Part shown: piece after piece, positions 1 through 64,000 of the stretch
How positions within the stretch are numbered: position 1 is the stretch's first letter
How the letters are laid out: the number at the start of each line of letters is the position of its first letter
Assembly (NCBI GenBank): GCA_041649955.1
Contig: JBAZMD010000001.1
Location: 68,079 to 132,078, forward strand
Direction of reading: 5' to 3'
Length of the DNA stretch: 64,000 nucleotides
Source of the DNA: Patescibacteria group bacterium
Lineage (GTDB): Bacteria; Patescibacteriota; Patescibacteriia; UBA2591; JAQUPP01
Notes under the pieces: generated by a model
What the model was told of the DNA's origin: nothing
Seen by the model: only the letters and a program-made list of their open reading frames with translations
Database searches by the model: none
Position numbers and translations under genes: made by a program

Positions 1-91
1 AGGCCGCCACCAAACCGAATCCGGCCGTAATTAAAGAAGATAATTTTTCTAAAATTTCCAACTTGAGTGATTTTTGATTTTGTTTAGACAT
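1..91 (-). CDS. N-terminal fragment of an upstream gene of unknown function; start codon ATG at 89-91 on the minus strand, MSKQNQKSLKLEILEKLSSLITAGFGLVAA...
   Basis: Reverse complement of 1-91 reads from ATG with no stop and runs off the window. Overlaps the alr stop by 8 nt. Confidence 0.3.
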   Translation of the reverse strand, partial: MSKQNQKSLKLEILEKLSSLITAGFGLVAA

Positions 92-1199
92 ATTTTCTCG
101 AAATTAATGAATTAATTCTGCAAACTGTTTCGTAATTAATAGTGCCTATTTTCTTGGCCAAATCATCAACTGTAATTTCATTTTTATTTTGTCTGCCGAT
201 TAAAACCACTTCTTCACCTTCTTTGATATCCGGTATTTTACTGACATCAACCATTGTTAAATTCATGCAGATTCTTCCGCGAATCGGGCAATATTTGCCG
301 CGAATTAAAACTTGGCCGCAGTTTGAAAGATGGCGATCATAACCGTCAAAATAACCGATTGGCAGAACAGCCAATTTTGTCGCCTTGTCTGTTTGATAAG
401 TTCTGTCATATCCGACAAAAGTTCCGGCCGGCACATTTTTAATTTGAATAATTTTTGTTTTCCACGATAAAGCCGGCTCAAGTTTGATTTTTTTCTTTTT
501 AGCCGATAATTCAGTATTGTTTGAAGGATAAAGGCCGTACATGCCAAGACCGACTCTGACTAAATTAAAAAATGTTTTTGAATTATTCATTGTTGAAGCC
601 GAACAACCGCTGTGAACCAAAGGTATTTTGATGCCGAAAAATCGCAACAGAGATAATATTTTTTGAAATTTTTCAGTTTGTTGATTGGTATAAGATTGGT
701 CTTTTGATTCCGATTCGGCATAATGAGTAAAAATTCCGACAATATTCAAGTTCGGCAAATTCTTAACATTTTTTATAAAATTAACCGCTTCTTCGGTGGA
801 GACACCTATTCTTGTCGCGCCAGTGTCAATTTTAATGTGGATGTTAACTTGCTTTTTAGAAAGATTGGATAAAAACTTTGCCTGCTCAAAAGTATAAACC
901 GGAAAATCTATATTTTGTTTAATCGCCTCTTTCACTTGATCTGTCATTTCCCAATAAGATAAAATAAAAATCGGGGCTTTGATTTTCGCCCGCCTAAGCA
1001 TCAGTGCTTCGTCTAAATTAACCACGCCCAGCCAATTAGCCCCTGATTTTAAGGCAATTTTGGCTATTTCAACCATTCCATGGCCGTAAGCATTGCTTTT
1101 AACCACAGCCATTAATTTCACTTTTGGGCCGATAATTTTTCTGAATTGGCCGAGATTATGTTTAATTGCCTGTTTTTTAATTTCAATCCAAGTGAACAT
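84..1199 (-). CDS. alr: alanine racemase
   Basis: 371 aa. N-terminal PLP-lysine motif VVKSNAYGHG, and overall length and architecture typical of Alr. Confidence 0.85.
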   Translation of the reverse strand: MFTWIEIKKQAIKHNLGQFRKIIGPKVKLMAVVKSNAYGHGMVEIAKIALKSGANWLGVVNLDEALMLRRAKIKAPIFILSYWEMTDQVKEAIKQNIDFPVYTFEQAKFLSNLSKKQVNIHIKIDTGATRIGVSTEEAVNFIKNVKNLPNLNIVGIFTHYAESESKDQSYTNQQTEKFQKILSLLRFFGIKIPLVHSGCSASTMNNSKTFFNLVRVGLGMYGLYPSNNTELSAKKKKIKLEPALSWKTKIIQIKNVPAGTFVGYDRTYQTDKATKLAVLPIGYFDGYDRHLSNCGQVLIRGKYCPIRGRICMNLTMVDVSKIPDIKEGEEVVLIGRQNKNEITVDDLAKKIGTINYETVCRINSLISRKYV

Positions 1200-1230
1200 A
1201 CCAAATTTGTCGAAATTTATGAGTTAAGAA

Positions 1231-1385
1231 GTAGCGAAATAAATTTCGCTACAAATTTGAGTACCCCGTCTCCAAACCTGTCAACAAAATAAATATTGTT
1301 AATGTAAATAAGCCGCAGGCGTTACCGTGAGTTAAATTCACGATTATCTCAAAATTTTATTCGGGTTTGGGGCGTGGGTTAACGT
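1231..1385 (+). repeat. intergenic repeat element, family B copy 1 (~155 bp)
   Basis: Aligns by eye with 38054-38202 and 40506-40658. Starts with palindrome GTAGCGAAAT-AA-ATTTCGCTAC. Carries conserved blocks TAAGCCGNAGGCGTT and GGGTTTGGGGCGTGGGT. Confidence 0.6.
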
Positions 1386-1412
1386 GTCTATATTTTATCA
1401 GAAATAAACGAT

Positions 1413-1440
1413 TTGACAAGTATAAAATTTTTGCTATAAT
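1413..1440 (+). promoter_or_regulatory. sigma70-like promoter (TTGACA-16-TATAAT) for the small ORF
   Basis: TTGACA at 1413-1418 and TATAAT at 1435-1440. Confidence 0.5.
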
Positions 1441-1465
1441 AAATTTGAAATAAAGGAGGTGAAAA

Positions 1466-1642
1466 ATGATAGGCGGTATAATTCTTGTGGTAATTGGTTT
1501 TATATTATTTGAAGTTAGTTTTAGTTGGGATTTAAAAAATCTTGGTTCATTAAATCTCAATTTAATACAAGATTACGGGCCTCCAATAACAATAATATGC
1601 GCAGGCGCCATGATCTTAATAGGAATAAATAAAATCTTCTAA
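1466..1642 (+). CDS. small hydrophobic membrane protein (58 aa), missed by the ORF track because it is under 60 aa
   Basis: Strong RBS AAGGAGGTG 7 nt before ATG. MIGGIILVVIGFILFEVSFSW...ICAGAMILIGINKIF has two hydrophobic segments. A promoter lies upstream and a hairpin downstream. Confidence 0.5.
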   Translation: MIGGIILVVIGFILFEVSFSWDLKNLGSLNLNLIQDYGPPITIICAGAMILIGINKIF

Positions 1643-1699
1643 AACTTTACCACTAAAATACAAAATAAGCATCCATTTAATATCGGGTGCTTATTTTTT

Positions 1700-1733
1700 T
1701 ATCCCGCACCTTCCTAATAAAAAAGATGCGGGA
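1700..1733 (+). terminator. hairpin ATCCCGCA...TGCGGGAT followed by a T-rich tract
   Basis: Perfect 8-bp arms, seen directly. Confidence 0.45.
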
Positions 1734-1744
1734 TTTATTCTATT

Positions 1745-3073
1745 TTATTTCTTTTCAATTTTTGAAAAACCGCAATATTTTTGCAAGACTTCTGGAATCA
1801 AGATTGATCCGTCTTTTTGCTGATAATTTTCCAAAACAGCCAAAATCATTCTTCCCAAAGCCACGCCGGTATCATTAACAGTATAACAATATCCTTTTTC
1901 ATTATTATTTTTTTGATAGCGAATATTCAATCTTCTGGCTTGAAAATCAGTCGCGTTGGTGTCAGTCATTGTTTCCATAAATTCATTGGCCGCTATTCTC
2001 CAAGTTTCAACATCATATTGCTTGTGACTGGCGGCATAACCGGCATCACCGGTGCATTTTTGAATCACCCGATAAGGCATTTTAAGTTGTTGCAGCAACC
2101 ATTCATTAATAGACACCAATTCTTCAAAAATTTCATCTGCTTGCTCGGGAAGGCAAATAACGTCCATTTCCAATTTATCAAATTGATGGACTCTTTTTAT
2201 TCCGTGAACGTCTTTTCCCCAAGAACCGACCTCGCTTCTAAAACAAGAAGACAGAGAGCACATTTTAAAAGGCATATCTTTTTCTGAAAATCTTCTATCC
2301 ATTCCGTAGCCGAAAAGTGACGGCTCGGAAGAACCGACTAAAAATAATTTATTTTTATCTTCCACGTTTTCATCGCTGATTTTATAAACCTGATCATATC
2401 CTTCGGGAAAATGGCTGGTGCCAAAAAGCACTCTTTCTTTAACCATCAAAGGCACAACCATTGGCATGAACTTTCTTCTTAAAAGTTCTTTGAATAACAA
2501 ATCAATAATCGCAAATTGCAAAATAACCGCTTCTTTTTTTAAGTAACAAAATCTTGAACCCGAAGTCAGGGCGCTTTGTTCTACGTCAATAATATCCAAA
2601 TCTTTGCCCAATTCAATATGATCCTTGCCCGGAAAATCAGATTTCGGCATCTGAGCAACGACTTCAAATCCTTTTCCCAATAAAGATTTATCTAAATATC
2701 CTTTTTCCGGAGTCCAGACTCTGACATCAATATTATCGTCTTCGCTTTTGCCGATTGGCGTATCTTCGCTCATCAAATTGGGAACCCAAACAGCCAATTT
2801 GTCCATTTTAGTTTTAATTTCTTCAAGTGATTCTTCTGTGGTTTTTAATTTTTCTTTCAATTCTTTTCCTTTGGCTCTTATCGCTTCATCTTTACCGGCA
2901 GTTAAATTATTTCTCTCAGCGCGAATATTTTCCACTTCTGTTAATTTTTTTCTGTATTCTTCGTCCAATTCCAATAACGCATCCACATCAGCTTTTTGCA
3001 AATCCATTTTTCGATTGATAATATTTTGCTTGATTTTTTCTTTGTTTTCTCTGATGAATTTAATATCTAACAT
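1745..3073 (-). CDS. serS: seryl-tRNA synthetase
   Basis: 442 aa. N-terminal coiled-coil arm followed by a class II aaRS core. Length and motifs typical of SerRS. Confidence 0.9.
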   Translation of the reverse strand: MLDIKFIRENKEKIKQNIINRKMDLQKADVDALLELDEEYRKKLTEVENIRAERNNLTAGKDEAIRAKGKELKEKLKTTEESLEEIKTKMDKLAVWVPNLMSEDTPIGKSEDDNIDVRVWTPEKGYLDKSLLGKGFEVVAQMPKSDFPGKDHIELGKDLDIIDVEQSALTSGSRFCYLKKEAVILQFAIIDLLFKELLRRKFMPMVVPLMVKERVLFGTSHFPEGYDQVYKISDENVEDKNKLFLVGSSEPSLFGYGMDRRFSEKDMPFKMCSLSSCFRSEVGSWGKDVHGIKRVHQFDKLEMDVICLPEQADEIFEELVSINEWLLQQLKMPYRVIQKCTGDAGYAASHKQYDVETWRIAANEFMETMTDTNATDFQARRLNIRYQKNNNEKGYCYTVNDTGVALGRMILAVLENYQQKDGSILIPEVLQKYCGFSKIEKK

Positions 3074-3100
3074 AATGATTAAAAAAAATTATACATTTAT

Positions 3101-3267
3101 AGCGAAATTAGCTCGAACGAAGTCGCGGAAAAGCCTTAGAAAATTAAGGAGTTTTATTGAAAAATTCATCTGTTTGACGACCTCTTCGGGAGGAGTTATG
3201 AATTTTTCAAAATAAAACGAGTATAATTTTCAAGGTTTTGGAGCGCTGGAGTGAAAGCGAAATTCGC
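3101..3267 (-). repeat. intergenic repeat element, family A copy 1 (~167 bp), an inverted relative of family B
   Basis: About 90% identical by eye to 38613-38778. Its reverse complement begins GCGAATTTCGCT...CTCCAAAACCT, like family B. Contains hairpin CCTCTTCGGGAGG and a mini-ORF GGAGGAGTT-ATG-AAT-TTT-TCA-AAA-TAA. Confidence 0.6.
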
Positions 3268-3273
3268 GGCTAT

Positions 3274-4734
3274 TTATAATTTGGGGCGCAAAATTGGGAA
3301 TAAAATAACTTCCCGAATATTGCAAGTATTGGTTAAAATAAGAGCCAATCGATCAATGCCAATTCCTTCGCCGGCTGTGGGCGGCATGCCGTATTTTAAA
3401 GCTTTAACGAAATCTTCATCAAGACCTTGCGCTTCTTGGTCCCCTTTTTCGCGCAGTTTATCTTGCTCGTCAAATCTTGATTCTTGATCCAAAGGATCGT
3501 TTAATTCTGAAAAAGCATTGCAAATTTCCATTCCGGCCACCAATAGTTGAAATCTTTCCACATAATTCGGATTATCAGGGCATTTTTTGGCCAATGGCGA
3601 AAGTTCAATCGGATGATGAATTAAAAAAGTCGGATTAATAAGTTTCGGCCTGACGCGCTCTTTAAAAAGTTCATCTAAAATTTTTCCTCTGTCCCATGAT
3701 TTTTCAACTGTTATGCCAAGTTTTTTCACTTGTTCAATCAATCCTTTTAAATCGCGGTATTCTTCAATATCAAGGCCTGTTTCATTTTTAATCGCTTGCC
3801 TGAATTCCAATCGCGGATAAGGCGGTTTGAAATTCAAAGTATTATTTTGATATTCAATGGTCAGTTTTCCTTCCAAATTAGACAACAAATATTCAAATAA
3901 TTCTTCGGTCAGTTTCATTAAAACATTATAATCGGCATAGGATTGATAAAATTCTATTTGGGTAAATTCAGGATTGTGAGAAGCATCAATGCCTTCATTG
4001 CGGAAACATTTTGCAATTTCATAAACTCTTTCAAATCCGCCGATAATCAATCTTTTTAAATAAAGTTCCGGCGCAACTCTTAAATATAAATCAATATCCA
4101 AAGCGTGATTATGAGTGACAAACGGCCTGGCAATTGCTCCGCCGGCTATTGCTTGAAGAACAGGCGTGCTGACTTCCATATAATCCCGCTGATTGAAAAA
4201 ATCTCTGATTAATTGTATCATTTTCGTCCTTTTGACAAAAATATCTCTTACTTCTTGATTGGCAATTAAATCCAAATATCTTTGACGATATCTTGTTTCC
4301 ACATCAGACAAGCCGTGCCATTTTTCAGGAAGCGGTAAAAGAGCCTTGGATAAAAGTTTCCAACTCGTCGCTTTAATTGTTTTCTCGCCTCTTTTGGTAA
4401 TAAAAAGATGACCCTTGATTTCCAAAAAATCGCCGACATCAATATTTTCATTAAAAAACTGATATTCTTTTTCTCCAACATTATCTTGAGCGAAAAAAAT
4501 CTGAAAACGGCCGGTTCCATCTTCCAGATTGGCAAAACACGCCTTGCCGTGAAGCCGCAATAAAACCAAGCGTCCGACTAAACTTACCAAAATTTCTTTT
4601 TCCGATAATTTATCAAAATCATCAATCGCTTGTTTTACGGTATGAGACCTCTCGGATAAAGCCGGATACGGATTAACTTGGCTTGATTTAATTTTTTCTA
4701 ATTTTTCTATTCTTGATTGTTCTTCGTTAGTCAT
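3274..4734 (-). CDS. lysS: lysyl-tRNA synthetase, class II
   Basis: 486 aa. N-terminal OB-fold anticodon-binding region followed by a class II catalytic core, typical of LysRS. Confidence 0.9.
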   Translation of the reverse strand: MTNEEQSRIEKLEKIKSSQVNPYPALSERSHTVKQAIDDFDKLSEKEILVSLVGRLVLLRLHGKACFANLEDGTGRFQIFFAQDNVGEKEYQFFNENIDVGDFLEIKGHLFITKRGEKTIKATSWKLLSKALLPLPEKWHGLSDVETRYRQRYLDLIANQEVRDIFVKRTKMIQLIRDFFNQRDYMEVSTPVLQAIAGGAIARPFVTHNHALDIDLYLRVAPELYLKRLIIGGFERVYEIAKCFRNEGIDASHNPEFTQIEFYQSYADYNVLMKLTEELFEYLLSNLEGKLTIEYQNNTLNFKPPYPRLEFRQAIKNETGLDIEEYRDLKGLIEQVKKLGITVEKSWDRGKILDELFKERVRPKLINPTFLIHHPIELSPLAKKCPDNPNYVERFQLLVAGMEICNAFSELNDPLDQESRFDEQDKLREKGDQEAQGLDEDFVKALKYGMPPTAGEGIGIDRLALILTNTCNIREVILFPILRPKL

Positions 4735-4796
4735 AAATTTATGGTTAAAATAGATGTAATTATTATAACATTATTATAAAATATTATCAACAACTA

Positions 4797-4824
4797 AAAA
4801 TGACCCTTTAAAGGGTCATTTTTA
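4797..4824 (-). terminator. perfect palindrome AAAAATGACCCTTTAAAGGGTCATTTTT, bidirectional intrinsic terminator after greA
   Basis: 8-bp GC-containing stem flanked by A/T runs on both sides. Confidence 0.6.
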
Positions 4825-4841
4825 TTGATAAAATAATTATT

Positions 4842-5300
4842 TTATTTAATTTCAATAATTGTAAAAGTCGTAAGACCGGTTGGAACCTGAAATTCCACTT
4901 TTTCATTAAGTCTCTTATTTAAAAGGGCTTGCCCTAATGGAGACTCATAGGAAATTCTGCCTTGCGCCGGATCTGATTCTTCACTGTCCACGATCATGAA
5001 AGTCTTAAAATCATCTTTAATTTTAAGTTTGACCGTTGAACCTATTCTAACCACATCTTTATTTTTCTGATGGCTGTCAATAATTTCAACATTTCTCAAT
5101 AAATTTTCCAGTCTTATTATCTCATTTTCTACCCATCCCTGCTCTTCCTTAGCTGTCGTATATTCCGCATTTTCGCTTAAATCACCCAGTTCTTTGGCAG
5201 CACGAATCCGGTCCGCAACTTGCGGCCTTCTTACGCTTCTTAATTCTTCCAATTCTTGTTCAATTTTTTTTCGCCCTTCAGGCGTTAAGAAAAATGTCAT
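4842..5300 (-). CDS. greA: transcription elongation factor GreA
   Basis: 152 aa. N-terminal coiled coil with LSENAEY motif and a C-terminal FKBP-like domain. Confidence 0.85.
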   Translation of the reverse strand: MTFFLTPEGRKKIEQELEELRSVRRPQVADRIRAAKELGDLSENAEYTTAKEEQGWVENEIIRLENLLRNVEIIDSHQKNKDVVRIGSTVKLKIKDDFKTFMIVDSEESDPAQGRISYESPLGQALLNKRLNEKVEFQVPTGLTTFTIIEIK

Positions 5301-5317
5301 ATAGATTCATTATTATT

Positions 5318-5385
5318 TATTGTTTGTTACTCCATTCATTCCCGCCGCTACACGGCGGTATTTCTGGAGACAAACAATAAAATTA
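5318..5385 (-). promoter_or_regulatory. nested hairpin in the greA 5' leader (TATTGTTTGT..CTCCA..CCGCCG-CTACA-CGGCGG..TGGAG..ACAAACAATA)
   Basis: Inverted repeats seen directly, about 20 nt upstream of the greA start. Confidence 0.35.
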
Positions 5386-5480
5386 AAAAAACACCGAGTT
5401 AATTGGTATTAGTTTATATTATTATAGCAGGTATCCTGCAAAAGTCAAATCCCCTTGTGGAAAACTTTTTACTCCAAATA

Positions 5481-7406
5481 TTATTTTTTCTTTTGTTCCG
5501 CCCACCAAGATAAAATTTCTTTGGCAGCCGGTGCGGCAAAAGACGAACCTTCACCCCCATTTTCCACTAAAATAGTCAAAGCTATTTCCGGATTTTCATA
5601 AGGCGCAAAGCAAGTAAACCAAGCGTGATTGCCCTTACCTTCTACCTGAGCCGTGCCGGTTTTACCGGCGACTTGAATCGGCAGAGTATTTAAACTGCGA
5701 GCGCTGCCCGTCGTGATAGTCTGGCGCATTCCTTCTCTGACTAATTCCAAATATTTTGCATCAATAAAATTTTCTCTGATAATTTGGGGATGAATAATTA
5801 TTTTTTGGCCGGTTTCCGGATTATCAATTTCTTTGACCAAGCGAGGTTGAAAAAGAGTTTTGCCATTGGCGATTGCCGCCGTATAATTCGCCACTTGAAT
5901 CGGCGTTACCAAAATATTGCTCTGACCAATAGACAAATGATAAGTGTCGCCGATGTACCACGGTTCTTTTATAACATTTTCTTTATAAGCGGGAGTCAAT
6001 AAAAAACCGGTTGCCTCGCCTTTTAAATCAATGCCTGTCTTGCTGTTTAAACCGAAAAGTTCGGCATATTGAATAATTTTTTCCGGCCCAAGGCCTTCAA
6101 AATTTCCAAATCCTCCGCCAATATAATAAAAGAAAGTATTTACCGATTCGGCTAAAGCTTTTCTAAAATCAGTCACACCGTGCCCGCCTGTTTTCCAATC
6201 ACCGAAAAACCACTGTCCGATTCTTACTCCTCCGGTAGAAAGGATTGTTGTTTTCTCGTTGATAATGCCTTCGGCAAAAGCAGCGGCTATTTCAATCGGC
6301 TTAAAAATTGAACCGGACGGATATTGGCCGCTGATCGCCCTGAAAAATAATGGTTTGGATGGATCTTCTATTAAGGTTTTGAAATCACTGGCGCTTGCTT
6401 GAATAAAAATATTATTATCAAAAGTCGGCCAGCTGACAATAGCTAAAATCTCGCCGTTTCGCGGATCTATTGCTACGGCTGATCCGGCACGAGCGCCGGC
6501 AGCTTTAATATAATGGCTTAAAACATCAGTAACTTTTTTTTGCAAACTCGCGTCAATGGTTAAAATCAAATCTTGCCCGGTTTGAGGCGTTTTTTGGCTG
6601 GCGATTCTTTTTTCTCTTCCAAGCGAATCAACTTCAATATTTTTTTCTCCATTCTCTCCTTTCAAAATATTTTCGTAATTTAATTCCAATCCTGTTTTGC
6701 CGAGAGAATCAGTCATTGAGTATTCTTTATTATCAGCCAATTCTTCCGGAGTAATTTTACCCATATAGCCGATAACATGCGAAAAATACGTGGGATCCGA
6801 ATATTGCCTTTTCGGTTCTATGTTTACGGAAACGCCGGGCAGTTCTTCCAATTTTAATTTTATCGCTTCTTCATAACTCAAATTATCTTTTAAAATAATA
6901 GGATATATTGATTGATTGGGCTGTTCAGCCGTAAGCTTGGATAATTCCTCTTTAGTTGAATTTTCCAATGATTCTCCCAAAAAAGATAAAATTTTGTTAA
7001 CAATTTCTATTCTCGTTTCTTTATTTTTAGGCAAATCCAAAGGCGTTATTATCAAAGAAAAATTCGGCATATTTTTAACCAAAGGCGTCTGATAACGGTC
7101 ATAAATAAGCCCTCTGTCCGCTTTAATTGTTTCAACGCGGATTCTGTTGCCCTCGGCCATATTTCTGAATTCATGTCCGGAAAAAACTTGAAGCCAAAAA
7201 ATCCTGCCGAATACTATGGTTAAAATCGCAATCATTAAAAAAATAAAAATATTGAGAGATTTTTTCTCCATAGGCAAAACTATCGGCCCGGCCCAATTTT
7301 CTTCCGGCGGCCAATAATTGCCCGCGTATCGGCGCTGATTAAACCCTTCTAATTTTCCATCTCTGATATTTTTGTCTTCTTGTTTAATTTTAAACGGATC
7401 ATCCAT
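5481..7406 (-). CDS. mrdA: penicillin-binding protein 2 / peptidoglycan D,D-transpeptidase
   Basis: 641 aa. N-terminal transmembrane segment, transpeptidase SxxK motif (SGSIFKP), and position after mreC-mreD. Confidence 0.8.
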   Translation of the reverse strand: MDDPFKIKQEDKNIRDGKLEGFNQRRYAGNYWPPEENWAGPIVLPMEKKSLNIFIFLMIAILTIVFGRIFWLQVFSGHEFRNMAEGNRIRVETIKADRGLIYDRYQTPLVKNMPNFSLIITPLDLPKNKETRIEIVNKILSFLGESLENSTKEELSKLTAEQPNQSIYPIILKDNLSYEEAIKLKLEELPGVSVNIEPKRQYSDPTYFSHVIGYMGKITPEELADNKEYSMTDSLGKTGLELNYENILKGENGEKNIEVDSLGREKRIASQKTPQTGQDLILTIDASLQKKVTDVLSHYIKAAGARAGSAVAIDPRNGEILAIVSWPTFDNNIFIQASASDFKTLIEDPSKPLFFRAISGQYPSGSIFKPIEIAAAFAEGIINEKTTILSTGGVRIGQWFFGDWKTGGHGVTDFRKALAESVNTFFYYIGGGFGNFEGLGPEKIIQYAELFGLNSKTGIDLKGEATGFLLTPAYKENVIKEPWYIGDTYHLSIGQSNILVTPIQVANYTAAIANGKTLFQPRLVKEIDNPETGQKIIIHPQIIRENFIDAKYLELVREGMRQTITTGSARSLNTLPIQVAGKTGTAQVEGKGNHAWFTCFAPYENPEIALTILVENGGEGSSFAAPAAKEILSWWAEQKKK

Positions 7407-7429
7407 AAAAAATACTTTTTATTACTGTT

Positions 7430-7930
7430 TTATTTTTGACGCAAAGTTTTAATAATTGAATATCCAATGATTATCGCCAAGCTATTTGCCAAAACAGACC
7501 AACCAAAATTAAACCAATAAAATTTGTCCATCACCACCATAAAATCCTGAAAATTCAAAAAATAAGCCAGCCAAACAATAATTAAAATAATGGCTTGATA
7601 AGCAAGATTGCATAAAATCGCCACAATTAAAACGCTGTTTGTGGACATTTGGCTGAATTCCTTGATAATTTTATAAGAAATAACCAGAATCAATAGAAAA
7701 GTCAGAAAAAAAATGCCCGGCTTAAAAATGGAATATAAATCAAATAAAATGCCGCTTGCCAATGCGACCAAAAGGGCGAATTTAAATTTATTAAAAATAA
7801 GCAAAAGAATCATTAAAATCAAAGTCAGATTTAAATATTTTAAAACCGGAGATTTAAATAAAAAAGAAATCTGTAAAATATTTAAACAGATTATTAACAA
7901 AAACAGTAAAATAAGTTTCAGTTTAGCCAT
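7430..7930 (-). CDS. mreD: rod shape-determining protein MreD-like polytopic membrane protein
   Basis: 166 aa, highly hydrophobic with about 5 transmembrane segments, located between mreC and the PBP2 gene. Confidence 0.5.
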   Translation of the reverse strand: MAKLKLILLFLLIICLNILQISFLFKSPVLKYLNLTLILMILLLIFNKFKFALLVALASGILFDLYSIFKPGIFFLTFLLILVISYKIIKEFSQMSTNSVLIVAILCNLAYQAIILIIVWLAYFLNFQDFMVVMDKFYWFNFGWSVLANSLAIIIGYSIIKTLRQK

Positions 7931-7938
7931 AAATTACA

Positions 7939-8742
7939 TTATGGAAGATTTTTTAATATTATTGCCGCAACTCTCAGATCCGAAAGAGATTTGGGCGATT
8001 TGATAACCGCTTCTTGAAAAACAGCATTTGGTTTTTTGTTAATTTCGGCTATTTCGCCGATTATTAGTCCTCTCCTGATATTTTCTTCCAAACCCGAAGT
8101 GATAATAATATCCCCTGTTTTTATCGGTTTATCAAGTGGAATGTAATTCATTTTCATAGTTAAACCGTATTCTCCCTGCACTATTCCGGAAACTGAATTC
8201 GGACTCTCGCCTTTTATGATAATATCAGCGGTAATTTGCGAATGGCTGTCAAAAACCGGCTGTAAAAACGAGAGATAATCTTCAACTTTTATTATCGTAC
8301 CGACCAAGGTTCCATTTTCATCAACAACCGCCAAACCGACATTTACGCCGTCTTTTTCGCCTTTATCAAGTAGAAACCATGTATAACCGGTTTCTATTCT
8401 TTTGCCGACAATATTGGTCAAAATAAATGAATTCTTGGAATTATCCAAAAAATTCAAATGATTTTTCAGAACTTGATTTTCCGTTTGATATATTTGGAGC
8501 TTGGCATTTTCGGTTTTAAGATTATTTATTTCTTTTTCCAATACCGATTTATCATTCTGCCAATTTTGACATTCAATAAAATTTTTTGGATGGCCTGAAA
8601 TTTTATAAGACAATTTTTCAAATGGCGTTAATAAGAAAAAAAGAGCGCTTTTTCCTCCATTGGAAAAAGCGAAAAAAAGCAAAACTATTACTATAAAAAA
8701 AATAACCACTCTTTTTTTAATGATTAAATCATTTATGGACAT
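7939..8742 (-). CDS. mreC: rod shape-determining protein MreC
   Basis: 267 aa. N-terminal transmembrane segment, coiled coil, then a C-terminal beta-domain. Synteny with mreD and pbp2. Confidence 0.75.
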   Translation of the reverse strand: MSINDLIIKKRVVIFFIVIVLLFFAFSNGGKSALFFLLTPFEKLSYKISGHPKNFIECQNWQNDKSVLEKEINNLKTENAKLQIYQTENQVLKNHLNFLDNSKNSFILTNIVGKRIETGYTWFLLDKGEKDGVNVGLAVVDENGTLVGTIIKVEDYLSFLQPVFDSHSQITADIIIKGESPNSVSGIVQGEYGLTMKMNYIPLDKPIKTGDIIITSGLEENIRRGLIIGEIAEINKKPNAVFQEAVIKSPKSLSDLRVAAIILKNLP

Positions 8743-8759
8743 ATTGATTATTTAAAGAT

Positions 8760-10340
8760 TTATTCTGATTCATTTTCATCAATAATAGAACCATCCGGAA
8801 AAGTTTCGGTTGTTGGAATTTCTATCACATTTTCCCATTTATAACCCAATTTTTCAAAAATTTCTCCTGATTTAAAAACTCTTTTACTGCCATTTTCAAT
8901 CAAATAAACCATAGCACTATCCGGATATTTTATTAAAGTTCCATTTGGCCTTGACGAAACCGGAGCGATAAATTGAAAACTATTGATCAACATTTTGAAA
9001 GTAGTCTTAAAATTCGCTTCTTTTTCAGTGCCGACATTATATGAAATCACATAAACATTTTCGCCCTTGGAAATATAAATCGTCAAATGATCCGAACTCC
9101 AAAGAGCCGGCTGATTATTGACAATAACGGCAGTTAATGAACTTTTTTCAGTTGTCGGCGATTGTTTTGAATACCAATCAATCAAAGACAATTGATCGGG
9201 ATTCTTTTCTGCAGTCGCGCTGAAAAATTCTCCGGTATTAGTAATCACTAAAACCTCTTCATTATTGGTTTCCGGAATTGCTCTGGTTATCCATGAAGAC
9301 GGATAGAAAAAACTGTAAGAAAAAGTGGAATTAGTATAAATATTGATCAAACCGGCGGCTGAAAGCTTATTCTCGCCCGTTTGCAGCGGATCGGTTAAAT
9401 TGGCTATTTCTTGGCCGTCGCTAATGCCATCGCCGTCAGTATCAGGATTATTAACGCTGGTGCGATAGATAGTTTCTTCCGTGTCGGTCAAACTGTCTTG
9501 ATCCGAATCAACAGTGGAAGAAATTTGCGGCGCTATTTGAAATATTTCCGTTTGAGGAATTGCCTTGCTTTTTGAAACAATTAAAGCAAAAGTGTCGGAC
9601 GGCAAAAGATCCAATTGAGCAATAATTAAATTATTTTCCACGTCTTGCGTACTTGATAAAGGAGTCCAAATATTATCTTTCAAATAGCCCAAAACAATAT
9701 CATTTTCCCAATTGCTTTCAACAATTTTATTATGATAAAAAGCTCTTAAGGTTGCTGATTTTTGCAAAATAAGATTAGTGGATTGAATTTTATAAGTCCC
9801 TCCAATAACCTTGTAATCATTGAATGTATTTTCATTGGTTATCGGCTCCGAGATTAATTCAATTTTTAAATTCTGGTCAACGGCTCCGGCAGGCAGATAA
9901 AATTCCAGCCAAGAAACAGTTTCGCCCGTTTGATCTTTTATCTCGGCTTTCAAAGTTTGTTCAATTGAAACATTCGCAGCCGGAACAGAGGGAGAATTAT
10001 TTTCTTCGGGCTGAGTAATGGCAGGAATTTGAGTGACAACCGGAATATTAGGATGGTAATTGGTGATCCAAAAATAAAACGCAAAACCTCCGCCGACAAT
10101 AATAATTAGAAGGCATAAAATTAAAATAAGAGATTTATTTTTATCTTTTTTGGACAATTTACGCTGAGCTTTGCGAAATTTCTCCGGCATCACATAAATC
10201 ATTTCTCCAGTGGTTCCATATTGAGTCACTTCTTCAATAATTTCCTTTTTAGCCGCAGGAGGAGGATTAGCAAAAATATCCTGCACCGCAGAAGCGTCTG
10301 TTTTTTGAGATTCCGGTTGTATAGGTGTTTCTTCTGGCAT
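8760..10340 (-). CDS. membrane-anchored surface protein with thrombospondin-type-3-like Ca-binding repeats and a C-terminal module shared with the giant protein at 30882-37808
   Basis: 526 aa. Transmembrane helix near residue 70. Asp-rich repeats DSDQDSLTDTEE and [14 protein letters not shown]-terminal segment RPNGTLIKYPDSAMVYLIENGSKRVF resembles the C-terminus of the 2308-aa protein. Confidence 0.5.
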   Translation of the reverse strand: MPEETPIQPESQKTDASAVQDIFANPPPAAKKEIIEEVTQYGTTGEMIYVMPEKFRKAQRKLSKKDKNKSLILILCLLIIIVGGGFAFYFWITNYHPNIPVVTQIPAITQPEENNSPSVPAANVSIEQTLKAEIKDQTGETVSWLEFYLPAGAVDQNLKIELISEPITNENTFNDYKVIGGTYKIQSTNLILQKSATLRAFYHNKIVESNWENDIVLGYLKDNIWTPLSSTQDVENNLIIAQLDLLPSDTFALIVSKSKAIPQTEIFQIAPQISSTVDSDQDSLTDTEETIYRTSVNNPDTDGDGISDGQEIANLTDPLQTGENKLSAAGLINIYTNSTFSYSFFYPSSWITRAIPETNNEEVLVITNTGEFFSATAEKNPDQLSLIDWYSKQSPTTEKSSLTAVIVNNQPALWSSDHLTIYISKGENVYVISYNVGTEKEANFKTTFKMLINSFQFIAPVSSRPNGTLIKYPDSAMVYLIENGSKRVFKSGEIFEKLGYKWENVIEIPTTETFPDGSIIDENESE

Positions 10341-10351
10341 AGTAAAATTAT

Positions 10352-10951
10352 TTACTTTAATTTATCAATTTCTTTTTGTAAATTCAATAACTTAGCATTT
10401 GGATTGGAATTATTCGGATCGGTATTATTTTTAATTTCTTGTCCGTCACTGATGCCGTCACCGTCAGTATCAGGTTTTAAAGGATTTGTTAAATAAACCT
10501 TAACTTCTTCTCTATCAGAAAGACCATCGTTGTCAGTATCAGATTTATTTTTATCAGTGCCCAAGGTAGTTTCTTCTTCATCAGTTAAACCGTCTCCATC
10601 AGCGTCAGGAGCCATTTCAATCGGTTTGGTAATAATTATCGGTGATATCTTGTTATCTTCCGGATTTATTTGAGGCTGACCGGTTTGATTGAGTTTTTTT
10701 ATTTTCGCCTGTTCTGTTAAACTTTTGATTTTAGGCAAAGCGTAATAATAAACTCCCGCTCCGACAATCGCAATAATGATAATAATCAAAATAACGCGAA
10801 TAAAATTTTTATTGATTTTCTTGCGATTTGATGATGAATTGCCGGAATTTTTATTTTCATCAGAAATAAAATTTTTACGTTCAACGTCTTCAAAAATATC
10901 TTCCACTTGGTTAGCGGAGTTTGGATTTAAATTTTTTATTTCGTCTGGCAT
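10352..10951 (-). CDS. membrane-anchored protein with thrombospondin-type-3-like Ca-binding repeats
   Basis: 199 aa. Transmembrane helix, then [24 protein letters not shown] and [13 protein letters not shown]. The last repeat is identical to one in the neighbouring 526-aa protein. Confidence 0.5.
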
Positions 10952-10986
10952 AATAAATTATATTTTATAAATTTATAAAAATTCTA

Positions 10987-13900
10987 TTATTGCAAAACAC
11001 TGCCGCCTATTTCACTAGTCCATGGATCATTTTTTGTTTTCTCAATAATCGGACCATAAACAGAATTAAAACATTTAAAAGCATCTGAATTATAGCCGAA
11101 TAATTTTTGCTGGCATTTAGTCGTCCAGCCACATAAATAGTGAGTTTCACAAGTATTTCTATCCATACCACCGCAATTTGCCTGCCATTTTGAAGAATCT
11201 GTTTCAAAATTCAGATATAAACGATAATCGTCTTCACTTATGGACACATACTGATAGACAGATGAGCCAACCGGACATTCATATTTACTTGTACTTTGAT
11301 TATAACAGGTTCCGCCGCATTGGCTAGTATCGCTGCAACCGGCGCAATAACCGCTTGTCGGGTTTGAAAATTGATTAGTCGGATCATTCGGCATACTGGA
11401 AATAAATTGCCCTTGAGGATTTTTCCAAGAAGGCCATTTGGAAACGGTCATTCCTTTTATAAAACTGCCTGATTCAAGTTTCGGATAATAACCATTAGTT
11501 GATTTATAATCTGTCAGTTTTTGGTTTATTGTTTTTAAATCATAAAGACGGAATAAATCTCGCTGAATTTTTTGCTGTTCATCAGTAGTTTTATTTGTGT
11601 TAAATTGCCAATTATTAACCAATTGATTAAAAATATCAATTGTCTCAGATTTAGCGCTATCAGAATACGAGATAAGATAAATTAAACCCTCAATTTTTCC
11701 GTCATCTTTAACATTTGTTGCCCCCACATAAACCGTTCTCCCCTCTTTTACCGCTTGATAACCATTAACAATAAACGATGTCGGTGAACCGGGGTTTGGC
11801 ACATTTTTCTTATACCATTCAAAAGGAGTAAGATAATCTGGATTTTTCAAAACCTTAAGACCGATCACGTCATTGTTAGCATTATTGGTAAAAAGAAATT
11901 CTTTAACTACATTTGATTTCGTAGTATCGGTTGCAATAAGAGATGGTAAGGATGGAAAATTTTGATATTCAGTCGGTTGCGCTCCTTTTTCCAATTGAAT
12001 ATTAGTCATATGGATTACATCTTCTTTTGTGGAAGCAGTCCATAATATCCCAACCTTAATTGCGGTATCATCAGGTCCGGTGGTAAAAGTATTGGAAATT
12101 TTAGCCAAAGCGCCAGTAGAAATCGCGTTTCCGGGCCAAACTAAATTATAATATGAAGAAGCAATCTTACTTTGAACATAAATGTATGCCAAAGACGTCC
12201 CTGTTCTATTTACTAACATGGATAGAGTATACTGCGTATTTGGAGAAACCTTAATCCAATTTGTTGATATTACTCCGGGAGTGCTTTTGGATTGCTTATT
12301 CGTGACTTTTAAAACATTATAATTAGATTGTTTAACAGTTGAAATGTCTACGCTTTGATTTTTACTCCAACCATTTGTGCCATCAAACATAGCACCGTTA
12401 AAAACTAAATTTTTCTCTAAATTTCCACGGCAATATTGCAATCTAAAATGAGTTTCTGAATCTGTAAATCCCCCTTGTATCCACGGAAATTCACAAAGAA
12501 AAACTTTGGCTTGTGCCATGGCTGAAAAGCTTTTACCAATATCTGATTTGGAAGTATCGGCTGTAATCTTAGCTGTAACTTTAATCTGCGAATCACCGTT
12601 TTGATTTTGGGCCGTGGCCGTTTGCGATGAATTAGCGCTGATTGGAACTAAAACCACGTTGGGTTTTGAAGAATCCCAAGACCAAGTCCAATTATAATCA
12701 GAAACGCCGTGAATCTCGGCTCCTTTATTATCAAGAGCTTTTGTTGAAAATTTTATTGTTGAATCTTTCTTATAAAACTCCACTGATGCTGGAGAAATAA
12801 TTTTTGGTTTTCCCGGATCTGTATTTACAGGATTAACTTTTTCATCCACTTCTTCGGCGGTTATTTCCACTTTGCTTAATTTGCAAATATCCGCACCAGT
12901 GGTAAATGTCCAAGAATTATTTTCCGCCATCTCAATGCCATATTTGCTTTTTACGATATTTTCTTTACCGGCAATTTCTTCTTTACCGGAAATTTCTACT
13001 TGATAAGTGCAAGCGCCGCTGGCATCTAATAAGCCTAAACCGGAATTTAAATAAACAATGGTTTGTTTTGTGGTATTATTATCAACCGCGGAAATATCCG
13101 CTTTTAAATCATAAATAACTGTTTTTCCCGCTTCAGCTTTTTTCAGAAAAATATTTTTTAAACTATTAAAAAATCTGACAAAAATATTATTTTTCTCCAA
13201 ACTGGCTGTAGCAGGACAATATTTATACAATTTAATTGTATCTGAATTAAGCGTGGATTTGTCCATTAATTGGTCAAAAGTGGCGTAAATTACGGTATTG
13301 CGGCAAACATTACCATTAGGATAACTATTCACTACTGTCGGCTGAGTAGCGACGACTAGATGGGAACTGTCGGAAATCGGTTGTTCACCTTTTGAAGTGG
13401 TAATTGTCGTGCTCACTGTAATATCTGTTTCACCTAAATTTTTACCTTTAACAGTCGCACTCTCGTTTGGCGTACCGACAAATTCAGCGATGTTCGGCGG
13501 ATCAGCGTCACCGTCGTCCCATGACCAAGAATATTTGCTTGATTCCAAATAATTACAATTTGAAGTATAAATTTGAGGAGTGTAAACTTTGGTTTCATTT
13601 TGTAAAATTTGGTTTGTACCCGCGGAATCAAGACAAATTTTATTCAAAGGACAATCATCATTATTCGCGATAAACATCCAAGTATAATCATCTCCTTGAA
13701 CGCCATTTTTGTCTCCATCCAGTTCCAATCCGAATTTATCTTTTATGCCGTTTGATCCGCTTTTTAAAATTATGCGGTAAATTTTATTTTTTTCCAAAGA
13801 AGCAGCAGGTTTGAAATAAAAGCCATTTTTTTCAATCGTAAAAGTGCCGAGAGCTATATTACTTGTCTCATTGTCCGGACATCCAGAATTATTAAAATCA

Positions 13901-16900
13901 CTAGTGCCGCATTTTTGAATTATTATATTTTTATTGGCAGCAGTATCAGTATTATTGGTGGTATCAATCACTACTTCCCGATTAAATCGAGCCCTGATTT
14001 GCGCTTGAGTGCAAGCGTCAGTAGATTGACTGGATGGCGAAGGTGATTGATCTCCCAATTTGCATTCACTGCAACCAGATTCTTCAGATACTTGCGGCGG
14101 TCCGCCCGGAGAAACTGTCAATAAAGCGCAAGTGCGCGGCTCTGTATAAGTACATACATTATCGCCCGTCGAAGCCATAATTAAAGATTGACCAAAATCT
14201 TTGGGTTTAGCAATTGTAGATAAACCGCTTGATGGTGAAATTGTGGCAATATTTGTTTTTGCGGAAGTCCAATTAAAACTATCCACGCAAATCTGGCGGC
14301 CATTTGAATCTAAAGCTGAAGCACCAAATGTCGGTGTTTGATTTAATCCATTAACTGTTAAATCAGTCGGAATAACTTTTATTGTTGTGATACGACATGT
14401 TCCATCTCCGGTAGTAAAATCCCAAGCAGTATCGTTCATAGAAACTCCCATTTTACTTATAGCTCCGCTTCCATATATTCCTCCCTTGACCCATATTTTA
14501 TAAGTAGAATTTGGATTTAGTTGACAGCCGGAAGGATAAAAATCAGTAGTTGTTTCTTTCTTAATATTATCATCAACGCTGGTGATTCTGCCCTTAACTT
14601 GATGAGGAGCTAAAATATCTTCTTCGGTTAAAGCTTTATTATAAATACGAACTTCGTCAATAACGCCTCTAAAATTAGAGTAATAGCATGATCCAAATTT
14701 TGGATCTGGACAGAGAGAATCTGCGTAAGATTGCCGGCCGATTACCAAATTGCCGGCATTGACTAAAGATTTTTCTCCAAATGTTTTTAGTTGAATACCG
14801 TCTAATTTTCCATTAACATAAATTTTAAGATTTTCTCCGTCATAAGTTGCTGTAATGCGATAAAAAACATCTTCTGATAACCATGTTGAACCGCGTACAT
14901 TAGTAAGATCAGGATGTATTCCAGTTCCCACTACGAAACCCGGCTGCCATTGACCGGTGTTTGGGCCTTTTCTATATAAATCCAATACATAGTTATTTCT
15001 TGCCGTCATACCCTCATCCCCTTTGGCTAAAATAACCAGTCTGCCCTTGTCAGGATCAGTAGAAGTGTCTTTTTTAATTTTTATAAAAACATCTAATGTT
15101 AATTTTTGCAAATCTAAAGAAGAACTATCAGGAATAGTTATATAATCACCATCGTCGCCTAGAGCACCATCAAATTCTAAAGCTTTTCCAAATTTTCCAT
15201 TAACCCAAGCTGCTCCGGAAATTGTTCCGTCATTTAACCCTTTCGCATCTTCAACGATTAATCCTGCTCCTTTGTTAAAATGCCAAAGCGCTACCATTCC
15301 TTCTTCAAAATTAGTTTCATAACCCGGATCAACATCAGAAGACAATAATTTGATATTATCATTTAAAGAATTATGATCCATTAAATCATCGAAGGTCATT
15401 GAAACTGACGCATTTTTACAAACATTAATTTCTCCATCAGCGGGTGATTTGCTTGCATTTATTATAATTGGTTGAGGATAACAGCATTTATTCGGATCTA
15501 AGATACCGCAACCGGCGCCGGTACCGCATTGAGCATCATTTTTGCAACCGCAACAGAGACCGCGAGGATTATCCTCTGGACCCTTACAATTACCTTGATT
15601 GGCTAAACAAGTTAAACCGACAGCGCAAGAATTCTGTTGTTTAGGATTGCAGCAACAACGACAAGTGTCAGCACCGCTTAAACATTTATAAGGCGCTGAA
15701 CAACTGCCTGAATTATTCGGACAAGATACATCTTGGCATTTATCTCCGGGTTTTGGCGCTCTATGTAAAACTTCAAAAGGCAAACTATTGCTTGTCCCGC
15801 TGGAATTTTTTACCACCACATTACCCTTTTGAGCGTCAGCCGGCACAAAGACTTCTATAATTTGCGTATCAGACCAATTTGCATCTAAAAAATCAGCAAC
15901 TACTTGATTATAAAAAATTATTTTGCTGCCGTCATTTTTTGTACCGAATCTTAAACCATTAAAACTGACTTTTGTTTCGCTTGGATCGCCTTTTGGATAA
16001 CCGCTGGAAGGATTAATTGACAAAAGACACGGACCGGATGATTCACTATTATCATTAACCAAAAATTTATCCCAACTCACAGTTTCTGATTTGCTGGCAT
16101 CTCCATCATAAGTAATCCCCACTTTAACGCCCAATGAATCCGAAATATCAGTTGCCGGATCGCCAAAAACCGCAGGAATAACCGTGGTAATAAAATCCGG
16201 ACCGGATGATTCTACGATTGCATTTATTGGCCCATCTTCTCCATTTGGTCGGGACTCAGCAGGCGGAATAACCGGATATTTATCATCAAATTGAAATTTA
16301 GTTATAGTCGCCGGACGATTAGTGGTGCCAGTAAAACAGCGGCCAAAAACAGTTACGCAACTTTTTCGTGAACCGGAATCGGGCGTTACTTTATAAATTA
16401 CCGGCGAACAAGCGCATTTGGTCAAATCAGTGGTTGTAAAATCCCAATCTTTGCCGAGTTTATTTTGATCAACATCCATTATTAAATCAGTAGTTGCGCT
16501 GATATAATAAGAAGTGCCGACAGTCAAATTATTATTTAATTTAATTTCAAAAACCTTAAATTGAGTGGAAATATTTTCAATATCAGCGTCAATAACTTTA
16601 ATTTTTCCAATCGTATTTTTGCCATCTTCGGTCGTGACGGATGCTTCAATTTCTTTCGGTTTAATAGAGCCTTGGAAAACAATATTTTTTCCGATTTTAC
16701 CCTGAATCGTTACCGTATTATCGTACATACTGGTGGCGAAGCTGACGCCAATCGGTTCGTCCGGACAAACATTTTTATCCTTTGGCCAATAATCGCTGAT
16801 CCCCGGAACAATATCATTTGTTTCAAATTTCCAAGATTGCGGCGCAGCCATTGGATTACCGCATAAATCTTTAACATTGGCCACGGTGATTTTATACCAA

Positions 16901-18165
16901 GTAAACGGATCAAGTAAATTAGGATTGCTTAAAGAAACAAAAAATCCTTGATATTTATCTTTAACAATTAATATTCCATTAATTGCCGTGCCGGATTCAG
17001 CATCTCGAGAAGCTAATTTTTCTATTGTAAAACTTGTGGAAATTGGATGTCCGTCAGCATCAGCCACTGTATCAAAATCTATACTTTCGTTAAAATTCAA
17101 ATCAATAATCGGCGCTCGAGAAACCCATTGATTTGGCTTTGCCGAATCAATAGTCGGATAAGTTTTATTCAAATAAGGCGCTTCTGTGTCTACGATATTA
17201 TTAGTTTCAAAATCCCAAATAACAGTATCAGCGTTTTTTGAGCAATGATATTTTGGATTAAATCCGTTACTGCAGCCATATAAAGGAAGACTGGGAATAT
17301 AAGTATCTTTAATTGATTTTGGGACAATAACATTATATTTAGTATCCGAGTCCCATATAGTTTTAGGAGTAAATAAAACCGAACTGCCTGAAATTTTCCA
17401 AGTTCCTTCAATAGCTTTTTTATCCGCATCAGTGGCTTTAACAACTTTCAAAGTTTCGTCGGTTATTACCGCGTTTACCTCATTAGAATTTAAATTATGA
17501 TTAAAAACTGGTTTTATCTTGCTGCAGCGATAAACTTTCGCATTTGGATTTTCAACTATATTCTCTGTACTGAAAGCAGCTTCGCCGCTCTTTAAAAGTA
17601 AAGACATTGAATCGGAAGAAAAATAACAAGTATCTTCTGCTGGAATAGTACATTCGCAATTCTCATCAAATTTCATGCCTATACCATTGCCGCAGCAAGA
17701 ATCCGGCTTGCAGCACTTGCTTCCTACGCAATAAGTTGAAGGTTCGGTCACCTCCGAAAGTTTACTCATAATAAAGCTGGCAATGGCGTAAGCTAAAACA
17801 ATAATTAAAATGCCGATAATGCCGGCAATCATCAATTTTTTGGCTCCGGCAATTTTAGTTTCATCTCCACCCGAAGTCATCCATCTAAAACCGCCCATAA
17901 TTATAATAACCGCCGCCGCCAATCCGAGCACGCCTAAAACAATTCTCATTATATTACCCATGGCAGAAGGGAGGTCAGTGTTTCCATAAGTCGCATGAGT
18001 GCGAAAATTTTCCAAACCGTTATTCATTTCTTGCGCATTGGTTAAAGCCGGATTTAAAACAAAAAATAAAAATCCGGATGCCATCAATAAACATAAAAAA
18101 CCTAAAAATATATTTTTTTTAAATTGTTTTTTTTCCGCCATCCGGCGAATTATTTCAATTTTCAT
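10987..18165 (-). CDS. giant (2392 aa) cell-surface protein with an N-terminal signal peptide plus two-transmembrane TrbC/VirB2-pilin-like anchor, Cys-rich modules, Ig-like domains and a LamG/ConA-like lectin domain
   Basis: Hydrophobic segments in the first ~140 aa. Cys-rich stretches such as CCGCKNDAQCGTGAGCG. The segment WVNGKFGKALEFDG...GDYITIPDSSS is typical of the LamG/concanavalin fold. Confidence 0.65.
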   Translation of the reverse strand: MKIEIIRRMAEKKQFKKNIFLGFLCLLMASGFLFFVLNPALTNAQEMNNGLENFRTHATYGNTDLPSAMGNIMRIVLGVLGLAAAVIIIMGGFRWMTSGGDETKIAGAKKLMIAGIIGILIIVLAYAIASFIMSKLSEVTEPSTYCVGSKCCKPDSCCGNGIGMKFDENCECTIPAEDTCYFSSDSMSLLLKSGEAAFSTENIVENPNAKVYRCSKIKPVFNHNLNSNEVNAVITDETLKVVKATDADKKAIEGTWKISGSSVLFTPKTIWDSDTKYNVIVPKSIKDTYIPSLPLYGCSNGFNPKYHCSKNADTVIWDFETNNIVDTEAPYLNKTYPTIDSAKPNQWVSRAPIIDLNFNESIDFDTVADADGHPISTSFTIEKLASRDAESGTAINGILIVKDKYQGFFVSLSNPNLLDPFTWYKITVANVKDLCGNPMAAPQSWKFETNDIVPGISDYWPKDKNVCPDEPIGVSFATSMYDNTVTIQGKIGKNIVFQGSIKPKEIEASVTTEDGKNTIGKIKVIDADIENISTQFKVFEIKLNNNLTVGTSYYISATTDLIMDVDQNKLGKDWDFTTTDLTKCACSPVIYKVTPDSGSRKSCVTVFGRCFTGTTNRPATITKFQFDDKYPVIPPAESRPNGEDGPINAIVESSGPDFITTVIPAVFGDPATDISDSLGVKVGITYDGDASKSETVSWDKFLVNDNSESSGPCLLSINPSSGYPKGDPSETKVSFNGLRFGTKNDGSKIIFYNQVVADFLDANWSDTQIIEVFVPADAQKGNVVVKNSSGTSNSLPFEVLHRAPKPGDKCQDVSCPNNSGSCSAPYKCLSGADTCRCCCNPKQQNSCAVGLTCLANQGNCKGPEDNPRGLCCGCKNDAQCGTGAGCGILDPNKCCYPQPIIINASKSPADGEINVCKNASVSMTFDDLMDHNSLNDNIKLLSSDVDPGYETNFEEGMVALWHFNKGAGLIVEDAKGLNDGTISGAAWVNGKFGKALEFDGALGDDGDYITIPDSSSLDLQKLTLDVFIKIKKDTSTDPDKGRLVILAKGDEGMTARNNYVLDLYRKGPNTGQWQPGFVVGTGIHPDLTNVRGSTWLSEDVFYRITATYDGENLKIYVNGKLDGIQLKTFGEKSLVNAGNLVIGRQSYADSLCPDPKFGSCYYSNFRGVIDEVRIYNKALTEEDILAPHQVKGRITSVDDNIKKETTTDFYPSGCQLNPNSTYKIWVKGGIYGSGAISKMGVSMNDTAWDFTTGDGTCRITTIKVIPTDLTVNGLNQTPTFGASALDSNGRQICVDSFNWTSAKTNIATISPSSGLSTIAKPKDFGQSLIMASTGDNVCTYTEPRTCALLTVSPGGPPQVSEESGCSECKLGDQSPSPSSQSTDACTQAQIRARFNREVVIDTTNNTDTAANKNIIIQKCGTSDFNNSGCPDNETSNIALGTFTIEKNGFYFKPAASLEKNKIYRIILKSGSNGIKDKFGLELDGDKNGVQGDDYTWMFIANNDDCPLNKICLDSAGTNQILQNETKVYTPQIYTSNCNYLESSKYSWSWDDGDADPPNIAEFVGTPNESATVKGKNLGETDITVSTTITTSKGEQPISDSSHLVVATQPTVVNSYPNGNVCRNTVIYATFDQLMDKSTLNSDTIKLYKYCPATASLEKNNIFVRFFNSLKNIFLKKAEAGKTVIYDLKADISAVDNNTTKQTIVYLNSGLGLLDASGACTYQVEISGKEEIAGKENIVKSKYGIEMAENNSWTFTTGADICKLSKVEITAEEVDEKVNPVNTDPGKPKIISPASVEFYKKDSTIKFSTKALDNKGAEIHGVSDYNWTWSWDSSKPNVVLVPISANSSQTATAQNQNGDSQIKVTAKITADTSKSDIGKSFSAMAQAKVFLCEFPWIQGGFTDSETHFRLQYCRGNLEKNLVFNGAMFDGTNGWSKNQSVDISTVKQSNYNVLKVTNKQSKSTPGVISTNWIKVSPNTQYTLSMLVNRTGTSLAYIYVQSKIASSYYNLVWPGNAISTGALAKISNTFTTGPDDTAIKVGILWTASTKEDVIHMTNIQLEKGAQPTEYQNFPSLPSLIATDTTKSNVVKEFLFTNNANNDVIGLKVLKNPDYLTPFEWYKKNVPNPGSPTSFIVNGYQAVKEGRTVYVGATNVKDDGKIEGLIYLISYSDSAKSETIDIFNQLVNNWQFNTNKTTDEQQKIQRDLFRLYDLKTINQKLTDYKSTNGYYPKLESGSFIKGMTVSKWPSWKNPQGQFISSMPNDPTNQFSNPTSGYCAGCSDTSQCGGTCYNQSTSKYECPVGSSVYQYVSISEDDYRLYLNFETDSSKWQANCGGMDRNTCETHYLCGWTTKCQQKLFGYNSDAFKCFNSVYGPIIEKTKNDPWTSEIGGSVLQ

Positions 18166-18187
18166 AAAAAAATTTTAGGTTTAAATT

Positions 18188-18643
18188 TTAGATATTATTT
18201 AATTGTTCTTTGACTATTTGGCTGACTTGATTGCCGTCCGCTTTGCCCTTGGTTTGTTTCGCCACCAAGCCCATTACTTTGCCGAAATCCGAAGGACCGT
18301 TGGCATTGATTTCTTTAATAACATTTAAAACTATTTCTTTCACTTGATCGCCCGATAATTGTTCGGGCATATATTTAAAAAGTATTTCCAATTCTTTTTT
18401 TTCTTTGGCGGCTAATTCCGGCCGATTCCCCTTTTCATATAATTCTATCGCCTCTTTGCGTTTTTTTATTTCTCCGCCGACAATATCAACAGCCAGTTCA
18501 TCGGTTAATTCTTGTTTCTTGGGTCTTAATTCAATAGCTTTATACGCCAAGGCGGATTTTAACATACGCAAAACAGCCTTCGTGTCTTCCTCTCCTTCAC
18601 GCAAGGCTTGTTTAAAATCTTTTTCAATACGTTCGAGCAACAT
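18188..18643 (-). CDS. yqeY: GatB/YqeY domain protein
   Basis: 151 aa, helical YqeY-like sequence. Conserved rpsU-yqeY synteny as in Firmicutes. Confidence 0.8.
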   Translation of the reverse strand: MLLERIEKDFKQALREGEEDTKAVLRMLKSALAYKAIELRPKKQELTDELAVDIVGGEIKKRKEAIELYEKGNRPELAAKEKKELEILFKYMPEQLSGDQVKEIVLNVIKEINANGPSDFGKVMGLVAKQTKGKADGNQVSQIVKEQLNNI

Positions 18644-18815
18644 ATTTACCTCATTGGGGCGAGGATTATGTCGCTAAGAAAAGTGTCTTCCGCCAAAGGG
18701 CGGATAAACTCCGGGCGAGTAGTTCGCCAGCTGGGGCGGAGAGCCCGAGAGCCAAGCGACAATTTTCCCGCTGGGAAAATTGATCGTGTCTTTTCGTGCG
18801 ACTAATCCGAACCTT
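18644..18815 (-). promoter_or_regulatory. GC-rich ~172-nt structured spacer between rpsU and yqeY, candidate attenuator or cis-regulatory RNA
   Basis: Minus-strand hairpins CAATTTTCCC-AGC-GGGAAAATTG and TTCCGCC-CTTTG-GCGGAA followed by CTTTTCTT. CCTC...GAGG can sequester the yqeY SD (GAGG). Local GC is far above the flanking sequence. Confidence 0.3.
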
Positions 18816-19034
18816 TTACTTAATTTTACCAAGTTTTCTTAAATATTCCATTTTCTCGCGAGACGATTTTCTGCACAAAGCGCTTGCTCTGCGAAGAAGC
18901 TTGCTTTGCGGTTTAACATAAAATTGGCCTTTTTTGGCAAGGTCAAGCACGCCGCTTCTTTTAATGCGTTCGCTGAATCTTCTTAAAAAAATATTTAAGG
19001 ATTCGTTTGGTTTTCTTTTAAGTTCAATACTCAT
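18816..19034 (-). CDS. rpsU: 30S ribosomal protein S21
   Basis: 72 aa basic protein, MSIELKRKPNESLNIFLRRF...KSSREKMEYLRKLGKIK. Confidence 0.85.
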   Translation of the reverse strand: MSIELKRKPNESLNIFLRRFSERIKRSGVLDLAKKGQFYVKPQSKLLRRASALCRKSSREKMEYLRKLGKIK

Positions 19035-19070
19035 ACTTTATATTATAATATATAATAATTAAAAAGCAAG

Positions 19071-19215
19071 CCCCACCACATGGAAATTATTGTTTTTCTG
19101 TAAAATTACGATTTAATAAGTATAAATTAAAAAAAATATTTTAGTTAGATATTTGAAATTATTAAGCATATAAAAAAACAAGAGAACAGTAATTTTAATA
19201 ATTTCCTTGTGGTGG
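19071..19215. repeat. long-loop inverted repeat IR-1 (arms CCCCACCACATGGAAATTA / TAATTTCCTTGTGGTGGGG, ~107-nt AT-rich loop)
   Basis: 18 of 19 complementary arm positions. Sits between the rpsU start and the Na/Pi transporter stop. Confidence 0.4.
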
Positions 19216-19256
19216 GGCAAGCCTATTCTAACACATATTTTTATAGACGGGAAGAA

Positions 19257-20864
19257 CTACAAATTGCTATTTTTCTCTTGATAATATTTCGCTATATTGG
19301 CGCAATGAGTGGCTATTCCTCCCAGATTAACCAAAATATCATTAAAAATCGGGCCGTCGGCCGCATTGCATTCTCGGCGGTAAAATCTCTCCAAATGTTT
19401 TTCTTTTGCCGTAATTATCATTTCTTTTATTTTTTCATTATGTCTTAAAATTTTTTCCGCTAATTCTTGATTGGGCATTTCAATTAAAATAATCAAATCT
19501 TTAATGATTTTATCCAAAAATATTTTTATGTCTTCTATTTCTTGCTTGGCCGCTTTGGAAAATTTCACTTTGCATTGAATGCGATATTTGGCCAATTCAA
19601 CCAAATTTATAATATGATCGCCTATTCTTTCTATGTCGTCAACTATGCTTGAACATTGAATCAGTTGGGCGGCATTTTTTTGAGTTAATTTATTCTTGGG
19701 TATTTTATCTATAAAATTCATTACTTCTTTTTGAAGATTATCAATAACCAATTCCAAATAATTCAAATTTCTGTATCCCCTTTCGCTAAAAACGGAAATT
19801 ATTTTAAAAGCTCTTTTAAACATTTCTTCAGTTAACTGCACTCCTCTCTTCAATTCTTTTTGAACCGCTTCCAATGCCAGGGACGGTTCTTTTAAATATT
19901 GCTTGTCTAAAAATTCCGACCAAAGCGGCAATATTTTTTCCTGACCTGGAATTACTTTTTCCAATAATTTAGCAAATGGTTTTATTAAAAAAATAAACAA
20001 GCAGGCTACTAAAATACTGAAAAAGAAATGGCTGTTTACGATTTGTTGGGCAGTATTGCCGGTCAAATGTTTTATAAAATTGACATAATAATTAAGAAAC
20101 GGAAAAAGAAGAATAACAGTTATGGATTTAAAAAATATATTGGCAATGCCAGTTCTTCTAGCGTTTATTCCCCCTCCCAAACTGAATAAAAACGGTATTA
20201 TTGTCGCGCCGATATTGGCACCTAAAATTAAAGGCAAACCGACTTCAAGAGTTATCAAAGATTGCTGGCCTAAAAGAACAAGAATACTGGTGACAATTGA
20301 GCTGGATTGAATGAGAATTGTCGCCGCAATTCCGATTAATATGCCCAAAACAGGATTTTTTATGCTTTGAAAAAAATTTAAAAAATCTTGATTTCCTTTT
20401 AAAGGAATAATGACGTTGTTAATCAAATTCAGACCGAAAAAAATAAGACCGAAATAAAAAATTACCTTGCCGATGTTCTTGAGTTTTTCCGTAGGCGCGA
20501 CGAGCCAAAATATCATGCCGATAATCAAAAAAATCGGCGCGATATTCATAATATTGAAAGCAACCAATTGGGCAGTAAGAATCGTACCGATATTAGCGCC
20601 CAAAATTATACCCAATGAATTTTCAACACTGATAACTCCGGCGCTGACTAAACCAATGGTGATAAAAATAATCGTCGCACTGCATTGAAAAATTGCCGTG
20701 GAAACAGCGCCGAGCCCCATTCCGTAAATCGGTTTTTGTGACAAATATTTAATGTATTGGCGGATTCTGGAATTAAAAACCATTTGCATCCGATAACTTA
20801 ATCGGATCATGCCGAACAACACGAACATTAAGCCCGTTAAAAATAAAATAATTTCTTGAGCCAT
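19257..20864 (-). CDS. Na+/phosphate cotransporter (NptA-like) with a C-terminal PhoU-like domain
   Basis: 535 aa. Polytopic N-terminal half with duplicated GANIGT motifs, and a soluble helical C-terminal half. Confidence 0.75.
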   Translation of the reverse strand: MAQEIILFLTGLMFVLFGMIRLSYRMQMVFNSRIRQYIKYLSQKPIYGMGLGAVSTAIFQCSATIIFITIGLVSAGVISVENSLGIILGANIGTILTAQLVAFNIMNIAPIFLIIGMIFWLVAPTEKLKNIGKVIFYFGLIFFGLNLINNVIIPLKGNQDFLNFFQSIKNPVLGILIGIAATILIQSSSIVTSILVLLGQQSLITLEVGLPLILGANIGATIIPFLFSLGGGINARRTGIANIFFKSITVILLFPFLNYYVNFIKHLTGNTAQQIVNSHFFFSILVACLFIFLIKPFAKLLEKVIPGQEKILPLWSEFLDKQYLKEPSLALEAVQKELKRGVQLTEEMFKRAFKIISVFSERGYRNLNYLELVIDNLQKEVMNFIDKIPKNKLTQKNAAQLIQCSSIVDDIERIGDHIINLVELAKYRIQCKVKFSKAAKQEIEDIKIFLDKIIKDLIILIEMPNQELAEKILRHNEKIKEMIITAKEKHLERFYRRECNAADGPIFNDILVNLGGIATHCANIAKYYQEKNSNL

Positions 20865-20872
20865 AAAAAAAT

Positions 20873-21265
20873 TTATATCTCCGGTTTTACAACAATATAT
20901 TTGCCGATCTTATCCAAAATATCGGTCAAATGAACATTAGATTTAATCAAATAATCCACTGCCCCGAGCGCCTTGCCCTTGGCCACTTCTTTATCCTGTC
21001 CGAGATTTGAAAGAATAACCACCGGAATCGTACTGCCTACCGGGTCATATCTTAATTTTTCCAAAACCTCGAAACCGTTCAATTTCGGCATTGAGAGATC
21101 AAGTAAAATAAGATCCGGTTTTTCTTTAATAGCCAAATTAAGCGCTCGTTCGCCGTCTTCGGCTTGAACCACATTGTAACCGGCACTTTCAATCATGCTG
21201 GCTAAAATACCGCGCATGTCCGGTTCGTCTTCGGCAATTAAAATTTTTTTAATTGTTTCTGCCAT
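20873..21265 (-). CDS. response regulator, stand-alone receiver (CheY-like) domain
   Basis: 130 aa. ILIAEDEPDMR...DLILLDLSMPKLNG with conserved acidic pocket, phospho-Asp and Lys. Confidence 0.8.
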   Translation of the reverse strand: MAETIKKILIAEDEPDMRGILASMIESAGYNVVQAEDGERALNLAIKEKPDLILLDLSMPKLNGFEVLEKLRYDPVGSTIPVVILSNLGQDKEVAKGKALGAVDYLIKSNVHLTDILDKIGKYIVVKPEI

Positions 21266-21296
21266 AATTTAAAATTAATTAATTAATTAATATATT

Positions 21297-23756
21297 TTAT
21301 TTACTAATCGGCAAGGTGAAACAAAAAGTCGTGCCTTTATTTTCTTCGCTTTCAAACCAAATTTTTCCGCCGCTTACTTCCACTAACCCCTTGGCTAAAT
21401 AAAGTCCAAGACCGGTTCCCGGTTTTTGGCTAACATTATCAGCTCTGAAAAATCTGGAGAAAATTTTTTCTTGCTGGGATTTTGGTATACCCATACCCTG
21501 ATCGGAAGTTTGATAAAGTATTTCTTCTCCTTTTTGTTCAATTTTTATTTTTATTTCCGAATTATCCGGAGAATATTTAATGGCATTATCCAATAAAATA
21601 ATAATCACTTGGCGAATTTTCTCCTCGTCAATTTTAACTTTCGGTAAAAGAACTGGCGGTTTTTCCACATTTAATTTAATATTTTTCTTTTCCAAATACG
21701 GTTTATATTCGTCCAAAATAGAATTCACTAATTCTTCAATTTGTTTTTCTTCTGTTTTAAAAACCAATCTGCCTGCATCAAGCCGCGAAACATTAAGCAG
21801 ATCATTGACCAATTCCACCATCCTTTCGCTTCCGCGATGAATTCTCTCAACTTCTCCTTTTTCTTTGTCGTCTAATTTTTTACCAAGTGTTTGAAGCAAG
21901 GCTTCCGCCCCCCATTTAATAATAGTCGCCGGCGTTCTGAGCTGATGAGAAGCCAAAGAAATAAATTGAGATTTAAGTTTGTCAATTTCTCTCTCTCGAG
22001 TAATATCGCGCAATACTACCACTCCGCCGATAATTTGGCCATTTTCATCTTTCAAGGGCGCGGCTGAACTGGCAATCGGCACCTCTTTTCCGTCGCTGGT
22101 AAACAAAATAGATGGATCAATCAAATTGGTTAATTTTCCGCTTACTAAAGCTTGACTGATAAAATCTTTATTTTCCGTTTTATCTTCTTCTTTAAAAATT
22201 TTAAGAATTTGATCATAGGGCTTACCTAAACAATCTTTCTCCAGAAAACCCGTGATTCGCGTGATAGCCGGATTAATAAGAGCCAATCTTTTTTCCGAAT
22301 CAATCACAAAAACGCCGTCACCGATGCTGATTAAAATTGTTTCCAATCTGTTTTTTTCTTGTTCAATTTCCGCTTTGGCTATTCTCAATTCTTCGGTTCT
22401 TTCTTTTACTTTTTGTTCCAAAGTTTCATAATAAGCCCTCAATTTCAAAGTCATCTGATTAAAACTGTCGGCCAATTGTTCAATTTCGTCGCGGGTATTT
22501 ATTTTTATTTGATAAAATAAATTTCCTTTGCTGATTTCTTCCGCGCCTCTGGTTAATTTTTTAATCGGCGCGCTGATTGCTCTAGAACTGAAAAAAGCCA
22601 AAATAATCAAAATGATTGCCAAAACCAATAAAACAATAAAAATAAAATTTTTGGTATTTTGAGCGCTAGCAATTACCTCATTTACCGGAACCACTAATCC
22701 CAAACTCCAACCCGTATCTTTAATTGGATAATAAGCGATATATTTTTCTGATTGGTTGAATTTAATTGTTTCAATGCCGTTCTTGCCTTTAATCATGGAC
22801 ATTACCGCGTATTTCAAATCAGGATTGGAAGTTTCCAGCAAACTTGATTTTCTGATTTCGGAAATTCCCAATTGTTCGTCATTTATTCCCAAATCAGCCT
22901 GAGCTCGCACCGGCAAGCTTATTAATCTGGCTTCTTTGTCAATCATAAAAGCATAACCGGTTTTCCATAATTTAATGTCCAAAATGCGATTAGTGATATC
23001 TTCCAAAGTCAAATCAATGCCGGTTAACATTTTCATTTTATCATTTTGATAAACCGGGGCCAAAGCTGAAATCATCAAGCCATGACCGGTTACGTCAACG
23101 TATGGCGGCGTCCATTTGGCAAGTTTATTCGGATTGTTAATCTCGGTTAAATCATCCCAAAACGGAGCGGCTACGCCATCTTTATTGGCATCAGCCGGTA
23201 AAACATCCATGGCAAAACCGCCTTGATTATCAGGATTAGGATCGGAATTCGGATAAAAACGATACCAGCAATATTTATTGCCGATAATATAAATATTATC
23301 AGTATTCGGATTTTCATTTTTTATCGTCGGAAAAATAAAATCCAAATCAGCTGATAAATTCAAATCATTTTTTACTTGGTCATCAAGCGGACACCAATTA
23401 AAAACAATGACTGATGAAACTTCGTCGGCCGAATTTCCGTATTGCCCTTCCGGTCCTCTAAATAAACTGTCTGTTGACCAATAGTCCGGATGATAAAAAA
23501 GATCCGGGTTATTGAAAACATTGGTGGCAAAATCAGCCAAATTTTTGCTGGCCGAACTCACTTTTGATAATGATAAATTAATTTTATCAGCCTCGCTCTG
23601 TGAAAGACTTTTCAAGCGATTGGTGGCTTCATTCTCCAATTCTGTCGTTGTTTTGGAAATGGAAATAAAACCGATCAAAGCAATCGGCAATAAAGCAAAA
23701 AGGGTAAATATTAAAATCAATTTAATATTAAGCCCGAATTTAAACTTCTTTTTCAT
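21297..23756 (-). CDS. sensor histidine kinase (extracytoplasmic Cache-like sensor, HAMP, PAS, HisKA, HATPase_c)
   Basis: 819 aa with two transmembrane segments. H-box LASHQLRTPAT and G-box GTGLGLYLAKGLVE. Confidence 0.85.
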   Translation of the reverse strand: MKKKFKFGLNIKLILIFTLFALLPIALIGFISISKTTTELENEATNRLKSLSQSEADKINLSLSKVSSASKNLADFATNVFNNPDLFYHPDYWSTDSLFRGPEGQYGNSADEVSSVIVFNWCPLDDQVKNDLNLSADLDFIFPTIKNENPNTDNIYIIGNKYCWYRFYPNSDPNPDNQGGFAMDVLPADANKDGVAAPFWDDLTEINNPNKLAKWTPPYVDVTGHGLMISALAPVYQNDKMKMLTGIDLTLEDITNRILDIKLWKTGYAFMIDKEARLISLPVRAQADLGINDEQLGISEIRKSSLLETSNPDLKYAVMSMIKGKNGIETIKFNQSEKYIAYYPIKDTGWSLGLVVPVNEVIASAQNTKNFIFIVLLVLAIILIILAFFSSRAISAPIKKLTRGAEEISKGNLFYQIKINTRDEIEQLADSFNQMTLKLRAYYETLEQKVKERTEELRIAKAEIEQEKNRLETILISIGDGVFVIDSEKRLALINPAITRITGFLEKDCLGKPYDQILKIFKEEDKTENKDFISQALVSGKLTNLIDPSILFTSDGKEVPIASSAAPLKDENGQIIGGVVVLRDITREREIDKLKSQFISLASHQLRTPATIIKWGAEALLQTLGKKLDDKEKGEVERIHRGSERMVELVNDLLNVSRLDAGRLVFKTEEKQIEELVNSILDEYKPYLEKKNIKLNVEKPPVLLPKVKIDEEKIRQVIIILLDNAIKYSPDNSEIKIKIEQKGEEILYQTSDQGMGIPKSQQEKIFSRFFRADNVSQKPGTGLGLYLAKGLVEVSGGKIWFESEENKGTTFCFTLPISK

Positions 23757-23838
23757 GCTTTAATTATACAATAATTCGGATAAAATAAAAGGCCTGCTTT
23801 GATAACTTCTCAAAGCAGGCTCTAAAAATGTAAATTCC

Positions 23839-25290
23839 TTATTTCACCGTCTCAATCACATCCAAAATCTTTTCCAATTCTTCTGGAGATTCATTGCCTC
23901 CGGCAATACGAATCATATCGCCAAAAACACCAACTCGGGTTTTTTCAAAAGCGAAACTGCCGCCGTATTCAACTAATCCTTTTAAACCGCCTTTTTCCAG
24001 CTTGTCCGCTGTTTCCCAAGCATTTTCACATTGGATGTAAAAAACAGCTGTCGCTCCATCGGGTAAATTCTTTTCCGTGTATTCATAATTGGGATGAGTC
24101 GGTAAATTGGGATGAGAAACAGCTGTAATTCCCATTCTTCCGATTGCTTTGGAGAAGCCCTGAGCTAAAATTTTGGTATTACTAAGGATTTGCTTATTGC
24201 GGATATTAAATTCTTTTTTGGTCGTTTCCGGCAAACGCGCTTCTGAACTTTTTGGCGGATATGTACCTTCTCTCATTCTCTCAATTTCAAGCTCAAGTAA
24301 TTTGTTAGGATCATTGCTATATGCCACACCTATTGTCGTCTTGTCTTTGGCAAAAAATTTAGTTCCCGAATCAACGACTAAAACCGACGCTTTAGTTTTT
24401 TTAATTTCTTGAGGCAAATTAAGATTTGTTTCAGTTGGCAAAGTATTATCCAAAATTAGAGTCATCGGCATTTCCCTTTTAGCCAGCCAAACCGTATCAA
24501 ATAAAGACTTTAATTCCAAAAGTGCACCTCGACGATCCTCGCTAATCATAATTGCCTCTTCTTCTAAATCCCGCAGTAAATCCTTTAGCGGCATATAACT
24601 TTGTTCTTTATTAATTTTTCGAGCAGTTCCCTCAAATTCTTTGACTAAATTTTCTAATTTGGCTTTTTGCTCAGGGCTATATTTTTCGCCTCGTCCAGCT
24701 CCTTCCCAATCGCCGGCTGTCAGCCAGTCACGAATCCAATCTTTATGAAACAATTGTTTCTCAATCAAGGTTGGCAGATTTAAATCTTTTTGATATTTTT
24801 CATTCATCTCTTCTGTTTTTTCAAAAAGATTTTTCAAATCAACCACCGGCATATCCTGAGCATTACCGACTGTTTCGGTAAAAATCGCTTTCGGACGATA
24901 CTGGTCAATCAATTTGTTCAGTTCGTCTTTTTCTCCGCTTTTAATCGGAATACATTTGACGCCGCGAATCATCAAATCTTTTTCAATAAAATTTTTTGAT
25001 TCGCCATAAGTTGAAGGACTGTAAAGTAAAACATCACCTTTGGTCAAATGCAAACTTTCTATGGCGCCATTAACTGCCGCCATACCGTCATTATAAAGTA
25101 AAACCTTGTCTGCACCAATTTCTTGGGCAACCTTCATCTGGCGTTCTCTTAAAGCGGGATAATCATAACGGGCATAAATCTCTACCGGTTCACCTTTTCC
25201 ATATTTTTCAAAAGCATCCTTCCACTCACCAAGGGTTTCATAAGTACCGGTAACGTCTAAATTTTTTTCACCAAATTTTTCTCTTTCCAT
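23839..25290 (-). CDS. Cys/Met-metabolism PLP-dependent enzyme family protein (CGS/CBL/MGL-like) with a ~120-aa K/E-rich insertion
   Basis: Motif correspondences: RYDYPA (RYxNPT), YNDGMAAV (FxSGMAAI), DSGTKFF (PLP-Lys, SATKYL), VSHPNLPTHPNYEY (YPGLxSHPxH). Strong SD. Confidence 0.6.
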   Translation of the reverse strand: MEREKFGEKNLDVTGTYETLGEWKDAFEKYGKGEPVEIYARYDYPALRERQMKVAQEIGADKVLLYNDGMAAVNGAIESLHLTKGDVLLYSPSTYGESKNFIEKDLMIRGVKCIPIKSGEKDELNKLIDQYRPKAIFTETVGNAQDMPVVDLKNLFEKTEEMNEKYQKDLNLPTLIEKQLFHKDWIRDWLTAGDWEGAGRGEKYSPEQKAKLENLVKEFEGTARKINKEQSYMPLKDLLRDLEEEAIMISEDRRGALLELKSLFDTVWLAKREMPMTLILDNTLPTETNLNLPQEIKKTKASVLVVDSGTKFFAKDKTTIGVAYSNDPNKLLELEIERMREGTYPPKSSEARLPETTKKEFNIRNKQILSNTKILAQGFSKAIGRMGITAVSHPNLPTHPNYEYTEKNLPDGATAVFYIQCENAWETADKLEKGGLKGLVEYGGSFAFEKTRVGVFGDMIRIAGGNESPEELEKILDVIETVK

Positions 25291-25343
25291 AATTTTTTCC
25301 TCCTTTTTTTCCCATTATATAATGGGCTAACCTTTATAATTAA

Positions 25344-25372
25344 ATAATAGCAAAAATTTTGATTTTTGTCAA
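25344..25372 (-). promoter_or_regulatory. conserved extended promoter (TTGACA-17-TATTAT) upstream of the PLP enzyme gene
   Basis: Minus strand reads GGGGATTGACAAAAATCAAAATTTTTGCTATTATT. Confidence 0.55.
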
Positions 25373-25376
25373 TCCC

Positions 25377-26237
25377 CTATTTTTGTTCTTCTTGCTTCCT
25401 AGATTGTACAATTATAGCTTTTTCTACTAGTTCAATATCATTAGGAAGTTTCTTCGCTTCAAAGTCGCCATTATTATCTTGTGAACTAATTTTTTCATAA
25501 AGTAACTTTAATCTATTTTGTTTTTCATCAGTAAGATTCCAACCTTTTTTGAAATCTTCCGTAGATAAAGGGATGTCATATCTGTATAAAATTTCGTTTT
25601 TAATAAAACCGGCATTTTTTAATAATTCTAATAAGGCTTGTTCATCTGTGATAAATTTTTCAACTGCTACTTTTTCTGCAATAATCTTTTCCCTTTCTGT
25701 ATAAAGATAATTAGTCATTTGATTATTTCGAACGGCCGGTGAAACTAAAGCGGATAAAATAAGCTTGCCATCATTTTTTAAAACCCTATTCACTTCTGAT
25801 AGAGCTTTTATCTGTAAGGGTTTTGGAAGATAATCTAAAACCTGTTTTATGGTAATTATGTCGACTGATTTATCATTCAGGGGAATGTCAATAATATCCC
25901 CTGGAAGTTTATCATAACCCTTTTTATCAGGAATCTCATTAAGCATGTCTAGATTCCTGTCAATAAAAATTGTTTTAATGTTAATTCCTTTGTCTTTTAA
26001 TTTCTTCTCAAATTCTTTATTAAAAAAATCCCCGCATATTCCGGGACCGCAACCAATATCAGCTAAAATAATTTCTTTTTTCTTAGCTATTTCTTCAAGA
26101 TCTAAACCGCGAAACATATTCTCTAATACGTCTTCTCTGGCCTGATAACCACGCAAGGATTCTCTATAATTTTTTATCCTCCAAGTATCTCTTGAAACAA
26201 TGTCGCCAGTTGAAACTCCTTTTTCAATATTTGTCAT
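25377..26237 (-). CDS. class I SAM-dependent methyltransferase
   Basis: 286 aa. Motif I ILADIGCGPGICG and a post-motif acidic residue. Confidence 0.7.
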   Translation of the reverse strand: MTNIEKGVSTGDIVSRDTWRIKNYRESLRGYQAREDVLENMFRGLDLEEIAKKKEIILADIGCGPGICGDFFNKEFEKKLKDKGINIKTIFIDRNLDMLNEIPDKKGYDKLPGDIIDIPLNDKSVDIITIKQVLDYLPKPLQIKALSEVNRVLKNDGKLILSALVSPAVRNNQMTNYLYTEREKIIAEKVAVEKFITDEQALLELLKNAGFIKNEILYRYDIPLSTEDFKKGWNLTDEKQNRLKLLYEKISSQDNNGDFEAKKLPNDIELVEKAIIVQSRKQEEQK

Positions 26238-26266
26238 AATTTTGATTATATTTAAAAAAAATTAAG

Positions 26267-26614
26267 CTATTTTGAACCGGAATTTAATAAATTTTCAATT
26301 ATAGATAATTTATCTCCTGAAATATTCTTTAAAATTTTTGAGAAATAGTCAGTAGTAACATCATTTGTAACTTTTTTAGTTATGGCTTTAATTTCTTTTT
26401 CAGAATAATTTTCTTTAAGAAAATTATCTATTTCTTCATAGTTGAAATTTCCGTCCTTTGATTTATAACCTTTTTCTGTTAATGCTTCAACAATAATATT
26501 GGTTGATATTAAATCTCCCAATTTCTTTACGCTATTATTAATTTCGCTTTCCGAAAATTCAAGCACATTAAGAATTTTATAAATCTTTTCAATTTCTTCA
26601 GCGGCTATATTCAT
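26267..26614 (-). CDS. hypothetical protein (115 aa)
   Basis: ORF in an operon-like series with 26640-27065 and 25377-26237. No recognisable motif. Confidence 0.4.
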   Translation of the reverse strand: MNIAAEEIEKIYKILNVLEFSESEINNSVKKLGDLISTNIIVEALTEKGYKSKDGNFNYEEIDNFLKENYSEKEIKAITKKVTNDVTTDYFSKILKNISGDKLSIIENLLNSGSK

Positions 26615-26639
26615 ATATTTGTAATGACTAAAAAATTTA

Positions 26640-27065
26640 TTATATTTTTTTTGATTTTTCCATTTTAATTTCTCTGTCCAATTTGATACGTTGAATTGCG
26701 CTCTTTATCCCCTCTGAAAAAATGAGTATTCCCATTCCTGTAACGGATATAGCAAGGGTTTCTGCTGCATGAATTTCCCCTCTTGTTAATGCTTGTCCCA
26801 TAATATTTATCATTTGTTCCTGATTTAAAAATGCTATTCTGGACATTTCTAAACCAGCAAGCGTACTAAGGGTTCCGAAAAATTTAGCAGCCGTATCTTC
26901 CAATTCATGAGGTCTGAGAATATTTAAAACATTTTTTATTTTATCAAAGACAGATTTTTGTTTTTCTTCAAAAAAATCCTTACTTAATTTTTCTGGATTT
27001 TTTTCTTGATCTATTTGTTGTTCCGGAGTTAGTATCTCTTCTGGAATTGGTTTTTCTCCGTTCAT
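26640..27065 (-). CDS. hypothetical protein (141 aa)
   Basis: ORF immediately downstream of a conserved-type promoter. Confidence 0.4.
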   Translation of the reverse strand: MNGEKPIPEEILTPEQQIDQEKNPEKLSKDFFEEKQKSVFDKIKNVLNILRPHELEDTAAKFFGTLSTLAGLEMSRIAFLNQEQMINIMGQALTRGEIHAAETLAISVTGMGILIFSEGIKSAIQRIKLDREIKMEKSKKI

Positions 27066-27125
27066 ATATTTACCTCATTAAGATTGTTTTTAAACAATCT
27101 TTTAATTGATTATTTATCTATTTTC

Positions 27126-27154
27126 AGAATAGCATATTTTAAGGAATTTGTCAA
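27126..27154 (-). promoter_or_regulatory. promoter TTGACA-17-TATTCT
   Basis: Minus strand reads GGTTAATTGACAAATTCCTTAAAATATGCTATTCT and shares the ATATGCTATT core. Confidence 0.5.
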
Positions 27155-27196
27155 TTAACCGTTCAGTTAACGCTAAGGAATGACAATTTCAACTGT

Positions 27197-28054
27197 CTAC
27201 TTTTTAATCTTTAAAATATAAATTGGCATAAATTCCGTATAAGTCCAACGAGGAGCTTCTACAATTGCTTTAATGGCAAAATATTTTTTAAGCATATTCT
27301 CAAATTCTTTTTTAAAAAAAGTAATATGAATGATTTTACCACCGTGTTTCTCTATATTGTGTATTTTCCAAACATCTTCTTTTCTAAGTTTTATTTCCCC
27401 TTTTTCCAAGGCAGGATTAAAAAGATCAAACATTTTTTTCACAGACCATTCTTTCGTTTTTTCGTTGTATATTTTTTTCTTCCATTTTGTATAGTATCCT
27501 AGGGCAAACCAAAACATAAGCCAAGTGGTTTTTTTCTGATTATATTGTTTTTGAAAATAAGAAAAATTTTCTTGCGGTTTCTCCGGCAAATAAATAAAAT
27601 TGCGCGTAATAAAATATCCATCGGGTTTTAAAAGTTTGTTGATGTTTTTTAATAATTCAGGATGAAGTTTAACCGGTATATTATTAAGAGAAGCATCAGC
27701 AAGTACTGCGTCAAAACAATGCTCCGGCAAAAATTGTACCATTTTTAACCAATCGCATCTCATCATTAAATTCTTATCATCGTCTCTAAATTTCATTGTT
27801 TGATACATTGATTCAATGACATTAAAACTTATATCAATTGCTAAAGTTTCGCAGCCCAAACCAATGGCCATGTCTCTTAATTCCGGCGTAGCGCCCAAAA
27901 CTAAAACACGCGGATCCTTTTTTCCCTTAATGGCTAATTTCAAATATTTTTTATAAATATCTAATTCTTCTTTTATCGGCGCTGAAGACCCTTCCCGCTT
28001 AGCGCGGGAAGAAGCTACTTTTTTTATATCCCAACGTGACAATATTGTTTTCAT
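27197..28054 (-). CDS. methyltransferase-fold protein, paralog 1 of 3 (motif VLVLGATPELRD)
   Basis: 285 aa. Aligns with 38786-39673 and 39646-40479 over LGxTPExRD ... NNIP ... LKPxGxFIT ... KYFxI. Confidence 0.5.
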   Translation of the reverse strand: MKTILSRWDIKKVASSRAKREGSSAPIKEELDIYKKYLKLAIKGKKDPRVLVLGATPELRDMAIGLGCETLAIDISFNVIESMYQTMKFRDDDKNLMMRCDWLKMVQFLPEHCFDAVLADASLNNIPVKLHPELLKNINKLLKPDGYFITRNFIYLPEKPQENFSYFQKQYNQKKTTWLMFWFALGYYTKWKKKIYNEKTKEWSVKKMFDLFNPALEKGEIKLRKEDVWKIHNIEKHGGKIIHITFFKKEFENMLKKYFAIKAIVEAPRWTYTEFMPIYILKIKK

Positions 28055-28093
28055 ATTATTATTTATTATTTTAAACTTTTTTAGTCTTTAATT

Positions 28094-28122
28094 TAAAAAT
28101 AGCAAAATTTAGTCTTTTGTCA
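28094..28122 (-). promoter_or_regulatory. weaker promoter TTGACA-16-TATTTT
   Basis: TGTCAA at 28117-28122. Confidence 0.3.
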
Positions 28123-28134
28123 ATGATAAAAATG

Positions 28135-28180
28135 TAAAAAAAAGAGGCCAGATGTTTCCAATGTTGAAAAACACCTGGCC
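28135..28180 (-). terminator. intrinsic terminator after the small gene (GGCCAGGTGTTT...AAACATCTGGCC then T8-9 on the minus strand)
   Basis: Hairpin plus poly-T, seen directly. Confidence 0.5.
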
Positions 28181-28196
28181 TGGCAAGGGTTAATTT

Positions 28197-28433
28197 TTAA
28201 GCCCATCTTATTGTGGATCCAATTCTGAATCCACATTCTTCCGCTACTGCAGTCGCCTTTTGAAACTCTTCGTTAAATTTTTGTGCTTGAACAAGATCCT
28301 GATTATCACATGCATTCCGAACTTTAAGAGCCATTTCTTTTAATTTCTGTATAACTCTTCCACTGGCACTATTCTGAGGCCAAATTCCAAAGACGGAATG
28401 AAAATTCTTTATATTTAAATAAATTTTTTTCAT
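28197..28433 (-). CDS. small monocistronic protein (78 aa), possibly Nif11-like
   Basis: Own consensus promoter, strong SD (AGGAGGAAAG) and own terminator. C-terminal AVAEECGFRIGS resembles the Nif11-domain end AIAKEAGFSI. Confidence 0.5.
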   Translation of the reverse strand: MKKIYLNIKNFHSVFGIWPQNSASGRVIQKLKEMALKVRNACDNQDLVQAQKFNEEFQKATAVAEECGFRIGSTIRWA

Positions 28434-28540
28434 CTTTCCTCCTTTTTCCCTTGTTTTTCAAGGGAATTTCTGAAAAATTTGATTTCTTGTTTTTAAACCC
28501 TTGTTATTAAATTACAAAGAACTTTATCTTTTATGTTAAA

Positions 28541-28569
28541 ATAATAGCATATTTTTTGATTTTTGTCAA
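28541..28569 (-). promoter_or_regulatory. conserved extended promoter TTGACA-17-TATTAT
   Basis: Minus strand reads GGGGTTGACAAAAATCAAAAAATATGCTATTATT. Confidence 0.6.
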
Positions 28570-28585
28570 CCCCTTTATTAAAAAT

Positions 28586-28616
28586 TCAAAAAGGCGAGAA
28601 TTAATCTCGCCTTTTT
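28586..28616 (-). terminator. hairpin AAAAAGGCGAGA-TTAA-TCTCGCCTTTTT, bidirectional terminator
   Basis: Perfect stem flanked by A/T runs. Confidence 0.55.
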
Positions 28617-28639
28617 GCTTATCTAAAACCCTATATAAT

Positions 28640-30205
28640 CTATTGAGTTTTTTCTTCGTCTGTAGTCGAATCGGTGTTTTGAGTACCGAATTTCTTATCC
28701 ATTAATTGATTGAGTTTGTCTATCTTTGATTGAATAGTAGGATCTATGTTTGTTCTGTTTTTAGTGGCATAATTCATCACTTTGTTTAATTCATTACGGA
28801 CATCATTGATACTCTGGCAAGCGTCTCTGTAACCTTGATTTTCAACAGATTCAATAATCGGATCAATAATCTCTTGAATGGATTGTTTTATTTCCGGATC
28901 TTTCACTCTTAAAAGTTGTTTACTGATATCTTTAAAAGAAGTTACCACGCAATAAATATCACCCGGGTGCATACCTTCGCGCATTGGCGTTAAAGCTTCC
29001 ATTGCATCTTCTATTTCACCGGCTTGATATTTAGTATTGGCTTCAGTTAAAGCGGTTCTTACCTCAACAACATCGGCTTTAATTTTTTCCATATCCAAAC
29101 CTATTTTCTGATAATTTTTATTGACAACCAACTTCTCCGTTTTTTTAAGCTGAGTTTCTATTTGTTTGGTTTCTTTCGGAAATTCAACTTTCATTCTTAT
29201 TTCATTAAGAGTTTCCCAAAGTTGAGCGTCATAAAATTCTTGCATTGCTTCACGTTGAGTCATATCTGTCGGCGGAGTTTTAATATTTTGAGCAAAGATG
29301 TCTAATTGACTATTAATTTCTTGTAATTTAGCTCCTTCTTCGGATAAATTCGGTAATTTTTTCAAAGCAGTGGTTAAAGTTTTAATCTGCTTTTTCATGT
29401 CTTTTATCTGTTTGGTTACTCCTTTAATTTCTTGAGGGTCTACAAAATCGTTTTGATCTTGTCCTTCTTCATTCTGATCCTGATTCTGATTTACCTGAAC
29501 CTGTTTTGGTTGAGTTTGATTTGGTTTAATTTGATTTGATTGAGTGTTGTTCATCGGTTGAGGCATTTGTTGATTTTGCATCGGTTGTCCGGGTTGAGAT
29601 GTCTGTTGGCCTTCGCCTCCTGAAGTTGTTTGTCCGGGTTGTCCTGGCTGATTGATAATTATTTTCTGGCCTTGATTTTGTCCTTGATTCATTGGCTGAT
29701 TCGGCTGATTTCCATTTTGATTAAAATTCATTCCCGGCTGTTGGGTACCATTCATTGGTTGACTTTGCATTGGTTGTCCAGGCTGAAAATTTTGCTGATT
29801 GTTTGGTTGATTATTGGGTATTTGTTGGCCTTCATTTCCTTGCAAAATTTGTCCTTGCTGATTTTGCATTGGTTGATTAATAATTGTTTTCTGCTCCTGA
29901 TTTATCGGGGGCAAGGGTGATAAAATCTCAGCATTTTGAGCAATAGTCCGGCTAATTAAAACCGCGCCCGCGGCTATAGAAGCCAAACCGATCGCTAAAG
30001 GAATTTGAATAAAAGCTTTTTTGTTGTTGATTTGCATAAATTTATTATTATTTAATATATTTAGAAACCTTTCTATATTTAATAGTAACCCAAAACAAAA
30101 CATTTGACAAGTGGATAAGGGTGGGCTAATTTTTAAGCGAAAATCTCCATTTTTTGTTTGCCCAATAAGGTCCGGCATAATCAATCCCAACTCTCTTAGT
30201 CGCAA
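28640..30205 (-). CDS. membrane-anchored Q/N/P-rich low-complexity protein with a helical C-terminal domain
   Basis: The ORF overlaps the MPG gene by 80 bp. The likely true start is the internal Met at about 30037 (MQINNKKAFIQIPLAIGLASIAAG, a transmembrane segment). About 150 aa of QPMNQGQ-type repeats. Confidence 0.45.
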   Translation of the reverse strand: MRLRELGLIMPDLIGQTKNGDFRLKISPPLSTCQMFCFGLLLNIERFLNILNNNKFMQINNKKAFIQIPLAIGLASIAAGAVLISRTIAQNAEILSPLPPINQEQKTIINQPMQNQQGQILQGNEGQQIPNNQPNNQQNFQPGQPMQSQPMNGTQQPGMNFNQNGNQPNQPMNQGQNQGQKIIINQPGQPGQTTSGGEGQQTSQPGQPMQNQQMPQPMNNTQSNQIKPNQTQPKQVQVNQNQDQNEEGQDQNDFVDPQEIKGVTKQIKDMKKQIKTLTTALKKLPNLSEEGAKLQEINSQLDIFAQNIKTPPTDMTQREAMQEFYDAQLWETLNEIRMKVEFPKETKQIETQLKKTEKLVVNKNYQKIGLDMEKIKADVVEVRTALTEANTKYQAGEIEDAMEALTPMREGMHPGDIYCVVTSFKDISKQLLRVKDPEIKQSIQEIIDPIIESVENQGYRDACQSINDVRNELNKVMNYATKNRTNIDPTIQSKIDKLNQLMDKKFGTQNTDSTTDEEKTQ

Positions 30206-30668
30206 AAATGCGGGATTTATTTATTTTTTCTCCTCTGTCTTCCAACCAAAATCTTTTGCTTTCAATAACATCTTCGCCGTAAAATGATTTGTCCAATTTT
30301 AAATATCTACAAAGTTTTCCCGGCCCGGAAGTTAAATTTTTTTCTTTAGAAGCTAGAGCGCGAATTAAAACGCATTCCGGCTTGCCTGATTTAGAAGTAG
30401 TGATATTCAATTGCCAATACATGCCATAAACCAAATAAATATAAATATGCCCGCCCTTGAAATATTCAGCAATATTTCGAGAAGTCATTCGATTGTTATA
30501 AGCATGGCAAGCTCTGTCTTTTGGGCCGACATAAGCTTCTGTTTCAATAATTTTTCCTTCTAATTTTTTATTGCCGATTTTTCTGACAATATATTTCCCC
30601 AATAATTCCTTGGCTACTTTTAAAGTCGGCCGAGTATAAAAATTTCTGGTTAATTTTTTTATTTTCAT
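30126..30668 (-). CDS. mpg: DNA-3-methyladenine glycosylase (Mpg/AAG family)
   Basis: 180 aa. FYTRPTLKVAKELLGK...ETEAYVGPKDRACHAY...GHIYIYLVYGMY is typical of the MPG family. Confidence 0.8.
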   Translation of the reverse strand: MKIKKLTRNFYTRPTLKVAKELLGKYIVRKIGNKKLEGKIIETEAYVGPKDRACHAYNNRMTSRNIAEYFKGGHIYIYLVYGMYWQLNITTSKSGKPECVLIRALASKEKNLTSGPGKLCRYLKLDKSFYGEDVIESKRFWLEDRGEKINKSRIFATKRVGIDYAGPYWANKKWRFSLKN

Positions 30669-30816
30669 CCCTCACCCTTCGACGATAATATTCGCCCTCG
30701 TATTTTCCAATTGCCTTTTATAAAATAAAAATAAATTTTCTTGAATCCAGATTAAACTGAATAAATTAGTAAAGACAGGCTCGTATTTGGAAAATAACAT
30801 CGTCGAAGGGTGAGGG
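30669..30816. repeat. long-loop inverted repeat IR-3 (CCCTCACCCTTCGACGAT / ATCGTCGAAGGGTGAGGG, perfect 18-bp arms, ~112-nt loop)
   Basis: Seen directly. Immediately upstream of the mpg start. Confidence 0.45.
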
Positions 30817-30823
30817 ATAAACT

Positions 30824-30856
30824 AAAGCCCTAGCTTTTTAATTAAGCTAGGGCTTT
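30824..30856 (-). terminator. palindrome AAAGCCCTAGC-TTTTTAATTAA-GCTAGGGCTTT after the giant gene
   Basis: 11-bp perfect arms. Confidence 0.5.
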
Positions 30857-30881
30857 AAAATTAATATCCTATTCTAACAAT

Positions 30882-33800
30882 TTATTTCGCGGCTAAGAAT
30901 TTCGGCGTGACTAAATTCTCGGCAAAATCTGAAATTGTTCCGCCGTCAGAATAAGTTTCAGCCTTAGAAATAGTCATTACCGGCACTTTGCTGTAACCAT
31001 TGTTGGTTAAAGCTTTGGCGGATAATTTATATTTCTTGCCGTTCTGAATCAGATAAATCTGAGAAGTTCCCGTGTATTTAACCAATGTTCCATTAGGATG
31101 TTTAGTCGTGGAATCAATCGTATCGCCTAAAGGATAATTGAATTTGGATAATAAATCATCAGGCACCCAAGTCACCAATTTCCATTTCGGATCATTGAAA
31201 AGTTTCTGATAAATCGCTGAAGATTTAACCGGTCTCAATTTGCCGTCAGAAACCATGAATACTGCCGAAGCGCTTAAACCGTGAAGCGATGTAGTCTTGC
31301 CTCTGAATAATGAACCGTCGCGGAATGTCATTGCTACGCCTTCAGAATATTTCGCAAATTCTTCAGAAGTAACCTTCTTGACTGTTGAGAAATTGGATGG
31401 ATAACCCCAAGAGAGATAAACATTAAGATGCGGGAAAACGTGCGCCTTGCCGTCCAAAATCATATAAACCGCGCCTGGTTGAGCAGTACAAGTCGGACAA
31501 ATAACCAAATCTCTATTTTTGAGATTATAAGTTATAACTTCTGCTGTTTCTTCTGATTCAGAAATAATTATTGCTGAAATTATTGAAGAGAGATTAAAAG
31601 TCTTATCTCTGAAACGGATATAAACCACTTTTTCTCCCTTACCAACTGGTAGTAACCAAGAACGAGTAGCTTGATACGGTTCCCAATTAATACCGACAAA
31701 ATCAATCGTATTACTAATCATCATTTCCGCGGCATCAGTAGCAGTAATGTTTAAAGTAACATTTCTGGAAGTAGTTTTCGCGGCACCACTATTTATCTTT
31801 AAGGATAAATCTTTTGGACCAAGATTACCTGCATTGCCACCACCTCCTGAACTGCCACTCATTGGGGTCGAATCTCCGCCAGCAGTAACAAACTTTCCTC
31901 CGGTAATACCGCCAGGTGTAAAATGGTTTGTGGTAACAATTATAACATTATTAGTTGCATCGCGAACCACTGATTTATAATTTTCCCAAGTGTTTGTGGT
32001 GTCATCAAAATATTTTGGCGTAATATCAGCTTCAGTATATCCATAATCTGTAATTAAATCCGGATCATAAGGGAATGTAATCTTTACGTCATTATCAAAT
32101 TGAGTGATTTCTTGACCAGTAGAGTCCTTAGCCGTGAAATCATAGTTAACGCCAAGCGGTTTATCTTTAGCATCCGGTTTCACTGATACCGTAGTTTGAT
32201 TTTCATCACCAACAGTCGGCGTAATAGTTACGGTAACTGTGCCACTGCTGGCTAAAGCTCCGGCTGGAATTTCAAGCGTCAGACCATTTGTAAGTTCAAT
32301 AGTTTTACTGTCTGAAGCGTTGAAAGTCGTAGTTTTAGCTTCAGGAACGGCAAGACCTGTGGTAACAAGAGTTAAATTCTTAGTTTGAGCGCCTGCTACG
32401 GTTATAACTTCAGTCGCAGCGCTTTCATAAAGGACTCCATCAATTTTGGCCGTGGCCTTAACATACCATGTTTCACCGGACTTAACTTTTAAAGTATAAG
32501 TTCCGTCAGAAGCCATTGTACCGGTTCCCTTATCCTCAGACCAAGCTTGTATCATTGCTTGTTTTCTAACGCTGTCTAAAGTAACCTCACCGGTGATAGT
32601 GGCATCTGATAAACTGAATTGAAGATCCTTACCTGTTACATTGGAATCGCCAACCGTCACACTGAGTAATGGCGGGTTAATCAAATCTCTCGCATCCCAA
32701 GGAGGAATACCGGCACCAATTTTGAAAGTACCACTGGTAACATTTAAAGTATAAGTGCCGTCATTTCCGGTAAAAGTACCAACACCCAAACCGCCCGGAC
32801 CCTTAAAATCATTTTTGGTCGTTTCATCACCAAAGTCAGCATAGACCCAAACTCCACTCATACCAACATCATCCGGATCCGTGATTGTACCGCTGATTGT
32901 TTTATCAAGTTTTTTAAGTTGGAAATTACGAGTAGTTGTACTATCGGCAATAACGGTTGATTTTACGTCTTCGGCTACTATTTTGTATTTATCATTATCA
33001 TCTCCAAAATTCATCATCGGATCAATAAAAGCGTCAACGTACCAACTGCCTGCTGAAACTTTTAATGAATATTTATCATTAACACTGCTTGGAGCAAATT
33101 CTGTTTGCGACCAGCCGCCATTTTCTTTATCACCATTGATAAAAGCGCGAACTCCTGTCACAACCGTATCTGTTCCTGCAGTATAAGAACTATCGCTATT
33201 AGTATCAAGATAAAATTTACCTTCAATCGTAGCATTATTCGGTGCCACCACTAAATCAATTTCTTTACATCCGGTTGTTTCGTCAGTACAAGTATCGCTT
33301 TCACCAACAGTAACAGTTTTAGTTACGGTTAAAGTATATTTAGAACCCGGAGGCGTATTTAAACCTAATTCATAACTGCCGAGCGGAACTTTAATTTCAG
33401 TATAACCATTAGCTAATCCTCCGCCGGCAAAACCACCTTTATCCATACCTGCTCCCATTGCTCCGCCGCCACCGCTGCCGCCACCTACAGCTGTTCCACC
33501 ACTACCTGCATCGCCGCTTCCACCTGCCATCATTTTCGGATCACCGAAATCAATAAAATCATTTACTGTCGGATCCGTATCTTTAACCCAAACTCCACCC
33601 CAAATATCGGAAACACGATTACCGTCAGCATCCACTACATTTACTTTAAGCAGACCATCGGCTACCTTTAATAAAAAGTCATTATTATCAGAAGTTTGAT
33701 TGGCGGTTATTGTTACTTGTTGCGGACCACCTTGATAAATATATTGAGTTGACATTGGCATAATCATTACGCCCCAATTTCCTTCACTGACAGTTAAATC

Positions 33801-36800
33801 AAATCTGCCGGTATTAGAATCTGTTTGTGTATTAGCCCAGCCCGGTCCATTCATTTGCCAAGCATTAACCATCACACTGCCAATTGCATTACCGGCCGAA
33901 TCTGTAACCGTTCCTTTAATATGAGCATTCTTTGCTGTTAAAATAAGTGTGCCTGCGTCAGTTGTTTGTTCAGAAATAGCTTTGATTTTAACCGGAGTGG
34001 AACCGCCATAACTCTGACCTTGTTCGCCCCAGTTTGGATTAGCCACCAAATCATAAGTACCAGCTGGAACTTTAAAAGTAAAACGTCCATCAGAATCAGT
34101 ATTGGCACCATTGCCACCACCCATCATACCGCCGCTATTGGCCATTACCCAAGAATTGGCAATTGCCGTAGCACCGGTTGGATCTTTAACTAAACCTGTA
34201 ATAATAGCATTGGCCACTTGAACTTCAAAATCCAAACCAGCATCAAGTATAGTAGCGCCTCCCGGACAATTTCCCACTGTACCGCGGCATTCCGTGCTGC
34301 CATCTTCGGTAAAAGTAGTTCTCTTTGGAGATTCATTATAAACCCAATCAGGTTGACCCATGCTCCAATCAGGATTTACACTTAACCACCAGCCGCCGCC
34401 GGCAAGTTTTAAAGTATATTCACCACTTGAATTTGTTAATGTTTCAAAATGTCCACCTCCCATATCGCGATTAGCTTGAACGCGGGCATTAGCGACTAAT
34501 GCACCGCTGCCCTTTTTAGTCACTGTACCGGTTAAAGTTTTTGTTGGGACAGTTAAGGTAATTAAATTATTTGCCTGAGCCACATTGGCCACTTTAACTG
34601 TGCCTACGTCATCAGCAACATCAACGGTTAATCCGCTTGGTTGAATCCAAGCTTTTTCACCGCCCCAAGGCAAATTGATTTCCATGGATAATCCGGTGGC
34701 ATTGGTTAAACCGCCGATTCGGAAATAACCTTGATCATCAGTTGAAGCACCACCCTGATTTTGCCACATTTGATCATGAATCATAATCCAAGACCATTGG
34801 ACAGGTTGATCATCCGCAGTTCCGGCAACTTCATCCGCACCCGGATTCATTACTCTTCCGGTAACTTGCGGCGTACCAAGTATGAGTTTACCGCCGGTTC
34901 CATAAGTCACACCTAAATCTAAATTAGAAGTTCCGGCAGCTACGGCAGAGGAAATTGTAATATTAGAATATTTTTTTGTTGAATAATTACGATAAACAGC
35001 TTGTTCTTCAGGCGTCCCCCAACGTGGAGCTTCAATTTCTAAAGCATAAGTTCCTGCTGTCACACCACCAAAAGAGAATTGACCGTTCTGATTAGTGTTT
35101 GTGCCATACCAACCACCCGTAGTACCGCCTTGCATTGGTCCTTCAATATGGAAATTAATCCAAGCATTAGCCACAGTTGTAGTAGTATTTGGAATAACAA
35201 CCGTACCGCTAATATTCGGAGTGCTTAAAATTATATTTTTGGTTCTGCTTGATTGAGAACTGGTAACTGTAACATTCTGAACAAGTTTTCTCCCGCAAGT
35301 AATATTTCCGCAACCATTCCAAGGATTTGCTTCCACTTCATAAGTACCAATAGTCACACCGCCAATGGCATAATTTCCATTAGCATCTGTTTGTGACCAT
35401 TGAGAACCGGACATTGAACCTTGTGATCGCATATTAATACCAACATTAGTTGCACCGATATCAGGATAACCCACCGGATCATCGCATTCAGCTTGAGTCA
35501 CAGTTGAATTGTCGTCATGTTTCGGTTTGCAAACACGACCGGTTAAACCATTAACTGTCGGGTCGCTTAACAAAACAAGTAAACTATTATTAGCAATTGT
35601 CAAAGCAGTACCCGGATCTGATACCTCGGTAATAGTAGTTCCGGCAACACTTACTACCATGCCTTGCGGCGCAGCATAAAGACTGCCGTATTGAGTATTG
35701 ACATTAAAATTCCAGCTGCCCGTAGGAACATTTAAACTAAATGTTCCATCACTTTGAGCACTGGCGCCATAACAACTACCGGCTGATTGATAAGGACAAA
35801 AATCAATCCAAATTCCGCTTTGTCCGGTTGTACCGGTTGGATCTTTAACTACACCAGTAACATTGGGTGCTGATAAAGTAAATGCGTCATCATCAACGCT
35901 ATCAAGAGTGTCAGCTTGATCTTTTAAATCATTAGAAGTAGTTGAAGTAATGGAAACTGAAAAATTACCGCTGGCACAAGCACTGCCGCTCGCCGGTTGA
36001 ATTCGAAGATTATAAGTACCAAGTGCCACGCCACCAAGAGAAAAATTACCACTATCATCAGTATTTACACCATACCAAGAACCATCTTTATCCATATTTA
36101 TCCAAGCGACGGTTGTTACACCACCGCATTTTACTTTTCCAAAAACATTTGGCAAAGCAAAAGTTTTATTTCCCAAATCAGTAATTTGTCCATCCGTAAC
36201 ATCAATGGCAAATTCAGCAGTTCTTGTTCTTGGATAACTTCTAAAGTCGCCGCTGTATGGCGGCTCAATTTCTAAAATATAATGAGTACTGTCTGTCACT
36301 CCGCCAAAATAAACTATGCCATCAGCATCGGTCTGTGCCCATTGATTGTAAGACCAATCCATAGTATGAAGACCAATATTGGCATAAGGCACTGGCAAAC
36401 CAGGCTGAGGATTACTTGCCGTAGCAGTATCACCTAAAGTACCAGGAGCCTTAATCGTTACTTTAACATTTTGAGCGGATAAATTGATATTAATGCCGGT
36501 TGCAGTTTGACCTGAAGTTAAACATTGAGAAGTTCTAACGCTTTTATATTGTAAAACTCTGTCTTGATAATCTTTGGGTCTGGCTTCAATTTCATAACAT
36601 TGGCTGCTGGTATCATTTGGAACATAAAGTTTCCATGTTCCGTTTGGACCGGTTGTTGTTCTTTGCTCATAGTCCCAAGTATAAGGACGAGCAACCACTT
36701 CTACGCCTTCCAATAATGTTGCGCCACTGGGAGATTTAACCGTACCGGAAAGAGTGGCTGTTCTAAAAGCTTGGGTGGCTAGTGTTGCCACTGAACCCAC

Positions 36801-37808
36801 CGTAGCTGTTTGACTGCTTAACTTGGAGGGCGCCACATAAGTCGCGCCGGCCGGGGTGCTGAATTGTATATTATAACTTCCGGTCGCACTTAATAATAAA
36901 GCATATTTGCCATTGGAATGAGTTTCCCCAAGCACGACATTTCCCATTTGTCCGGGCGTAAAAGATTCAACCTGGACTCTATCTATGTCACCGGCCGTAT
37001 CTGAGGTAAGACTACCTATAAATATGCCTTGCGTGCTATTCCAAATTATAAATGGTCGTGAATCTGAAACACGACGCGTATTCAAATCACTAATTATTAT
37101 ATCTACGCGGCCGTTTAATCCGGTTGGAATTGTAGCCGTAAGTTCAGTAGCTCCGGCAGTTGCAGGCGTGGATGTTACACTTCCTCCGTTAAAATTCCAA
37201 TATATTTCTGTTGCGTCAGTTGAGGTGGAATAATTAGAACCGGTAATCGTTACTGTATCGCCGACATTGCCGCACGGATAACCATTGCAAAGATCAGACT
37301 CAGTAGTATTGGTTATATAATTGATAATCGGATCAATAGAAGCGCTAACAGTATTGTTGGCAGTAAAATCTTCTATAGTTTGAGTTCCTGCTAAATTTTT
37401 AATATCTCCGGCTGTCATCTGCCAAGTTTGTCCTTCGCTTAATTTTAAATTTTTTAAACCGTAAATTCTTAAACGATAATCATTCTCGCCCGCCTGAATA
37501 CTTTGAGTTGACATATCATAAGGACTGAATCGACTTAATGTTCTGTCTGTTAATCCCGCTCCTGTTTCAAAAATAAAATTACGCAAATCTGTCGCGTAAT
37601 TGGTTGCACTTCCTGCTTCGGTTGTTGAAGATGGGGTTGTTTCTGCGGAAAATTGTCCGTTGAATGTAATTTCCGCTGAAGTTGTCGAGACCGTAATATC
37701 GGTCACGGCTATTGGTGCTAATGCACTCACTGATGTGGACAGCCCCATTGACCACAACATGGTCGTGGCTGTCACAAAAATTGAAAAAAACTTTTTTGTG
37801 TTGTTCAT
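30882..37808 (-). CDS. giant (2308 aa) secreted surface protein built of many beta-sandwich repeats (CarboxypepD_reg/Cna-B-like) with a C-terminal module shared with 8760-10340
   Basis: Signal peptide MNNTKKFFSIFVTATTMLWSMGLSTSVSALA. Recurrent GxV...G.Y.L repeat units. C-terminus HPNGTLVKYTGTSQIYLIQNGKKYKL. Confidence 0.65.
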   Translation of the reverse strand: MNNTKKFFSIFVTATTMLWSMGLSTSVSALAPIAVTDITVSTTSAEITFNGQFSAETTPSSTTEAGSATNYATDLRNFIFETGAGLTDRTLSRFSPYDMSTQSIQAGENDYRLRIYGLKNLKLSEGQTWQMTAGDIKNLAGTQTIEDFTANNTVSASIDPIINYITNTTESDLCNGYPCGNVGDTVTITGSNYSTSTDATEIYWNFNGGSVTSTPATAGATELTATIPTGLNGRVDIIISDLNTRRVSDSRPFIIWNSTQGIFIGSLTSDTAGDIDRVQVESFTPGQMGNVVLGETHSNGKYALLLSATGSYNIQFSTPAGATYVAPSKLSSQTATVGSVATLATQAFRTATLSGTVKSPSGATLLEGVEVVARPYTWDYEQRTTTGPNGTWKLYVPNDTSSQCYEIEARPKDYQDRVLQYKSVRTSQCLTSGQTATGININLSAQNVKVTIKAPGTLGDTATASNPQPGLPVPYANIGLHTMDWSYNQWAQTDADGIVYFGGVTDSTHYILEIEPPYSGDFRSYPRTRTAEFAIDVTDGQITDLGNKTFALPNVFGKVKCGGVTTVAWINMDKDGSWYGVNTDDSGNFSLGGVALGTYNLRIQPASGSACASGNFSVSITSTTSNDLKDQADTLDSVDDDAFTLSAPNVTGVVKDPTGTTGQSGIWIDFCPYQSAGSCYGASAQSDGTFSLNVPTGSWNFNVNTQYGSLYAAPQGMVVSVAGTTITEVSDPGTALTIANNSLLVLLSDPTVNGLTGRVCKPKHDDNSTVTQAECDDPVGYPDIGATNVGINMRSQGSMSGSQWSQTDANGNYAIGGVTIGTYEVEANPWNGCGNITCGRKLVQNVTVTSSQSSRTKNIILSTPNISGTVVIPNTTTTVANAWINFHIEGPMQGGTTGGWYGTNTNQNGQFSFGGVTAGTYALEIEAPRWGTPEEQAVYRNYSTKKYSNITISSAVAAGTSNLDLGVTYGTGGKLILGTPQVTGRVMNPGADEVAGTADDQPVQWSWIMIHDQMWQNQGGASTDDQGYFRIGGLTNATGLSMEINLPWGGEKAWIQPSGLTVDVADDVGTVKVANVAQANNLITLTVPTKTLTGTVTKKGSGALVANARVQANRDMGGGHFETLTNSSGEYTLKLAGGGWWLSVNPDWSMGQPDWVYNESPKRTTFTEDGSTECRGTVGNCPGGATILDAGLDFEVQVANAIITGLVKDPTGATAIANSWVMANSGGMMGGGNGANTDSDGRFTFKVPAGTYDLVANPNWGEQGQSYGGSTPVKIKAISEQTTDAGTLILTAKNAHIKGTVTDSAGNAIGSVMVNAWQMNGPGWANTQTDSNTGRFDLTVSEGNWGVMIMPMSTQYIYQGGPQQVTITANQTSDNNDFLLKVADGLLKVNVVDADGNRVSDIWGGVWVKDTDPTVNDFIDFGDPKMMAGGSGDAGSGGTAVGGGSGGGGAMGAGMDKGGFAGGGLANGYTEIKVPLGSYELGLNTPPGSKYTLTVTKTVTVGESDTCTDETTGCKEIDLVVAPNNATIEGKFYLDTNSDSSYTAGTDTVVTGVRAFINGDKENGGWSQTEFAPSSVNDKYSLKVSAGSWYVDAFIDPMMNFGDDNDKYKIVAEDVKSTVIADSTTTRNFQLKKLDKTISGTITDPDDVGMSGVWVYADFGDETTKNDFKGPGGLGVGTFTGNDGTYTLNVTSGTFKIGAGIPPWDARDLINPPLLSVTVGDSNVTGKDLQFSLSDATITGEVTLDSVRKQAMIQAWSEDKGTGTMASDGTYTLKVKSGETWYVKATAKIDGVLYESAATEVITVAGAQTKNLTLVTTGLAVPEAKTTTFNASDSKTIELTNGLTLEIPAGALASSGTVTVTITPTVGDENQTTVSVKPDAKDKPLGVNYDFTAKDSTGQEITQFDNDVKITFPYDPDLITDYGYTEADITPKYFDDTTNTWENYKSVVRDATNNVIIVTTNHFTPGGITGGKFVTAGGDSTPMSGSSGGGGNAGNLGPKDLSLKINSGAAKTTSRNVTLNITATDAAEMMISNTIDFVGINWEPYQATRSWLLPVGKGEKVVYIRFRDKTFNLSSIISAIIISESEETAEVITYNLKNRDLVICPTCTAQPGAVYMILDGKAHVFPHLNVYLSWGYPSNFSTVKKVTSEEFAKYSEGVAMTFRDGSLFRGKTTSLHGLSASAVFMVSDGKLRPVKSSAIYQKLFNDPKWKLVTWVPDDLLSKFNYPLGDTIDSTTKHPNGTLVKYTGTSQIYLIQNGKKYKLSAKALTNNGYSKVPVMTISKAETYSDGGTISDFAENLVTPKFLAAK

Positions 37809-38053
37809 AGTTTTTCTAAAAAATAAATTTAATAAAAATATATTTAAAATTTCTAATTAGTAAAAACTCCCCCTATCTAAATAATCTTATTTTAATTTAC
37901 GAGTGAGTGAAAGAAAAGCAAAATTAATTTACTTTTTCAAATGAAGAAAATATAAAATTTAATGTCTTTTTATTATAACACTTTAAAAAATGAAAGGGTG
38001 GGGATGGTTGTGGATAACTTCCAAGGTTATCAAAAATTGCGAGTTTAAAAAAC

Positions 38054-38202
38054 AAAGCAATTTTTGCTATAACCTTGAGAATCCCGCTTCAAATCTCTGA
38101 ATAAAATTGGTTTAAAAACCAAAGTAAGCCGAAGGCGTTTCCGCGGGATAAATTAAATTATTTTTAAAAAACTTTTTTTGGATTTGAGGCGTGGGTTACC
38201 GT
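38054..38202 (+). repeat. intergenic repeat element, family B copy 2
   Basis: Aligns with copies 1 and 3. Terminal palindrome AGCAATTTTTGCT. The long-range helix shows compensatory changes (CTTCAAATCTC pairs with GGATTTGAGGC). Confidence 0.6.
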
Positions 38203-38225
38203 AAATTTTAGTCCCCTTTTATTAG

Positions 38226-38253
38226 TTGACACATTTTTTAAATATGCTATTAT
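38226..38253 (+). promoter_or_regulatory. conserved-type promoter TTGACA-16-TATTAT (CATTTTTTAAATATGCTATTAT)
   Basis: Plus strand, directly upstream of the RAM-domain ORF. Confidence 0.55.
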
Positions 38254-38299
38254 ATATAAATAATTATTTTAAAAATCAAAATAATTAAAAGGAGGAGAA

Positions 38300-38542
38300 A
38301 TGGAAAAAGTAGAGGCTCATGTCTTTTTAAAAGTAAAAACTTCGGAAGAGGCAGCGGAAAAAATATTGAAAACATTACGCTCTATTGAAGGAGTGGTTAG
38401 GGCGAATATGGTAACGGGGATTTACGATATGATTGTCAATGTTAAGAGTGAAAATCTCAAAACGCTGGGAGAACTTATTGCATGTAAAATCAGTAATATA
38501 GAAAATGTAATATCCAGTATTACCTGTATTGTTGTAAAATAG
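38300..38542 (+). CDS. stand-alone Lrp/AsnC ligand-binding (RAM) domain protein
   Basis: 80 aa. The HVFLKVKT...IEGVVRANMVTGIYDMIVNVKSENLKTLGELI pattern matches the AsnC C-terminal domain. Strong SD AAAAGGAGGAG. Confidence 0.6.
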   Translation: MEKVEAHVFLKVKTSEEAAEKILKTLRSIEGVVRANMVTGIYDMIVNVKSENLKTLGELIACKISNIENVISSITCIVVK

Positions 38543-38557
38543 CCCAGACAAAAAAGG

Positions 38558-38590
38558 TCCTGCAAGAAATTGCAGGCCTTTGATTTTTAA
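38558..38590 (+). terminator. hairpin GGTCCTGCAA-GAAA-TTGCAGGCC followed by TTTGATTTTT
   Basis: Seen directly. Confidence 0.6.
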
Positions 38591-38612
38591 TCCTTCATCC
38601 CTCCACGCTTGT

Positions 38613-38778
38613 GGCGAAATTCGCCTGAACGATGTCGCGGAAAAACCTTAGAAAATTAAGGAGTTTTATTGAAAAACTCATCTGTTTGACGACCTATTTG
38701 GGAGGAGTTATGAATTTTTCAGAATAAAACGAATATAATTTTCAAGGATTTAGAGCGTTGAGTGAAGGTGAATTTTGC
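38613..38778 (-). repeat. intergenic repeat element, family A copy 2
   Basis: About 90% identical to 3101-3267. Mini-ORF ATG AAT TTT TCA GAA TAA with GGAGGAG SD. Ends 8 nt from the stop of 38786-39673. Confidence 0.6.
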
Positions 38779-38785
38779 AACACTT

Positions 38786-39673
38786 TTATTTTTTTCTTAA
38801 TTGATAAATGGTGTAGAATTTGGAAAAAGCGGGATGTTTAACCGGCTCTTTTATTTTTTTAACAATCGTAAAATATTTTTTAACCAGCCGGTCAAACATT
38901 TTTTCCGGCAGCATAGTAACGCGATGCGGCTGATTGTAAAAATCAAAAGTCATTAAATCATATTCTTTTTGAGTGATTTCTTTGTTTTTTAATTTCTCGC
39001 CTAAAAACAGATTAAATTTGTTCATCTCGGTAGTGTATTCTTTCTTGTTGTAAAATCGCGGATCTGAATAAGCGCAGCTTTCCCAAATATAAATTTTATT
39101 ATTCAATGATTTGAAATAATTCGGCTGGCGCTTGCATTTTTCAATCACGCTTTCCGCGGTCTGCAATATCGGACTCGCGTTGGTAACGGTAATAATCAAT
39201 TCTCCTCCCGGTTTCAGAATAGTTTTCATTGCCTTAAAAAATTGTTCGTACAACTCAAGATTGACCAAATTATTGGTTACGGCATGGCCGATAATGCAAT
39301 CAAATGTTTTGGGAAGAAAATATTTTGTCGCTTCTGTCCAAAGACCGTTGGTTATTTTTTCTTTGCTTTCTATTTTTTTTAAACCGTTCATTGTTTCAAC
39401 CATATTTTGGCTGAATTCCAAAAGCGTGACCTTAAATTTCATTTTTGCCAGACAATCCCGAATGGCCGGCGTACAGCCTAAAACCAAGGCCTTATTGCCT
39501 GATTTCTTTTTAATGATTTTTAAAATTTTAGCGCAAGCGGCAATATGCTTTTTTGAAGGCACAAAAGGCGGCGGAATTTTGGCATAGGTTTGAGTATACC
39601 CTTCTTGCCACACTTTTTTATTTATTGCTTCTTTTTCCATGTTAGTTATTTTTTTAAAAAATAAATTGGGCAT
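38786..39673 (-). CDS. methyltransferase-fold protein, paralog 2 of 3 (motif LVLGCTPAIRD)
   Basis: 295 aa. Alignment described under paralog 1. Confidence 0.5.
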   Translation of the reverse strand: MPNLFFKKITNMEKEAINKKVWQEGYTQTYAKIPPPFVPSKKHIAACAKILKIIKKKSGNKALVLGCTPAIRDCLAKMKFKVTLLEFSQNMVETMNGLKKIESKEKITNGLWTEATKYFLPKTFDCIIGHAVTNNLVNLELYEQFFKAMKTILKPGGELIITVTNASPILQTAESVIEKCKRQPNYFKSLNNKIYIWESCAYSDPRFYNKKEYTTEMNKFNLFLGEKLKNKEITQKEYDLMTFDFYNQPHRVTMLPEKMFDRLVKKYFTIVKKIKEPVKHPAFSKFYTIYQLRKK

Positions 39674-40479
39674 TGGTGAACAAAAGGATGATCTGTACCG
39701 TATTTAACGGCAGAAATCTTGAAATATTTTTTCATCATTTTCTCCCCTTCTTTTTCCGGCAGAGTCCACCAAGTTTTGCCCAACGGCCATTGTTGATGAA
39801 AAATCTTAATCAATTTGGCTATTTGCTTTTTTCTGGCCGCGTTCTTTTCATCTTGCCAAGATTTTTTAAGCGCTGAACTGATGCCGTCCGTACTCGTACT
39901 ACTGTCTTTTGCTTTCCAAACAACAAATAATCCGCCATAAGCAAATTCACTGATACTTTCTTGATTAAATTTTTTCTTAATCACGAGATTAATAAATTCT
40001 TGAATTGATTTTTTGGGAAAAATAGGAAAAAGATGGCGGGTAATAAAACAACCGCCCGGCTTTAAAACCTCTCTGATTTTAGCCAAAAATTTCGGCTGTA
40101 ATTTAATCGGAATATTACAAATAACAAAATCTCCCAGAACAAAATCATAATAATTTTGAGCCACGGGCATAGTCAGCCAGCCGGCCTTAATCCAAGTTTC
40201 CTTGTCTGCATTTTTTTGATATTTCACCCATTTGGTCATAGCCATTAGCATATCCAAACTAATATCAACGCAAGTCACTTCTGCTTTTTGGCGATGCACC
40301 AAGTCGCGAAATTCGGGCGTTCCGCCTAAAATCAAAATTTTAGCCGGTTTTTTATGTTGAGCAATGAATTTTTCTATAATCTGGCATTCGCTTTTTGACG
40401 GCCGGTTGGGCGGAGTATAAACTTGCCATTGATGTGCCATTTTTTGCGCGTGATAATAAGCTACTTTTGGTTCTGCCAT
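39646..40479 (-). CDS. methyltransferase-fold protein, paralog 3 of 3 (motif ILILGGTPEFRD)
   Basis: 277 aa. Overlaps the next gene by 28 bp. Confidence 0.5.
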   Translation of the reverse strand: MAEPKVAYYHAQKMAHQWQVYTPPNRPSKSECQIIEKFIAQHKKPAKILILGGTPEFRDLVHRQKAEVTCVDISLDMLMAMTKWVKYQKNADKETWIKAGWLTMPVAQNYYDFVLGDFVICNIPIKLQPKFLAKIREVLKPGGCFITRHLFPIFPKKSIQEFINLVIKKKFNQESISEFAYGGLFVVWKAKDSSTSTDGISSALKKSWQDEKNAARKKQIAKLIKIFHQQWPLGKTWWTLPEKEGEKMMKKYFKISAVKYGTDHPFVHQCPIYFLKK

Positions 40480-40505
40480 AATTGTCGATTTAGATCCGCC
40501 AACTG

Positions 40506-40658
40506 GCGGAGAAATAAATTTTCGCTACAATTTATGAGCACCCTGCTTCAAACCTCTAAACAAAATCAGTTCAAAGATAGCGTAAGCCGAAGGCGTTTCC
40601 ATGAATTAAATTAATTATTTTTTCACGAACCTTCTTCGGGTTTGGGGCGTGGGTCGCC
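40506..40658 (+). repeat. intergenic repeat element, family B copy 3
   Basis: Aligns with copies 1 and 2 (GAAATAAATTTTCGCTACAA...TAAGCCGAAGGCGTTTCC...CGGGTTTGGGGCGTGGGT). Embedded between two co-oriented methyltransferase genes. Confidence 0.55.
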
Positions 40659-40669
40659 ATAAAATAATT

Positions 40670-41506
40670 TTAATTATATTTTTGAAGAATAAAATAAAAA
40701 TATTTTCTTTTTCCATTTTTAAATGAATTGCATAACTCTGAATCTTTAACTCCCGCGAATTGCTTGCCGAGATTTTGCAAAAATTTCGGCAAAAATTGCC
40801 TAACAAGTTTCATCCTTCTTTCATTATCCAAATTCAATGCCCTAAAAACATTTTCCGTTATATCTTCTTTTTTTATTATTTTCAATTTTGATTTATTAAT
40901 GGAGTCAAAAAAAGATTGAATTAATTCCCGGCTTCTGAAATCGGCGAATAAAAAATATCCTTTAGGTTTTAATATTCTTTTCGCTTCCTGTAAAAATTTA
41001 TTAAAATTAGGGTAAGAATGAGAAGATTCTATGTTTATCGCCGCGTCAAAACTTTCATCTTCAAAAGGAATTTTTATGGCGTTTCCGTATTCAAATTTTA
41101 AATTTTTTTCATAATGATGCTCTCTGTCAAATTTTATTTCTGCTTTGGAATTATCTATGCCGACGATCAGTTTGGGCTTGAAATATCTGGCAATGAAAGA
41201 AGTTCCGCCGCCCTTCCCGCATCCTACTTCTAAAACTTTTTTATCTTTTATATTAATAGAACTCACTACCTTATGATACAACTGGGCGCAATATCTGTTT
41301 TCTTCATCAATTTTTTCCAATCTTAATTTTTCCCGGTATTGATATCCGTAATTCAAAAAAATCACCTCTCCTTTTGAATCAATTTTTGAAAGATGATTAT
41401 ACCACTTATTCACCACTAAAGACTGGCCCTTAAGATAAATCTTGTTGACTAAATTAAAAAAATTTAATATCTTTATTAATTTTTTAATCCAATCTTTCTT
41501 CGTCAT
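40670..41506 (-). CDS. class I SAM-dependent methyltransferase
   Basis: 278 aa. Motif I VLEVGCGKGGG and motif post-II IESSHSY. Confidence 0.7.
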   Translation of the reverse strand: MTKKDWIKKLIKILNFFNLVNKIYLKGQSLVVNKWYNHLSKIDSKGEVIFLNYGYQYREKLRLEKIDEENRYCAQLYHKVVSSINIKDKKVLEVGCGKGGGTSFIARYFKPKLIVGIDNSKAEIKFDREHHYEKNLKFEYGNAIKIPFEDESFDAAINIESSHSYPNFNKFLQEAKRILKPKGYFLFADFRSRELIQSFFDSINKSKLKIIKKEDITENVFRALNLDNERRMKLVRQFLPKFLQNLGKQFAGVKDSELCNSFKNGKRKYFYFILQKYN

Positions 41507-41513
41507 ATATTTT

Positions 41514-42962
41514 TTATTTTCGCCCTCTTTTAATTATTATAACCTTCCCGTGTGTTGCGTCAACTTCTATCAAATCACCGTCTTTCAAAACCTTAGTGGC
41601 GATTTTGGTGCCGATAATACACGGCTTTCCCATTTCACGGGCAATGATAGCCGCATGACAAGTTAATCCGCCATCATTTGTAATTATTGCTTTAGTTTTT
41701 GAAATTGCCCCCATAAAATCTGGAGTTGTCATAAAAGTAACAAGAATTTCTCCTTTTTTCATTTTAGATATTTCGGCCGCATTTCTGATAATTCTAACTC
41801 TACCCTTAACATAACCGGCCGAGGCTGACACACCTTTAATAATCCGTATTAAAGAATCTTTAACAATTTTATTCTTGGGTATAAAAATTTTTATTTTTCC
41901 TTTATGTAATCTTATAAAATAATTATTGTTTCTTTTTTTAAGCTCGGGGGTGGAAATTAAAAGTTTTCCAATTTTTAAACTGGCAATTAATTCATCTGAA
42001 GTCAAATTAGTTAAATCAGTATAATCAACAGAAAGTCGCTTGCCAACTTCTGAAAAAAAGAATCTCATTAAGTATTCCGAGTTTTCTATGAAAGAAAGCA
42101 TTTCTGTTCTATAAAAAGACAGATTAGCTAAATCTTTAAATAATTTTTTTGTAATTTTATCAATTGCATATTTTTTATATAATGCCTTCTTGTCAGAAGC
42201 TAAATCAATTTTCATTTTGGGATAATTTTTTTTCTTTAGAGCAATTTTTATTTCCTCAATGGTGTCTATAATTGTAGGGTATTTATCAGTAGTAAAAAAG
42301 ACACAACCCATTCTCACATATTTTTGATGAAATTTATTTATTATTTTTTTTAGTCTTTTGGGGGAATTATCAATTATTTCATTCAATTTTCTATTAAACA
42401 ATTTTTGGTATTTCGCTCTTCTGATAAAATTAACGATTTTTTGCAAATCATCCTGCTTTTTTTCGATATAATTTTTTCTAGAGGACTGCATTAATATCCC
42501 AAATTCTTCATCTTCTTGTTTTTTATTAACAACTGATAGCAAATTTTTAGTAAGTGCATCAATGCTAAAATTTCCTGTATACACATAACCTATAAAACGC
42601 GCATAATAATCTGTCCAAGCTGTAAATAATTTTATCAATTTTCTATTTGAATACTTCTCTATTTTATAGGAGCTGACCTTTTTACTGAATTTATATAATT
42701 TCCTTCCATATTTTTTGTATTCAGCAAAAAGTTTTTTTAATTTACCATTTTTAATATTCTTCAATATTTCATGATGCGCAACCTCTATATCTTCTAACCC
42801 AAAATAAGCTTGAGCTTTAATCTGACTATTTATATATTTATAATCTTGGATTATCCTGCTATGCAAGGGTGTTTTAGAAACATAACCCGCTAAGGCGTAT
42901 TTAGTGGCTATATATCTGGGAAGCAGAGGTAGGGCCTTTTGTGTTGTAGCTATCCATTTCAT
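41514..42962 (-). CDS. PEP-utilizing-enzyme mobile (phospho-His swivel) domain protein with a novel ~380-aa N-terminal domain (P1)
   Basis: C-terminus KGEILVTFMTTPDFMGAISKTKAIITNDGGLTCHAAIIAREMGKPCIIGT matches the PEP-utilizers domain with its catalytic His. Confidence 0.65.
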   Translation of the reverse strand: MKWIATTQKALPLLPRYIATKYALAGYVSKTPLHSRIIQDYKYINSQIKAQAYFGLEDIEVAHHEILKNIKNGKLKKLFAEYKKYGRKLYKFSKKVSSYKIEKYSNRKLIKLFTAWTDYYARFIGYVYTGNFSIDALTKNLLSVVNKKQEDEEFGILMQSSRKNYIEKKQDDLQKIVNFIRRAKYQKLFNRKLNEIIDNSPKRLKKIINKFHQKYVRMGCVFFTTDKYPTIIDTIEEIKIALKKKNYPKMKIDLASDKKALYKKYAIDKITKKLFKDLANLSFYRTEMLSFIENSEYLMRFFFSEVGKRLSVDYTDLTNLTSDELIASLKIGKLLISTPELKKRNNNYFIRLHKGKIKIFIPKNKIVKDSLIRIIKGVSASAGYVKGRVRIIRNAAEISKMKKGEILVTFMTTPDFMGAISKTKAIITNDGGLTCHAAIIAREMGKPCIIGTKIATKVLKDGDLIEVDATHGKVIIIKRGRK

Positions 42963-42980
42963 AATTTAATTTTAAATTAT

Positions 42981-43925
42981 TTACAAAGTCGTAATCGGCC
43001 TACTTTGTACGATATAGAACTTTTTATTTTCCAAAGCCCACTCAATATCGCAGGGAAATTTATAATGTTTTTCAATTTGAGCGCACAATTTAGCCAATTC
43101 AATAATTTGTTTGTTGTTGAATTTTTGTTTAGCACGCAATTTATTCGGCACTTTTACCCATTCGCTGCCAATGCCTGATTTTTTCTGAACAATCATTTTT
43201 TCTTGCTCTGAAATATTAATATCAATAATTTTCCATGTTTTTTTATTAATCACATAACTGTCAGGCGTAATATGTCCGCCGACAATCGCCTCTCCCAAAC
43301 CCCAACCGGCTTCAATAATCAGCTGGTTTTTATCTTTTGTAACAGGATGAGTGGTAAAACAAATGCCTGAAATTTCCGATTGAATCATTTTCTGAATTAC
43401 CACGGCCACGGAAACTTTTGATTTTCTCATTCCTTGTTCCCGGCGATAAACAATTGCTCTTTGAGTAAAAAGCGAAGACCAGCAATCTTTAACTCGACCT
43501 AATAAATTCTGCCGAGTTGTATTGAGATAACTTTCCAGTTCTCCGGCCCATGAAGCGACTGACGAATCTTCGGCTGTCGCGCTGCTCCGAACCGCCACAT
43601 GTTTTGCTTTTAATTTATCAAAATCAATTAAAATTTCTTGCTGTAAATCTTTAGGCATTTTTGCGTCATGAATTAAATCGCGAATTAATTTTGATGCCTG
43701 ATCAACCGAATTAACATCTTTATAATTCACTTTATTTAAAGCCGATTCAATTTCAACATCTATATCAGTTTCTGTTAAAAATCTTTCAAAGGCATCAGCC
43801 AAAACCACAAATCCCGGCGGCACTTGAATTCCCGCTTGTGTCATTTCTCCCAACGACGCCCCCTTGCCTCCGGCAATTCCAACATCTTTTTTTGATAATT
43901 GTTTAAAATTTTTAGTAAATTTCAT
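42981..43925 (-). CDS. stand-alone PPDK_N / PEP-synthase N-terminal ATP-binding (ATP-grasp) domain protein
   Basis: 314 aa. LSKKDVGIAGGKGASLGEMTQAGIQVPPGFVV matches the PpsA/PPDK/Rph nucleotide-binding N-terminus. Confidence 0.75.
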   Translation of the reverse strand: MKFTKNFKQLSKKDVGIAGGKGASLGEMTQAGIQVPPGFVVLADAFERFLTETDIDVEIESALNKVNYKDVNSVDQASKLIRDLIHDAKMPKDLQQEILIDFDKLKAKHVAVRSSATAEDSSVASWAGELESYLNTTRQNLLGRVKDCWSSLFTQRAIVYRREQGMRKSKVSVAVVIQKMIQSEISGICFTTHPVTKDKNQLIIEAGWGLGEAIVGGHITPDSYVINKKTWKIIDINISEQEKMIVQKKSGIGSEWVKVPNKLRAKQKFNNKQIIELAKLCAQIEKHYKFPCDIEWALENKKFYIVQSRPITTL

Positions 43926-43945
43926 ATATTTTTATTTTAATTTAT

Positions 43946-45397
43946 TTATTTATTTTTTAAAATTTTGACTAATCCATGATTTGCATTAACTTCCACCAAA
44001 TCACCGTCTTTCAAAACCTTAGTGGCAATTTTGGTGCCAACCAAGCACGGAATCCCTAATTCCCTTGAAACAATAGCCGCGTGGCAAGTTAATCCTCCTT
44101 CGTCGGTAATAACCGCCCCTGCTTTTTTTATTGCCACAATAAATTCAGGCGAAGTCATTGGGGCAACCAAAATTTCACCTTGCTTCATTTTATTTAGATT
44201 ACGGGGTGTTAATAATATTCTGACTCTTCCCTGAATTTTACCGCAACCGGCGCTGACAACCATACCATTTATTATCCCAGATTCTCTATTGACTTCCTTT
44301 TTCAAGAAAGGCCTGATTAAATTTATCTGTTTTTTCCCGCTCTTGAGAGTCAAAACATTTTTATAATAATGAATTAAGGCAAATTTTTTTCTATTTGCTA
44401 TTTCTTTAGAAGATACTTTTGCGCCATTTTTTAATAATTTGATAATTTCATTCGGCCAATAAAACATTAAATCGGAAAAATTAATTTTTTTTCTTCTGGA
44501 AATCTCTTTCAAGAATAAATCAACATAATGATTGGCGATAAAAATTTCTTTTTTCCTCGTATCCTGCCACCAGATTGAAGCCGAAAGCCTTTTAACTGTC
44601 TTAATGGTTTTTGCGTTAAGTTTATATTTTCTGAATAATTGATTTTTTTGAAAAATTATTTTTCTCGGCAAATTTTTGATTTCCTTTATTTTTTGATTAA
44701 CTTGCCTGATGCCTGATAATATTTTTTTAAAATACTCCGCTTTCAATTGTTTTTGTTCAAAATAACTGTTTCTAATCCAAAAATATCGTCGGATATGTTT
44801 TTCAATCAATTGATCAAATTTTTTTGTTCCCTGATATTTTTTTATTTCCAATAAATCCAATTCTTCTTTTTGATAAAAAGAAAGATTTTCCGGAGCGGCT
44901 AATTTTTCAAGGGCTGAAATAAATTCTTTTTGGTTGTCAATTTGCTTGGATAATTCTTCTTTTAAAATTTCTTCACCGCCCAAATTGGCAAGTTCCGGAA
45001 CTAATCCCACTCCCCAAAAATTTATATACAAATTGTGCCATTTATTGTAAGTATCGGCGAAGGCCTTATCAGTCAATAAACCGAGAGATTTTTCTGAAAT
45101 TTTCGTCTGGAAATTTTTTAATTTATTCAAGGCTTTTTTATAATCAGCTTGAACTTTTTTAAAATTTAAATCATTCAAAATCCATGTATTAAAATGTTTT
45201 CTTCCGGCTGTCCTGACATTTTTTTCATCGGAAATAAAAGTCATTTTATCTTTTGTAAAATAAAACAAAATCTCGGGCCAGTGATATTTGTAATAACGGG
45301 GCAAGTTCGTGGCAATCCCTATCATAAAATAGGATATATAAATCATTCTCCCGTCAATCGGTCCCCAAATCCAAAGTTTTTTTTGTGAATTAATCAT
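43946..45397 (-). CDS. PEP-utilizing-enzyme mobile domain protein, paralog P2
   Basis: C-terminus QGEILVAPMTSPEFIVAIKKAGAVITDEGGLTCHAAIVSRELGIPCLVGT. Confidence 0.65.
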   Translation of the reverse strand: MINSQKKLWIWGPIDGRMIYISYFMIGIATNLPRYYKYHWPEILFYFTKDKMTFISDEKNVRTAGRKHFNTWILNDLNFKKVQADYKKALNKLKNFQTKISEKSLGLLTDKAFADTYNKWHNLYINFWGVGLVPELANLGGEEILKEELSKQIDNQKEFISALEKLAAPENLSFYQKEELDLLEIKKYQGTKKFDQLIEKHIRRYFWIRNSYFEQKQLKAEYFKKILSGIRQVNQKIKEIKNLPRKIIFQKNQLFRKYKLNAKTIKTVKRLSASIWWQDTRKKEIFIANHYVDLFLKEISRRKKINFSDLMFYWPNEIIKLLKNGAKVSSKEIANRKKFALIHYYKNVLTLKSGKKQINLIRPFLKKEVNRESGIINGMVVSAGCGKIQGRVRILLTPRNLNKMKQGEILVAPMTSPEFIVAIKKAGAVITDEGGLTCHAAIVSRELGIPCLVGTKIATKVLKDGDLVEVNANHGLVKILKNK

Positions 45398-46868
45398 TGT
45401 TTAAATGTTTTAAAATTTTAACAATTCCCCTGTTCGCATCCACCTCCACCAAATCCCCGTTACGTAATGTCCCTGTTAAACCGTGAATTCCTACTATACA
45501 AGGTGTTTTCAACTCTCGCGAAACAATGGCCGCATGAGAAGTGATACCACCCCTTTCGGTTAAAATCGCTTTTGCTTGCTTCATAAGAAAGATATAATCC
45601 GGCGTAGTGTGGGAGGCAACCAATATAGCTCCCTTTTTAAATTTAGAAAAATCTCTTTCTGATTTTATAATTAAAACTTGGCCGATAACGTTTCCAGGAT
45701 AAACGGCTGCCCCGCAAAGAACCTTTTTCTTTTCTTGGCGCAATAAAATTGATCTTATTTTCAGAGCTGACTCACCTTCTAATAATGAGTAATCTTTATC
45801 AATCCCCAAAAAGATAATGGTGGATTTTTGTCTTTTTTTAATAAGATTTAAAAAATTATTTTTATTTTTTAAATTTATCTGCAACTGCTCTTCCCAAGTT
45901 AACCATCTGAATTTTTCGTAATCCAGCGCATAATTTTTTGCCACTCTTTTAAGCCAAGTCTTAATGGGTATTGTTGTTTGTAAATTAAAAGCTTTTCTTT
46001 GGTCTCTTAATTTATACAGAATATCAAGAAAATTAATCAATTTTTTAATATTTTCAGGTTTTGTTTTTAAAATTTTTCTCTTCTTTTTTCTTTGTTTTTC
46101 CGAACATTTTATTTTTTCCCACTCATTTTTAAAATTCTGTGCCAAATCTATACCATGTTCTATAAATAAAATTTCTTTTGGCAAAGCGTGCGACTTAAAA
46201 TTTAAAAATACCCAACCCCATTTTTGAGCGTGAAAAATAATTTTTTTACTTAAAATCTCATATTTTGCCAAATCTCGTACTCCGCTTTTTAGCTTTTTAA
46301 ATTCTTCAGACGGCAAACTTTTAATCAATTCTAATAAATTTTTATGTTCTTCCATTACAAAAGAGTCCTGTAAGGGCGTCATCAGCAACATTAATTCTTT
46401 CTCGTCTTTAATGGTTTCTTTGATTTTTATTTCCAAATATTTTTCAACAGCTTCACAGGTATTCATTAATAAAGCCATCCACTTCTGAATAACTTCTACA
46501 AAATTCGTATATATTTTTTTGTCTATCTTTGCTGATTTTTCTAATCTATCAAGAGCTTGCCAATTTTTTTTCGTCAGATTAATAAATTCTTTTTCTAATT
46601 GAATTGGATTATTCTTATATTTCAAATAAAATACCTGGCCCAATTTTAATAATGATTTTTTATCCAAACAATAATAAAAAGAATCTTTGTCATAAATTTG
46701 AATTAATTTAGCGCAGATTCCAAACATTTTTTTCTGAAGAGTACAGCTTCTCTTAAAACCCAAGTCCGTCCACCAAAAAAAATCAGCGTCATATTTGCCG
46801 ATTTCAAGATCGTCTTTTATCTTTTTTATTTTATTGATAAAGCTAGACACAAGTTTCTTTTCGGACAT
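45390..46868 (-). CDS. PEP-utilizing-enzyme mobile domain protein, paralog P3
   Basis: C-terminus KGAILVASHTTPDYIFLMKQAKAILTERGGITSHAAIVSRELKTPCIVG. 8-bp overlap with P2. Confidence 0.65.
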   Translation of the reverse strand: MSEKKLVSSFINKIKKIKDDLEIGKYDADFFWWTDLGFKRSCTLQKKMFGICAKLIQIYDKDSFYYCLDKKSLLKLGQVFYLKYKNNPIQLEKEFINLTKKNWQALDRLEKSAKIDKKIYTNFVEVIQKWMALLMNTCEAVEKYLEIKIKETIKDEKELMLLMTPLQDSFVMEEHKNLLELIKSLPSEEFKKLKSGVRDLAKYEILSKKIIFHAQKWGWVFLNFKSHALPKEILFIEHGIDLAQNFKNEWEKIKCSEKQRKKKRKILKTKPENIKKLINFLDILYKLRDQRKAFNLQTTIPIKTWLKRVAKNYALDYEKFRWLTWEEQLQINLKNKNNFLNLIKKRQKSTIIFLGIDKDYSLLEGESALKIRSILLRQEKKKVLCGAAVYPGNVIGQVLIIKSERDFSKFKKGAILVASHTTPDYIFLMKQAKAILTERGGITSHAAIVSRELKTPCIVGIHGLTGTLRNGDLVEVDANRGIVKILKHLNND

Positions 46869-46872
46869 ATTT

Positions 46873-47787
46873 TTATGGTTGTAAAATATCTTCTGTTCGG
46901 CCGTTAATGGAAATAGTCACATTTTGAACGGTCGGAAATTGTTTTAATGTTTCAATAATTTGGGCTCTGATGGCTGATACTTTACAAGAACCGCCGACTT
47001 GAAATTCCAATTGCTTGTCAAAATCAACTTTTGCCGTTCCATTGTTAATGGTCAATTTTTGAATTTTTACGCCCGAATTGATACTGGAAAAAAATCCTTG
47101 CGCTTTTTCCGCTTCAGTCGCTCCTTTTAATAATTCTTCCAAAGCAGCCCGGCCGATTGCTTCTGTTTTAATTATTTTTCTTTCAACCGGAAAAACTTTA
47201 TTGCAGGAAATTTCCGGATCTAATTTATTATTATTGAAATAAACTTTTATTGTCGTCATTTCAGTTGGATTGATAACAACCGGCACTCGCAATTCATCGG
47301 CATTTTGCGGCAAACCCGAAGGATTATCTTTTTCTAAAATTAAAATACCTTTAGTTTCGATTGGTGCGTTAAATTGCAAGGTGGCCGTGAAAGGCACAAA
47401 ATTTTCCGTCATCCAATCGCTTTTGGCCTGAGCAATTCCTTTGGCAATTTCTGCACCCGAAGAATCCAAAAGTTTAATTGGAAAACTTGCTTCAAAAAAC
47501 CAATTTCCTCTCGCCTCGCCTTCAATTTCCAAAGGACTGGAAATAATTTCATCCGGCTGAGGTTTTGTCACTTTTATATCAGCGGTTTTATTTTCTGTCT
47601 GTTGATTATTTTTTACAGCACTATTGCACGATTGAGTCGGCATTGACGCGCTGGGATTTCCATGTTTTATCCATTGGCCGTTTGAACAAATCCAATTATC
47701 TTCCGGTCCGCCGATTAAAAATCTTAGAACTAAAACAATAATTACTAAAATCAACGGGCTTAATATTATTAATCTTTTTTTTATCAT
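46873..47787 (-). CDS. membrane-anchored protein with an Ig-like (Gmad2-type) domain plus a GerMN domain
   Basis: 304 aa. N-terminal transmembrane segment. C-terminal half matches the GerMN pattern (VYFNNNKL...GATEAEKAQGFFSSI...VKIQKLTINNGTAKVDF). Confidence 0.5.
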   Translation of the reverse strand: MIKKRLIILSPLILVIIVLVLRFLIGGPEDNWICSNGQWIKHGNPSASMPTQSCNSAVKNNQQTENKTADIKVTKPQPDEIISSPLEIEGEARGNWFFEASFPIKLLDSSGAEIAKGIAQAKSDWMTENFVPFTATLQFNAPIETKGILILEKDNPSGLPQNADELRVPVVINPTEMTTIKVYFNNNKLDPEISCNKVFPVERKIIKTEAIGRAALEELLKGATEAEKAQGFFSSINSGVKIQKLTINNGTAKVDFDKQLEFQVGGSCKVSAIRAQIIETLKQFPTVQNVTISINGRTEDILQP

Positions 47788-47813
47788 ACTTATCAGCTTA
47801 TCTACTTATTAAC

Positions 47814-48086
47814 TTATCTACTTACCCAAAAAATGTCAGCTTCTTTTTCCATTTTATCCAATCTGGTGTAATAATCCGGAAATTCGTTTAAGTGCGCCAA
47901 AGCAATTTTACCGGTGGTTGTCAAATCATCATTGGTCACATTGGTGTGATCGTCACGTAAGCCGTGTTCTAGTTCCACATCCATTCCCATTCTAAATTGC
48001 TCAACATCAAATTTAGTCCAATCAATACCCAATGACTCGCCTATTTGCTTGGCTTCTTCAATTGTAAAACTTTTTCTTAATTCCAT
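47814..48086 (-). CDS. hypothetical protein (90 aa), first gene of the operon
   Basis: ORF with candidate promoter TTGACT-17-TAAGAT upstream at about 48095-48123. Confidence 0.4.
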   Translation of the reverse strand: MELRKSFTIEEAKQIGESLGIDWTKFDVEQFRMGMDVELEHGLRDDHTNVTNDDLTTTGKIALAHLNEFPDYYTRLDKMEKEADIFWVSR

Positions 48087-48138
48087 GTTTTTATCTTACA
48101 CTAAAAATCAACGACAGTCAATTTTTTAAAAATACAAA

Positions 48139-48190
48139 GAGCGAGTCATCCCCAAAGGGGGCCCCTTGGGCTTGACTCGCTCTTTGCTAA
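48139..48190 (-). terminator. long hairpin AGAGCGAGTCA...TGACTCGCTCT with T-rich tail, terminator of the RRM gene
   Basis: Seen directly. Confidence 0.5.
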
Positions 48191-48210
48191 ACGAATTTAC
48201 GTTCTGTGGA

Positions 48211-48561
48211 CTAATTGTCCCGTCCGTATCCGCCTCTGCTTCCACCGCCGTATCCACCGCGGCTTCCGCCACCACCACCAAATCCTCTTCCACCACCGGT
48301 TCTTGGTCTTTCTTCTCTTGGTCTAGCTTCGCTGACCTTAAGATTGCGGCCGTCGATTGGTTGGTTGTTGAACATTTCAATGGCTTTTGCGGCTTCGTCT
48401 TCTGTGGACATTTCCACAAAACCGAATCCTTTGCTTCTACCGGAATATTTATCGGTAATAATACTCGCTGAGACAACTGTTCCGGCCTGGCCGAAAGTTT
48501 CTTTCAATTGATCGTCAGTGAGATTATATGATAAATTTCCGATGTAAAGTTTCTTTTCCAT
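48211..48561 (-). CDS. RNA-binding protein (RRM domain) with a Gly/Arg-rich tail
   Basis: 116 aa. RNP-2 LYIGNL and RNP-1 KGFGFVEM. Tail GGGRGFGGGGGSRGGYGG. Confidence 0.85.
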   Translation of the reverse strand: MEKKLYIGNLSYNLTDDQLKETFGQAGTVVSASIITDKYSGRSKGFGFVEMSTEDEAAKAIEMFNNQPIDGRNLKVSEARPREERPRTGGGRGFGGGGGSRGGYGGGSRGGYGRDN

Positions 48562-48761
48562 ATAACTCTAACATTTTATGCGCGGGTAAGTTTTAACACT
48601 TATAAGCGCAACTCTTTTAAATTAATTTTCCCTGAACTCGACCGCGCATCATATTTAGATGCGTAATATTAAATTATATTAACTACAGGGCTACTTTTCC
48701 AATATATACCTTTTTAGATAATTGTCAAAAAAAGTTATTAACAGCTTTTACATCATTTATT

Positions 48762-48798
48762 TGTACACTTATTTTTCACGGCCGTGTAAAATAAGTGT
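48762..48798. promoter_or_regulatory. near-perfect 34-37 bp palindrome ACACTTATTTT-TCACGGCCGTGT-AAAATAAGTGT, candidate operator
   Basis: Seen directly in the region upstream of the RRM gene. Confidence 0.4.
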
Positions 48799-48816
48799 AT
48801 ATTCCAAAAAATTCGA

Positions 48817-48845
48817 GAGAGTAGGTTTCGTCTACTCTCTAAATA
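48817..48845 (-). terminator. hairpin GAGAGTAG-GTTTCGT-CTACTCTC followed by a T-run on the minus strand
   Basis: Seen directly, after 48875-49225. Confidence 0.45.
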
Positions 48846-48874
48846 CAGAGATTTGATTTTAAAATTTAGTTTTT

Positions 48875-49225
48875 TTATTTATCTCTTTGTAAAAATATTT
48901 TTTCTAAATCAGCCACTGTTTTCTCTAAAAGGTCAAAATAATGATTCTTTTTTTTATTGTTAATTTCTTTTTCGCAAAAGGTGTCATATTTCCATAAAAG
49001 AAGATGAATTAGCTCGTGTAAAATAATAGTATTATCTTTACCTGTTTTTTCTTTGGTGATTAAAATAATTGCTGATTTATTTTTTAAATTAATCTTAATA
49101 TCACCTGATTGTACAAAATCAGTTCTTTTAAAGTCAACTAATTTAACTTTTAATTTCCACTGGCTTAATTCAAAAACTCTTTGCCAGTATTTTAAATATT
49201 GATTTATTTTTTCTAATCTATCCAT
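48875..49225 (-). CDS. small HExxH-motif protein (putative minimal zinc metallopeptidase-like)
   Basis: 116 aa with ILHELIHLL. Last gene of the efflux operon. Confidence 0.35.
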   Translation of the reverse strand: MDRLEKINQYLKYWQRVFELSQWKLKVKLVDFKRTDFVQSGDIKINLKNKSAIILITKEKTGKDNTIILHELIHLLLWKYDTFCEKEINNKKKNHYFDLLEKTVADLEKIFLQRDK

Positions 49226-49249
49226 ATTTTCAAAAACTAAATAAAGGAT

Positions 49250-50491
49250 TTACTCATAACGCAAAGCTTCAATCGGATTTTTCAAAGATGCTCGGCGAGC
49301 CGGATAAATTCCAAAAACTAAACCGACAAAAGCCGACACTCCCAAACCAAGTAAGGCGCCGGAAACAGGAAAAGCAAAAGTCCAATTCAAAGCCATTATT
49401 TTTGACAAAATCAATGAAATCAAAAACGAAAAACCCGCTCCCAAAAGAATGCCGATGATTCCGCCGATAATGGTCAGCATCATAGATTCTATTAAAAACT
49501 GGCTTAAAATATCCTGATTGGTCGCGCCCAAAGCTTTGCGCAAACCGATTTCGTGAGTTCTTTCCGTTACCGAAACCAACATTATATTCATAATTCCGAC
49601 CCCGCCGACAATCAGAGAAATAGCGGCCATGGCTGTCAAAAAAAGAGTCAAGGTATTCATTACTGTTCCAACCATTTCCATTACTTGAGCTTGGGTTTCA
49701 AGAAAAAAATCGTCTTTGTCCGGATCGGTAATATTGTGATTATTGCGCAAAGTTATTTTAATATCTTCTATCGTCCGATCAACATTTTTTTCTTCATCAA
49801 CTTCCACGACAAGACGATTATAATATTTAATGCCGAAAATATATTGCTGAGCGGTTGAATAAGGAACGATTAAAGCGTCGTCAAAACTGATAAAAGAAAA
49901 TTGTCCTTTTTTCGGAAGAACGCCGATAATGCGCAAATTCTGATTTTTAACTTTTATTTTTTGGCCCAAAACTTGTTCGTCAGTTTCAAATAATTTTTCT
50001 TTTATTTTTGAACCGATAATCACTACGGCTGATTTGGAAGCGATTTCTTCGTCAGTAAAAAGGCGCCCTTCTTCCGGATAAATATCATAAATTTGAGCGA
50101 AAAAATTATTAACGCCGAAAATCGTAGTTTGATGAATTTTATTTTCCCGAGTGGCCGATTCCGAACCGAAAACTATGGGCATAATTTTGGCCAGATGCGG
50201 CACGTTTGATTTTTTTTGCAAATCTTCCACATCTTTATTTTTTAACGAGTCGGTAAAAGTGTTAAGCGAATCAGTCATACCGCTGGGCTGGCGGCCCGGA
50301 GCAATGGCAATCGTTTTGGAACCCATGCTTTGAATCTGCCCTAAAATTAAATTTTGCGCCCCTCTCCCCAAAGACATGACCAAAATAATAGCCGTAATGC
50401 CGATGACAATACCTAAAATAGTCAAGAATGATCTTGATTTATTTGTTTTCAATCCGGTTAAAGATGTTTTGATGCTGTATTTTATGTTCAT
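49250..50491 (-). CDS. ABC transporter permease, MacB/FtsX family
   Basis: 413 aa. N-terminal transmembrane segment, large extracytoplasmic domain and C-terminal FtsX-like four-transmembrane bundle. Confidence 0.8.
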   Translation of the reverse strand: MNIKYSIKTSLTGLKTNKSRSFLTILGIVIGITAIILVMSLGRGAQNLILGQIQSMGSKTIAIAPGRQPSGMTDSLNTFTDSLKNKDVEDLQKKSNVPHLAKIMPIVFGSESATRENKIHQTTIFGVNNFFAQIYDIYPEEGRLFTDEEIASKSAVVIIGSKIKEKLFETDEQVLGQKIKVKNQNLRIIGVLPKKGQFSFISFDDALIVPYSTAQQYIFGIKYYNRLVVEVDEEKNVDRTIEDIKITLRNNHNITDPDKDDFFLETQAQVMEMVGTVMNTLTLFLTAMAAISLIVGGVGIMNIMLVSVTERTHEIGLRKALGATNQDILSQFLIESMMLTIIGGIIGILLGAGFSFLISLILSKIMALNWTFAFPVSGALLGLGVSAFVGLVFGIYPARRASLKNPIEALRYE

Positions 50492-50494
50492 GAT

Positions 50495-51214
50495 TTATTT
50501 GCTAAACGAATCCGTAGCTCGACGAGGAGCGCTAACCATTTTATCACTGTCAATTTGCCCATCCAACATATGAATAATTCTCTGAGCGTGTTCGGCCGTT
50601 TGAGTTTCATGGGTGATTAAAATAATTGTCTTGCCTTCTTTCTCATTTAATCGCTGAATGATTTCCATAATAATTTGTCCTGATTTTGAATCAAGATTGC
50701 CGGTCGGTTCATCGGCAAAAATAACTTGCGGATTATTAATCAAAGCTCTGGCAATGGCCACTCTTTGTTTTTCTCCGCCGGAAAGCTGCGAAGGCAAATG
50801 ATTGATTCTATGTGAAAGCCCGACTGACTCAATCGCCTTTTTCGCCATTTCATTCCAAAGCGATTCTTTAACATCGGAATAAAGAAGGGGTAATTTTACA
50901 TTTTCCAAAACAGTAGTTCGGCTGAGCAAATTGAAAGTCTGAAAAATAAATCCCATTTTTTTATTTCTGACCATGGCTATTTCTTTTTGCGAATAATCGC
51001 TGAATGGTTTTCCGTCAAAATAATATTCGCCGCCGGTCGGTTCATCTAAAAATCCCAAAATATGAAGCAAGGTTGATTTCCCCGAACCCGATGGTCCCAT
51101 TATCGCCACAAATTGACCCTCTTCTATTTTAAAAGAAGTATCAATCAAGGCCGGCGTTTCCACGCTGTCCGTATGATAAATTTTTTCCAAATTTTTAACT
51201 TCAATTAAAGACAT
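50495..51214 (-). CDS. ABC transporter ATP-binding protein (MacB/LolD-like)
   Basis: Walker [10 protein letters not shown], signature LSGGEKQR and Walker B IIFADEPT. Confidence 0.85.
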
Positions 51215-51348
51215 ATTAAAATTTCTAATTTTTAATTTCTAATTGACCTAAATAAATCCCAATGACCAATCAATTCTCAATTTCTAATTTGGGATTTGGA
51301 GCTTGGGTCATTATTTAGAAATTAGGTTAATTAGGTCAATTTATGTTA

Positions 51349-52983
51349 TTACTTCTGCGAAGTAATAACCTTGTCTCCTTCATTAAGTCCTTTAATAATT
51401 TCTATTTCTCCTTCCGAACCGCGCATTCCGGTTTCCACTTCAATTTCTTTAAATCCATCACCATCAACAATCTTTACTATTTTTTTGCCGTCTTTATCAA
51501 TAATCGCTCTTTGCGGAACGGCAATAACATTTTCATGTTGAGCGGCAATAATATCAATATTGGCTGTCATTCCGGACTTAACTCTTTCATCTTCATTTTT
51601 AAATTGAAAATTTGTTTTGTAAGTTGAAACTCCCTCAACCATTGTTTCAGCCGGATCAATTTTTACCAATTCGGCCTGCCAAACAACGCTTGCGCCATAA
51701 GCGTCAAGAGTCACATTAGCCAGATTGCCGATTTTAACTTTGGCAATATCCGCCTCGGGAATATTTGTTTCAATTTCAAAATTTTTATCGCTCATTATTC
51801 CAACCATCACGGTATTGGCCATAACAAATTCTCCTACTTTGGCTTCTTGTTTAGTGATCACGCCTGCAATCGGCGAACGCAAAATTAGTTTTTCCATTTG
51901 AACTCTGGTATTTTCCACGCTTGCTTCAGCTTGATTAATTTTTGCTTGCTGCGAAACAACATTGGCCTCGGCTTGTTTTACTTGAAATTTTTGAGAATCA
52001 ATTTGTTCTTTAATTGTTCCCGCCTTGCTTAAAATAAGCTCTTGCTCCGCCAAATTAAGACTTGACTGAGCGGTTTTAAGTCCTTCTTCCGCGGCGCTTA
52101 AATTAACGACTGCCGTATTCATATTTGTTCTGGCGATTGAAGTATTTGATTTATAAGTATCAATTGTCGTTTGTGAAATTCCTGAAATCGCCGGCGTTAA
52201 ACCGTTAACCACATTGGCGATTTGTTCTAGAAAAGAATTGATTTGATCTAAGTTTTTTTCAGCCTGAGATGAATAAATATCAAAATCGCTTGAAGCGGAA
52301 ATTTTATTTAAAGAATCATTCCAATCAATCAGCATATTTTCAATTAACATCCTGTCTTGTTCAAGTTTTATTTCTAAACTGAAATTATTCAATGAAAAAT
52401 TAAATTGCGGATCTGAGGTAGTCGGATCATCAAACATTTGGTCAATTTTATTTTTAATTGAATCATCTGATTTTGTGTAAGCATCTTTTAATTTATCAAT
52501 CAAATCGTTTTTGGCGTTTGCCAAAGATATTTTGGCATTTGCCACTTTGATTTCTTGAACCTGAATTTCTTCTATTCTTGTGCCGCTTTCCATTTCAGTC
52601 AATTTTGATTTTTGCGAGTCAAGCGCGGCTTGATATTGACTAAGCTGGGCTTGGGCACTTTCCAAATTGGCTTGGTTTTGATGAAGTTCGGTTAAAACTT
52701 CCGTACTATCAAGTTTAACCAATACTTTTCCTTTTTCTATTTTATCGCCGATTTTTACGTTAATTTCAATTACTTTGCCGTTTTTTTCAAAAGCCAGATC
52801 AACTGTTTCCACGGGCTTAATATGACCGGTAACACTGACTTCTTGAATAATATTTTGCTTGCTCAGTGTTATGGATTCAAATTGCTGTTTCTGCGGCCGG
52901 CGCGAAATAATAAAACCGCCGATCGCCAAAATAATAATGACTATTAAAATGATTAATTTTTTGTTTAATTTGGGTAAATGCAT
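51349..52983 (-). CDS. HlyD-family membrane fusion / periplasmic adaptor protein
   Basis: 544 aa. N-terminal transmembrane segment, long coiled coil, and a beta-barrel/lipoyl-like C-terminus. Confidence 0.75.
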   Translation of the reverse strand: MHLPKLNKKLIILIVIIILAIGGFIISRRPQKQQFESITLSKQNIIQEVSVTGHIKPVETVDLAFEKNGKVIEINVKIGDKIEKGKVLVKLDSTEVLTELHQNQANLESAQAQLSQYQAALDSQKSKLTEMESGTRIEEIQVQEIKVANAKISLANAKNDLIDKLKDAYTKSDDSIKNKIDQMFDDPTTSDPQFNFSLNNFSLEIKLEQDRMLIENMLIDWNDSLNKISASSDFDIYSSQAEKNLDQINSFLEQIANVVNGLTPAISGISQTTIDTYKSNTSIARTNMNTAVVNLSAAEEGLKTAQSSLNLAEQELILSKAGTIKEQIDSQKFQVKQAEANVVSQQAKINQAEASVENTRVQMEKLILRSPIAGVITKQEAKVGEFVMANTVMVGIMSDKNFEIETNIPEADIAKVKIGNLANVTLDAYGASVVWQAELVKIDPAETMVEGVSTYKTNFQFKNEDERVKSGMTANIDIIAAQHENVIAVPQRAIIDKDGKKIVKIVDGDGFKEIEVETGMRGSEGEIEIIKGLNEGDKVITSQK

Positions 52984-53001
52984 ATTTTATTTATTTGTTA
53001 A

Positions 53002-53238
53002 TTATTTAATTAATTCTGTTAATTTATCAAGTTTTTTATGAAACACGGAAACAATCTTGCCGAATTGATTGCTCGGAATAAGAATTATTGTTTCTGCCGG
53101 AGTCAAAAAAGCCACCAGCTTATCGCCGCTTTTTATTTTCAATTTTTTGCGGATTTCGGCCGGAACTACAATCTGTCCCCGTTCGCCGACTGTGGCGGTA
53201 TCAAAACAAATTATGCTTTCAAAAAAATCTTTTTTCAT
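53002..53238 (-). CDS. AbrB/MazE/SpoVT-type DNA-binding protein
   Basis: 78 aa. GQIVVPAEIRKKLKIKSGDKL matches the swapped-hairpin barrel motif. Confidence 0.7.
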   Translation of the reverse strand: MKKDFFESIICFDTATVGERGQIVVPAEIRKKLKIKSGDKLVAFLTPAETIILIPSNQFGKIVSVFHKKLDKLTELIK

Positions 53239-53259
53239 AAATTTTTATATTAAATAATA

Positions 53260-53700
53260 TGATTTATATGATACTTCATACAAATCATATTATAGCTAAT
53301 CTAAAATCTTCGTCAACCCCCACACCAAACTTAGCGCTTGATTTACATATTATAAAAGTCGTAAGACGGAAGCCGCTTCGCTCTTATCTCTTCATATTAA
53401 AAAAGCCTTACGTTGAGTTGTGGTGTGGGGGTCAACCCCTCTGTGGACAAATTACAAATAACTCTAACAAAATAAATAGGGGTGAGAGAACTTGTCTCAC
53501 ACCCCCCTGGAGGATAACAGTGTATAAAGCTGTTATATCGATATTAGTGTTTTAAGGCGGTATTCCCCTATAATGGGACATGAGGACCTCCTATTTTTAG
53601 CAATTTAGGTAGCGCTCAAATTTGATCCCTTTCAGGATCTGGCTAGCGCTAAGCCATTGCTTTCATAAAAACCACCTCCTTTATATTATGATATAAACGA
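53260..53700 (-). promoter_or_regulatory. ~440-bp non-coding structured leader region upstream of the AbrB-HlyD-ABC operon
   Basis: Promoter-like TTGACA-16-TATACT at about 53700-53730 and TTGACG-17-ATAATA at about 53295-53325. Tiny SD-preceded ORFs MKAMA* and MSHYRGIPP*. Long inverted repeat CCCCCACACCA...TGGTGTGGGGG and hairpin GGGGTGAGAGA...TCTCACACCCC. Confidence 0.3.
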
Positions 53701-53733
53701 GTATATCACATTTTAAAATTTTGTCAACTCTTT

Positions 53734-54231
53734 TTATTTAATTTTATCCACATTTCCATTGAGAATAATCGGTTTCATCGCTTCTATTTCATCCGTATAA
53801 TTCATTTTGGGAATCTGGTTTAATAAAAATATCTTTTTATTCAAGATATGCGCAAAAGCCATTTCTATCAAACTATTGCCGCCGATATAATTTTTAATAC
53901 CTTGCTTGTCTTTATTAATAACCAGTATCGCGTCGCACTTTTTTATTTCTTCAAAATATTCTTTAAAAACATCACCTTCAATTTTTGACCATTTATCTTC
54001 ATGATTAACTTCACCCTCGGCGTATTTTAAAATATCCTTTGGTGCAATCGCAATTAATCCTTTTGCTTCAAGGATTTTTTGAGTTTCCAATATTTCTTTT
54101 GAAAAGGCAATACTGCCGCAAATCGCAATTTTCATATTTTTAGTATAATATTTTTTAAAATTATGTCCACCCCACCACCAAGAAATTATACTTCGCGTTA
54201 AAAAAATATAATTTCTAGGTGGCGGGGTCAA
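53734..54231 (-). CDS. hypothetical protein, possibly nucleoside 2-deoxyribosyltransferase-like fold
   Basis: The ORF-track start is a TTG codon. The likely real start is the ATG at 54135 (MKIAICGSIAFSKE...). The CDAILVINKDKQGIKNYIGGNSLIEMAFA pattern supports the fold assignment. Confidence 0.35.
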   Translation of the reverse strand: MTPPPRNYIFLTRSIISWWWGGHNFKKYYTKNMKIAICGSIAFSKEILETQKILEAKGLIAIAPKDILKYAEGEVNHEDKWSKIEGDVFKEYFEEIKKCDAILVINKDKQGIKNYIGGNSLIEMAFAHILNKKIFLLNQIPKMNYTDEIEAMKPIILNGNVDKIK

Positions 54232-54244
54232 TAAAAAAAATTGG

Positions 54245-54276
54245 GTGCAGACTAGTCAAACTAGTTCTGCACCCTG
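54245..54276 (-). terminator. hairpin GGGTGCAGACTAG-TCAAA-CTAGTTCTGCACCC followed by T8 on the minus strand
   Basis: Seen directly. Confidence 0.5.
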
Positions 54277-54281
54277 ATATG

Positions 54282-54695
54282 TTATATACTCGCTATTTGG
54301 ATATTTAGCTCTTCCTGTTGTCTTCTTAGTGTGTCTCTAGCTTGAAAAACTAGAGAATTCTTATCTTCAATTCTAACCTTATTCAAAGATAAAGTTGAAG
54401 AGTTCTCAACAGAATTGACCGGTTTTACTATATTCACCTTTAGAATATTGAATTCGATTTTTCCAATCTCTTTTTTTACCGGTTTTACTAAAACCTGCGA
54501 AACTAATTCAACGGGCTGAGCAACGGTAGATAAATCATTATTACTTATCTCTATACTCATCGGCAATACTTCTGGCATTGTTGTTACCTTGCTTACAACC
54601 GGTGTAAATTTGTTTTCCAAATTTGTAGTAGAAGCATAAGCTCCTATGGCAGTAAACACAACAACAACTAACAGAATTTTTTGAAATTTATTCAT
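54282..54695 (-). CDS. secreted or membrane-anchored hypothetical protein (137 aa)
   Basis: N-terminal signal/anchor MNKFQKILLVVVVFTAIGAYA. SD GGGAGG. Confidence 0.45.
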   Translation of the reverse strand: MNKFQKILLVVVVFTAIGAYASTTNLENKFTPVVSKVTTMPEVLPMSIEISNNDLSTVAQPVELVSQVLVKPVKKEIGKIEFNILKVNIVKPVNSVENSSTLSLNKVRIEDKNSLVFQARDTLRRQQEELNIQIASI

Positions 54696-54784
54696 TTAAG
54701 ACCTCCCGTCTTATTAGTTTTGCGAATCCTTTCTTTTTAGCCCGGATTCGCTTCGGCTATTTACAAAGAACTATTGTGTTATAT

Positions 54785-54812
54785 ATAATAGCATATTTTT
54801 GAATTTTGTCAA
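54785..54812 (-). promoter_or_regulatory. conserved extended promoter (GGGGGTTGACAAAATTCAAAAATATGCTATTAT)
   Basis: Seen directly. Confidence 0.55.
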
Positions 54813-54962
54813 CCCCCTCACATGTGGAAAACCATAAAGGGCATACTGTCTTTCGTTTTTTTATATATACACTGATTTTATCTTATCTATATGCTTATTT
54901 TTAACTTTATGCCTATTAAACTGTAATTTCCAAGAAAGACAATGGTTTTCCTTGTGAGGGGG
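54813..54962. repeat. long-loop inverted repeat IR-2 (CCCCCTCACATGTGGAAAACCAT / ATGGTTTTCCTTGTGAGGGGG, ~105-nt loop)
   Basis: Arms nearly perfect. Termini resemble IR-1. Confidence 0.45.
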
Positions 54963-54990
54963 CCAAGAGCAAATTTGGGGATAAATAAAA

Positions 54991-55010
54991 GGGGCGATTT
55001 CTCGCCCCCC
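54991..55010 (-). terminator. hairpin GGGGCGA-TTTC-TCGCCCC
   Basis: Seen directly. A T-rich tract follows on the minus strand. Confidence 0.5.
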
Positions 55011-55029
55011 GTTTAAATACTTACTATTC

Positions 55030-55473
55030 CTATTCTTTTAGCTTCTTCATCCATGCCTTTAAACATTCTTCTACTTTTGGAAAGTCCTGAAACGTTGTGT
55101 TATCAGGACAGGAGATAATAATGACCATACTCTTACGTTCTATGACCGGATGCACCAGAACGCACATATCTTCCATGTCAAAGATGTTAAATTGATCATT
55201 ATCAATATCCCCAACATTTACATATGAAGCTGTCTTCCTGTGCTGCTTATACTGAAAAGTAAGAATAATGCCGGTATCTCGCGCAACTTTAGGATTTAAA
55301 ACTTCATAATCCATTATCTCTTCAATTTTCTCGGCTCCATAGAACATCAACTTGCCCACTTTTATTTTCCGCTGCTCTAATAAAATATATTTAAGCGCGG
55401 GAATATTATTCAGCTCCTCATCTATCTTTTCCGAATCTACTAATACATTATTCACTGCTGTTGTTGCGCCCAT
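55030..55473 (-). CDS. hypothetical protein (147 aa)
   Basis: Strong SD AAAGGGGGGGG. Own promoter and terminator. Confidence 0.45.
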   Translation of the reverse strand: MGATTAVNNVLVDSEKIDEELNNIPALKYILLEQRKIKVGKLMFYGAEKIEEIMDYEVLNPKVARDTGIILTFQYKQHRKTASYVNVGDIDNDQFNIFDMEDMCVLVHPVIERKSMVIIISCPDNTTFQDFPKVEECLKAWMKKLKE

Positions 55474-55527
55474 TATTGCCCCCCCCTTTTTTTTCTATTC
55501 AACGAACTTTAATTTTTATATGTTTTA

Positions 55528-55555
55528 ATTATAGCATATTTTTGATTTTTGTCAA
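55528..55555 (-). promoter_or_regulatory. conserved promoter TTGACA-16-TATAAT (TTGACAAAAATCAAAAATATGCTATAAT)
   Basis: Seen directly. Confidence 0.55.
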
Positions 55556-55585
55556 TAGATTGAAAAAAGGCGCTTAATTATTTAA

Positions 55586-55795
55586 TTAATACGCCTTCTT
55601 ATTCATACAGGCCTCCAAGATTTCTCTGAATGTCCTTTTATCCGATTTATCCGCATTGGGACAATGAGAAATTGGTTCTATTGGTAAAATTCCTAATCCC
55701 CTTAAAGTTTTCCTAACCTCATCCGCTTTAATCGCAGAATTGGGATTAGTAGGAATCTGCCAATAACCTGGATGGTTATTATCAAAAATGTCCAT
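55586..55795 (-). CDS. hypothetical small protein (69 aa)
   Basis: ORF with SD AGGAGG. Confidence 0.35.
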   Translation of the reverse strand: MDIFDNNHPGYWQIPTNPNSAIKADEVRKTLRGLGILPIEPISHCPNADKSDKRTFREILEACMNKKAY

Positions 55796-55897
55796 TTTTC
55801 CTCCTTTATATTAATAGCATAGCATAAAATTGAGAAATGTCAAGATAGTTAAATTTAACTGTAATTTTCAGAAAAATAATAATCCCCATATGGGGAC

Positions 55898-55926
55898 TTG
55901 ACAAAAATCGGAAAATATGATATTTT
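55898..55926 (+). promoter_or_regulatory. conserved promoter family on the plus strand (CCCCATATGGGGACTTGACAAAAATCGGAAAATATGATATTTT)
   Basis: Same extended consensus in opposite orientation. Confidence 0.55.
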
Positions 55927-55990
55927 AAATGTATATAAATCAGTTATTTGAAAACCAAAAAAAAGTAAGAAGTAAAGAAAGAAGGAGGAG

Positions 55991-56473
55991 GTGAACATGT
56001 TTAATTTATTGGTGGCAGCAATGCTTATAGCCGCTCCCAAGACATATACAGTTCAAGGGGGTCCGGGACTTAGTTGCGACGGTTTCATATTTAGGGGTTC
56101 GGTAGACTACGGAAAGGTTGGTCTACAAATTTCGGAGTCCATATATTACAACATCGAGAAGAGTTACAACTTTCTTCACAGAGCAGAGTTCAGAACACTG
56201 CTTACCGGGACTGATTGTGACTATTTCTTTGTAGGGGGAGCTATCAATGAAACCAAAGGAAAGATTCCTACTACTGGTGTGGGAATAAGTGCCGGAGTGG
56301 GAGGTAGATTCACTTCTTGGTTCATTATAGAAGTGGGTCTTATCTGGGAAGTGTTCGGGGAATTCGGCGGAACATACAAATATGTATGTGACCGCAATTC
56401 ATTTGATAACTCATCCAGTAATAAATCAAAGTACGGTTGCATTTTCAATGTAACTGTTCCTCTGATAAGGTGA
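55991..56473 (+). CDS. secreted beta-rich protein of unknown function, compositionally atypical (GC-richer)
   Basis: 160 aa. Very strong SD GAAGGAGGAGGTG. Signal peptide MNMFNLLVAAMLIAAP. Codon usage visibly differs from neighbouring genes. Confidence 0.5.
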   Translation: MNMFNLLVAAMLIAAPKTYTVQGGPGLSCDGFIFRGSVDYGKVGLQISESIYYNIEKSYNFLHRAEFRTLLTGTDCDYFFVGGAINETKGKIPTTGVGISAGVGGRFTSWFIIEVGLIWEVFGEFGGTYKYVCDRNSFDNSSSNKSKYGCIFNVTVPLIR

Positions 56474-56480
56474 GAATTTT

Positions 56481-56530
56481 AGGGCCTTAGTCTATACACA
56501 TAATAGTATAGATTGAGGCCCGTTTTTTTA
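56481..56530 (+). terminator. hairpin GGGCCTTAGTCTATAC...GTATAGATTGAGGCCC followed by GTTTTTTT
   Basis: Seen directly. Confidence 0.55.
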
Positions 56531-56573
56531 TCTAAAAAGCGTAATGGGCGACAGATTTTCTGTCGCCCATTGA

Positions 56574-56969
56574 TTATATTTGACATCCGGGATATCGCTC
56601 TGTGGGGATTCTTTCCCCGCCATTGTGATTTTGCGTCATTGCAATCTTTCGTTCAATGTTATCGCACCTTATACATTGAACACTGCCAAGTTTTTGAACC
56701 AATCGCAGAAATATACAGCAATCTTTCCCTCTGCCTCCTCCGCATTTTTTGATGTCGGTGATCTTTATTTCTTTTTCAAGTTCTATAACTTTCAGTTCAT
56801 CAGTTTTTACCGCTATTGCCGCAATAATGCCATCTCCAAAAAACAACACCGCTGTTTCGTCCAAATTGCAATGAGAAAATACACCTTGTATCGGACCTAC
56901 TAAATTACCACAACTGATACCTTCCATTCCTTTATAGGATACTACTGTTTGTTTCGGAATTTGTTCCAT
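56574..56969 (-). CDS. Cys-rich hypothetical protein (131 aa)
   Basis: SD AAGGAGGTG. Cys clusters GISCGN, FSHCNLD and CGGGRGKDCC...CIRCDN. Confidence 0.45.
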   Translation of the reverse strand: MEQIPKQTVVSYKGMEGISCGNLVGPIQGVFSHCNLDETAVLFFGDGIIAAIAVKTDELKVIELEKEIKITDIKKCGGGRGKDCCIFLRLVQKLGSVQCIRCDNIERKIAMTQNHNGGERIPTERYPGCQI

Positions 56970-57034
56970 TCATCCCACCTCCTTTTAAAAGATGCTTTTA
57001 AATCCTTAATTATTAGATTTAATTTGTTACTATT

Positions 57035-57063
57035 ATTTAAGCAAATTTTTTGATTTTTGTCAA
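57035..57063 (-). promoter_or_regulatory. conserved promoter (GGGGTTGACAAAAATCAAAAAATTTGCTTAAATAATA)
   Basis: Seen directly. Confidence 0.5.
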
Positions 57064-57078
57064 CCCCTATTACAAAAA

Positions 57079-57825
57079 TTATTCTTTGACCAATTCAACA
57101 GACAAGCTTTCAAGAGGGATTCCTTGATATTGCTTTTTGCTTATCTCTTTATTTTCCAATAAAATATTGGCAATAAATCCCACTTTTTTTATTTTATTCA
57201 AATAATCTTCTTTTAATAACGCTCCTGCCACGCAACCGGATAATAACTCTTCATTATTTCTTTGCTCGTCCGATAATTCTTTTAATAAAACAATATCAGA
57301 AACATACATTCTGCCTCCTCTTTTCAAAACCCTATAAGCTTCTTTAAACGTTTTTTCTTTATCCGGAGTAAGATTTATGACGCAGTTTGTTATTATAACA
57401 TCCACGGTATTGTCTTTAATCGGCAGATTTTCTATTTCTCCTAAAATAAATTCTAAATTTTTTAAATTATTATTTTTGGCGATTGATTTTGCTCTTTCAA
57501 CCATTGCCTCGGTCATATCTATTCCGATAACTTTGCCGTTTTCACCAACTTTTTTTGCGGCCAAGAAACAATCAATACCAGCCCCTGATCCCAAATCCAA
57601 AACCGTATCCCCTTCTTTTATCTTGCTTAGAGCTACCGGATTCCCGCAGCCAAGACCAAGATTCGCGCTCCCTGCTACTTTGAGATCATTTTCCGAATAT
57701 CCTATATCTTTTGAAATATTAACGCCTTTTCCGCAACTACAGCTGCAACCGCATTGAGAACCGCTCTTCGCCAATTCTTCATATTTACTTTTTACGATTT
57801 GTTTTATATCTTTAGAATTTTTCAT
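57079..57825 (-). CDS. arsM: arsenite S-adenosylmethionine methyltransferase-like (ArsM-type) methyltransferase
   Basis: 248 aa. N-terminal Cys cluster CGCSCSCG, motif I VLDLGSGAGID, and downstream Cys ITNCVINL. Confidence 0.65.
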   Translation of the reverse strand: MKNSKDIKQIVKSKYEELAKSGSQCGCSCSCGKGVNISKDIGYSENDLKVAGSANLGLGCGNPVALSKIKEGDTVLDLGSGAGIDCFLAAKKVGENGKVIGIDMTEAMVERAKSIAKNNNLKNLEFILGEIENLPIKDNTVDVIITNCVINLTPDKEKTFKEAYRVLKRGGRMYVSDIVLLKELSDEQRNNEELLSGCVAGALLKEDYLNKIKKVGFIANILLENKEISKKQYQGIPLESLSVELVKE

Positions 57826-57952
57826 AATTTAATTTTGCTTATAATATTTTATATTTTTAGTATAGCAAATTTAAATAAAAAAATATAGCAGCTTGTTTTG
57901 AATAAATTTTAAATGGGGAAAAGCTTTTGCCTTTCCCCATTTCCTTCAATTA

Positions 57953-58384
57953 TTATTTTCTAAATGTCAGAGAAGAGAAGAAAGCAGGCAAGGCCTCAAT
58001 AATACGGCGCCGAAAATCAGCCTCTACTTCTAAAAATGGTTTCTCTTCTTGGATAGCCACTTTTAACATCCCGAATGTATTACCAATTAGAGCTCGGTGA
58101 CCCATTTCGTCTTCTACTTCCTTAAGTTCATCCTGATATTTCTGAAGTCCTAATTTGATGCTCATTACCAAACCATCTATCCTGGCAGGCTGATTTGAGA
58201 ATTTAACAATTTGCAAGACCTGGTATATATGTTTTAAGGTATCTTCCTGAATCCGCTTAACTTCTACTGTATAAAAATTACTATTTTTTTGGGCTAACCT
58301 TAATACATCTTGTTCTCTTTCCAGAATTTCTTTTATCTCTTCCCACTGTTTTTGATAAAGAACTTCTTTGCTCATTTCAATCAC
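57953..58384 (-). CDS. hypothetical protein
   Basis: The ORF-track start is GTG. The SD-supported start is the ATG at 58375 (AAGGGGGTGATTGAA-ATG, MSKEV...). Confidence 0.45.
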   Translation of the reverse strand: MIEMSKEVLYQKQWEEIKEILEREQDVLRLAQKNSNFYTVEVKRIQEDTLKHIYQVLQIVKFSNQPARIDGLVMSIKLGLQKYQDELKEVEDEMGHRALIGNTFGMLKVAIQEEKPFLEVEADFRRRIIEALPAFFSSLTFRK

Positions 58385-58405
58385 CCCCTTTTTTTAATTA
58401 TTTAA

Positions 58406-58434
58406 AATATATCATAATTTTTACTTTTTGTCAA
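58406..58434 (-). promoter_or_regulatory. promoter TTGACA-17-TATATT
   Basis: Seen directly. Confidence 0.45.
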
Positions 58435-58475
58435 GACATTTTTGAATAATAAAAAAAGATTTAAAGAATCTAGTT

Positions 58476-59066
58476 TTATACAGTGGCATCTCTCCTTTCT
58501 TTCACAAATCCTATCCGCTTGTTTTGTGCTGTCATTTTTATAAAGTAAGCGAGCGTTTTTTTATACATATCCATATGGTGCTGTTTGCGATCCTCAATAT
58601 ATGCAATTCTAATGCGCCGATATGAGAGCGGAAATGCTTGAAAATATTTCCAAGCATTCTTATTCCTCCGCAACGCCTTATAAATATCTTTGGGAACTGC
58701 AAATTTATTAGTTTCATCTATTTTCGGATTGAATGCATGCGCGATAGCTTTAAGTCCATATTTTGTCATCTTTTTTTCTTTTATGAGCTCATATATGCGC
58801 TCTCTATTCATCTGCGAAAGCCCGCTTCTTGATTTGCGCGGTGAAAAACGTTGCGCAAAACGCTCTTTGTCAATCTTTTTAACAGTGCTGTCAATCCACC
58901 CATAGCAAAGAGCTTCCAGGACCGCATCGTCATATGAAATACGAGGTTTCCCGGTTTCTTTGCGATAATATATAAGCCATATTTCTTTTTGGTTTTTATG
59001 ATTTTTTATCAGCCATTTCCGCCAATTTTTCCTATTGGTTACGTAAAGTGTATTTTTAATTTCCAT
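58476..59066 (-). CDS. YdeI/OmpD-associated family (bacteriocin-protection-like) protein
   Basis: 196 aa. WRKWLIKNH...EIWLIYYRKETGKPRISYDDAVLEALCYGWIDS...QRFSPRKSRSGLSQMN matches the family pattern. Confidence 0.6.
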   Translation of the reverse strand: MEIKNTLYVTNRKNWRKWLIKNHKNQKEIWLIYYRKETGKPRISYDDAVLEALCYGWIDSTVKKIDKERFAQRFSPRKSRSGLSQMNRERIYELIKEKKMTKYGLKAIAHAFNPKIDETNKFAVPKDIYKALRRNKNAWKYFQAFPLSYRRIRIAYIEDRKQHHMDMYKKTLAYFIKMTAQNKRIGFVKERRDATV

Positions 59067-59156
59067 ATTTTTATAATATCATTTTTTGTTCAAAAGTACC
59101 AGATTTAAAAAAAATCAGGGGCGAACATAAGTTCGCCCCTTTATAATTCTCTCCTT

Positions 59157-60914
59157 TCATTTAAGATTATCGTTTATCGCTTTATAAGCCTTTTGAATAT
59201 TCCAGCCATCTCTATTACAGAGATGGTAAACAAAATTGTGGAGTTCTTTAAGATCGTATTCATCGTAGATAGAAATAAGCTTTCGAGTAAGAACAAAAAG
59301 ATGTTCTGCTATCAAATCATTGTCTGTCCTTTTTGTATCCACGTGAAGTTTCCCGCTTTCTGTGACCGTGATAATACTTGCGGCCATCAGCTTATTCAAA
59401 ATTCCCATGCATTCGTTGACGTATGGAGCCACGGTTGGATTATTAAAATTACTCTGTTCCAACATTCTGATTAAGTGAGAAATAATCATGGCAGCAAGAC
59501 TTGAGAAAGCTTCTTTTCTAATTTCATCACTGAGCGAACCATTTTCAATTGCCTGACGAACCCCTTCAATATCAAGCAGTGTTGCTTTCATTTCCTCAAC
59601 CTTTGACTTATTATCGCCAAAGACCTCAATTAAACGTTCATTAATACAGAAACAATGTCCAAATTCGTGGCCAAAGACGTCCAAGTAAGCGAATTCTTCT
59701 TTCAAAAATTTCATGGCCCAAGTTGAACTTTCCGGGTCAAGCACTTTTTGAATAAGACTCTGAAATCCGTGAAAACGCTGTTTCATGGATTCTTGATCTA
59801 AAAAAACTTTCATTCCCAGTGCTTGCGCTTCCGGATAATTTGGCACTGACTGACCGGCTAAACGAAAATCAATATTGGAACCGCTAGCCAAAATAGTCAG
59901 AAAAACTCCCACATCAGTTCTCTTAATCTTTTCAACGGCCCTTGGGTCAAATTTCTTTGCGAGATCGCTCATTTCTTTGCGCATAAGACCCAATTCTTTC
60001 GCATGACAACCTGTTCGCCATAATAAACGGTATTCCGGCGCTACGCGAATTGGAACCTCATAATCACTTTCCATCATATGAACAGGAATAAGACGACGGT
60101 CAGAACTGATTTCTATCCATTTTTTATCAACTTCTATCCAAAGAGTTTCCATTTGTTCCAAATCCTTATTAATCAAAGCAGTGCGAAGTGCTAAAAAATA
60201 TTCCCGATAATCAGTATCATCCGGCAAATTCTTTGCCAGTTGTTTTAGAATCTTGGCAATTCCATTAATTTCAATCGGAAACATCTCGACAAGCGGAATT
60301 TGTTTTGCCTTTTCAATTTGCTTTGCAGTAAGCGGTTTGGTATAAGGATTATTTGGACCCCTGGCAAGTACTGAATACTTATCGGTTTTCCCAAATTTTT
60401 GAATCAATTCCTTAAGTTCATCCGCACTCAACTTGCTTGTCCGAAACGGAATGACAACCCATTTCCACCACTTGCTGAAAAGATCATCAAAAAGCGTGCC
60501 TATTTTGTATCCGGCCTCGGCAATAAAATTTTCTTCATCAAACGCCAAAATATTAGGGCATGCCATACAGACATCTTTTAGGGCTGCGTGAATCGCATCC
60601 TGACATGGACGGACGACCAGCGAATAAAAAAATGACAACTTAACGGCGTCATCTTTTGGCAGTTGAGCACCTGCCGTATTGGTTCTTCTGGCCGCGTATT
60701 CCACTGCCAAATCAACCGGCACATTGAAATCAATTGCAATTATAATTTTTGCAATTTGATTTCTGATTTTCTTATCATTTATAAGAAAATAGTCAACACT
60801 GTCCATCATTTCCTTGAGTACCTCTGTGGGTTCTGACAAAATAAATTCTTTCGGCCTTTCTTTCAAAATCTCAATTAACTCCGCAGAGTATTCCTTTGCT
60901 TTTTTCAAATCCAT
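59157..60914 (-). CDS. HExxH-motif protein, putative zinc metallopeptidase-like (585 aa)
   Basis: FGHEFGHCF. SD AAGGAGGTGGGAG. Confidence 0.4.
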   Translation of the reverse strand: MDLKKAKEYSAELIEILKERPKEFILSEPTEVLKEMMDSVDYFLINDKKIRNQIAKIIIAIDFNVPVDLAVEYAARRTNTAGAQLPKDDAVKLSFFYSLVVRPCQDAIHAALKDVCMACPNILAFDEENFIAEAGYKIGTLFDDLFSKWWKWVVIPFRTSKLSADELKELIQKFGKTDKYSVLARGPNNPYTKPLTAKQIEKAKQIPLVEMFPIEINGIAKILKQLAKNLPDDTDYREYFLALRTALINKDLEQMETLWIEVDKKWIEISSDRRLIPVHMMESDYEVPIRVAPEYRLLWRTGCHAKELGLMRKEMSDLAKKFDPRAVEKIKRTDVGVFLTILASGSNIDFRLAGQSVPNYPEAQALGMKVFLDQESMKQRFHGFQSLIQKVLDPESSTWAMKFLKEEFAYLDVFGHEFGHCFCINERLIEVFGDNKSKVEEMKATLLDIEGVRQAIENGSLSDEIRKEAFSSLAAMIISHLIRMLEQSNFNNPTVAPYVNECMGILNKLMAASIITVTESGKLHVDTKRTDNDLIAEHLFVLTRKLISIYDEYDLKELHNFVYHLCNRDGWNIQKAYKAINDNLK

Positions 60915-61130
60915 CTCCCACCTCCTTGTGGTTAAATTTAATTTTTTTCAATGAACAACTATTCCTCCTTTAATTTAATTATTTATATATTAATTTATTT
61001 TTTGGAAAATGTCAATATCAAAAAAAGACATTATTACTGCAGGTATTATTGATTGCACGAAAACCATTTGAATAAATTTTGAATAATAATACCGGGTTAA
61101 TCGCTTAACCCGGTAAATACTTATTTTTTA

Positions 61131-61523
61131 TTACGCCCACCTGAAAGCGGAATTTTCCAACTTCGCAATATCCTCTTTTGAGAGAACGGTCATAACCGGT
61201 CTTTCACCCCAATCAGGATTAGAAATACTGAGATATTCCAGAGAAATAGCCTGCTTACTATCGGGACTAACGAGAAGCGGCAATTCTTTTATCTCATTCC
61301 TTGTTTTCGGAAGTTTTTTAAGCACTTCCGGAAATAAACTGCAATCAGCGCAGAAAAACGGCTCATGCGACTTATGACCATTAAGCTTTACAAGAGCAGG
61401 AAGGAAACTTCCCATACCGTGTTTTTTCTCTATCAATCCACCTTTGACAATCCTCCAGCCATTAAGCTTTACGCCCTGCAATTCGCCTAATTTTTTAGGG
61501 TACTCATTTTTTAAATTTTTCAT
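61131..61523 (-). CDS. hypothetical protein (130 aa)
   Basis: SD AGGAGGTAAAG. Conserved-type promoter, with a weaker -10, at about 61545-61573. Confidence 0.4.
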   Translation of the reverse strand: MKNLKNEYPKKLGELQGVKLNGWRIVKGGLIEKKHGMGSFLPALVKLNGHKSHEPFFCADCSLFPEVLKKLPKTRNEIKELPLLVSPDSKQAISLEYLSISNPDWGERPVMTVLSKEDIAKLENSAFRWA

Positions 61524-61589
61524 CTTTACCTCCTTCTAGATAAAAAGATAACATAAAAATATTTTTTTGTCAATATCAAAAAAAGCCCT

Positions 61590-61943
61590 CTATGAAGGCT
61601 CTTTTTTAAAAATTTGCTTTTGTGCCAACAATAAACTTATTAATACTAAAATATTTAAAATCAGAGAAATGACATCAAAAATACCGACTTCATCTGTTAT
61701 TGATAATATTGCGTTAAATAGGGAGAAAATAATTGAGAATACGAAAATTATTTTAATTCTTTTTATTAATCCAAAAAGCGCAATGGCAAAAAATAAGGGT
61801 TCAAGAAATAATAATATTTTAAGTATTAAATAATTTTCGTAGGAAGCAAATTTAAAAAATGAAAAATAAACGGCGATTATGCTCCAAAAAATAATGCTTA
61901 TTATCAGAAGTATCTTGCATAAAATTAAAGGAAAAAATTTCAT
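61590..61943 (-). CDS. small integral membrane protein (117 aa)
   Basis: Three hydrophobic helices. Confidence 0.4.
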   Translation of the reverse strand: MKFFPLILCKILLIISIIFWSIIAVYFSFFKFASYENYLILKILLFLEPLFFAIALFGLIKRIKIIFVFSIIFSLFNAILSITDEVGIFDVISLILNILVLISLLLAQKQIFKKEPS

Positions 61944-61960
61944 AATTTTAACTTTCGGCT

Positions 61961-62434
61961 TTATTTTTTTCTAAAAACTTTAATTTCTGAAAGATATTTT
62001 CTGCTCAAAAAAAGAGCGCCCAGTATAATAGCCGGAATAGATATGATCATTGATTCAAAACGGGAAAGAATAAGCATCAATAATCCAATGATAAGAAAAA
62101 TAAATCCTCCCAGTCGCTCATGTTTCCATGCAACGATAATCAGTATAAGCAAAGCAAATGACGGCAATAAATGCATAAAAAGAGGTAGAATAACTCTCCA
62201 GCCGCTGTATTCAGAAAACACATCAAGCGAAAACAAAGATAAAAATACGACAAATCCAATGCTTAAAATTCTCGGCAGCCAATAAATAATTTTATTCATA
62301 TGATTAATATATTTATTTATAAAGATTGATTTAATCATAGCAAAAATGGAAAAAATAACAAGGTGAAATAAAATAGCGAATCTACGTTTGGTATTATAAA
62401 TTTTAATTATTCCATTCCTACAATTTGGCCTCAT
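61961..62434 (-). CDS. integral membrane protein (157 aa)
   Basis: Four hydrophobic helices. Confidence 0.4.
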   Translation of the reverse strand: MRPNCRNGIIKIYNTKRRFAILFHLVIFSIFAMIKSIFINKYINHMNKIIYWLPRILSIGFVVFLSLFSLDVFSEYSGWRVILPLFMHLLPSFALLILIIVAWKHERLGGFIFLIIGLLMLILSRFESMIISIPAIILGALFLSRKYLSEIKVFRKK

Positions 62435-62471
62435 TTGGAAACCGCGGCTTTAATTTAATAAAGATTAAAAA

Positions 62472-62500
62472 AACCGCCCTAATTTTCATTAGTGGCGGTT
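62472..62500 (-). terminator. hairpin AACCGCC-(16 nt)-GGCGGTT followed by T7 on the minus strand
   Basis: Seen directly. Confidence 0.5.
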
Positions 62501-62515
62501 TAAATTCGAATTTAA

Positions 62516-62758
62516 TTACATTTTAAGAAATGTCCATCCATACTTTACAAACATGCCTATCATAGCCAGGATACTTCCAAAAACCATTCCGATTCCGGCG
62601 ATACAGGTAACATTGAATGATTGATGAAATTTGGCCCAATCTTTTATAATTGGCCAGTAGCTCCCTTTTACTCCGTCTGTGAACATTGAGATAGCGAATA
62701 CTATGAATGAAAGTATCAGTATACCCAAACCCATCTTAACGAGAAAAAAATTAGTCAT
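62516..62758 (-). CDS. small membrane protein (80 aa). The ORF-track start at 62833 would lie inside its own promoter, so it is reassigned to the SD-supported ATG at 62758.
   Basis: AAAGGGGGAGAG then ATG (MTNFFLVKMGLGIL...). The promoter -10 is at 62815-62820. Confidence 0.45.
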   Translation of the reverse strand: MTNFFLVKMGLGILILSFIVFAISMFTDGVKGSYWPIIKDWAKFHQSFNVTCIAGIGMVFGSILAMIGMFVKYGWTFLKM

Positions 62759-62814
62759 CTCTCCCCCTTTATTGCTTTTTAAAAAACTATTGTTAGTTTT
62801 TATATTATATTTAA

Positions 62815-62843
62815 ATAATAGCACATTTTTCACTTTTTGTCAA
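62815..62843 (-). promoter_or_regulatory. conserved promoter TTGACA-17-TATTAT (TTGACAAAAAGTGAAAAATGTGCTATTAT)
   Basis: Seen directly. Confidence 0.55.
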
Positions 62844-62865
62844 GTGTAATTATCTCTAATTTTAA

Positions 62866-62897
62866 AAAATAACCGCTTAAATAAACGGTTATTTTTT
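62866..62897 (-). terminator. hairpin ATAACCG-TTTATTTAAG-CGGTTAT with T6 tail immediately after the tRNA
   Basis: Seen directly. Confidence 0.5.
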
Positions 62898-62970
62898 GGC
62901 TGCGGGAGATGGATTCGAACCATCATAGCCAGCTCCAAAGGCTGGAGTCCTACCATTAGACGATCCCGCA
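62897..62970 (-). tRNA. tRNA-Gln (anticodon UUG), CCA encoded
   Basis: Manual fold: acceptor UGCGGGA/UCCCGCA (U1-A72), D-stem GUCU/GGAC, anticodon stem CCAGC/GCUGG with loop CUUUGGA, T-arm GAUGG-UUCGAAU-CCAUC, discriminator G, then CCA. Confidence 0.8.
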
Positions 62971-63318
62971 ATATATATTTTATATTATTTTATTTTTAAG
63001 TATTCTTTTACCTTTCGCGGTCTTATAAAATCTTTCCATTCTATAAGCTTCATATTTATCAGGGTAATTTTCAAAATAAATTAACTTTATCGGCAACCTA
63101 CTACGAGTAGAAAAAACTTTTTTACTTTTATGTTCTATTAATCTCTTCTGTAAATTAGAAGTACAGCCTATATATAAATTATCATCTTTTAGACTTCTTA
63201 AAACATAGATTGTATGCATTGTTTTATTTACCATTAGCCTCGCCCGTAGGCAGTAGCCTACTGGCTACGGCCGTCTCACCCGTAGGTTACGACCGAGGGA
63301 GGGACGATCCCGCAATAT
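62960..63318. repeat. 16-bp direct repeat GACGATCCCGCAATAT (62960-62975 and 63303-63318) bracketing the GIY-YIG gene and a GC-rich 65-bp hairpin-rich segment
   Basis: Identical 16-mers. One copy is the 5' end of tRNA-Gln. Possible insertion signature. Confidence 0.5.
62980..63234 (-). CDS. GIY-YIG nuclease family protein (stand-alone catalytic domain)
   Basis: 84 aa. IYVLRS...LYIGCTSNLQKRLIEH...YFEN...R.E. Confidence 0.75.
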   Translation of the reverse strand: MVNKTMHTIYVLRSLKDDNLYIGCTSNLQKRLIEHKSKKVFSTRSRLPIKLIYFENYPDKYEAYRMERFYKTAKGKRILKNKII

Positions 63319-63354
63319 TCAAATTATTATAACAAATTTTAAAAATTTGGCAAA

Positions 63355-64000
63355 TTATTTACCTCGCCATTTCCAAAAATATTTAATCCCGCTGGCAATA
63401 TGAATCCATGTAATTTTAGATAATAAAGTCGGACTAGTGCTGCGTTCCGCAGAAAGCCGCTGATGGAAATGATACATATGAGCTTCGGGAAAATAATAAA
63501 CTTTTTTGCCGAATTTCCAAATCCGCCGCGCCAAATCAGTGTCTTCAAAATAAAGAAAAAATCTTTCATCAAAATAATTAATTTTTTCCAAAACTTCTTT
63601 TTTAATCATTAAGGCCGCGCCCAAAAGCCAATCCACTTCTTTTGTTTCATTGTGTTGCCAATCTGACATTAAATATCTGCCTAATTTCTTTTTCAAAAAA
63701 GGAAGTTTTCCTAAAAAAGTTCGGCGGAGAATCGGCATATACCAACAAGGAAATTGACAGCTGGAATACTGGATTGTTCCATTGGGATTTAATAGTTTGG
63801 GTCCGACCATCGCCGCTTCATTATTTTCTTCTAAAAATTTATAAAGTTTTTCCACTGAATCTTTTAAAACAATCACGTCCGGATTTAAAATTAAAACATA
63901 TTTTCCCTGAGCCAATTTAATCCCCTGATTATTCGCCCGGGCAAAACCATAATTCTTATTATTTAAAATAACCCTAAGTTTTAAAGACGGCATATTAAGT
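63355..64000 (-). CDS. family-2 glycosyltransferase, N-terminally truncated by the window edge
   Basis: GT2 mid/C-terminal motifs (NNKNYGFARANNQG, ILNPDVIV). The ORF is open to the end of the window. Confidence 0.6.
   Translation of the reverse strand, partial: LNMPSLKLRVILNNKNYGFARANNQGIKLAQGKYVLILNPDVIVLKDSVEKLYKFLEENNEAAMVGPKLLNPNGTIQYSSCQFPCWYMPILRRTFLGKLPFLKKKLGRYLMSDWQHNETKEVDWLLGAALMIKKEVLEKINYFDERFFLYFEDTDLARRIWKFGKKVYYFPEAHMYHFHQRLSAERSTSPTLLSKITWIHIASGIKYFWKWRGK

Follow-up and report, generated by a model that had tools for sequence, protein, structure and literature searches.

Question addressed

Five short intergenic repeats lie in a 64,000-nucleotide stretch of a Patescibacteria contig (the window), which raises the question of whether they are RNA genes, miniature mobile elements or neutral remnants, and of whether they form one family or two. 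The original prediction sorted them into types A and B and proposed a structured RNA or a MITE. All five copies are present where it had placed them, with A1 and A2 90% identical and the B copies 75-87% identical in pairwise comparison, although the 5' edge of B (plus strand) lies ~30 nt further out than had been proposed. From the comparisons below we consider B1, B2 and B3 to be, probably, non-autonomous, gene-less members of a selfish family of intergenic GIY-YIG cassettes found across Patescibacteria, with A as a separate palindrome.

Repeat copies in the window

1197..1388, minus strand: B1, putative gene-less cassette copy
1200-1262, minus strand: P0 of B1, outer stem CAAATTTG at 1202-1209 / 1252-1259, inner hairpin at 1231-1252
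1263-1279 and 1363-1379, minus strand: helix arms of B1 P1
3097..3270, no strand assigned: A1, near-perfect 170-nt palindrome, hairpin 3102-3267 of ~60 bp
38021..38205, minus strand: B2, putative gene-less cassette copy
38022-38077, minus strand: P0 of B2, stems CAAGGTTAT/ATAACCTTG and CAAAAATTG/CAATTTTTG
38081-38096 and 38180-38196, minus strand: helix arms of B2 P1
38609..38782, no strand assigned: A2, second palindrome copy
40477..40663, minus strand: B3, putative gene-less cassette copy flanked by two methyltransferase genes
40477-40536, minus strand: P0 of B3, outer stem beginning on the CAT start codon of gene 39646-40479
40540-40555 and 40638-40654, minus strand: helix arms of B3 P1

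Each B copy is laid out as a long hairpin of about 55-60 nt (P0) and then a domain with a 16-bp closing helix (P1). As predicted, the B copies sit upstream of minus-strand gene starts: P0 abuts the start codons of alr (B1) and of a methyltransferase gene (B3), and the start of the giant gene (37808) lies 213 nt downstream of B2. Read in the gene sense (minus strand), B1 runs through the P1 domain, GGGTACTCAAATTTG, the P0 hairpin and CAAATTTGGTATG, the last of which holds the alr start codon (plus-strand CAT, 1197-1199). Again as predicted, the A copies end close to minus-strand stop codons, 2-7 nt beyond those of lysS and a methyltransferase gene; A2 begins 2-3 nt past the stop codon of methyltransferase gene 38786-39673, and A1 wholly occupies the lysS-serS spacer. 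A, too, replaces an entire stop-to-start spacer. The expected mini-ORF is also there, following GGAGG on the plus strand at the apex of A1 (MNFSK) and reading MNFSE in A2. Copy density in the window region is three B and two A per ~74 kb; with one further B in the rbfA-rny spacer of L079, the known loci number four B and two A, all in one species-level clade.

A cassette family in other genomes

An nhmmer profile of the P1 3' arm plus P0, built from seven elements outside the window, matched exactly B1 (1197-1270, E 1.8e-16), B2 (38021-38086, E 8e-6) and B3 (40474-40545, E 8e-5) in the window, all on the minus strand. P0 of B1 agrees at 59 of 66 positions (89%) with its counterpart in the GIY-YIG cassette of L092, a different host, and the modules are 75-89% identical across distant hosts. 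The layout common to the elements outside the window is TAA, hairpin Pa, P1 between ACCC and GGGT, P0 and TTTGGTATG, and it is at TTTGGTATG that the 3' arm of P0 ends in B1 and most family members. Complete cassettes, whose architecture was read directly in L077, L081, L083 and L092, end in GGGT, hairpin P0 and TTTGG(T/C)ATG, and span, in sense orientation, the interval between the stop codon of one gene and the ATG of the co-directional gene that follows. In these copies P1 encloses an ORF for a single-domain, UPF0213-like GIY-YIG nuclease of 84-89 aa, the last codons of which make up the P1 3' arm (the 5' arm follows ACCC). The ORF has 2877 homologues, the best 120 of which are mostly 73-90% identical and come from several named Patescibacteria lineages, many on short contigs; whole cassettes from three hosts share 75-79% DNA identity. 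The P0 profile also matches Pa on the reverse strand. Pa resembles the reverse complement of P0, so the cassette is bounded by terminal inverted repeats, imperfect and ~85 nt long, each of which contains a hairpin.

The genes downstream of the module are functionally unrelated (alr, methyltransferase, Sua5, YmdB, YidC and a MurJ-like gene). At 11 of 11 loci the element is oriented as its host genes are. Both this and the nuclease ORF make the minus strand the sense strand here, contrary to the original prediction, which had favoured the plus strand. In the B copies of the window P1 and P0 remain but Pa is gone, and the interior of P1 is specific to B, with no detectable similarity to the nuclease ORF. 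We infer that B descended from an ORF-bearing copy by deletion, internal loss or replacement of the ORF giving rise to derivatives of 170-240 nt. Of the two original proposals the MITE is thus supported for B, since B is related to an ORF-bearing family while non-coding itself, varies in presence between near-identical strains and shows compensatory helix changes; the free-standing plus-strand RNA gene is not supported.

Gain, loss and invariance between strains

In L079 and L077 the HD-Sua5 junction reads TAA|TATG, whereas L081 has a 173-nt insert there; at this clean insertion (one filled/empty pair) there is no target-site duplication, the sign of mobility that had been suggested as a check. 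The rbfA-rny spacer holds B in L079 and none in L081 although the RNase Y protein is identical, and the rny-ymdB and yidD-yidC spacers are likewise filled or empty between close strains, gene-less and gene-bearing copies both varying in presence between near-identical strains. B3 is missing from L011, an 88-91% identical relative, together with the adjacent methyltransferase gene (~40480-41500). A1 is missing from L004 and L014 (flanks 94-96% identical), where an unrelated 59-nt spacer occupies the site, and the A2 ortholog in L011 is 92% identical, approximately the divergence of its flanks (88-91%).

The B1 region 1168-1433 shows zero differences from L004 and L014, the 126 nt of B2 that overlap L011 are identical, and B2 shares 87% identity with the copy in the L079 rbfA-rny spacer. 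Identical tracts surround B1 and B2 in strains whose flanks differ by 6-12%. Such tracts match what co-conversion would produce, but purifying selection acting on a regulatory region that had been exapted would explain them equally well.

Helices, covariation and strand

The 5' hairpin predicted for B is found in all copies, with the compensatory change GCGAA/TTCGC versus GCAA/TTGC. The long-range helix proved equally real, its 16 bp being paired in 64 of 64 cells across four B copies, and the C-G to U-A swap described in it was recovered; with 12 U-G cells and zero A-C, the plus strand is the one on which pairing is better. The claim of covariation holds for the family more than for the window. 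Covariation from the B copies alone is weak: for the long helix, taken from the window copies and one relative, 36 of 500 shuffles reached the observed score, which is not significant. In the wider family the P0 helix is paired in 92.5% of cells, with double changes at 10 pairs and a covariation score of 0.377 versus 0.127 in shuffles (0/500 reach the observed value), far above both shuffle and slide controls, and among the P1 arms there are three mutually unrelated sequence classes, every one fully complementary. It is only through this wider family in other genomes that the B helices are established. The Rfam search that had been proposed returned no matching family.

One family or two

The proposed kinship of A and B in inverted orientation is not supported. 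Neither nhmmer profiles nor a covariance model nor Smith-Waterman alignment tested against shuffles detected significant similarity between them; the only shared feature was a 15-nt motif, AATTTCGCTAYAAAT, common to B1 and the reverse complement of A1. A and B could still be imagined as the differentiated ends of one mobile cassette with passenger genes (B2, promoter, RAM-domain gene, terminator, A2), given this shared motif, the 400-bp gene unit that B2 and A2 bracket in an arrangement conserved in L011, the B1-A1 distance of 1.7 kb and the truly mutual inverted repeats at the ends of complete GIY-YIG cassettes. We regard this as very improbable: besides the lack of significant similarity, the P0 profile misses A, B1 occurs without A1 in L004 and L014, no A copy accompanies B3 or the rbfA-rny copy, the essential gene serS sits between B1 and A1, and at four loci A and B are independent of each other. 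A1 and A2 are instead a separate element, a MITE-type palindrome of 170 nt whose presence varies between strains, for which we found neither an autonomous partner nor a link to the GIY-YIG cassette family.

Alternative readings of B

As predicted, strong promoter-like motifs lie just downstream of B1 and B2 on the plus strand:

1392..1440, both strands: back-to-back promoter-like sites beside B1 (sequence motifs), invariant between strains
1413-1440, plus strand: TTGACA-16-TATAAT, would serve small ORF 1466-1642
1419-1392, minus strand: TTGTCA-16-TAAAAT, transcription would start at the B1 edge and run through B1 into alr
38205..38253, both strands: back-to-back promoter-like sites beside B2 (sequence motifs)
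38226-38253, plus strand: TTGACA-16-TATTAT, would serve RAM-domain gene 38300-38542
38232-38205, minus strand: GTGTCA-16-TAAAAT, reads into B2

It seems improbable that B is a free-standing structured sRNA or cis-antisense RNA of the plus strand whose targets would be alr, the giant gene and the methyltransferase gene, each at its 5' region. In favour of this, P0 overlaps the start codon surroundings of alr and the methyltransferase gene, to which a plus-strand transcript would be antisense; the wobbles of P1 and the B3 hairpin are valid on the plus strand only, B folds 2-7 kcal/mol better on that strand, and orthologous copies are unchanged between strains. However, no convincing plus-strand promoter upstream of B and no terminator after it were found to define an RNA gene, Rfam offers no match, the copies are dispensable between strains, and the wider family and its nuclease ORF follow the orientation of the host genes. 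Elsewhere in the family, folding is equally good or better on the sense strand, and the outermost G-U wobble of P0, present in 8 of 10 members, is valid on that strand only.

The opposite strand might have been exapted as a 5' leader controlling translation or processing of the downstream gene, a possible if somewhat doubtful reading that is compatible with a selfish origin. P0 would sequester the 13 nt before the AUG, its 3' arm ending at TTTGGTATG, and the minus-strand promoter-like sites would place the 5' end of the mRNA at the edges of B1 and B2; neither element nor promoter region varies between strains whose neighbouring coding sequence differs by 6%. Against this, the unrelated genes behind the same module suggest no common regulatory logic, close relatives lack the module at the same site, and the next start codon is 213-414 nt from B2 and the rbfA-rny copy. 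P1 of B also shows C-A mismatches on the minus strand, and its wobbles, suited to the antisense strand, run against a purely sense-RNA role. Least credible of all, and contradicted for B, are neutral remnants of local duplication free of structural constraint: A does diverge at about the rate of its flanks, with mismatches accumulating on both strands, but the P0 covariation, the full pairing of P1 in every member despite unrelated arm sequences, the 75-89% identity of modules between distant hosts and the precise stop-to-start boundaries at unrelated loci all speak otherwise.

Predicted spread and comparison with known systems

If B1-B3 are gene-less GIY-YIG cassettes, the family would spread through repair of breaks triggered by the nuclease (whose activity, like the mobility, is predicted), in a homing-like manner with co-conversion of flanks; ORF-less copies might alternatively be mobilised in trans. 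Classical site-specific homing is doubtful, because the nuclease lacks a DNA-binding domain and its insertion sites are alike in little but the stop/start junction. Copies might be tolerated since they would be co-transcribed with the operon and provide the downstream gene with its translation start region, and the stems would curb nuclease translation and permit RNA processing, or act as DNA recognition structures. Our search of the accessible literature found no description of this family, which therefore appears to be undescribed.

Its hairpin ends, lack of target duplication, non-autonomous derivatives and strand-specific folding recall the IS200/IS605 derivatives (PATEs) and REP/RAYT elements, although neither the window nor any locus examined contains a Y1 (HUH) transposase. 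The strand preference of those elements is opposite to that of B, whose better-folding strand is the leading-strand template. Bacterial MITEs and palindromic repeats such as Correia, ERIC/IRU, RUP, bcr1 and the Rickettsia RPE are 100-200 bp, non-coding, intergenic, hairpin-forming and strain-variable; they are co-transcribed with their neighbours, and some bring promoters or alter mRNA processing. Unlike them, the elements described here insert in register with stop and start codons, showed no target-site duplication at the one filled/empty pair, have low copy number, and have, in the case of B, an autonomous relative encoding a GIY-YIG nuclease rather than a DDE transposase.

Free-standing intergenic GIY-YIG endonuclease genes of phage T4 are hairpin-regulated and spread with co-conversion (PMC2988022). 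The segA-G genes of T-even phages, like the cassettes, lie between co-directional genes outside introns, vary between close relatives and are flanked or regulated by RNA hairpins, and their flanks co-convert, as those of the cassettes may (PMC2988022). Seg proteins, however, join a GIY-YIG domain to a DNA-binding domain, whereas the cassette proteins are domain-only. The cassettes further differ in their inverted-repeat ends, their exact stop-to-ATG boundaries, their cellular CPR hosts and their ORF-less derivatives at many loci, more in the manner of a transposon with its MITEs. Within the same phylum, rRNA genes of CPR bacteria carry GIY-YIG ORFs in insertions that belong to neither the group I nor the group II introns and were judged by their authors not to spread by classical homing (PMC11270868). 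By their description these non-intron insertions are like the cassettes, but they lie inside rRNA genes, whereas the cassettes lie between protein-coding genes.

Two separate families of intergenic repeat

Repeat detection and nhmmer profiles both returned five repeats in the window, at the positions of the original prediction, which had taken them for one five-copy element and a candidate structured RNA or MITE. They divide into three B copies, with pairwise identities of 75-87%, and two A copies that are 90% identical:

1197-1388, minus strand (the sense of the genes): repeat B1
38021-38205, minus strand: repeat B2
40477-40663, minus strand: repeat B3
3097-3270: repeat A1, a palindrome of ~170 nt
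38609-38782: repeat A2, a palindrome of ~170 nt

Neither approach found further A or B copies in the 64-kb window. Almost all genes in the window lie on the minus strand, GC skew is negative along its full 64 kb, and none of the genes codes for a transposase, integrase or reverse transcriptase. Flanking the repeats are alr, serS (between B1 and A1), lysS, the gene for a giant 2308-aa protein and three methyltransferase genes.

A had been proposed to be B in inverted orientation, a relationship that was rejected by nhmmer, by a covariance model and by shuffled Smith-Waterman alignment. Neither nhmmer profile crosses over to the other family, even with E allowed up to 10, and a B covariance model run on the window with filters off recovered the 3 B copies only, leaving A unmatched. 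Local alignments of A with B were no better than those of dinucleotide shuffles, except for a 15-nt motif, AATTTCGCTAYAAAT, that reached p ~0.02 in one of twelve A-B comparisons. A is thus not the inverted twin of B.

Family A is a single imperfect hairpin of ~60 bp that starts 2-7 nt past a minus-strand stop codon and is known in three copies at two loci. It evolves at an approximately neutral rate with mismatches of both polarities, and no relative of it was detectable. The conservation of its mini-ORF is uninformative, since the ORF is unchanged among copies that are at least 90% identical. A T-box or other serS leader was considered for A1 and rejected, as there is no Rfam match and strains of 95% identity lack the element upstream of serS. 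We file A as a palindromic, MITE-like insertion.

The B-type inserted unit is ~190 nt and begins ~30 nt earlier than first drawn, as seen from filled and empty alleles at the rbfA-rny spacer of related strains. The 5' hairpin of the original prediction does exist, and is in fact the 55-60-nt hairpin P0, larger than reported. Read on the plus strand, B consists of this hairpin followed by a ~120-nt domain that is closed by a 16-bp helix, P1. The outer stem of P0 reaches the CAT start codon of alr in B1 and that of a methyltransferase gene in B3.

An intergenic GIY-YIG cassette family in Patescibacteria

Weak matches of the B profile in two related DNAs, L081 and L077, led to elements of the same plan. 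Their layout is TAA-AGGGCTTTGTCT...ACAAAACCTTT (hairpin Pa), then ACCC...GGGT (P1), then AC(T/G)CAAAWTT...AAWTTTGGTATG (P0); all are in the sense of the host genes and extend from one gene's stop codon up to the ATG of the gene downstream. The P0 module has the consensus GGGT-AC(T/G)CAAAWTT, a hairpin, and AAWTTTGG(T/C)ATG. Between yidD and yidC in L077 and L078, P1 (ACCCTGTTAAATAA / TTATTTAACAGGGT) encloses an intact GIY-YIG ORF of 89 aa, the last codons of which form the 3' arm of P1, while in the L081 cassette at the same spacer the nuclease ORF is a pseudogene. On the opposite strand the P0 profile also matches Pa, at E 2e-4 to 6e-4, so a complete cassette has imperfect terminal inverted repeats of ~85 nt with a hairpin in each. 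Members of the family in other Patescibacteria are as follows:

L082-L091: cassette in a PrgI/TraC operon
L092-L096: cassette between rpsI and a MurJ-like gene
L097-L101: reduced cassette with P1 alone

Whole cassettes from three hosts share 75-79% DNA identity. The nuclease is a domain-only GIY-YIG protein of 84-89 aa that is closest to structurally solved UPF0213 proteins, and scores weakly against TIGR01453 (19.6 bits; cut-off 56). At E up to 1e-10 its homologues number 2877. Most of the best 120 are 73-90% identical; many of these sit on short contigs, and their named sources include several Patescibacteria lineages (Parcubacteria, Moranbacteria, Minisyncoccia). The GIY-YIG cassette family is widespread in Patescibacteria, and is apparently undescribed, as no description of it was found in the searchable literature. 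Complete cassettes had no match in Rfam 15, whether gathering thresholds or a relaxed cut-off of E up to 1 was used. A group I intron was rejected: there is no Rfam match to the conserved catalytic core (Intron_gpI), and the ORF-less members are 173-240 nt of three tandem hairpins, against the at least ~200 nt expected of such an intron without an ORF.

The link from these cassettes back to B was made with an nhmmer profile of the P1 3' arm and P0 module, built from seven elements of which none came from the window. On the window it gave exactly three matches below E = 0.1, each of them to the minus strand:

1197-1270, minus strand: P0 module of B1, E 1.8e-16
38021-38086, minus strand: P0 module of B2, E 8e-6
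40474-40545, minus strand: P0 module of B3, E 8e-5

P0 of B1 is identical to that of the L092 cassette at 59/66 nt (89%), and P1 of B likewise begins ACCC, ends GGGT and directly adjoins P0. Elements of the family are co-oriented with the host genes at 11/11 independent loci. Contact with the ATG is seen in B1 and B3, with B2 and the fourth B copy (rbfA-rny) lying 213 nt and 414 nt from the start codon. A window pattern search for the Pa module (TAAAGRGYTTTGTCT...ACAAAACCTTT) gave chance-level matches only, and its position is taken by promoters at B1 and B2 and by a 14-nt spacer at B3. The interiors of B are non-coding, with no similarity to the nuclease ORF, which puts B among the non-autonomous relatives, alongside the ORF-less members in L081 and L077. 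The best-supported reading is therefore that B would be a gene-less derivative of the GIY-YIG cassette family.

Helix covariation and the folding strand

The original prediction had argued from helix covariation for a recognised structure. The feature it picked out is real and non-trivial, and the helices do matter. Among ten members, 92.5% of the cells of the P0 helix pair, with ten pairs changed on both sides and one-sided variation in none; covariation scores 0.377, shuffles give 0.127 (0/500), and slid controls reached at most 0.10. The arms of P1 fall into three unrelated classes (ACCCTGTTAAATAA, ACCCCCTCCTTTT and that of B), each fully complementary. The long-range covariation claimed for P1 within B held only in part. 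In the four B copies the 16 bp are paired in all 64/64 cells, with double changes at two positions, but with only four sequences the signal is not significant (matched by 36/500 shuffles).

As to which strand folds, the evidence conflicts. P1 of B contains twelve U-G cells and zero A-C, so it pairs better on the plus (antisense) than on the minus strand, and one Pa mismatch becomes a G-U wobble only on the antisense strand. Folding of the sense strand is favored by the orientation of the family and its nuclease ORF, by the outer G-U pair of P0 and by the minimum free energies of two other members. That P0 shows no one-sided changes is a pattern more usual in DNA palindromes than in RNA helices, and the structured-RNA half of the original prediction drew no Rfam match for A or B at gathering thresholds or at E up to 5. 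B is not a five-copy RNA gene family. It may also act as a 5' leader, given that minus-strand promoter-like sites adjoin B1 and B2. A promoter inside the B hairpin was discounted, as in 3/4 copies, by reading of the sequence, the conserved final T is missing from the -10-like hexamer.

Gain and loss between strains

Three relatives (L004, L014 and L076) match the window at 94-96% identity across alr-serS-lysS. B1 is unchanged in all three, with zero differences over window positions 1168-1433 beside flanking coding sequence that differs by ~6%. A1 is absent from L004 and L014, where the lysS-serS spacer is an unrelated 59 nt; L076 stops short of this spacer. A further relative, L011 (88-91% identical), carries B2 (identical over the 126 nt available) and A2 (92%), and is without both B3 and the adjacent methyltransferase gene. 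The fourth B copy, present in L008, L079 and L080, is missing from L081, whose RNase Y protein is identical, and likewise from L077 and L078, in which that protein is 95% identical. Co-conversion would leave invariant tracts such as those seen around B1 and B2.

Insertion polymorphism between close relatives, as would be looked for in a MITE, was found for A1, B3, rbfA-rny, HD-Sua5, rny-ymdB and yidD-yidC. Terminal inverted repeats are represented by the ~60-bp arms of A, the P1 arms in B and the resemblance of Pa to the reverse complement of P0. B has ORF-bearing relatives, whose GIY-YIG protein may or may not be a mobilizing enzyme; none was found for A. A target-site duplication, also proposed as a mark of mobility, was lacking at the one clean filled/empty pair, HD-Sua5, where the junction reads TAA|TATG in L079 and L077 and L081 has a clean 173-nt ORF-less element between those bases. 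At rny-ymdB, yidD-yidC, rbfA-rny and lysS-serS the entire spacer differs between filled and empty alleles, with the upstream gene sometimes gaining a new C-terminus, so these sites are uninformative on duplication.

Scans with the B pattern recovered one true relative from genomes (L004) and three from metagenomes (L008, L011 and L014), and three viral-contig scans gave chance matches only. In relatives with a SerS ~70% identical, neither A nor B was present within 20 kb.

Although speculative, and in our judgment rather unlikely, the hairpin-ended cassettes with their ~85-nt inverted repeats could be an unrecognized class of prokaryotic mobile element, in which the single-domain GIY-YIG (UPF0213-type) nuclease would recognize the structured ends (Pa/P1/P0) and not DNA sequence, and would move the element, and in trans its ORF-less B-type derivatives, into operon stop/start junctions without target duplication. 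If true, this would give the widespread orphan UPF0213 family a function.

Patescibacteria genomes are tiny and tightly packed, yet carry a recurrent selfish cassette, which fits the stop-to-start gap and supplies its own replacement translation start region. If confirmed, the family would explain a class of structured intergenic repeats previously without explanation, as well as the small genes for a "GIY-YIG nuclease family protein" at which CPR assemblies break; it would also provide markers for strain-level recombination, a testable role for single-domain UPF0213 nucleases, and a warning that a covarying helix in such genomes can mark the end of a mobile element and not a regulatory RNA.

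Other elements in the window and its relatives

A small plus-strand ORF beside B1 (window 1466-1642; L004 4718-4912; L014 2466-2630) is replaced by unrelated alleles in L004, L014 and L076. Its product is hydrophobic, 54-64 aa long, with apparently two membrane-spanning stretches, and the three alleles share almost no sequence between flanks that are 94-98% identical. It is a hypervariable cassette set between the invariant B1 with its promoter and serS.

On the minus strand at 62980-63311, immediately before tRNA-Gln (62897-62970) in the upstream direction, is an 84-aa GIY-YIG ORF whose product shares 46% identity with the cassette nuclease. The first 12 nt of the tRNA (TGCGGGATCGTC) recur at 63299-63310; after them come a GC-rich, hairpin-like insert of 64 nt and the D-loop motif TAATGGTA, the ATG of which is the start codon of the ORF. 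The arrangement looks like that of a second GIY-YIG element, associated with the tRNA and with its target putatively duplicated in part.

A third element family of ~155-160 bp (window 30664-30821; L008 ~1478-1622) has 29-bp inverted termini (ATCCCTCACCC...GGGTGAGGGAT) and unrelated interiors, and its right terminus runs into the next start codon (GGGTGAGGGATG), that of a DNA glycosylase gene in the window and of rbfA in L008. Sequence similar to this terminus flanks A2 on its left (38591-38606). An element of ~167 bp at 19061-19227, in the spacer upstream of a Na/Pi cotransporter gene, has 31-bp inverted arms (84% complementary) and an AT-rich 105-nt interior. Downstream of a YqeY-like gene, a GC-rich, structured-looking stretch (18650-18800) in an AT-rich spacer had no Rfam match at E up to 1.

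A perfect DnaA-box-like TGTGGATAA stands immediately before B2 (38009-38021) and before the rbfA-rny copy (L079 9587-9619). Since L081 and L077 already have it at their empty rbfA-rny site, it could mark a preferred target or be a chance feature of the B2 subfamily. A replication origin beside B2 was dismissed, as GC skew is uniformly negative with no strand switch. A DGR-like pair (bAvd and an RVT_1 reverse transcriptase) lies upstream of rbfA (L079 7524-8910 / L080 3289-4675, equivalent to L008 404-1450) only in strains with the rbfA-rny B copy, being absent from L077, L078 and L081. By eye, a spacer ~2.5-3.1 kb left of the window (L075 7492-8077) holds RNase P RNA-like sequence (GGAAAGTCCGAACAC...), unrelated to the A and B elements. 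Finally, repeat family D2/D7 (25339-25396, 28536-28593, 57030-57087, 58401-58458 and 62810-62867) was rejected as a mobile repeat because it is the standard promoter of the genome on the opposite strand (TTGACA, 14 nt, TGCTATTAT).

Comparison with known systems

TnpB/IS200-IS605 omega-RNAs, IS110 bridge RNAs and retrons were set aside as no matching protein is encoded in the window; the same applies to integron attC sites, for which no R'/R'' motifs of attC type are apparent in the sequence. GIY-YIG ORFs have been reported in non-intron insertions of CPR rRNA genes, insertions that were judged not to resemble classical homing (PMC11270868). In phage T4 the free-standing GIY-YIG (seg) genes are intergenic, hairpin-regulated and spread by break repair and co-conversion (PMC2988022), and the cassettes and B resemble such free-standing genes in their variable presence and their co-orientation with host genes (11/11 loci). 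Unlike the seg products, the cassette nuclease is without a DNA-binding domain, and cassette insertion sites are diverse. In these diverse sites, the domain-only nuclease, the inverted-repeat ends and the ORF-less derivatives, the cassettes look more like a transposon and its MITEs.

Follow-up and report, generated by a model that had tools for sequence, protein, structure and literature searches.

A 64,000-nt stretch of DNA from a Patescibacteria MAG, which we call the window throughout, carries what looks like one extended promoter repeated in front of many small genes, and an earlier note on this sequence read the repetition as the mark of a co-regulated accessory set. The question is whether the likeness of these sites calls for a shared regulator or for duplication, or whether it is what promoters in such a genome look like. 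In our view each copy is probably an independent housekeeping promoter of the sigma-70/sigma-A type, near the optimum for an AT-rich member of the Patescibacteria (CPR); judged by sequence, the promoters appear ordinary and strong, the genes they serve being monocistronic accessory genes or ORFans. The motif seems repeated because the region is dense in small, separately transcribed accessory and ORFan genes and so has many promoters, and because strong promoters of this clade obey a common spacer grammar (an A-run, a short G/C-rich centre, an A/T-run and TnTGC), with the result that any two of them agree at ~9 of 17 spacer positions.

Predicted promoter sites in the window

A TTGACA / 16–17 nt / TATTAT-like site is present at all 12 positions listed by the earlier note and on the strands it gave, with one change of coordinates (28094-28122 becomes 28096-28123). 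Six unlisted sites, at 60987-61015(-), 55816-55843(-), 53700-53727(-), 53289-53316(-, TTGACG), 48701-48728(-) and 1413-1440(+), bring the total in the window to ~18. The -35 hexamer is exactly TTGACA at 17/18 sites and TTGACG at one, spacers measure 16 or 17 nt throughout, and the -10 hexamers agree with TATAAT at 4–6 of 6 positions. The extended -10 form TTGACA-N13/14-TGNTAT, found at 14/18 sites, occurs 14 times in the window against 0.10 expected; TTGACAAAAWTCRR occurs 6 times against 0.01, and GGGGTTGAC, in which GGGG adjoins the -35, 5 times against 0.14. The family was also recovered by an independent repeat search (as D2/D4/D8). Every site is intergenic although 89.9% of the window is coding (18/18, P about 1e-18), and every site points toward its downstream gene or transcription unit. 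A start codon can be assigned for 17/18, lying 20–139 nt 3' of the -10 and in most cases preceded by a GGAGG-like Shine-Dalgarno sequence. Terminator-like hairpins stand behind many of the promoter-driven genes, in agreement with the earlier description of these genes as mostly small and separately terminated. Hexamers, spacing, intergenic placement and co-orientation support the reading of the sites as promoters. Twelve of them, of the general type or otherwise outside the tight subfamily described below, are as follows.

1413..1440 (+), general type, TTGACA-AGTATAAAATTTTTGC-TATAAT, before a 58-aa gene at ~1466..1642 (+) that is also called as a gene in L029
27126..27154 (-), general type, TTGACA-AATTCCTTAAAATATGC-TATTCT, before the 3-gene operon 27065..25377 (141 aa, 115 aa and a 286-aa methyltransferase)
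28096..28123 (-), general type, TTGACA-AAAGACTAAATTTTGC-TATTTT, before a 285-aa methyltransferase gene, 28054..27197
38226..38253 (+), general type, TTGACA-CATTTTTTAAATATGC-TATTAT, before an 80-aa stand-alone RAM-domain gene, 38300..38542
48701..48728 (-), without TG extension, TTGACA-N16-TATATT, before an RRM RNA-binding protein gene, 48561..48211
53289..53316 (-), promoter, GGGGG-TTGACG-N16-TATAAT, before an AbrB/MazE-like gene, 53238..53002, and the efflux operon that it heads
53700..53727 (-), general type, TTGACA-AAATTTTAAAATGTGA-TATACT, before a structured ~230-nt transcript with mini-ORFs
55816..55843 (-), general type, TTGACA-TTTCTCAATTTTATGC-TATGCT, before a 69-aa gene, 55795..55586
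58406..58434 (-), general type, TTGACA-AAAAGTAAAAATTATGA-TATATT, before a 140-aa gene, 58375..57953
60987..61015 (-), promoter, CTTTTTTTGATA-TTGACA-N17-TAATAT, before a DUF7897 gene, 60914..59157
61545..61573 (-), promoter, CTTTTTTTGATA-TTGACA-AAAAAATATTTTTATGT-TATCTT, before a 130-aa gene, 61523..61131
62815..62843 (-), general type, TTGACA-AAAAGTGAAAAATGTGC-TATTAT, before a small membrane-protein gene of ~80 aa, 62758..62516

At such a site RNA polymerase holoenzyme would bind via sigma regions 4, 3 and 2 and start transcription ~7 nt past the -10, and the product would be a short mono- or oligocistronic mRNA with a Shine-Dalgarno leader and an intrinsic terminator at its end. Expression is most likely constitutive, at a level set by promoter strength and without a shared regulator. 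The genes behind the copies listed earlier do include the PLP, RAM-domain, Cys-rich and membrane-protein genes named in the earlier note, but not the ArsM-like (57079-57825) and YdeI-like (58476-59066) genes, which have weaker promoters of their own, chiefly an extended -10. The 'Nif11-like' label given to the 78-aa protein finds no Pfam support at E<=0.01.

Spacer grammar across relatives

The description of the motif as near-identical some ten times over goes too far: the spacers form a graded series, agreeing with the consensus at 17, 16, 16, 15, 14, 14, 13, 13, 12, 11 ... 9 of 17 positions; only 5–6 copies are tight, and a strict 29-mer with <=3 mismatches matches just 2 sites in the window. 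The supposedly conserved upstream GGGG is likewise found 5' of the -35 at 4/10 'strong' sites, with GGGGAC at 55898, but not at the remaining strong sites. GGGG also stands 5' of the promoter of GreA, which lies between genes at 5301-5480.

When 32 promoters whose spacers measure 17 nt were taken from 259 kb of Patescibacteria sequence, their position matrix gave the spacer AAAA-S-S-n-W-AA-W-T-T-n-T-G-C, with T at position 13, T at position 15 and G at position 16 each in 26/32. Random 17-mers match the window's consensus spacer at 5.3/17 positions and promoters of other Patescibacteria genomes at 8.5/17 (maximum 15), while mean pairwise spacer identity is 10.4/17 inside the window compared to 9.1/17 between promoters of different genomes. 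The PLP-gene promoter was compared in ~15 relatives, the closest being the Patescibacteria MAG STD1_195 at 94% nucleotide identity, and its hexamers are kept at the orthologous position. Orthologous promoters found in L024, L031, L035-L039 and L042-L047, from 94% nucleotide down to ~40% amino acid identity, retain TTGACA, AAA(A/G), the A/T-run, TnTGC and TATwAT, and the central 3–4 nt vary among TCAA, GCCT, GCTG, GGGC, ACGA, GGGG and GCCA. For the 78-aa gene, the L035 promoter has both hexamers, the leader and the spacer's 3' half in common with the window, and TTTCGGCTA stands where the window has AAAATCAAA. Central TCAA and GGGG are not conserved at either orthologous promoter. The same promoter type is not confined to accessory genes: in the same genome TTGACA-AAAACGAAATTTTCTGC-TATTAT lies 4 nt upstream of an RNase P RNA match (rnpB; promoter L029 7495-7523, RNA match L029 7527-8021), and exact matches to the 22-base pattern stand before unrelated genes of 28 further genomes, among them, it appears, rplM-like and hrcA-like genes.

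Most of the spacer similarity appears to be ordinary promoter grammar common to the clade. Conservation of the spacer had been taken to imply either duplication or a regulator-binding site, an implication that finds no support, the same features occurring at orthologous and at unrelated Patescibacteria promoters. Nor is a co-regulated accessory set supported: the promoter type is shared with RNase P RNA and, within the window, with the RRM-protein gene, orthologous promoters do not keep TCAA and GGGG, and the sites show no convincing dyad. Known promoter grammar leads one to expect such similarity among strong promoters when a genome is rich in AT; it is no evidence of a regulon, and the main value of the result lies in correcting that over-reading.

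The window promoters resemble the Gram-positive sigma-A/sigma-70 extended -10 promoters ('-16 region') in TTGACA, the 17±1-nt spacer and the TATAAT-like -10, in the T-R/W-T-G abutting the -10 at 14/18 sites, and in their A/T-rich flanks, intergenic placement and Shine-Dalgarno leader. They differ in belonging to Patescibacteria, in the base after TG, which is almost always C, in the run after the -35, which is A-rich rather than T-rich, and in the G-run that often abuts the -35. The TRTG extension is common in Firmicutes (PMC12641261). The same study describes four regions in bacterial spacers, shaped by selection: an AT-tract, a slight GC enrichment, a further AT-tract and a G-rich extended -10. 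The clade matrix has these in the same order, with a weak G/C centre, although its 5' AT-tract is A where that of the paper is mainly T, and the clade's strong promoters are more tightly conserved than the 'considerable variation' reported there (PMC12641261). A literature search found no published promoter description for Patescibacteria, and TTGACA-AAAA-SSn-AAwTT-nTGC-TATwAT would be a first sequence-level outline of their strong-promoter consensus, useful for annotating or engineering these uncultured bacteria.

A tight subfamily and its possible origin

A tight subfamily is limited to 5–6 copies (25372, 28569, 54812, 55555, 57063 and, roughly, 55898), with the consensus (AATA)GGGG-TTGACA-AAAATCAA.

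28541..28569 (-), reference copy, GGGG-TTGACA-AAAATCAAAAAATATGC-TATTAT, before the 78-aa gene 28433..28197, with a 107-nt leader
25344..25372 (-), GGGGA-TTGACA-AAAATCAAAATTTTTGC-TATTAT, before the PLP-enzyme gene 25290..23839
54785..54812 (-), 16-nt spacer, GGGGG-TTGACA-AAATTCAAAAATATGC-TATTAT, before a 137-aa gene, 54695..54282
55528..55555 (-), 16-nt spacer, without GGGG, TTGACA-AAAATCAAAAATATGC-TATAAT (hexamers match consensus 12/12), before a 147-aa ORFan, 55473..55030
57035..57063 (-), GGGG-TTGACA-AAAATCAAAAAATTTGC-TTAAAT, before a 131-aa Cys-rich gene, 56969..56574
55898..55926 (+), subfamily-like, GGGGAC-TTGACA-AAAATCGGAAAATATGA-TATTTT, before a ~158-aa gene, 55997..56473 (+)

The first 8 spacer nt are identical in 4/18 sites, which occurred in 0 of 20,000 simulations under the clade model (p<1e-4), and even three spacers with identical first 8 nt have P about 0.001 in clade-model simulation; for the unconstrained triplet alone (spacer positions 5-7) the sharing falls short of significance (P(>=5 of 18) = 0.07). 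Common to subfamily copies is also GGGG, often with AATA(AA), 5' of the -35, at positions which to our knowledge no RNA polymerase contact requires. The copies cluster at 25–29 kb and 54–57 kb, numbering 3 exact and 3 near in the window and 2 exact in the sibling MAG (the species representative), and the genes behind them are not paralogs of each other. AAAATCAA occurs in the window's lineage at two orthologous promoters where cousins at ~80% identity differ, a pattern that could reflect lineage-specific constraint, for instance from a binding protein. Similarity among the copies ends ~10 nt 5' of the -35 and just past the -10. The extra identity could come from promoter copying, from convergence or from an operator; most likely, the lineage copied or homogenised a promoter sequence of ~40 nt, or selection drew the copies toward a single optimum. 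A recent duplication of cassettes, as the earlier note proposed, may apply to this subfamily of 5–6, whose members are more alike than clade grammar predicts.

A tentative alternative, considerably less probable than independent housekeeping promoters, is that ~40-nt copies of AATA(AA)GGGG-TTGACA-AAAATCAAAAAAT(A/T)TGC-TATTAT descend from one ancestor sequence and were placed by short-patch recombination or gene conversion before unrelated, mostly ORFan genes, so that newly arisen or acquired genes would receive a ready-made strong promoter. This adds a claim about origin and is compatible with housekeeping-promoter function. It would account for the identity of the first 8 spacer nt in four copies beyond the clade model and for the common AATA(AA)GGGG, which falls outside the core promoter. 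The sibling genome (L008) has nearly identical ~44 nt before a non-homologous 109-aa gene, the downstream genes are non-paralogous and include at least one ORFan (147-aa, 55473..55030), and copies cluster within 2.3 kb (54.8–57.1 kb) and inside a variable region where gene content differs between relatives. Against this, homology extends no further than about 45 nt and neither terminal inverted repeats nor target-site duplications were found at the subfamily copies; most shared positions are already constrained by clade grammar (with a P of 0.07 for triplet 5-7 alone), and we know of no mechanism that would copy 40 nt without flanking homology. We regard as slightly more doubtful the further proposal that a ~40-nt module, AATA(AA)GGGG-TTGACA-AAAATCAAAAAATwTGC-TATTAT, is spreading before lineage-restricted ORFans or marks a small regulon controlled through GGGG...TCAA. 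A separate reading has a dimeric regulator, e.g. of the CRP/FNR type, bind TTGA-N6-TCAA (TTGAT-N4-GTCAA on the other strand), which resembles FNR/DNR boxes; the site would cover the -35 together with the spacer's first half, its centre lying near -28.5, and binding would repress a small accessory regulon. TTGA-N6-TCAA does occur 9 times in the window against 2.96 expected, 6/9 being promoter sites, and the window's lineage gained TCAA at two orthologous promoters. Such an operator is nonetheless improbable, since its arms are just 4 bp and the left one is the -35 hexamer itself, leaving 4 nt of added information, and the 3 non-promoter occurrences equal chance expectation. GGGG has no symmetric partner, the bases flanking TTGA-N6-TCAA are asymmetric, and no dyad with arms of >=5 bp independent of the hexamers was found. 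In relatives at ~80% identity TCAA becomes GCCT, GCTG or CGGCT while hexamers and leader are kept, and composition-matched scans of viral contigs gave the TC spacer no privilege (TC 25, TG 28, GT 28, CT 11). The 64-kb window encodes no DNA-binding regulator of the CRP/FNR kind; it has only the AbrB/MazE-like protein at the head of the efflux operon, one protein consisting of a RAM domain alone and another of a receiver domain alone.

It is more improbable still that an alternative group-1/2-like sigma factor reads the subfamily through an extended -35 (GGGGTTGACA) as a separate transcriptional class. In relatives, precisely this variable locus encodes an additional protein of the sigma-70 family (regions 2 and 4), and the enrichment of GGGG beside the -35 given above for GGGGTTGAC (5 against 0.14) would suit such a factor; yet the gene is missing from the locus in the window, although the window holds the most subfamily copies, GGGG stands at non-subfamily promoters (AbrB-like at 53316, GreA) and is missing at the subfamily copy 55555, and the hexamers follow the canonical consensus of housekeeping promoters.

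Two kinds of known element invite comparison with the region. Like phage 'moron' cassettes, it packs small function-unassigned genes head-to-tail into a variable stretch and gives every one a strong promoter and a terminator of its own, but in the window PHROGs and PADLOC searches gave no meaningful phage or defence match, composition shows no anomaly, and no integrase was found. Correia/CREE elements and other MITEs similarly place a short promoter-active sequence before unrelated genes (the activity here being predicted), although the unit here is only ~40 nt, is present in few copies within the window and the sibling MAG, and lacks their terminal inverted repeats and target duplication. Near-identical promoters before ORFan genes may offer a view of how new genes gain expression signals in reduced genomes, and spread of a module, if true, would be a way to wire new genes into expression in a regulator-poor genome.

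Promoter sites and their placement

At every position where the earlier note had claimed a promoter, a TTGACA / 16–17 nt / TAnnnT site was found on the strand proposed, and six further sites of the same kind are present:

1413-1440, promoter site
48701-48728, promoter site
53289-53316, promoter site
53700-53727, minus strand, promoter site (53727)
55816-55843, promoter site
60987-61015, minus strand, promoter site (61015)

Pattern counts for the window gave 14 occurrences of TTGACA-N13/14-TGNTAT compared to 0.10 expected, six of TTGACAAAAWTCRR (0.01 expected) and five of GGGGTTGAC (0.14 expected), and an unsupervised repeat search recovered the promoter family independently, as repeats D2/D4/D8. 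All 18 sites lie in the non-coding 10% of the window (P about 1e-18) and all 18 are oriented toward the next gene, thus the motif is not equally frequent in coding sequence, the finding that would have spoken against the earlier note. Start codons that could be assigned are 20–139 nt downstream of the site, mostly behind a GGAGG-like Shine-Dalgarno sequence. Comparative and sequence evidence supports the view that these sites are promoters.

The description of these promoters as near-identical and repeated about 10 times was nevertheless overstated, as a 29-mer allowing up to 3 mismatches matches two sites, the spacers agree with their consensus at 17, 16, 16, 15, 14, 14, 13, 13, 12, 11 ... 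9 of 17 positions, and the upstream GGGG is found in some copies only. The ArsM-like and YdeI-like genes had also been placed downstream of motif copies, but neither lies behind a copy listed in that note; each has its own weaker promoter, chiefly an extended -10. The YdeI-like gene is one of several, with those for a histidine kinase and a Na/Pi transporter, that lack a Shine-Dalgarno sequence and have a TATAAT-like box only 6–7 nt from the ATG, which points to leaderless mRNAs:

20858-20885, TATAAT-like box close to ATG
23750-23775, TATAAT-like box close to ATG
59057-59090, TATAAT-like box close to ATG

Spacer composition across related genomes

The source of the window is a CPR bacterium; GC content is 35% and many of the encoded proteins have no Pfam match. 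Scanning the genome collection for a 22-base form of the motif identified a syntenic stretch, 94% identical to the window, in Patescibacteria group bacterium STD1_195 (L024). Four other loci (L179, L180, L029 and L030) are 100% identical and therefore carry no information on polymorphism, and look-ups of the DUF7897 and GIY-YIG proteins, intended to widen the genome sample, found no record.

For the PLP-enzyme gene we compared the regions upstream of its orthologs, in relatives as close as the 94%-identical sibling and as distant as about 40% protein identity. These promoters share TTGACA followed by an A-run, an A/T-run, TnTG(C) and TATwAT, while the central 3–4 nt of the spacer vary (TCAA, GCCT, GCTG, GGGC, ACGA, GGGG, GCCA). 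When every TTGACA-N16-18-TAnnnT site in 259 kb of Patescibacteria DNA was included in a census, the 17-nt spacers gave the consensus AAAA-S-S-n-W-AA-W-T-T-n-T-G-C.

Spacer similarity inside and outside the window
Random window 17-mers against window consensus spacer: 5.3/17
Promoters of other Patescibacteria genomes against window consensus spacer: 8.5/17, maximum 15
Pairwise spacer identity inside the window: 10.4/17
Pairwise spacer identity across different genomes: 9.1/17 (within-window vs between-genome permutation p = 0.046)

Judged from these ortholog, census and pairwise comparisons, most of the similarity that the earlier note had seen is accounted for by a promoter grammar common to the clade. 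This grammar is of a known kind: according to a recent study across bacteria, spacers consist of an AT-tract, a slight GC enrichment, a second AT-tract and a G-rich extended -10, shaped by selection, and a TRTG extension is typical of Firmicutes (PMC12641261). Our literature search found no published description of promoters specific to CPR bacteria.

The exact sequence TTGACAAAAATCAAAA...TGCTAT precedes unrelated genes in 28 other genomes. We considered whether AAAATCAAAA might be a spacer favoured everywhere, and rejected this: in composition-matched control scans, which used viral contigs rather than the genome-contig collection that had given 28 matches, variants of the central spacer were found 25 (TC), 11 (CT), 28 (TG) and 28 (GT) times. 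As TC has no privilege among them, the 28 genome-contig matches reflect the commonness of A-rich spacers in strong promoters.

Co-regulation and the origin of the most similar copies

The earlier note had argued from conservation of the spacer to co-regulation, proposing a set of small accessory genes under common control. The evidence goes against such a regulon, and the argument itself does not hold, since the same promoter type is found at rnpB and at an RRM-protein gene, and TCAA and GGGG are not kept in relatives. The RNase P RNA (Rfam RF00010, 101.8 bits) lies 10 kb to the left of the window, on DNA from the same genome (L029 7495-8021, including the promoter), a match that fell below the gathering-threshold scan and was recovered with an E-value threshold. 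A TTGACA-AAAACGAAATTTTCTGC-TATTAT promoter of this type lies 4 nt upstream of the match, and its upstream part, TTTGATA-TTGACA, resembles the copies at 61573 and 61015 (both minus strand). Within the window, the RRM-protein gene appears to be driven by another copy. Two orthologous promoters could be compared in relatives at about 80% identity, where the hexamers, the leader and the 3' half of the spacer are all preserved; in these same relatives GCCT, GCTG or TTTCGGCTA replaces the (AAAA)TCAA of the window and GGGG is absent. An FNR/CRP-like palindrome was also considered as an operator and rejected, as its arms are of 4 bp only, its occurrences away from promoters are at chance and orthologs do not conserve it. 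The sole symmetry is TTGA-N6-TCAA, the left arm of which is the -35 itself and which occurs three times outside promoters, equal to the chance expectation; no suitable regulator is encoded within the window.

Our reading is that the sites are ordinary housekeeping promoters, near consensus and carrying an extended -10, from which expression is probably constitutive, and that their large number here is due to the many small monocistronic genes packed into the region. A tight subfamily of five to six copies deserves separate treatment (named by the -35-side coordinate):

25372, minus strand, subfamily copy before the PLP-enzyme gene
28569, minus strand, subfamily copy before the 78-aa gene
54812, minus strand, subfamily copy
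55555, minus strand, subfamily copy
57063, minus strand, subfamily copy
55898, plus strand, loosely a member

Four of these are identical in the first 8 nt of the spacer, which was seen in 0 of 20,000 simulations of 18 promoters under a column-independent model drawn from other genomes; when the central spacer triplet is taken by itself, its sharing falls short of significance (P = 0.07). The subfamily also has GGGG in common upstream of the -35, often with AATA(AA). Three readings are possible, here ranked from the likeliest down: a short promoter module may have been copied or homogenised, the copies may have converged on a single optimum, or they may be bound by a lineage-specific protein. 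In the sibling genome (L008) a stretch of ~44 nt nearly identical to the subfamily stands before a non-homologous gene, one gene behind the window copies is a strict ORFan, and the copies are concentrated in two small-gene regions, one of them with gene content that differs among relatives. Homology around the copies does not reach past about 45 nt, and terminal repeats are absent. The duplication of promoter cassettes suggested in the earlier note is plausible for this small subfamily and not for the other copies. Duplication of whole genes was rejected as the origin of the repeated promoters, as the proteins downstream are unrelated to one another. A prophage or defence-island setting was likewise rejected: PHROGs and PADLOC returned nothing in the window, and GC content is unremarkable except at 26–28 kb (29%).

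Variable locus, structured elements and neighbouring genes

Window 25373-28587 is a variable locus compared to L024, L031, L035 and L036. In all four, a sigma-70-family gene of 431–478 aa, which encodes regions 2 and 4 and has a promoter of its own, lies between the 78-aa and PLP genes, a position taken in the window by a pair of methyltransferases and a pair of small ORFs; in STD1_195 the 78-aa gene is lost as well. The P0002 contig, from a relative at 90% identity, has the same methyltransferase-PLP arrangement as the window. The ~280-aa methyltransferases (motif GATPELRD...) form an expanded paralog family in this genome and its sibling, often adjoined by small Cys-containing ORFs:

27197-28054, methyltransferase paralog
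38786-39673, methyltransferase paralog
39646-40479, methyltransferase paralog
L008 3819-5512 and 7118-7999, methyltransferase paralogs in the sibling

The sequence A(A/T)AGTTC(T/G/A)TT(G/T)(T/A)A lies 12–19 nt past the -10 at window 28513-28524, 54762-54773 and 55498-55509 and in the sigma-gene leaders of L024 and L035. A conserved leader motif, AAGTTCnTTGwA, picked out by eye downstream of three copies and of the sigma-gene promoter of relatives, was rejected; it occurs 16 times window-wide compared to 17.2 expected, and so may be without meaning.

The only Rfam family in the window is tRNA-Gln. Downstream of promoter 53727, about 230 nt form a structured region without an Rfam match (53465-53727, minus strand; fold z-score -3.07), in which a Shine-Dalgarno sequence is accompanied by a mini-ORF of 5 codons (MKAMA*), and an intrinsic terminator is also present (53500-53482). 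It lies directly upstream of an AbrB/MazE-like gene and an efflux operon, and is therefore a candidate small RNA or leader.

Intergenic repeats were also observed. A 152-nt repeat (3097-3248 and 38609-38760, 90% identity) resembles a MITE or REP element and folds as a single hairpin, long and imperfect (z = -4.47); the LysRS and SerRS genes flank one copy and convergent genes the other. A second family (D9/D14; 1351-1385, 38124-38205 and 40582-40663) has the core ...GGGCGTGGGTTACCGT... and GTAAGCCGAAGGCGTTTCC.... Long-range inverted repeats, with arms such as CCCCCTCACAAGGAAAACCAT ... ATGGTTTTCCACATGTGAGGGGG, flank about 150–190 nt in intergenic 19035-19256, 30669-30881 and 54696-55029, and the right arm of the last supplies the GGGGG abutting the -35 of promoter 54812.

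Among the neighbouring genes, 41514-46868 holds three tandem paralogs of about 480–490 aa, each with a C-terminal PEP-utilising mobile domain, and among them a PPDK N-terminal (ATP-binding) gene (42981-43925), a split and triplicated arrangement that is unusual. Two giant surface proteins are predicted, the second with internal repeats (D5, D11):

10987-18165, predicted surface protein, 2392 aa
30882-37808, predicted surface protein, 2308 aa

Follow-up and report, generated by a model that had tools for sequence, protein, structure and literature searches.

One ATP-grasp protein beside three swivel proteins: separated modules of an Rph/PEP-synthase-type dikinase in a CPR bacterium, with one-to-many relatives in CPR and DPANN

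The stretch of DNA analysed here (the window, 64 kb) belongs to a candidate-phyla-radiation (CPR) bacterium and contains four adjacent minus-strand genes, S1, G, S2 and S3 (Table 1). All four open reading frames lie where the original prediction placed them, and their spacing matches: S2 and S3 overlap by 8 bp, and the other spacings of the gene run are 20, 18, 7 and 4 bp. One protein consisting of PPDK_N only and three swivel proteins had been predicted, and the Pfam assignments agree; no PEP/pyruvate-binding TIM-barrel domain was found by Pfam in G, S1, S2 or S3. Elsewhere in the window no second copy of G or of an S gene was found, and no further ATP-grasp or PEP-binding domain was seen.

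Table 1. Features of the G/S locus and its neighbours (positions in the window)
Feature	Position	Strand	Description
MT3	38786-39673	minus	methyltransferase fold (class I), downstream
MT2	39646-40479	minus	methyltransferase fold (class I), downstream
MT1	40670-41506	minus	methyltransferase fold (class I), downstream
S1	41514-42962	minus	ORF, 482 aa
S1 catalytic His436 codon (GGLTCHAAI)	41655..41657	minus	coordinates checked
G	42981-43925	minus	ORF, 314 aa
S2	43946-45397	minus	ORF, 483 aa
S2 catalytic His439 codon (GGLTCHAAI)	44081..44083	minus	coordinates checked
S2 D279-x-R281-K282	44552..44563	minus	most conserved N-domain motif
S3	45390-46868	minus	ORF, 492 aa
S3 catalytic His445 codon (GGITSHAAI)	45534..45536	minus	coordinates checked
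Gmad2+Germane protein	46873-47787	minus	upstream; Pfam
DUF5661 protein	47814-48086	minus	upstream; Pfam

G consists of the PPDK_N domain alone (residues 17-313, 339.8 bits against a Pfam cutoff of 27). Residues 5-314 align with residues 6-316 of rifampin phosphotransferase (Rph; 5fbs, 204 bits), end-to-end with the Rph ATP-grasp domain, and matches are also found to the archaeal PEP synthase 8a8e (259 bits) and, over the full length, to the HpeI crystal structure 9GOJ (178 bits, E 2e-51). The positions of Lys22, Arg117 and Thr136 of the Rph ATP site, whose functional roles have been described (PMC4844700), are occupied in the alignment by Lys21, Arg113 and Ser132 of G. The ATP-site residues are kept, with Ser at the Thr136 position, and G is proposed to be the ATP-binding 'charging' module.

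S1, S2 and S3 each end in one PEP-utilizers domain, at residues 402-472 (85.9 bits), 405-475 (89.5 bits) and 410-481 (89.8 bits), respectively, against a Pfam cutoff of 23.1. The catalytic His is conserved in 100% of 205 paralogues. The N-terminal domains were predicted to differ among the three copies and are indeed divergent in sequence: S1 is 32% identical to S2 across 425 aa (E 7e-53), and BLASTP detects similarity between S2 and S3 at the C-terminus only. Profile-profile comparison of the S3 and S2 families by hhalign nonetheless gives a probability of 100% (E 6e-61, 456 aligned columns), and S2 and S3 are homologous end to end despite the very divergent N-domain of S3. The S2 orthogroup is the best conserved, with over 5,800 homologues across CPR and DPANN and one orthologue per locus at 16 loci. 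S3 has about 20 full-length orthologues (35-46% identity). The S1 orthogroup is small (40-46% identity), and a protein identical to S1 is on deposit as 'PEP-utilizing enzyme [Patescibacteria group bacterium]'.

The AF2 model of S2 (pLDDT 94.5, pTM 0.92) has its best Foldseek matches in Rph-Lm (5fbt/5fbu, E 6e-14, query-normalised TM 0.61), and that of S3 (pLDDT 93.1) likewise matches Rph-Lm best (E 8e-15, TM 0.55-0.56). Among solved structures Rph is the only full-chain match of either model; all other matches of the S2 model span the swivel alone. Residues ~1-370 of S2 are predicted from the model to form an Rph-type substrate-binding domain, which is followed by the C-terminal phospho-His swivel domain. 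The Pfam assignments, the S2 and S3 models and the ATP-site residues of G support the original view of the four proteins as separated modules of an Rph/PEP-synthase-type dikinase.

The D-x-R-K motif of the S2 N-domain lines up with D289/R291/K292 of S3 and is kept to various degrees across the 205 paralogues (D 66%, R 84%, K 71%). It is a candidate site for the second phosphotransfer. In the multiple alignment the motif is present in S2, S3 and most paralogues and absent from S1, whose second transfer step may therefore differ or be lost. An equivalence of the motif with Arg666/Glu667/Lys670 of Rph would be an extrapolation, as the HMM alignment begins at S2 312 = Rph 701; within the aligned region Rph shares the Arg found at R336, which is 87% conserved. 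The swivel domain of the 205 paralogues is much better conserved than the N-domain, as would be expected if many acceptors dock on one partner.

Related loci were compared in CPR bacteria and DPANN archaea. Over the 81 loci, swivel units number 303 and ATP-grasp domains 37, the latter being about 8-fold rarer, and a single locus has up to 12 swivel units. Exactly one G is present at 35 of the 81 loci. A stand-alone G is accompanied by at least three swivel units at 18 of the 81. At 45 loci G was not seen in the examined DNA, which reaches no further than 10 kb from the matched gene in either direction and, at contig ends, often stops short of that, and the pairing of G with S at these loci is assumed. 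Several loci encode natural fusions: a 3,761-aa ORF consists of one G and eight swivel units (L054), others join G to four (L081) or two (L078), an S3-type protein is followed by G (PPDK_N) in the same chain (P0124), and P0407 bears both PF00391 and PF01326. The only recurrent companions of the system are phosphohydrolases of the His_Phos_1, HAD and HD types. Of 121 ORFs inside the arrays, 10 carry His_Phos_1, which is also found in a ~320-aa family present at 13 loci, and HAD and HD occur both within the arrays and on their flanks. The arrays have no catabolic context.

These loci also bear on whether the genes are decayed fragments of a fused PpsA or Rph, or a PEP synthase split three ways with its PEP/pyruvate domain elsewhere. 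Fused single-chain relatives of 750-820 aa do exist (L039, L058 and L066), the S2 N-domain matches proteins of ~740-790 aa, and the archaeal PEP synthase is the closest in sequence to G and the swivel domains. Fragmentation, however, cannot yield one G and three different N-domains. None of the four ORFs is broken, and their ends are conserved. Each S has a conserved orthogroup of intact ~480-aa proteins, and of 32 stand-alone G ORFs 18 are 310-329 aa long, the shorter ones being mostly truncated where a contig or locus ends. As for a split PEP synthase, the N-domains adopt the substrate-binding fold of Rph rather than a TIM barrel, and all PEP-synthase equivalog scores are far under cutoff. 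Both versions are contradicted by the intact ORFs, the orthogroups, the single G and the Rph fold, and are extremely unlikely.

MT1-MT3 are probably co-transcribed with the G/S genes here, and a 9.3-kb operon is plausible, judged from the spacing. The gap between MT2 and MT1 is 190 bp, and on the minus strand a clean terminator-like site is seen only at 38576-38559, downstream of MT3. The original prediction drew on the methyltransferase and GerMN neighbours for the function of the system, which is not borne out: at the 80 other distinct loci, methyltransferase relatives occur near the arrays at 0-2, Germane at 2 and DUF5661 at none. These neighbours are no conserved part of the system and, since they rarely recur, tell little about its function. 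Their rarity also weakens a reading modelled on PigC/RedH/HapC, in which S would phosphorylate a carbonyl or hydroxyl for condensation or elimination, and the operon with its three methyltransferases would synthesise or modify a small molecule or lipid-like compound. The tight packing of same-strand genes is consistent with such biosynthetic activation, as is the likeness of MT1 to phthiotriol/fatty-acid O-methyltransferases, enzymes whose targets are hydroxyl or carboxyl groups of lipids (238 bits, under the 300-bit cutoff; Pfam/NCBIfam). The PigC/RedH/HapC NCBIfam models match G strongly (239-248 bits; PigC 248, RedH 239) and the S C-termini weakly (57-65 bits), but every PigC/RedH score is far under the curated cutoffs (1300-1350). 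The operon is devoid of condensation, NRPS/PKS and precursor-peptide genes, and arrays that run to 12 units and are flanked by unrelated housekeeping genes are unlike biosynthetic clusters; the reading is unlikely.

A shared ATP-grasp protein serving several swivel proteins, as originally proposed, is the best reading because of the rarity of ATP-grasp domains (a gene ratio of ~1:8 over the 81 loci), the fusion of one G to two, four or eight swivel units and the S-PPDK_N fusions. G presumably charges all three S proteins. It is unlikely that G serves one S or none while the other S proteins use another donor (PEP via another enzyme, acetyl phosphate or polyphosphate) or transfer phosphate between phospho-compounds. 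In the HpeHI report (PMC12167813), HpeH alone transfers phosphate between a phospho-product and a further substrate, and the loci at which G was not seen within the examined span also fit a dedicated G. The in-frame fusions of a single G with multiple swivel units, the fusion of S3-type and other S proteins to G, the fact that the window has no other ATP-grasp or PEP-binding domain and the strong constraint on the swivel domains of all paralogues argue against it.

The recurrent phosphohydrolases would fit another role for the S proteins, that of signalling or phosphorelay parts with N-domains as ligand sensors, whose swivel His~P the phosphatases (His_Phos_1, HD or HAD) would read out or reset (SixA-like). 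Neither output domains nor response-regulator-like partners were seen, the retention of the charged D-x-R-K motif and of R336 in the N-domain is consistent with catalysis, and every characterised homologue is an enzyme, so that signalling is very unlikely.

The system is read, with a probability of about 0.7, as a hub-and-spoke form of the ATP-dependent small-molecule dikinases of the Rph type that have two components. Among characterised relatives, the mechanism has been described for Rph (PMC4844700) and for the two-component enzymes (PMC12167813). If the chemistry follows that of the homologues Rph, PpsAB and HpeHI, ATP would be bound by G, and S1, S2 or S3 would dock on G through its swivel domain so that the catalytic His attacks the beta-phosphate, yielding His-pyrophosphate and AMP. 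Hydrolysis of the gamma-phosphate would leave His~P. The swivel domain would return to its own N-terminal helical domain (the Rph rifampin-binding fold), where a hydroxyl group on the bound substrate would receive the phosphate, the net reaction being ATP + X-OH + H2O -> AMP + Pi + X-O-P. The acceptors are presumably small molecules, and the differing N-domains would give each S its own substrate, with a single ATP-grasp gene for all three. Promiscuous docking of the S proteins on one G would be plausible. The strict 1:1 pairing of the HpeHI-type relatives counts against this reading, as does the failure of HpeH and HpeI to form a stable complex.

As for the biological role, the preferred guess, a tentative one, is the phosphorylation of several scavenged host-derived hydroxylated metabolites, which would be trapped or activated in concert with the array phosphohydrolases. 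A second, less likely guess is that the system inactivates toxic compounds. In view of the recurrent phosphatases, the phosphorylated species could be an intermediate or a signal and not the end product.

Rph (PDB 5FBS/5FBT/5FBU, 5HV1) has the same three modules as G/S, and the same swivel mechanism is expected. Rph, however, is a single ~865-aa chain in which the ATP-grasp domain is followed by the RIF-binding domain and the swivel, whereas G/S is split; the identity with S is 14-17% in structural alignment, the S N-domain (~370 aa) is smaller than its Rph counterpart, the NCBIfam Rph equivalogs score 50-286 bits here against cutoffs of 999 and 1700, and nothing points to rifamycin as a substrate of S. 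PEP synthase 8a8e is the closest in sequence (G 259 bits, S2 swivel 95 bits), and the T-[CS]-H motif of S is PEP-synthase-like. PEP synthase and pyruvate phosphate dikinase have a TIM barrel and a central swivel, whereas in G/S the barrel is missing, the swivel is C-terminal and the modules are split; NCBIfam PpsA models score 106-355 bits against cutoffs of 598-740. The prodiginine ligases PigC/RedH/HapC and the PRK06241-type single-chain 'PEP synthase-like' enzymes share the Rph-like three-module design with G/S. In the single-chain PigC/RedH/HapC, phosphorylation drives condensation, whereas the G/S locus has no pyrrole-pathway context.

The split arrangement, taken in the original prediction to be undescribed, is known from the biochemically characterised HpeHI of Rhodococcus rhodochrous, PpsAB phenylphosphate synthase of Thauera aromatica and CreHI of Corynebacterium glutamicum, relatives of Rph with one ATP-grasp and one swivel subunit each (PMC12167813). 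HpeH and HpeI form no stable complex, and HpeH, like the S2 and S3 models, is reported to match only Rph over the full chain (PMC12167813). As in G/S, the ATP-grasp subunit is separate, and the other subunit joins an Rph-like substrate-binding domain to a swivel at the C-terminus that carries the catalytic His; the conversion of ATP to AMP, Pi and phospho-product via His~PP and His~P is expected to be the same. The S proteins are ~480 aa long as against ~600-640 aa for the second subunits of these systems, match the ~600-aa PRK08296 models over their C-terminal ~105 residues only and have Thr at position His-2, as in PEP synthase, where HpeHI-type systems have Met. No published description of the one-to-many layout was found, and this widespread gene-family expansion in ultra-small bacteria and archaea is apparently undescribed. 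The surprise lies in the scale and distribution of the system, its biochemical mechanism being ordinary. HpeHI, PpsAB and CreHI come from free-living Actinobacteria and Proteobacteria, where each is encoded as a 1:1 gene pair within an aromatic-catabolism cluster, whereas the G/S system is 1:3 here and up to about 1:12 elsewhere, and is found in CPR and DPANN outside any catabolic context.

Four adjacent open reading frames on the minus strand encode a putative split dikinase, comprised of a stand-alone ATP-grasp protein, G, and three swivel proteins, S1, S2 and S3, in which a phospho-His domain with the catalytic histidine follows a putative substrate-binding N-domain of about 370 residues. 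The ends of S2 and S3 share 8 bp, and the remaining intergenic gaps are 20, 18, 7 and 4 bp. PPDK_N is the sole Pfam domain of G (339.8 bits, residues 17-313). S1, S2 and S3 each carry one C-terminal copy of PEP-utilizers at 86-90 bits, well above the Pfam cutoff of 23, and the catalytic His motifs are intact (His436 in S1, His439 in S2 and His445 in S3). The PEP/pyruvate TIM-barrel (PEP-utilizers_C) is absent from all four proteins according to Pfam. No further copies of the G or S modules are found elsewhere in the 64-kb window, which has a G+C content of ~33%, and the G:S ratio in the window is 1:3. The split four-gene layout claimed in the original prediction is confirmed in its reading frames, Pfam domains and His motifs.

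Coordinates of the four genes of the putative split dikinase
Gene	Position	Strand	Product
S3 (swivel protein)	45390-46868	minus	492 aa ORF
S2 (swivel protein)	43946-45397	minus	483 aa ORF
G (ATP-grasp protein)	42981-43925	minus	314 aa ORF
S1 (swivel protein)	41514-42962	minus	482 aa ORF

G aligns end to end with the rifampin phosphotransferase (Rph) ATP-grasp domain (residues 6-316 of Rph-Lm, 5fbs, against G 5-314), and also with that of an archaeal PEP synthase (8a8e). Residues 23-354 of HpeI (9GOJ), from the two-component Rph homologue HpeHI, match G 2-312 with E 2e-51. Mutagenesis showed that Lys22, Arg117 and Thr136 of Rph matter for the first phosphotransfer (Stogios et al., PMC4844700). 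The likeness of G to Rph extends to this ATP site, where the three residues are matched in the alignment by Lys21, Arg113 and Ser132, the change of Thr to Ser being conservative.

Sequence searches with the S proteins reach only the swivel domain and a short stretch of the RIF-binding domain of Rph. AlphaFold models of S2 and S3 were built on family alignments and run with Foldseek against the PDB. The S2 model (pLDDT 94.5, pTM 0.92) matches Rph-Lm with E 6e-14 and a TM score of 0.61 normalised to the query, and the S3 model (pLDDT 93.1) matches it with E 8e-15 and a TM score of 0.55-0.56. Rph-Lm is the only full-chain match of the two models, all other matches being confined to the swivel domain. 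Comparison by hhalign shows the S3 and S2 families to be homologous along 456 columns (E 6e-61, probability 100%), and S1, which was assessed by sequence only, shares 32% identity with S2 across 425 aa. On the basis of the two models, the homology of the S3 and S2 families and the identity of S1 to S2, each S protein is predicted to consist of an Rph-type substrate-binding domain and a swivel domain, and to form with G a split Rph-like dikinase. The kinship with Rph suggested in the original prediction extends over the full chain in the two modelled proteins.

Alignment of 205 paralogues shows an invariant catalytic His and strong conservation of the swivel domain, in which many columns reach 90-100%. 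The His is preceded two positions ahead by Thr, in the form GGxT[CS]H, in 85% of the sequences. Few positions are kept in the N-domain, namely W207, D279, R281, K282, E298, R302, E317 and R336 (S2 numbering). A D-x-R-K motif is present in S2 and S3, and its residues are 66-84% conserved across the paralogues; S1 has YRTEML at that position. The motif falls near Rph residues ~668-671 by linear extrapolation only, the HMM alignment to Rph beginning at residue 701, and its equivalence to Arg666, Glu667 and Lys670 at the second phosphotransfer site of Rph is an extrapolated one.

The one-to-many layout, predicted originally for this contig, is widespread in loci of CPR and DPANN organisms. Database searching gives more than 5,800 relatives for S2; almost all of them are ~480 aa long, carry PF00391 only and come from Patescibacteria, Woesearchaeota and Nanoarchaeota. 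The N-domain of S2 alone, used in a single-sequence search, retrieved 1,148 clusters at 50% identity among 1.84 billion representatives. A scan of GTDB species genomes yielded 77 loci, almost all from CPR (Buchanan-, Uhr-, Nealson-, Sacchari-, Davies-, Moran-, Levy-, Magasanik-, Taylor-, Woese-, Falkow- and Komeilibacteria) or DPANN (Nanoarchaeota, Woesearchaeota, Micrarchaeota and Iainarchaeum). ORFs were called in all collected loci and searched with an N-domain HMM, a swivel HMM and G. The 81 distinct loci together contain 303 swivel units against 37 ATP-grasp domains; exactly one G is present in 35 of the 81, and two are present in a single locus. Arrays are the rule among the loci examined. 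Eleven swivel proteins accompany one G in L012 (Nealsonbacteria), eight accompany one G in each of L010 and L028, L019 has ten swivel proteins, and loci of Woesearchaeota have seven to nine.

Some of the arrays are fused into giant reading frames. An uninterrupted ORF of 3,761 aa in L054 (Woesearchaeota; 6266-17551, plus strand) encodes a single G with eight swivel units after it, and shorter fusions join G to four swivel units (L081:6920-12904) or to two (L078:4433-7897). Two other giant ORFs, L061:1-4599 and L069:2076-5396, fuse three to four swivel units without G. The catalytic His motif is present in each unit of these five ORFs, and the giant fused ORFs are polyprotein versions of the arrays. 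Other fusions are represented by P0124, an S3-type protein followed by G, and by P0407, which has both Pfam domains, PF00391 and PF01326.

A conserved swivel domain combined with a variable N-domain is expected if many acceptor domains dock on one ATP-grasp partner. The comparison of loci gives good support to a module of this kind, which would be shared among several swivel proteins. The original prediction had postulated a shared kinase module phosphorylating the swivel His of three partners; this mechanism is supported in part and is strengthened by the comparative data, which do not demonstrate it. Full-text literature searches and keyword checks of CPR and DPANN papers returned no description of these arrays, an absence that is not proof, and the one-to-many expansion in CPR and DPANN, with its polyprotein forms, appears to be undescribed in the searchable literature.

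At E <= 1e-40 the N-domains divide into several groups, in each of which a locus has one member, and many singletons. The largest orthogroup is the S2 type, found in 16 loci across CPR and DPANN, and S2 of the window is 42-47% identical to proteins of Woesearchaeota and Nanoarchaeota. The S3 orthogroup has ~20 full-length relatives (35-46% identity) and that of S1 has ~6-10 (40-46%). Since each has an orthogroup of its own, S1, S2 and S3 are predicted to represent three distinct conserved specificities, being neither recent duplicates nor fragments. The reading of the genes as pseudogene fragments was rejected.

Two further arrangements were noticed in the loci. Runs of short swivel proteins of ~335-390 aa occur in L048:1286-5458, L057:13542-15699, L061:4596-10573 and L082:12432-15953; their N-terminal parts of ~250 aa escape the N-domain HMM and may represent a second class of acceptor domain. 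In L002:13895-15354, and likewise in L003, the N-domain stands alone in an ORF of 350 aa that shares 4 bp with an ORF of 136 aa carrying the swivel only, the pair lying directly upstream of G; the arrangement reflects a frameshift or a three-way split. G is followed by a gene for a 90-aa acylphosphatase.

The original prediction also took the methyltransferase and GerMN context in the window as an indication of function. The three methyltransferase-fold genes downstream of S1 (MT1, MT2 and MT3), the Gmad2+Germane gene and the DUF5661 gene were rejected as such a clue, their relatives being found near arrays in just 0-2 other loci. Local co-expression of these neighbours with the dikinase genes is possible; otherwise they provide no basis for inferring function. 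A fourth methyltransferase-fold gene lies ~11 kb from the putative operon at 27197-28054 (minus strand), with 31% identity to MT2 and 25% to MT3 in tblastn. Directly upstream of the DUF5661 gene is a gene for an RRM-type glycine-rich RNA-binding protein (48211-48561, minus strand); ahead of it, at 48728-48701, lies the region's strongest promoter-like site, and the transcription unit may start there rather than at 48086. Giant cell-surface proteins are typical of episymbiotic CPR. The window has two giant ORFs on the minus strand, at 10987-18165 (2,392 aa) and 30882-37808 (2,308 aa), the latter of which begins with a signal-peptide-like stretch and contains long repetitive regions rich in Thr, Gly and Ser; both are probably cell-surface proteins.

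A Pfam scan covered 121 non-dikinase ORFs inside arrays and 110 ORFs directly flanking them. The only recurrent theme is that of phosphohydrolases, namely His_Phos_1 (10 of the 121 inside, 3 of the 110 in the flanks), HAD and HD (each 3 inside and 4 in the flanks), and the rest is heterogeneous housekeeping. The most recurrent non-dikinase gene inside arrays belongs to a ~320-aa family, in which an N-terminal His_Phos_1 domain is followed by an unannotated part of ~200 aa (13 loci, e.g. L035:10917-11801 and L028:11477-12382). HAD hydrolases recur in six loci and HD hydrolases in five; a low-molecular-weight phosphatase and an acylphosphatase occur as single instances. BLAST clustering of 466 neighbouring ORFs, in which a conserved PpsC-like accessory subunit was sought, gave no family in more than six loci, and jackhmmer enlarged one neighbour family, that with the N-terminal His_Phos_1, to 13 loci. 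A family of ~283 aa without a Pfam match also lies inside arrays (L007:11458-12300, L001:3201-4052, L002:10468-11346, L026:6099-6929 and L036:7151-7969); four of the five loci have a close S2-type orthologue and L026 has a weaker relative only.

Two other leads to function were followed and abandoned. A fusion to PF02350 (UDP-GlcNAc 2-epimerase) in P0015 (L084:694-3078) and P0154 would have hinted at amino sugars, but the match in P0015 is only faint, and the extra ~330 aa of the two proteins form a C-terminal extension without relatives among the collected loci. An association with defence or phages was rejected as well. PADLOC gave no match for G, S1, S2 or S3, and mad2 is matched by the methyltransferases in its generic methyltransferase component only. 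Of 80 matches on viral contigs, 77 are restricted to the swivel domain; the exceptions, L090, L091 and L102, are longer weak matches from query residues 251/265 onwards with 26-27% identity.

CPR and DPANN organisms are ultra-small, biosynthetically poor symbionts with genomes of roughly 1 Mb. In some loci the arrays take up 5-17 kb, which, together with the large size of the family, implies a function important to the episymbiotic lifestyle. The predicted enzyme, and the mechanism to which this analysis commits, is a dikinase of the Rph/HpeHI type, in which one charger, G, would serve three acceptors, S1, S2 and S3. As to its role, the preferred guess is that it would phosphorylate several metabolites obtained by scavenging and be coupled to downstream phosphatases, in keeping with the scavenging function suggested for HpeHI (PMC12167813). 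Detoxification is the second guess, and the recurrent phosphatases argue somewhat against it. Beyond the preferred role in scavenging, the arrays might constitute an unrecognised hub-and-spoke system of CPR and DPANN, in which one charger and as many as twelve substrate-specific phospho-His enzymes, in some cases as polyproteins, act with phosphohydrolases as a major route to trap, activate or neutralise host-derived small molecules, and may replace missing conventional kinases. This reading is a tentative one, with a probability of roughly three in ten.

The public labels of the family are 'PEP-utilizing enzyme' or 'phosphoenolpyruvate synthase/pyruvate phosphate dikinase', though its members have no PEP/pyruvate domain; the database entry for a protein identical to S1 reads 'PEP-utilizing enzyme [Patescibacteria group bacterium]', which places the source organism in the CPR. 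Such labels can create false PEP-synthase or gluconeogenesis steps in metabolic reconstructions of CPR and DPANN, and if the hub-and-spoke reading is true, 'PEP synthase/PPDK' calls there are often wrong. A one-to-many dikinase, if real, would introduce a new way of organising swivel-domain enzymes, and would provide a natural collection of substrate-binding domains built on one shared phosphotransfer scaffold. The interest lies in the biology of ultra-small symbionts, the split itself being known and the one-to-many scale apparently new.

Among known systems, PEP synthase and PPDK have a C-terminal TIM barrel and a central swivel domain, neither of which is seen in G or S1-S3, and the equivalog scores of the four proteins are below cutoff. 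These two enzymes also have Thr two residues before the His, a regulatory phosphorylation site. Archaeal PEP synthase is nearer in sequence to G and the swivel domains than either Rph or HpeI is. Rph is a single chain of ATP-grasp, RIF-binding and swivel domains, whereas the genes in the window are split, and scores with the Rph equivalog models fall short (NF041857, 50-286 bits against a cutoff of 999; NF000283, 31-196 against 1700). The split arrangement, which the original prediction did not recognise as a described system, is already known from the characterised two-component dikinases PpsAB (phenylphosphate synthase), CreHI and HpeHI (PMC12167813). In these, one subunit is the counterpart of Rph's ATP-grasp domain and the other of its RIF-binding and swivel domains; ATP pyrophosphorylates the His, the gamma-phosphate is hydrolysed and the beta-phosphate is transferred to a phenolic substrate, and mutation of the catalytic His abolishes HpeHI activity (PMC12167813). 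The likeness is that the ATP-grasp module is a separate polypeptide, as is G, and that the second subunit has a RIF-binding-like domain followed by a C-terminal swivel with the catalytic His, as in S2 and S3. The swivel subunits HpeH, CreH and PpsA are ~600-640 aa long and ~45% identical to one another (PMC12167813). The S proteins, in contrast, have ~480 aa, of which the last ~105 residues alone match the ~600-aa PRK08296 models, the comparison being made with these models, assumed to represent the PpsA/HpeH type. Two residues ahead of the His, S1-S3 have Thr, whereas Met occupies this place in HpeH, CreH, PpsA and Rph (PMC12167813). The known systems are 1:1 gene pairs in aromatic-catabolism clusters (PMC12167813), whereas the ratio is 1:3 in the window and reaches about 1:12 elsewhere.
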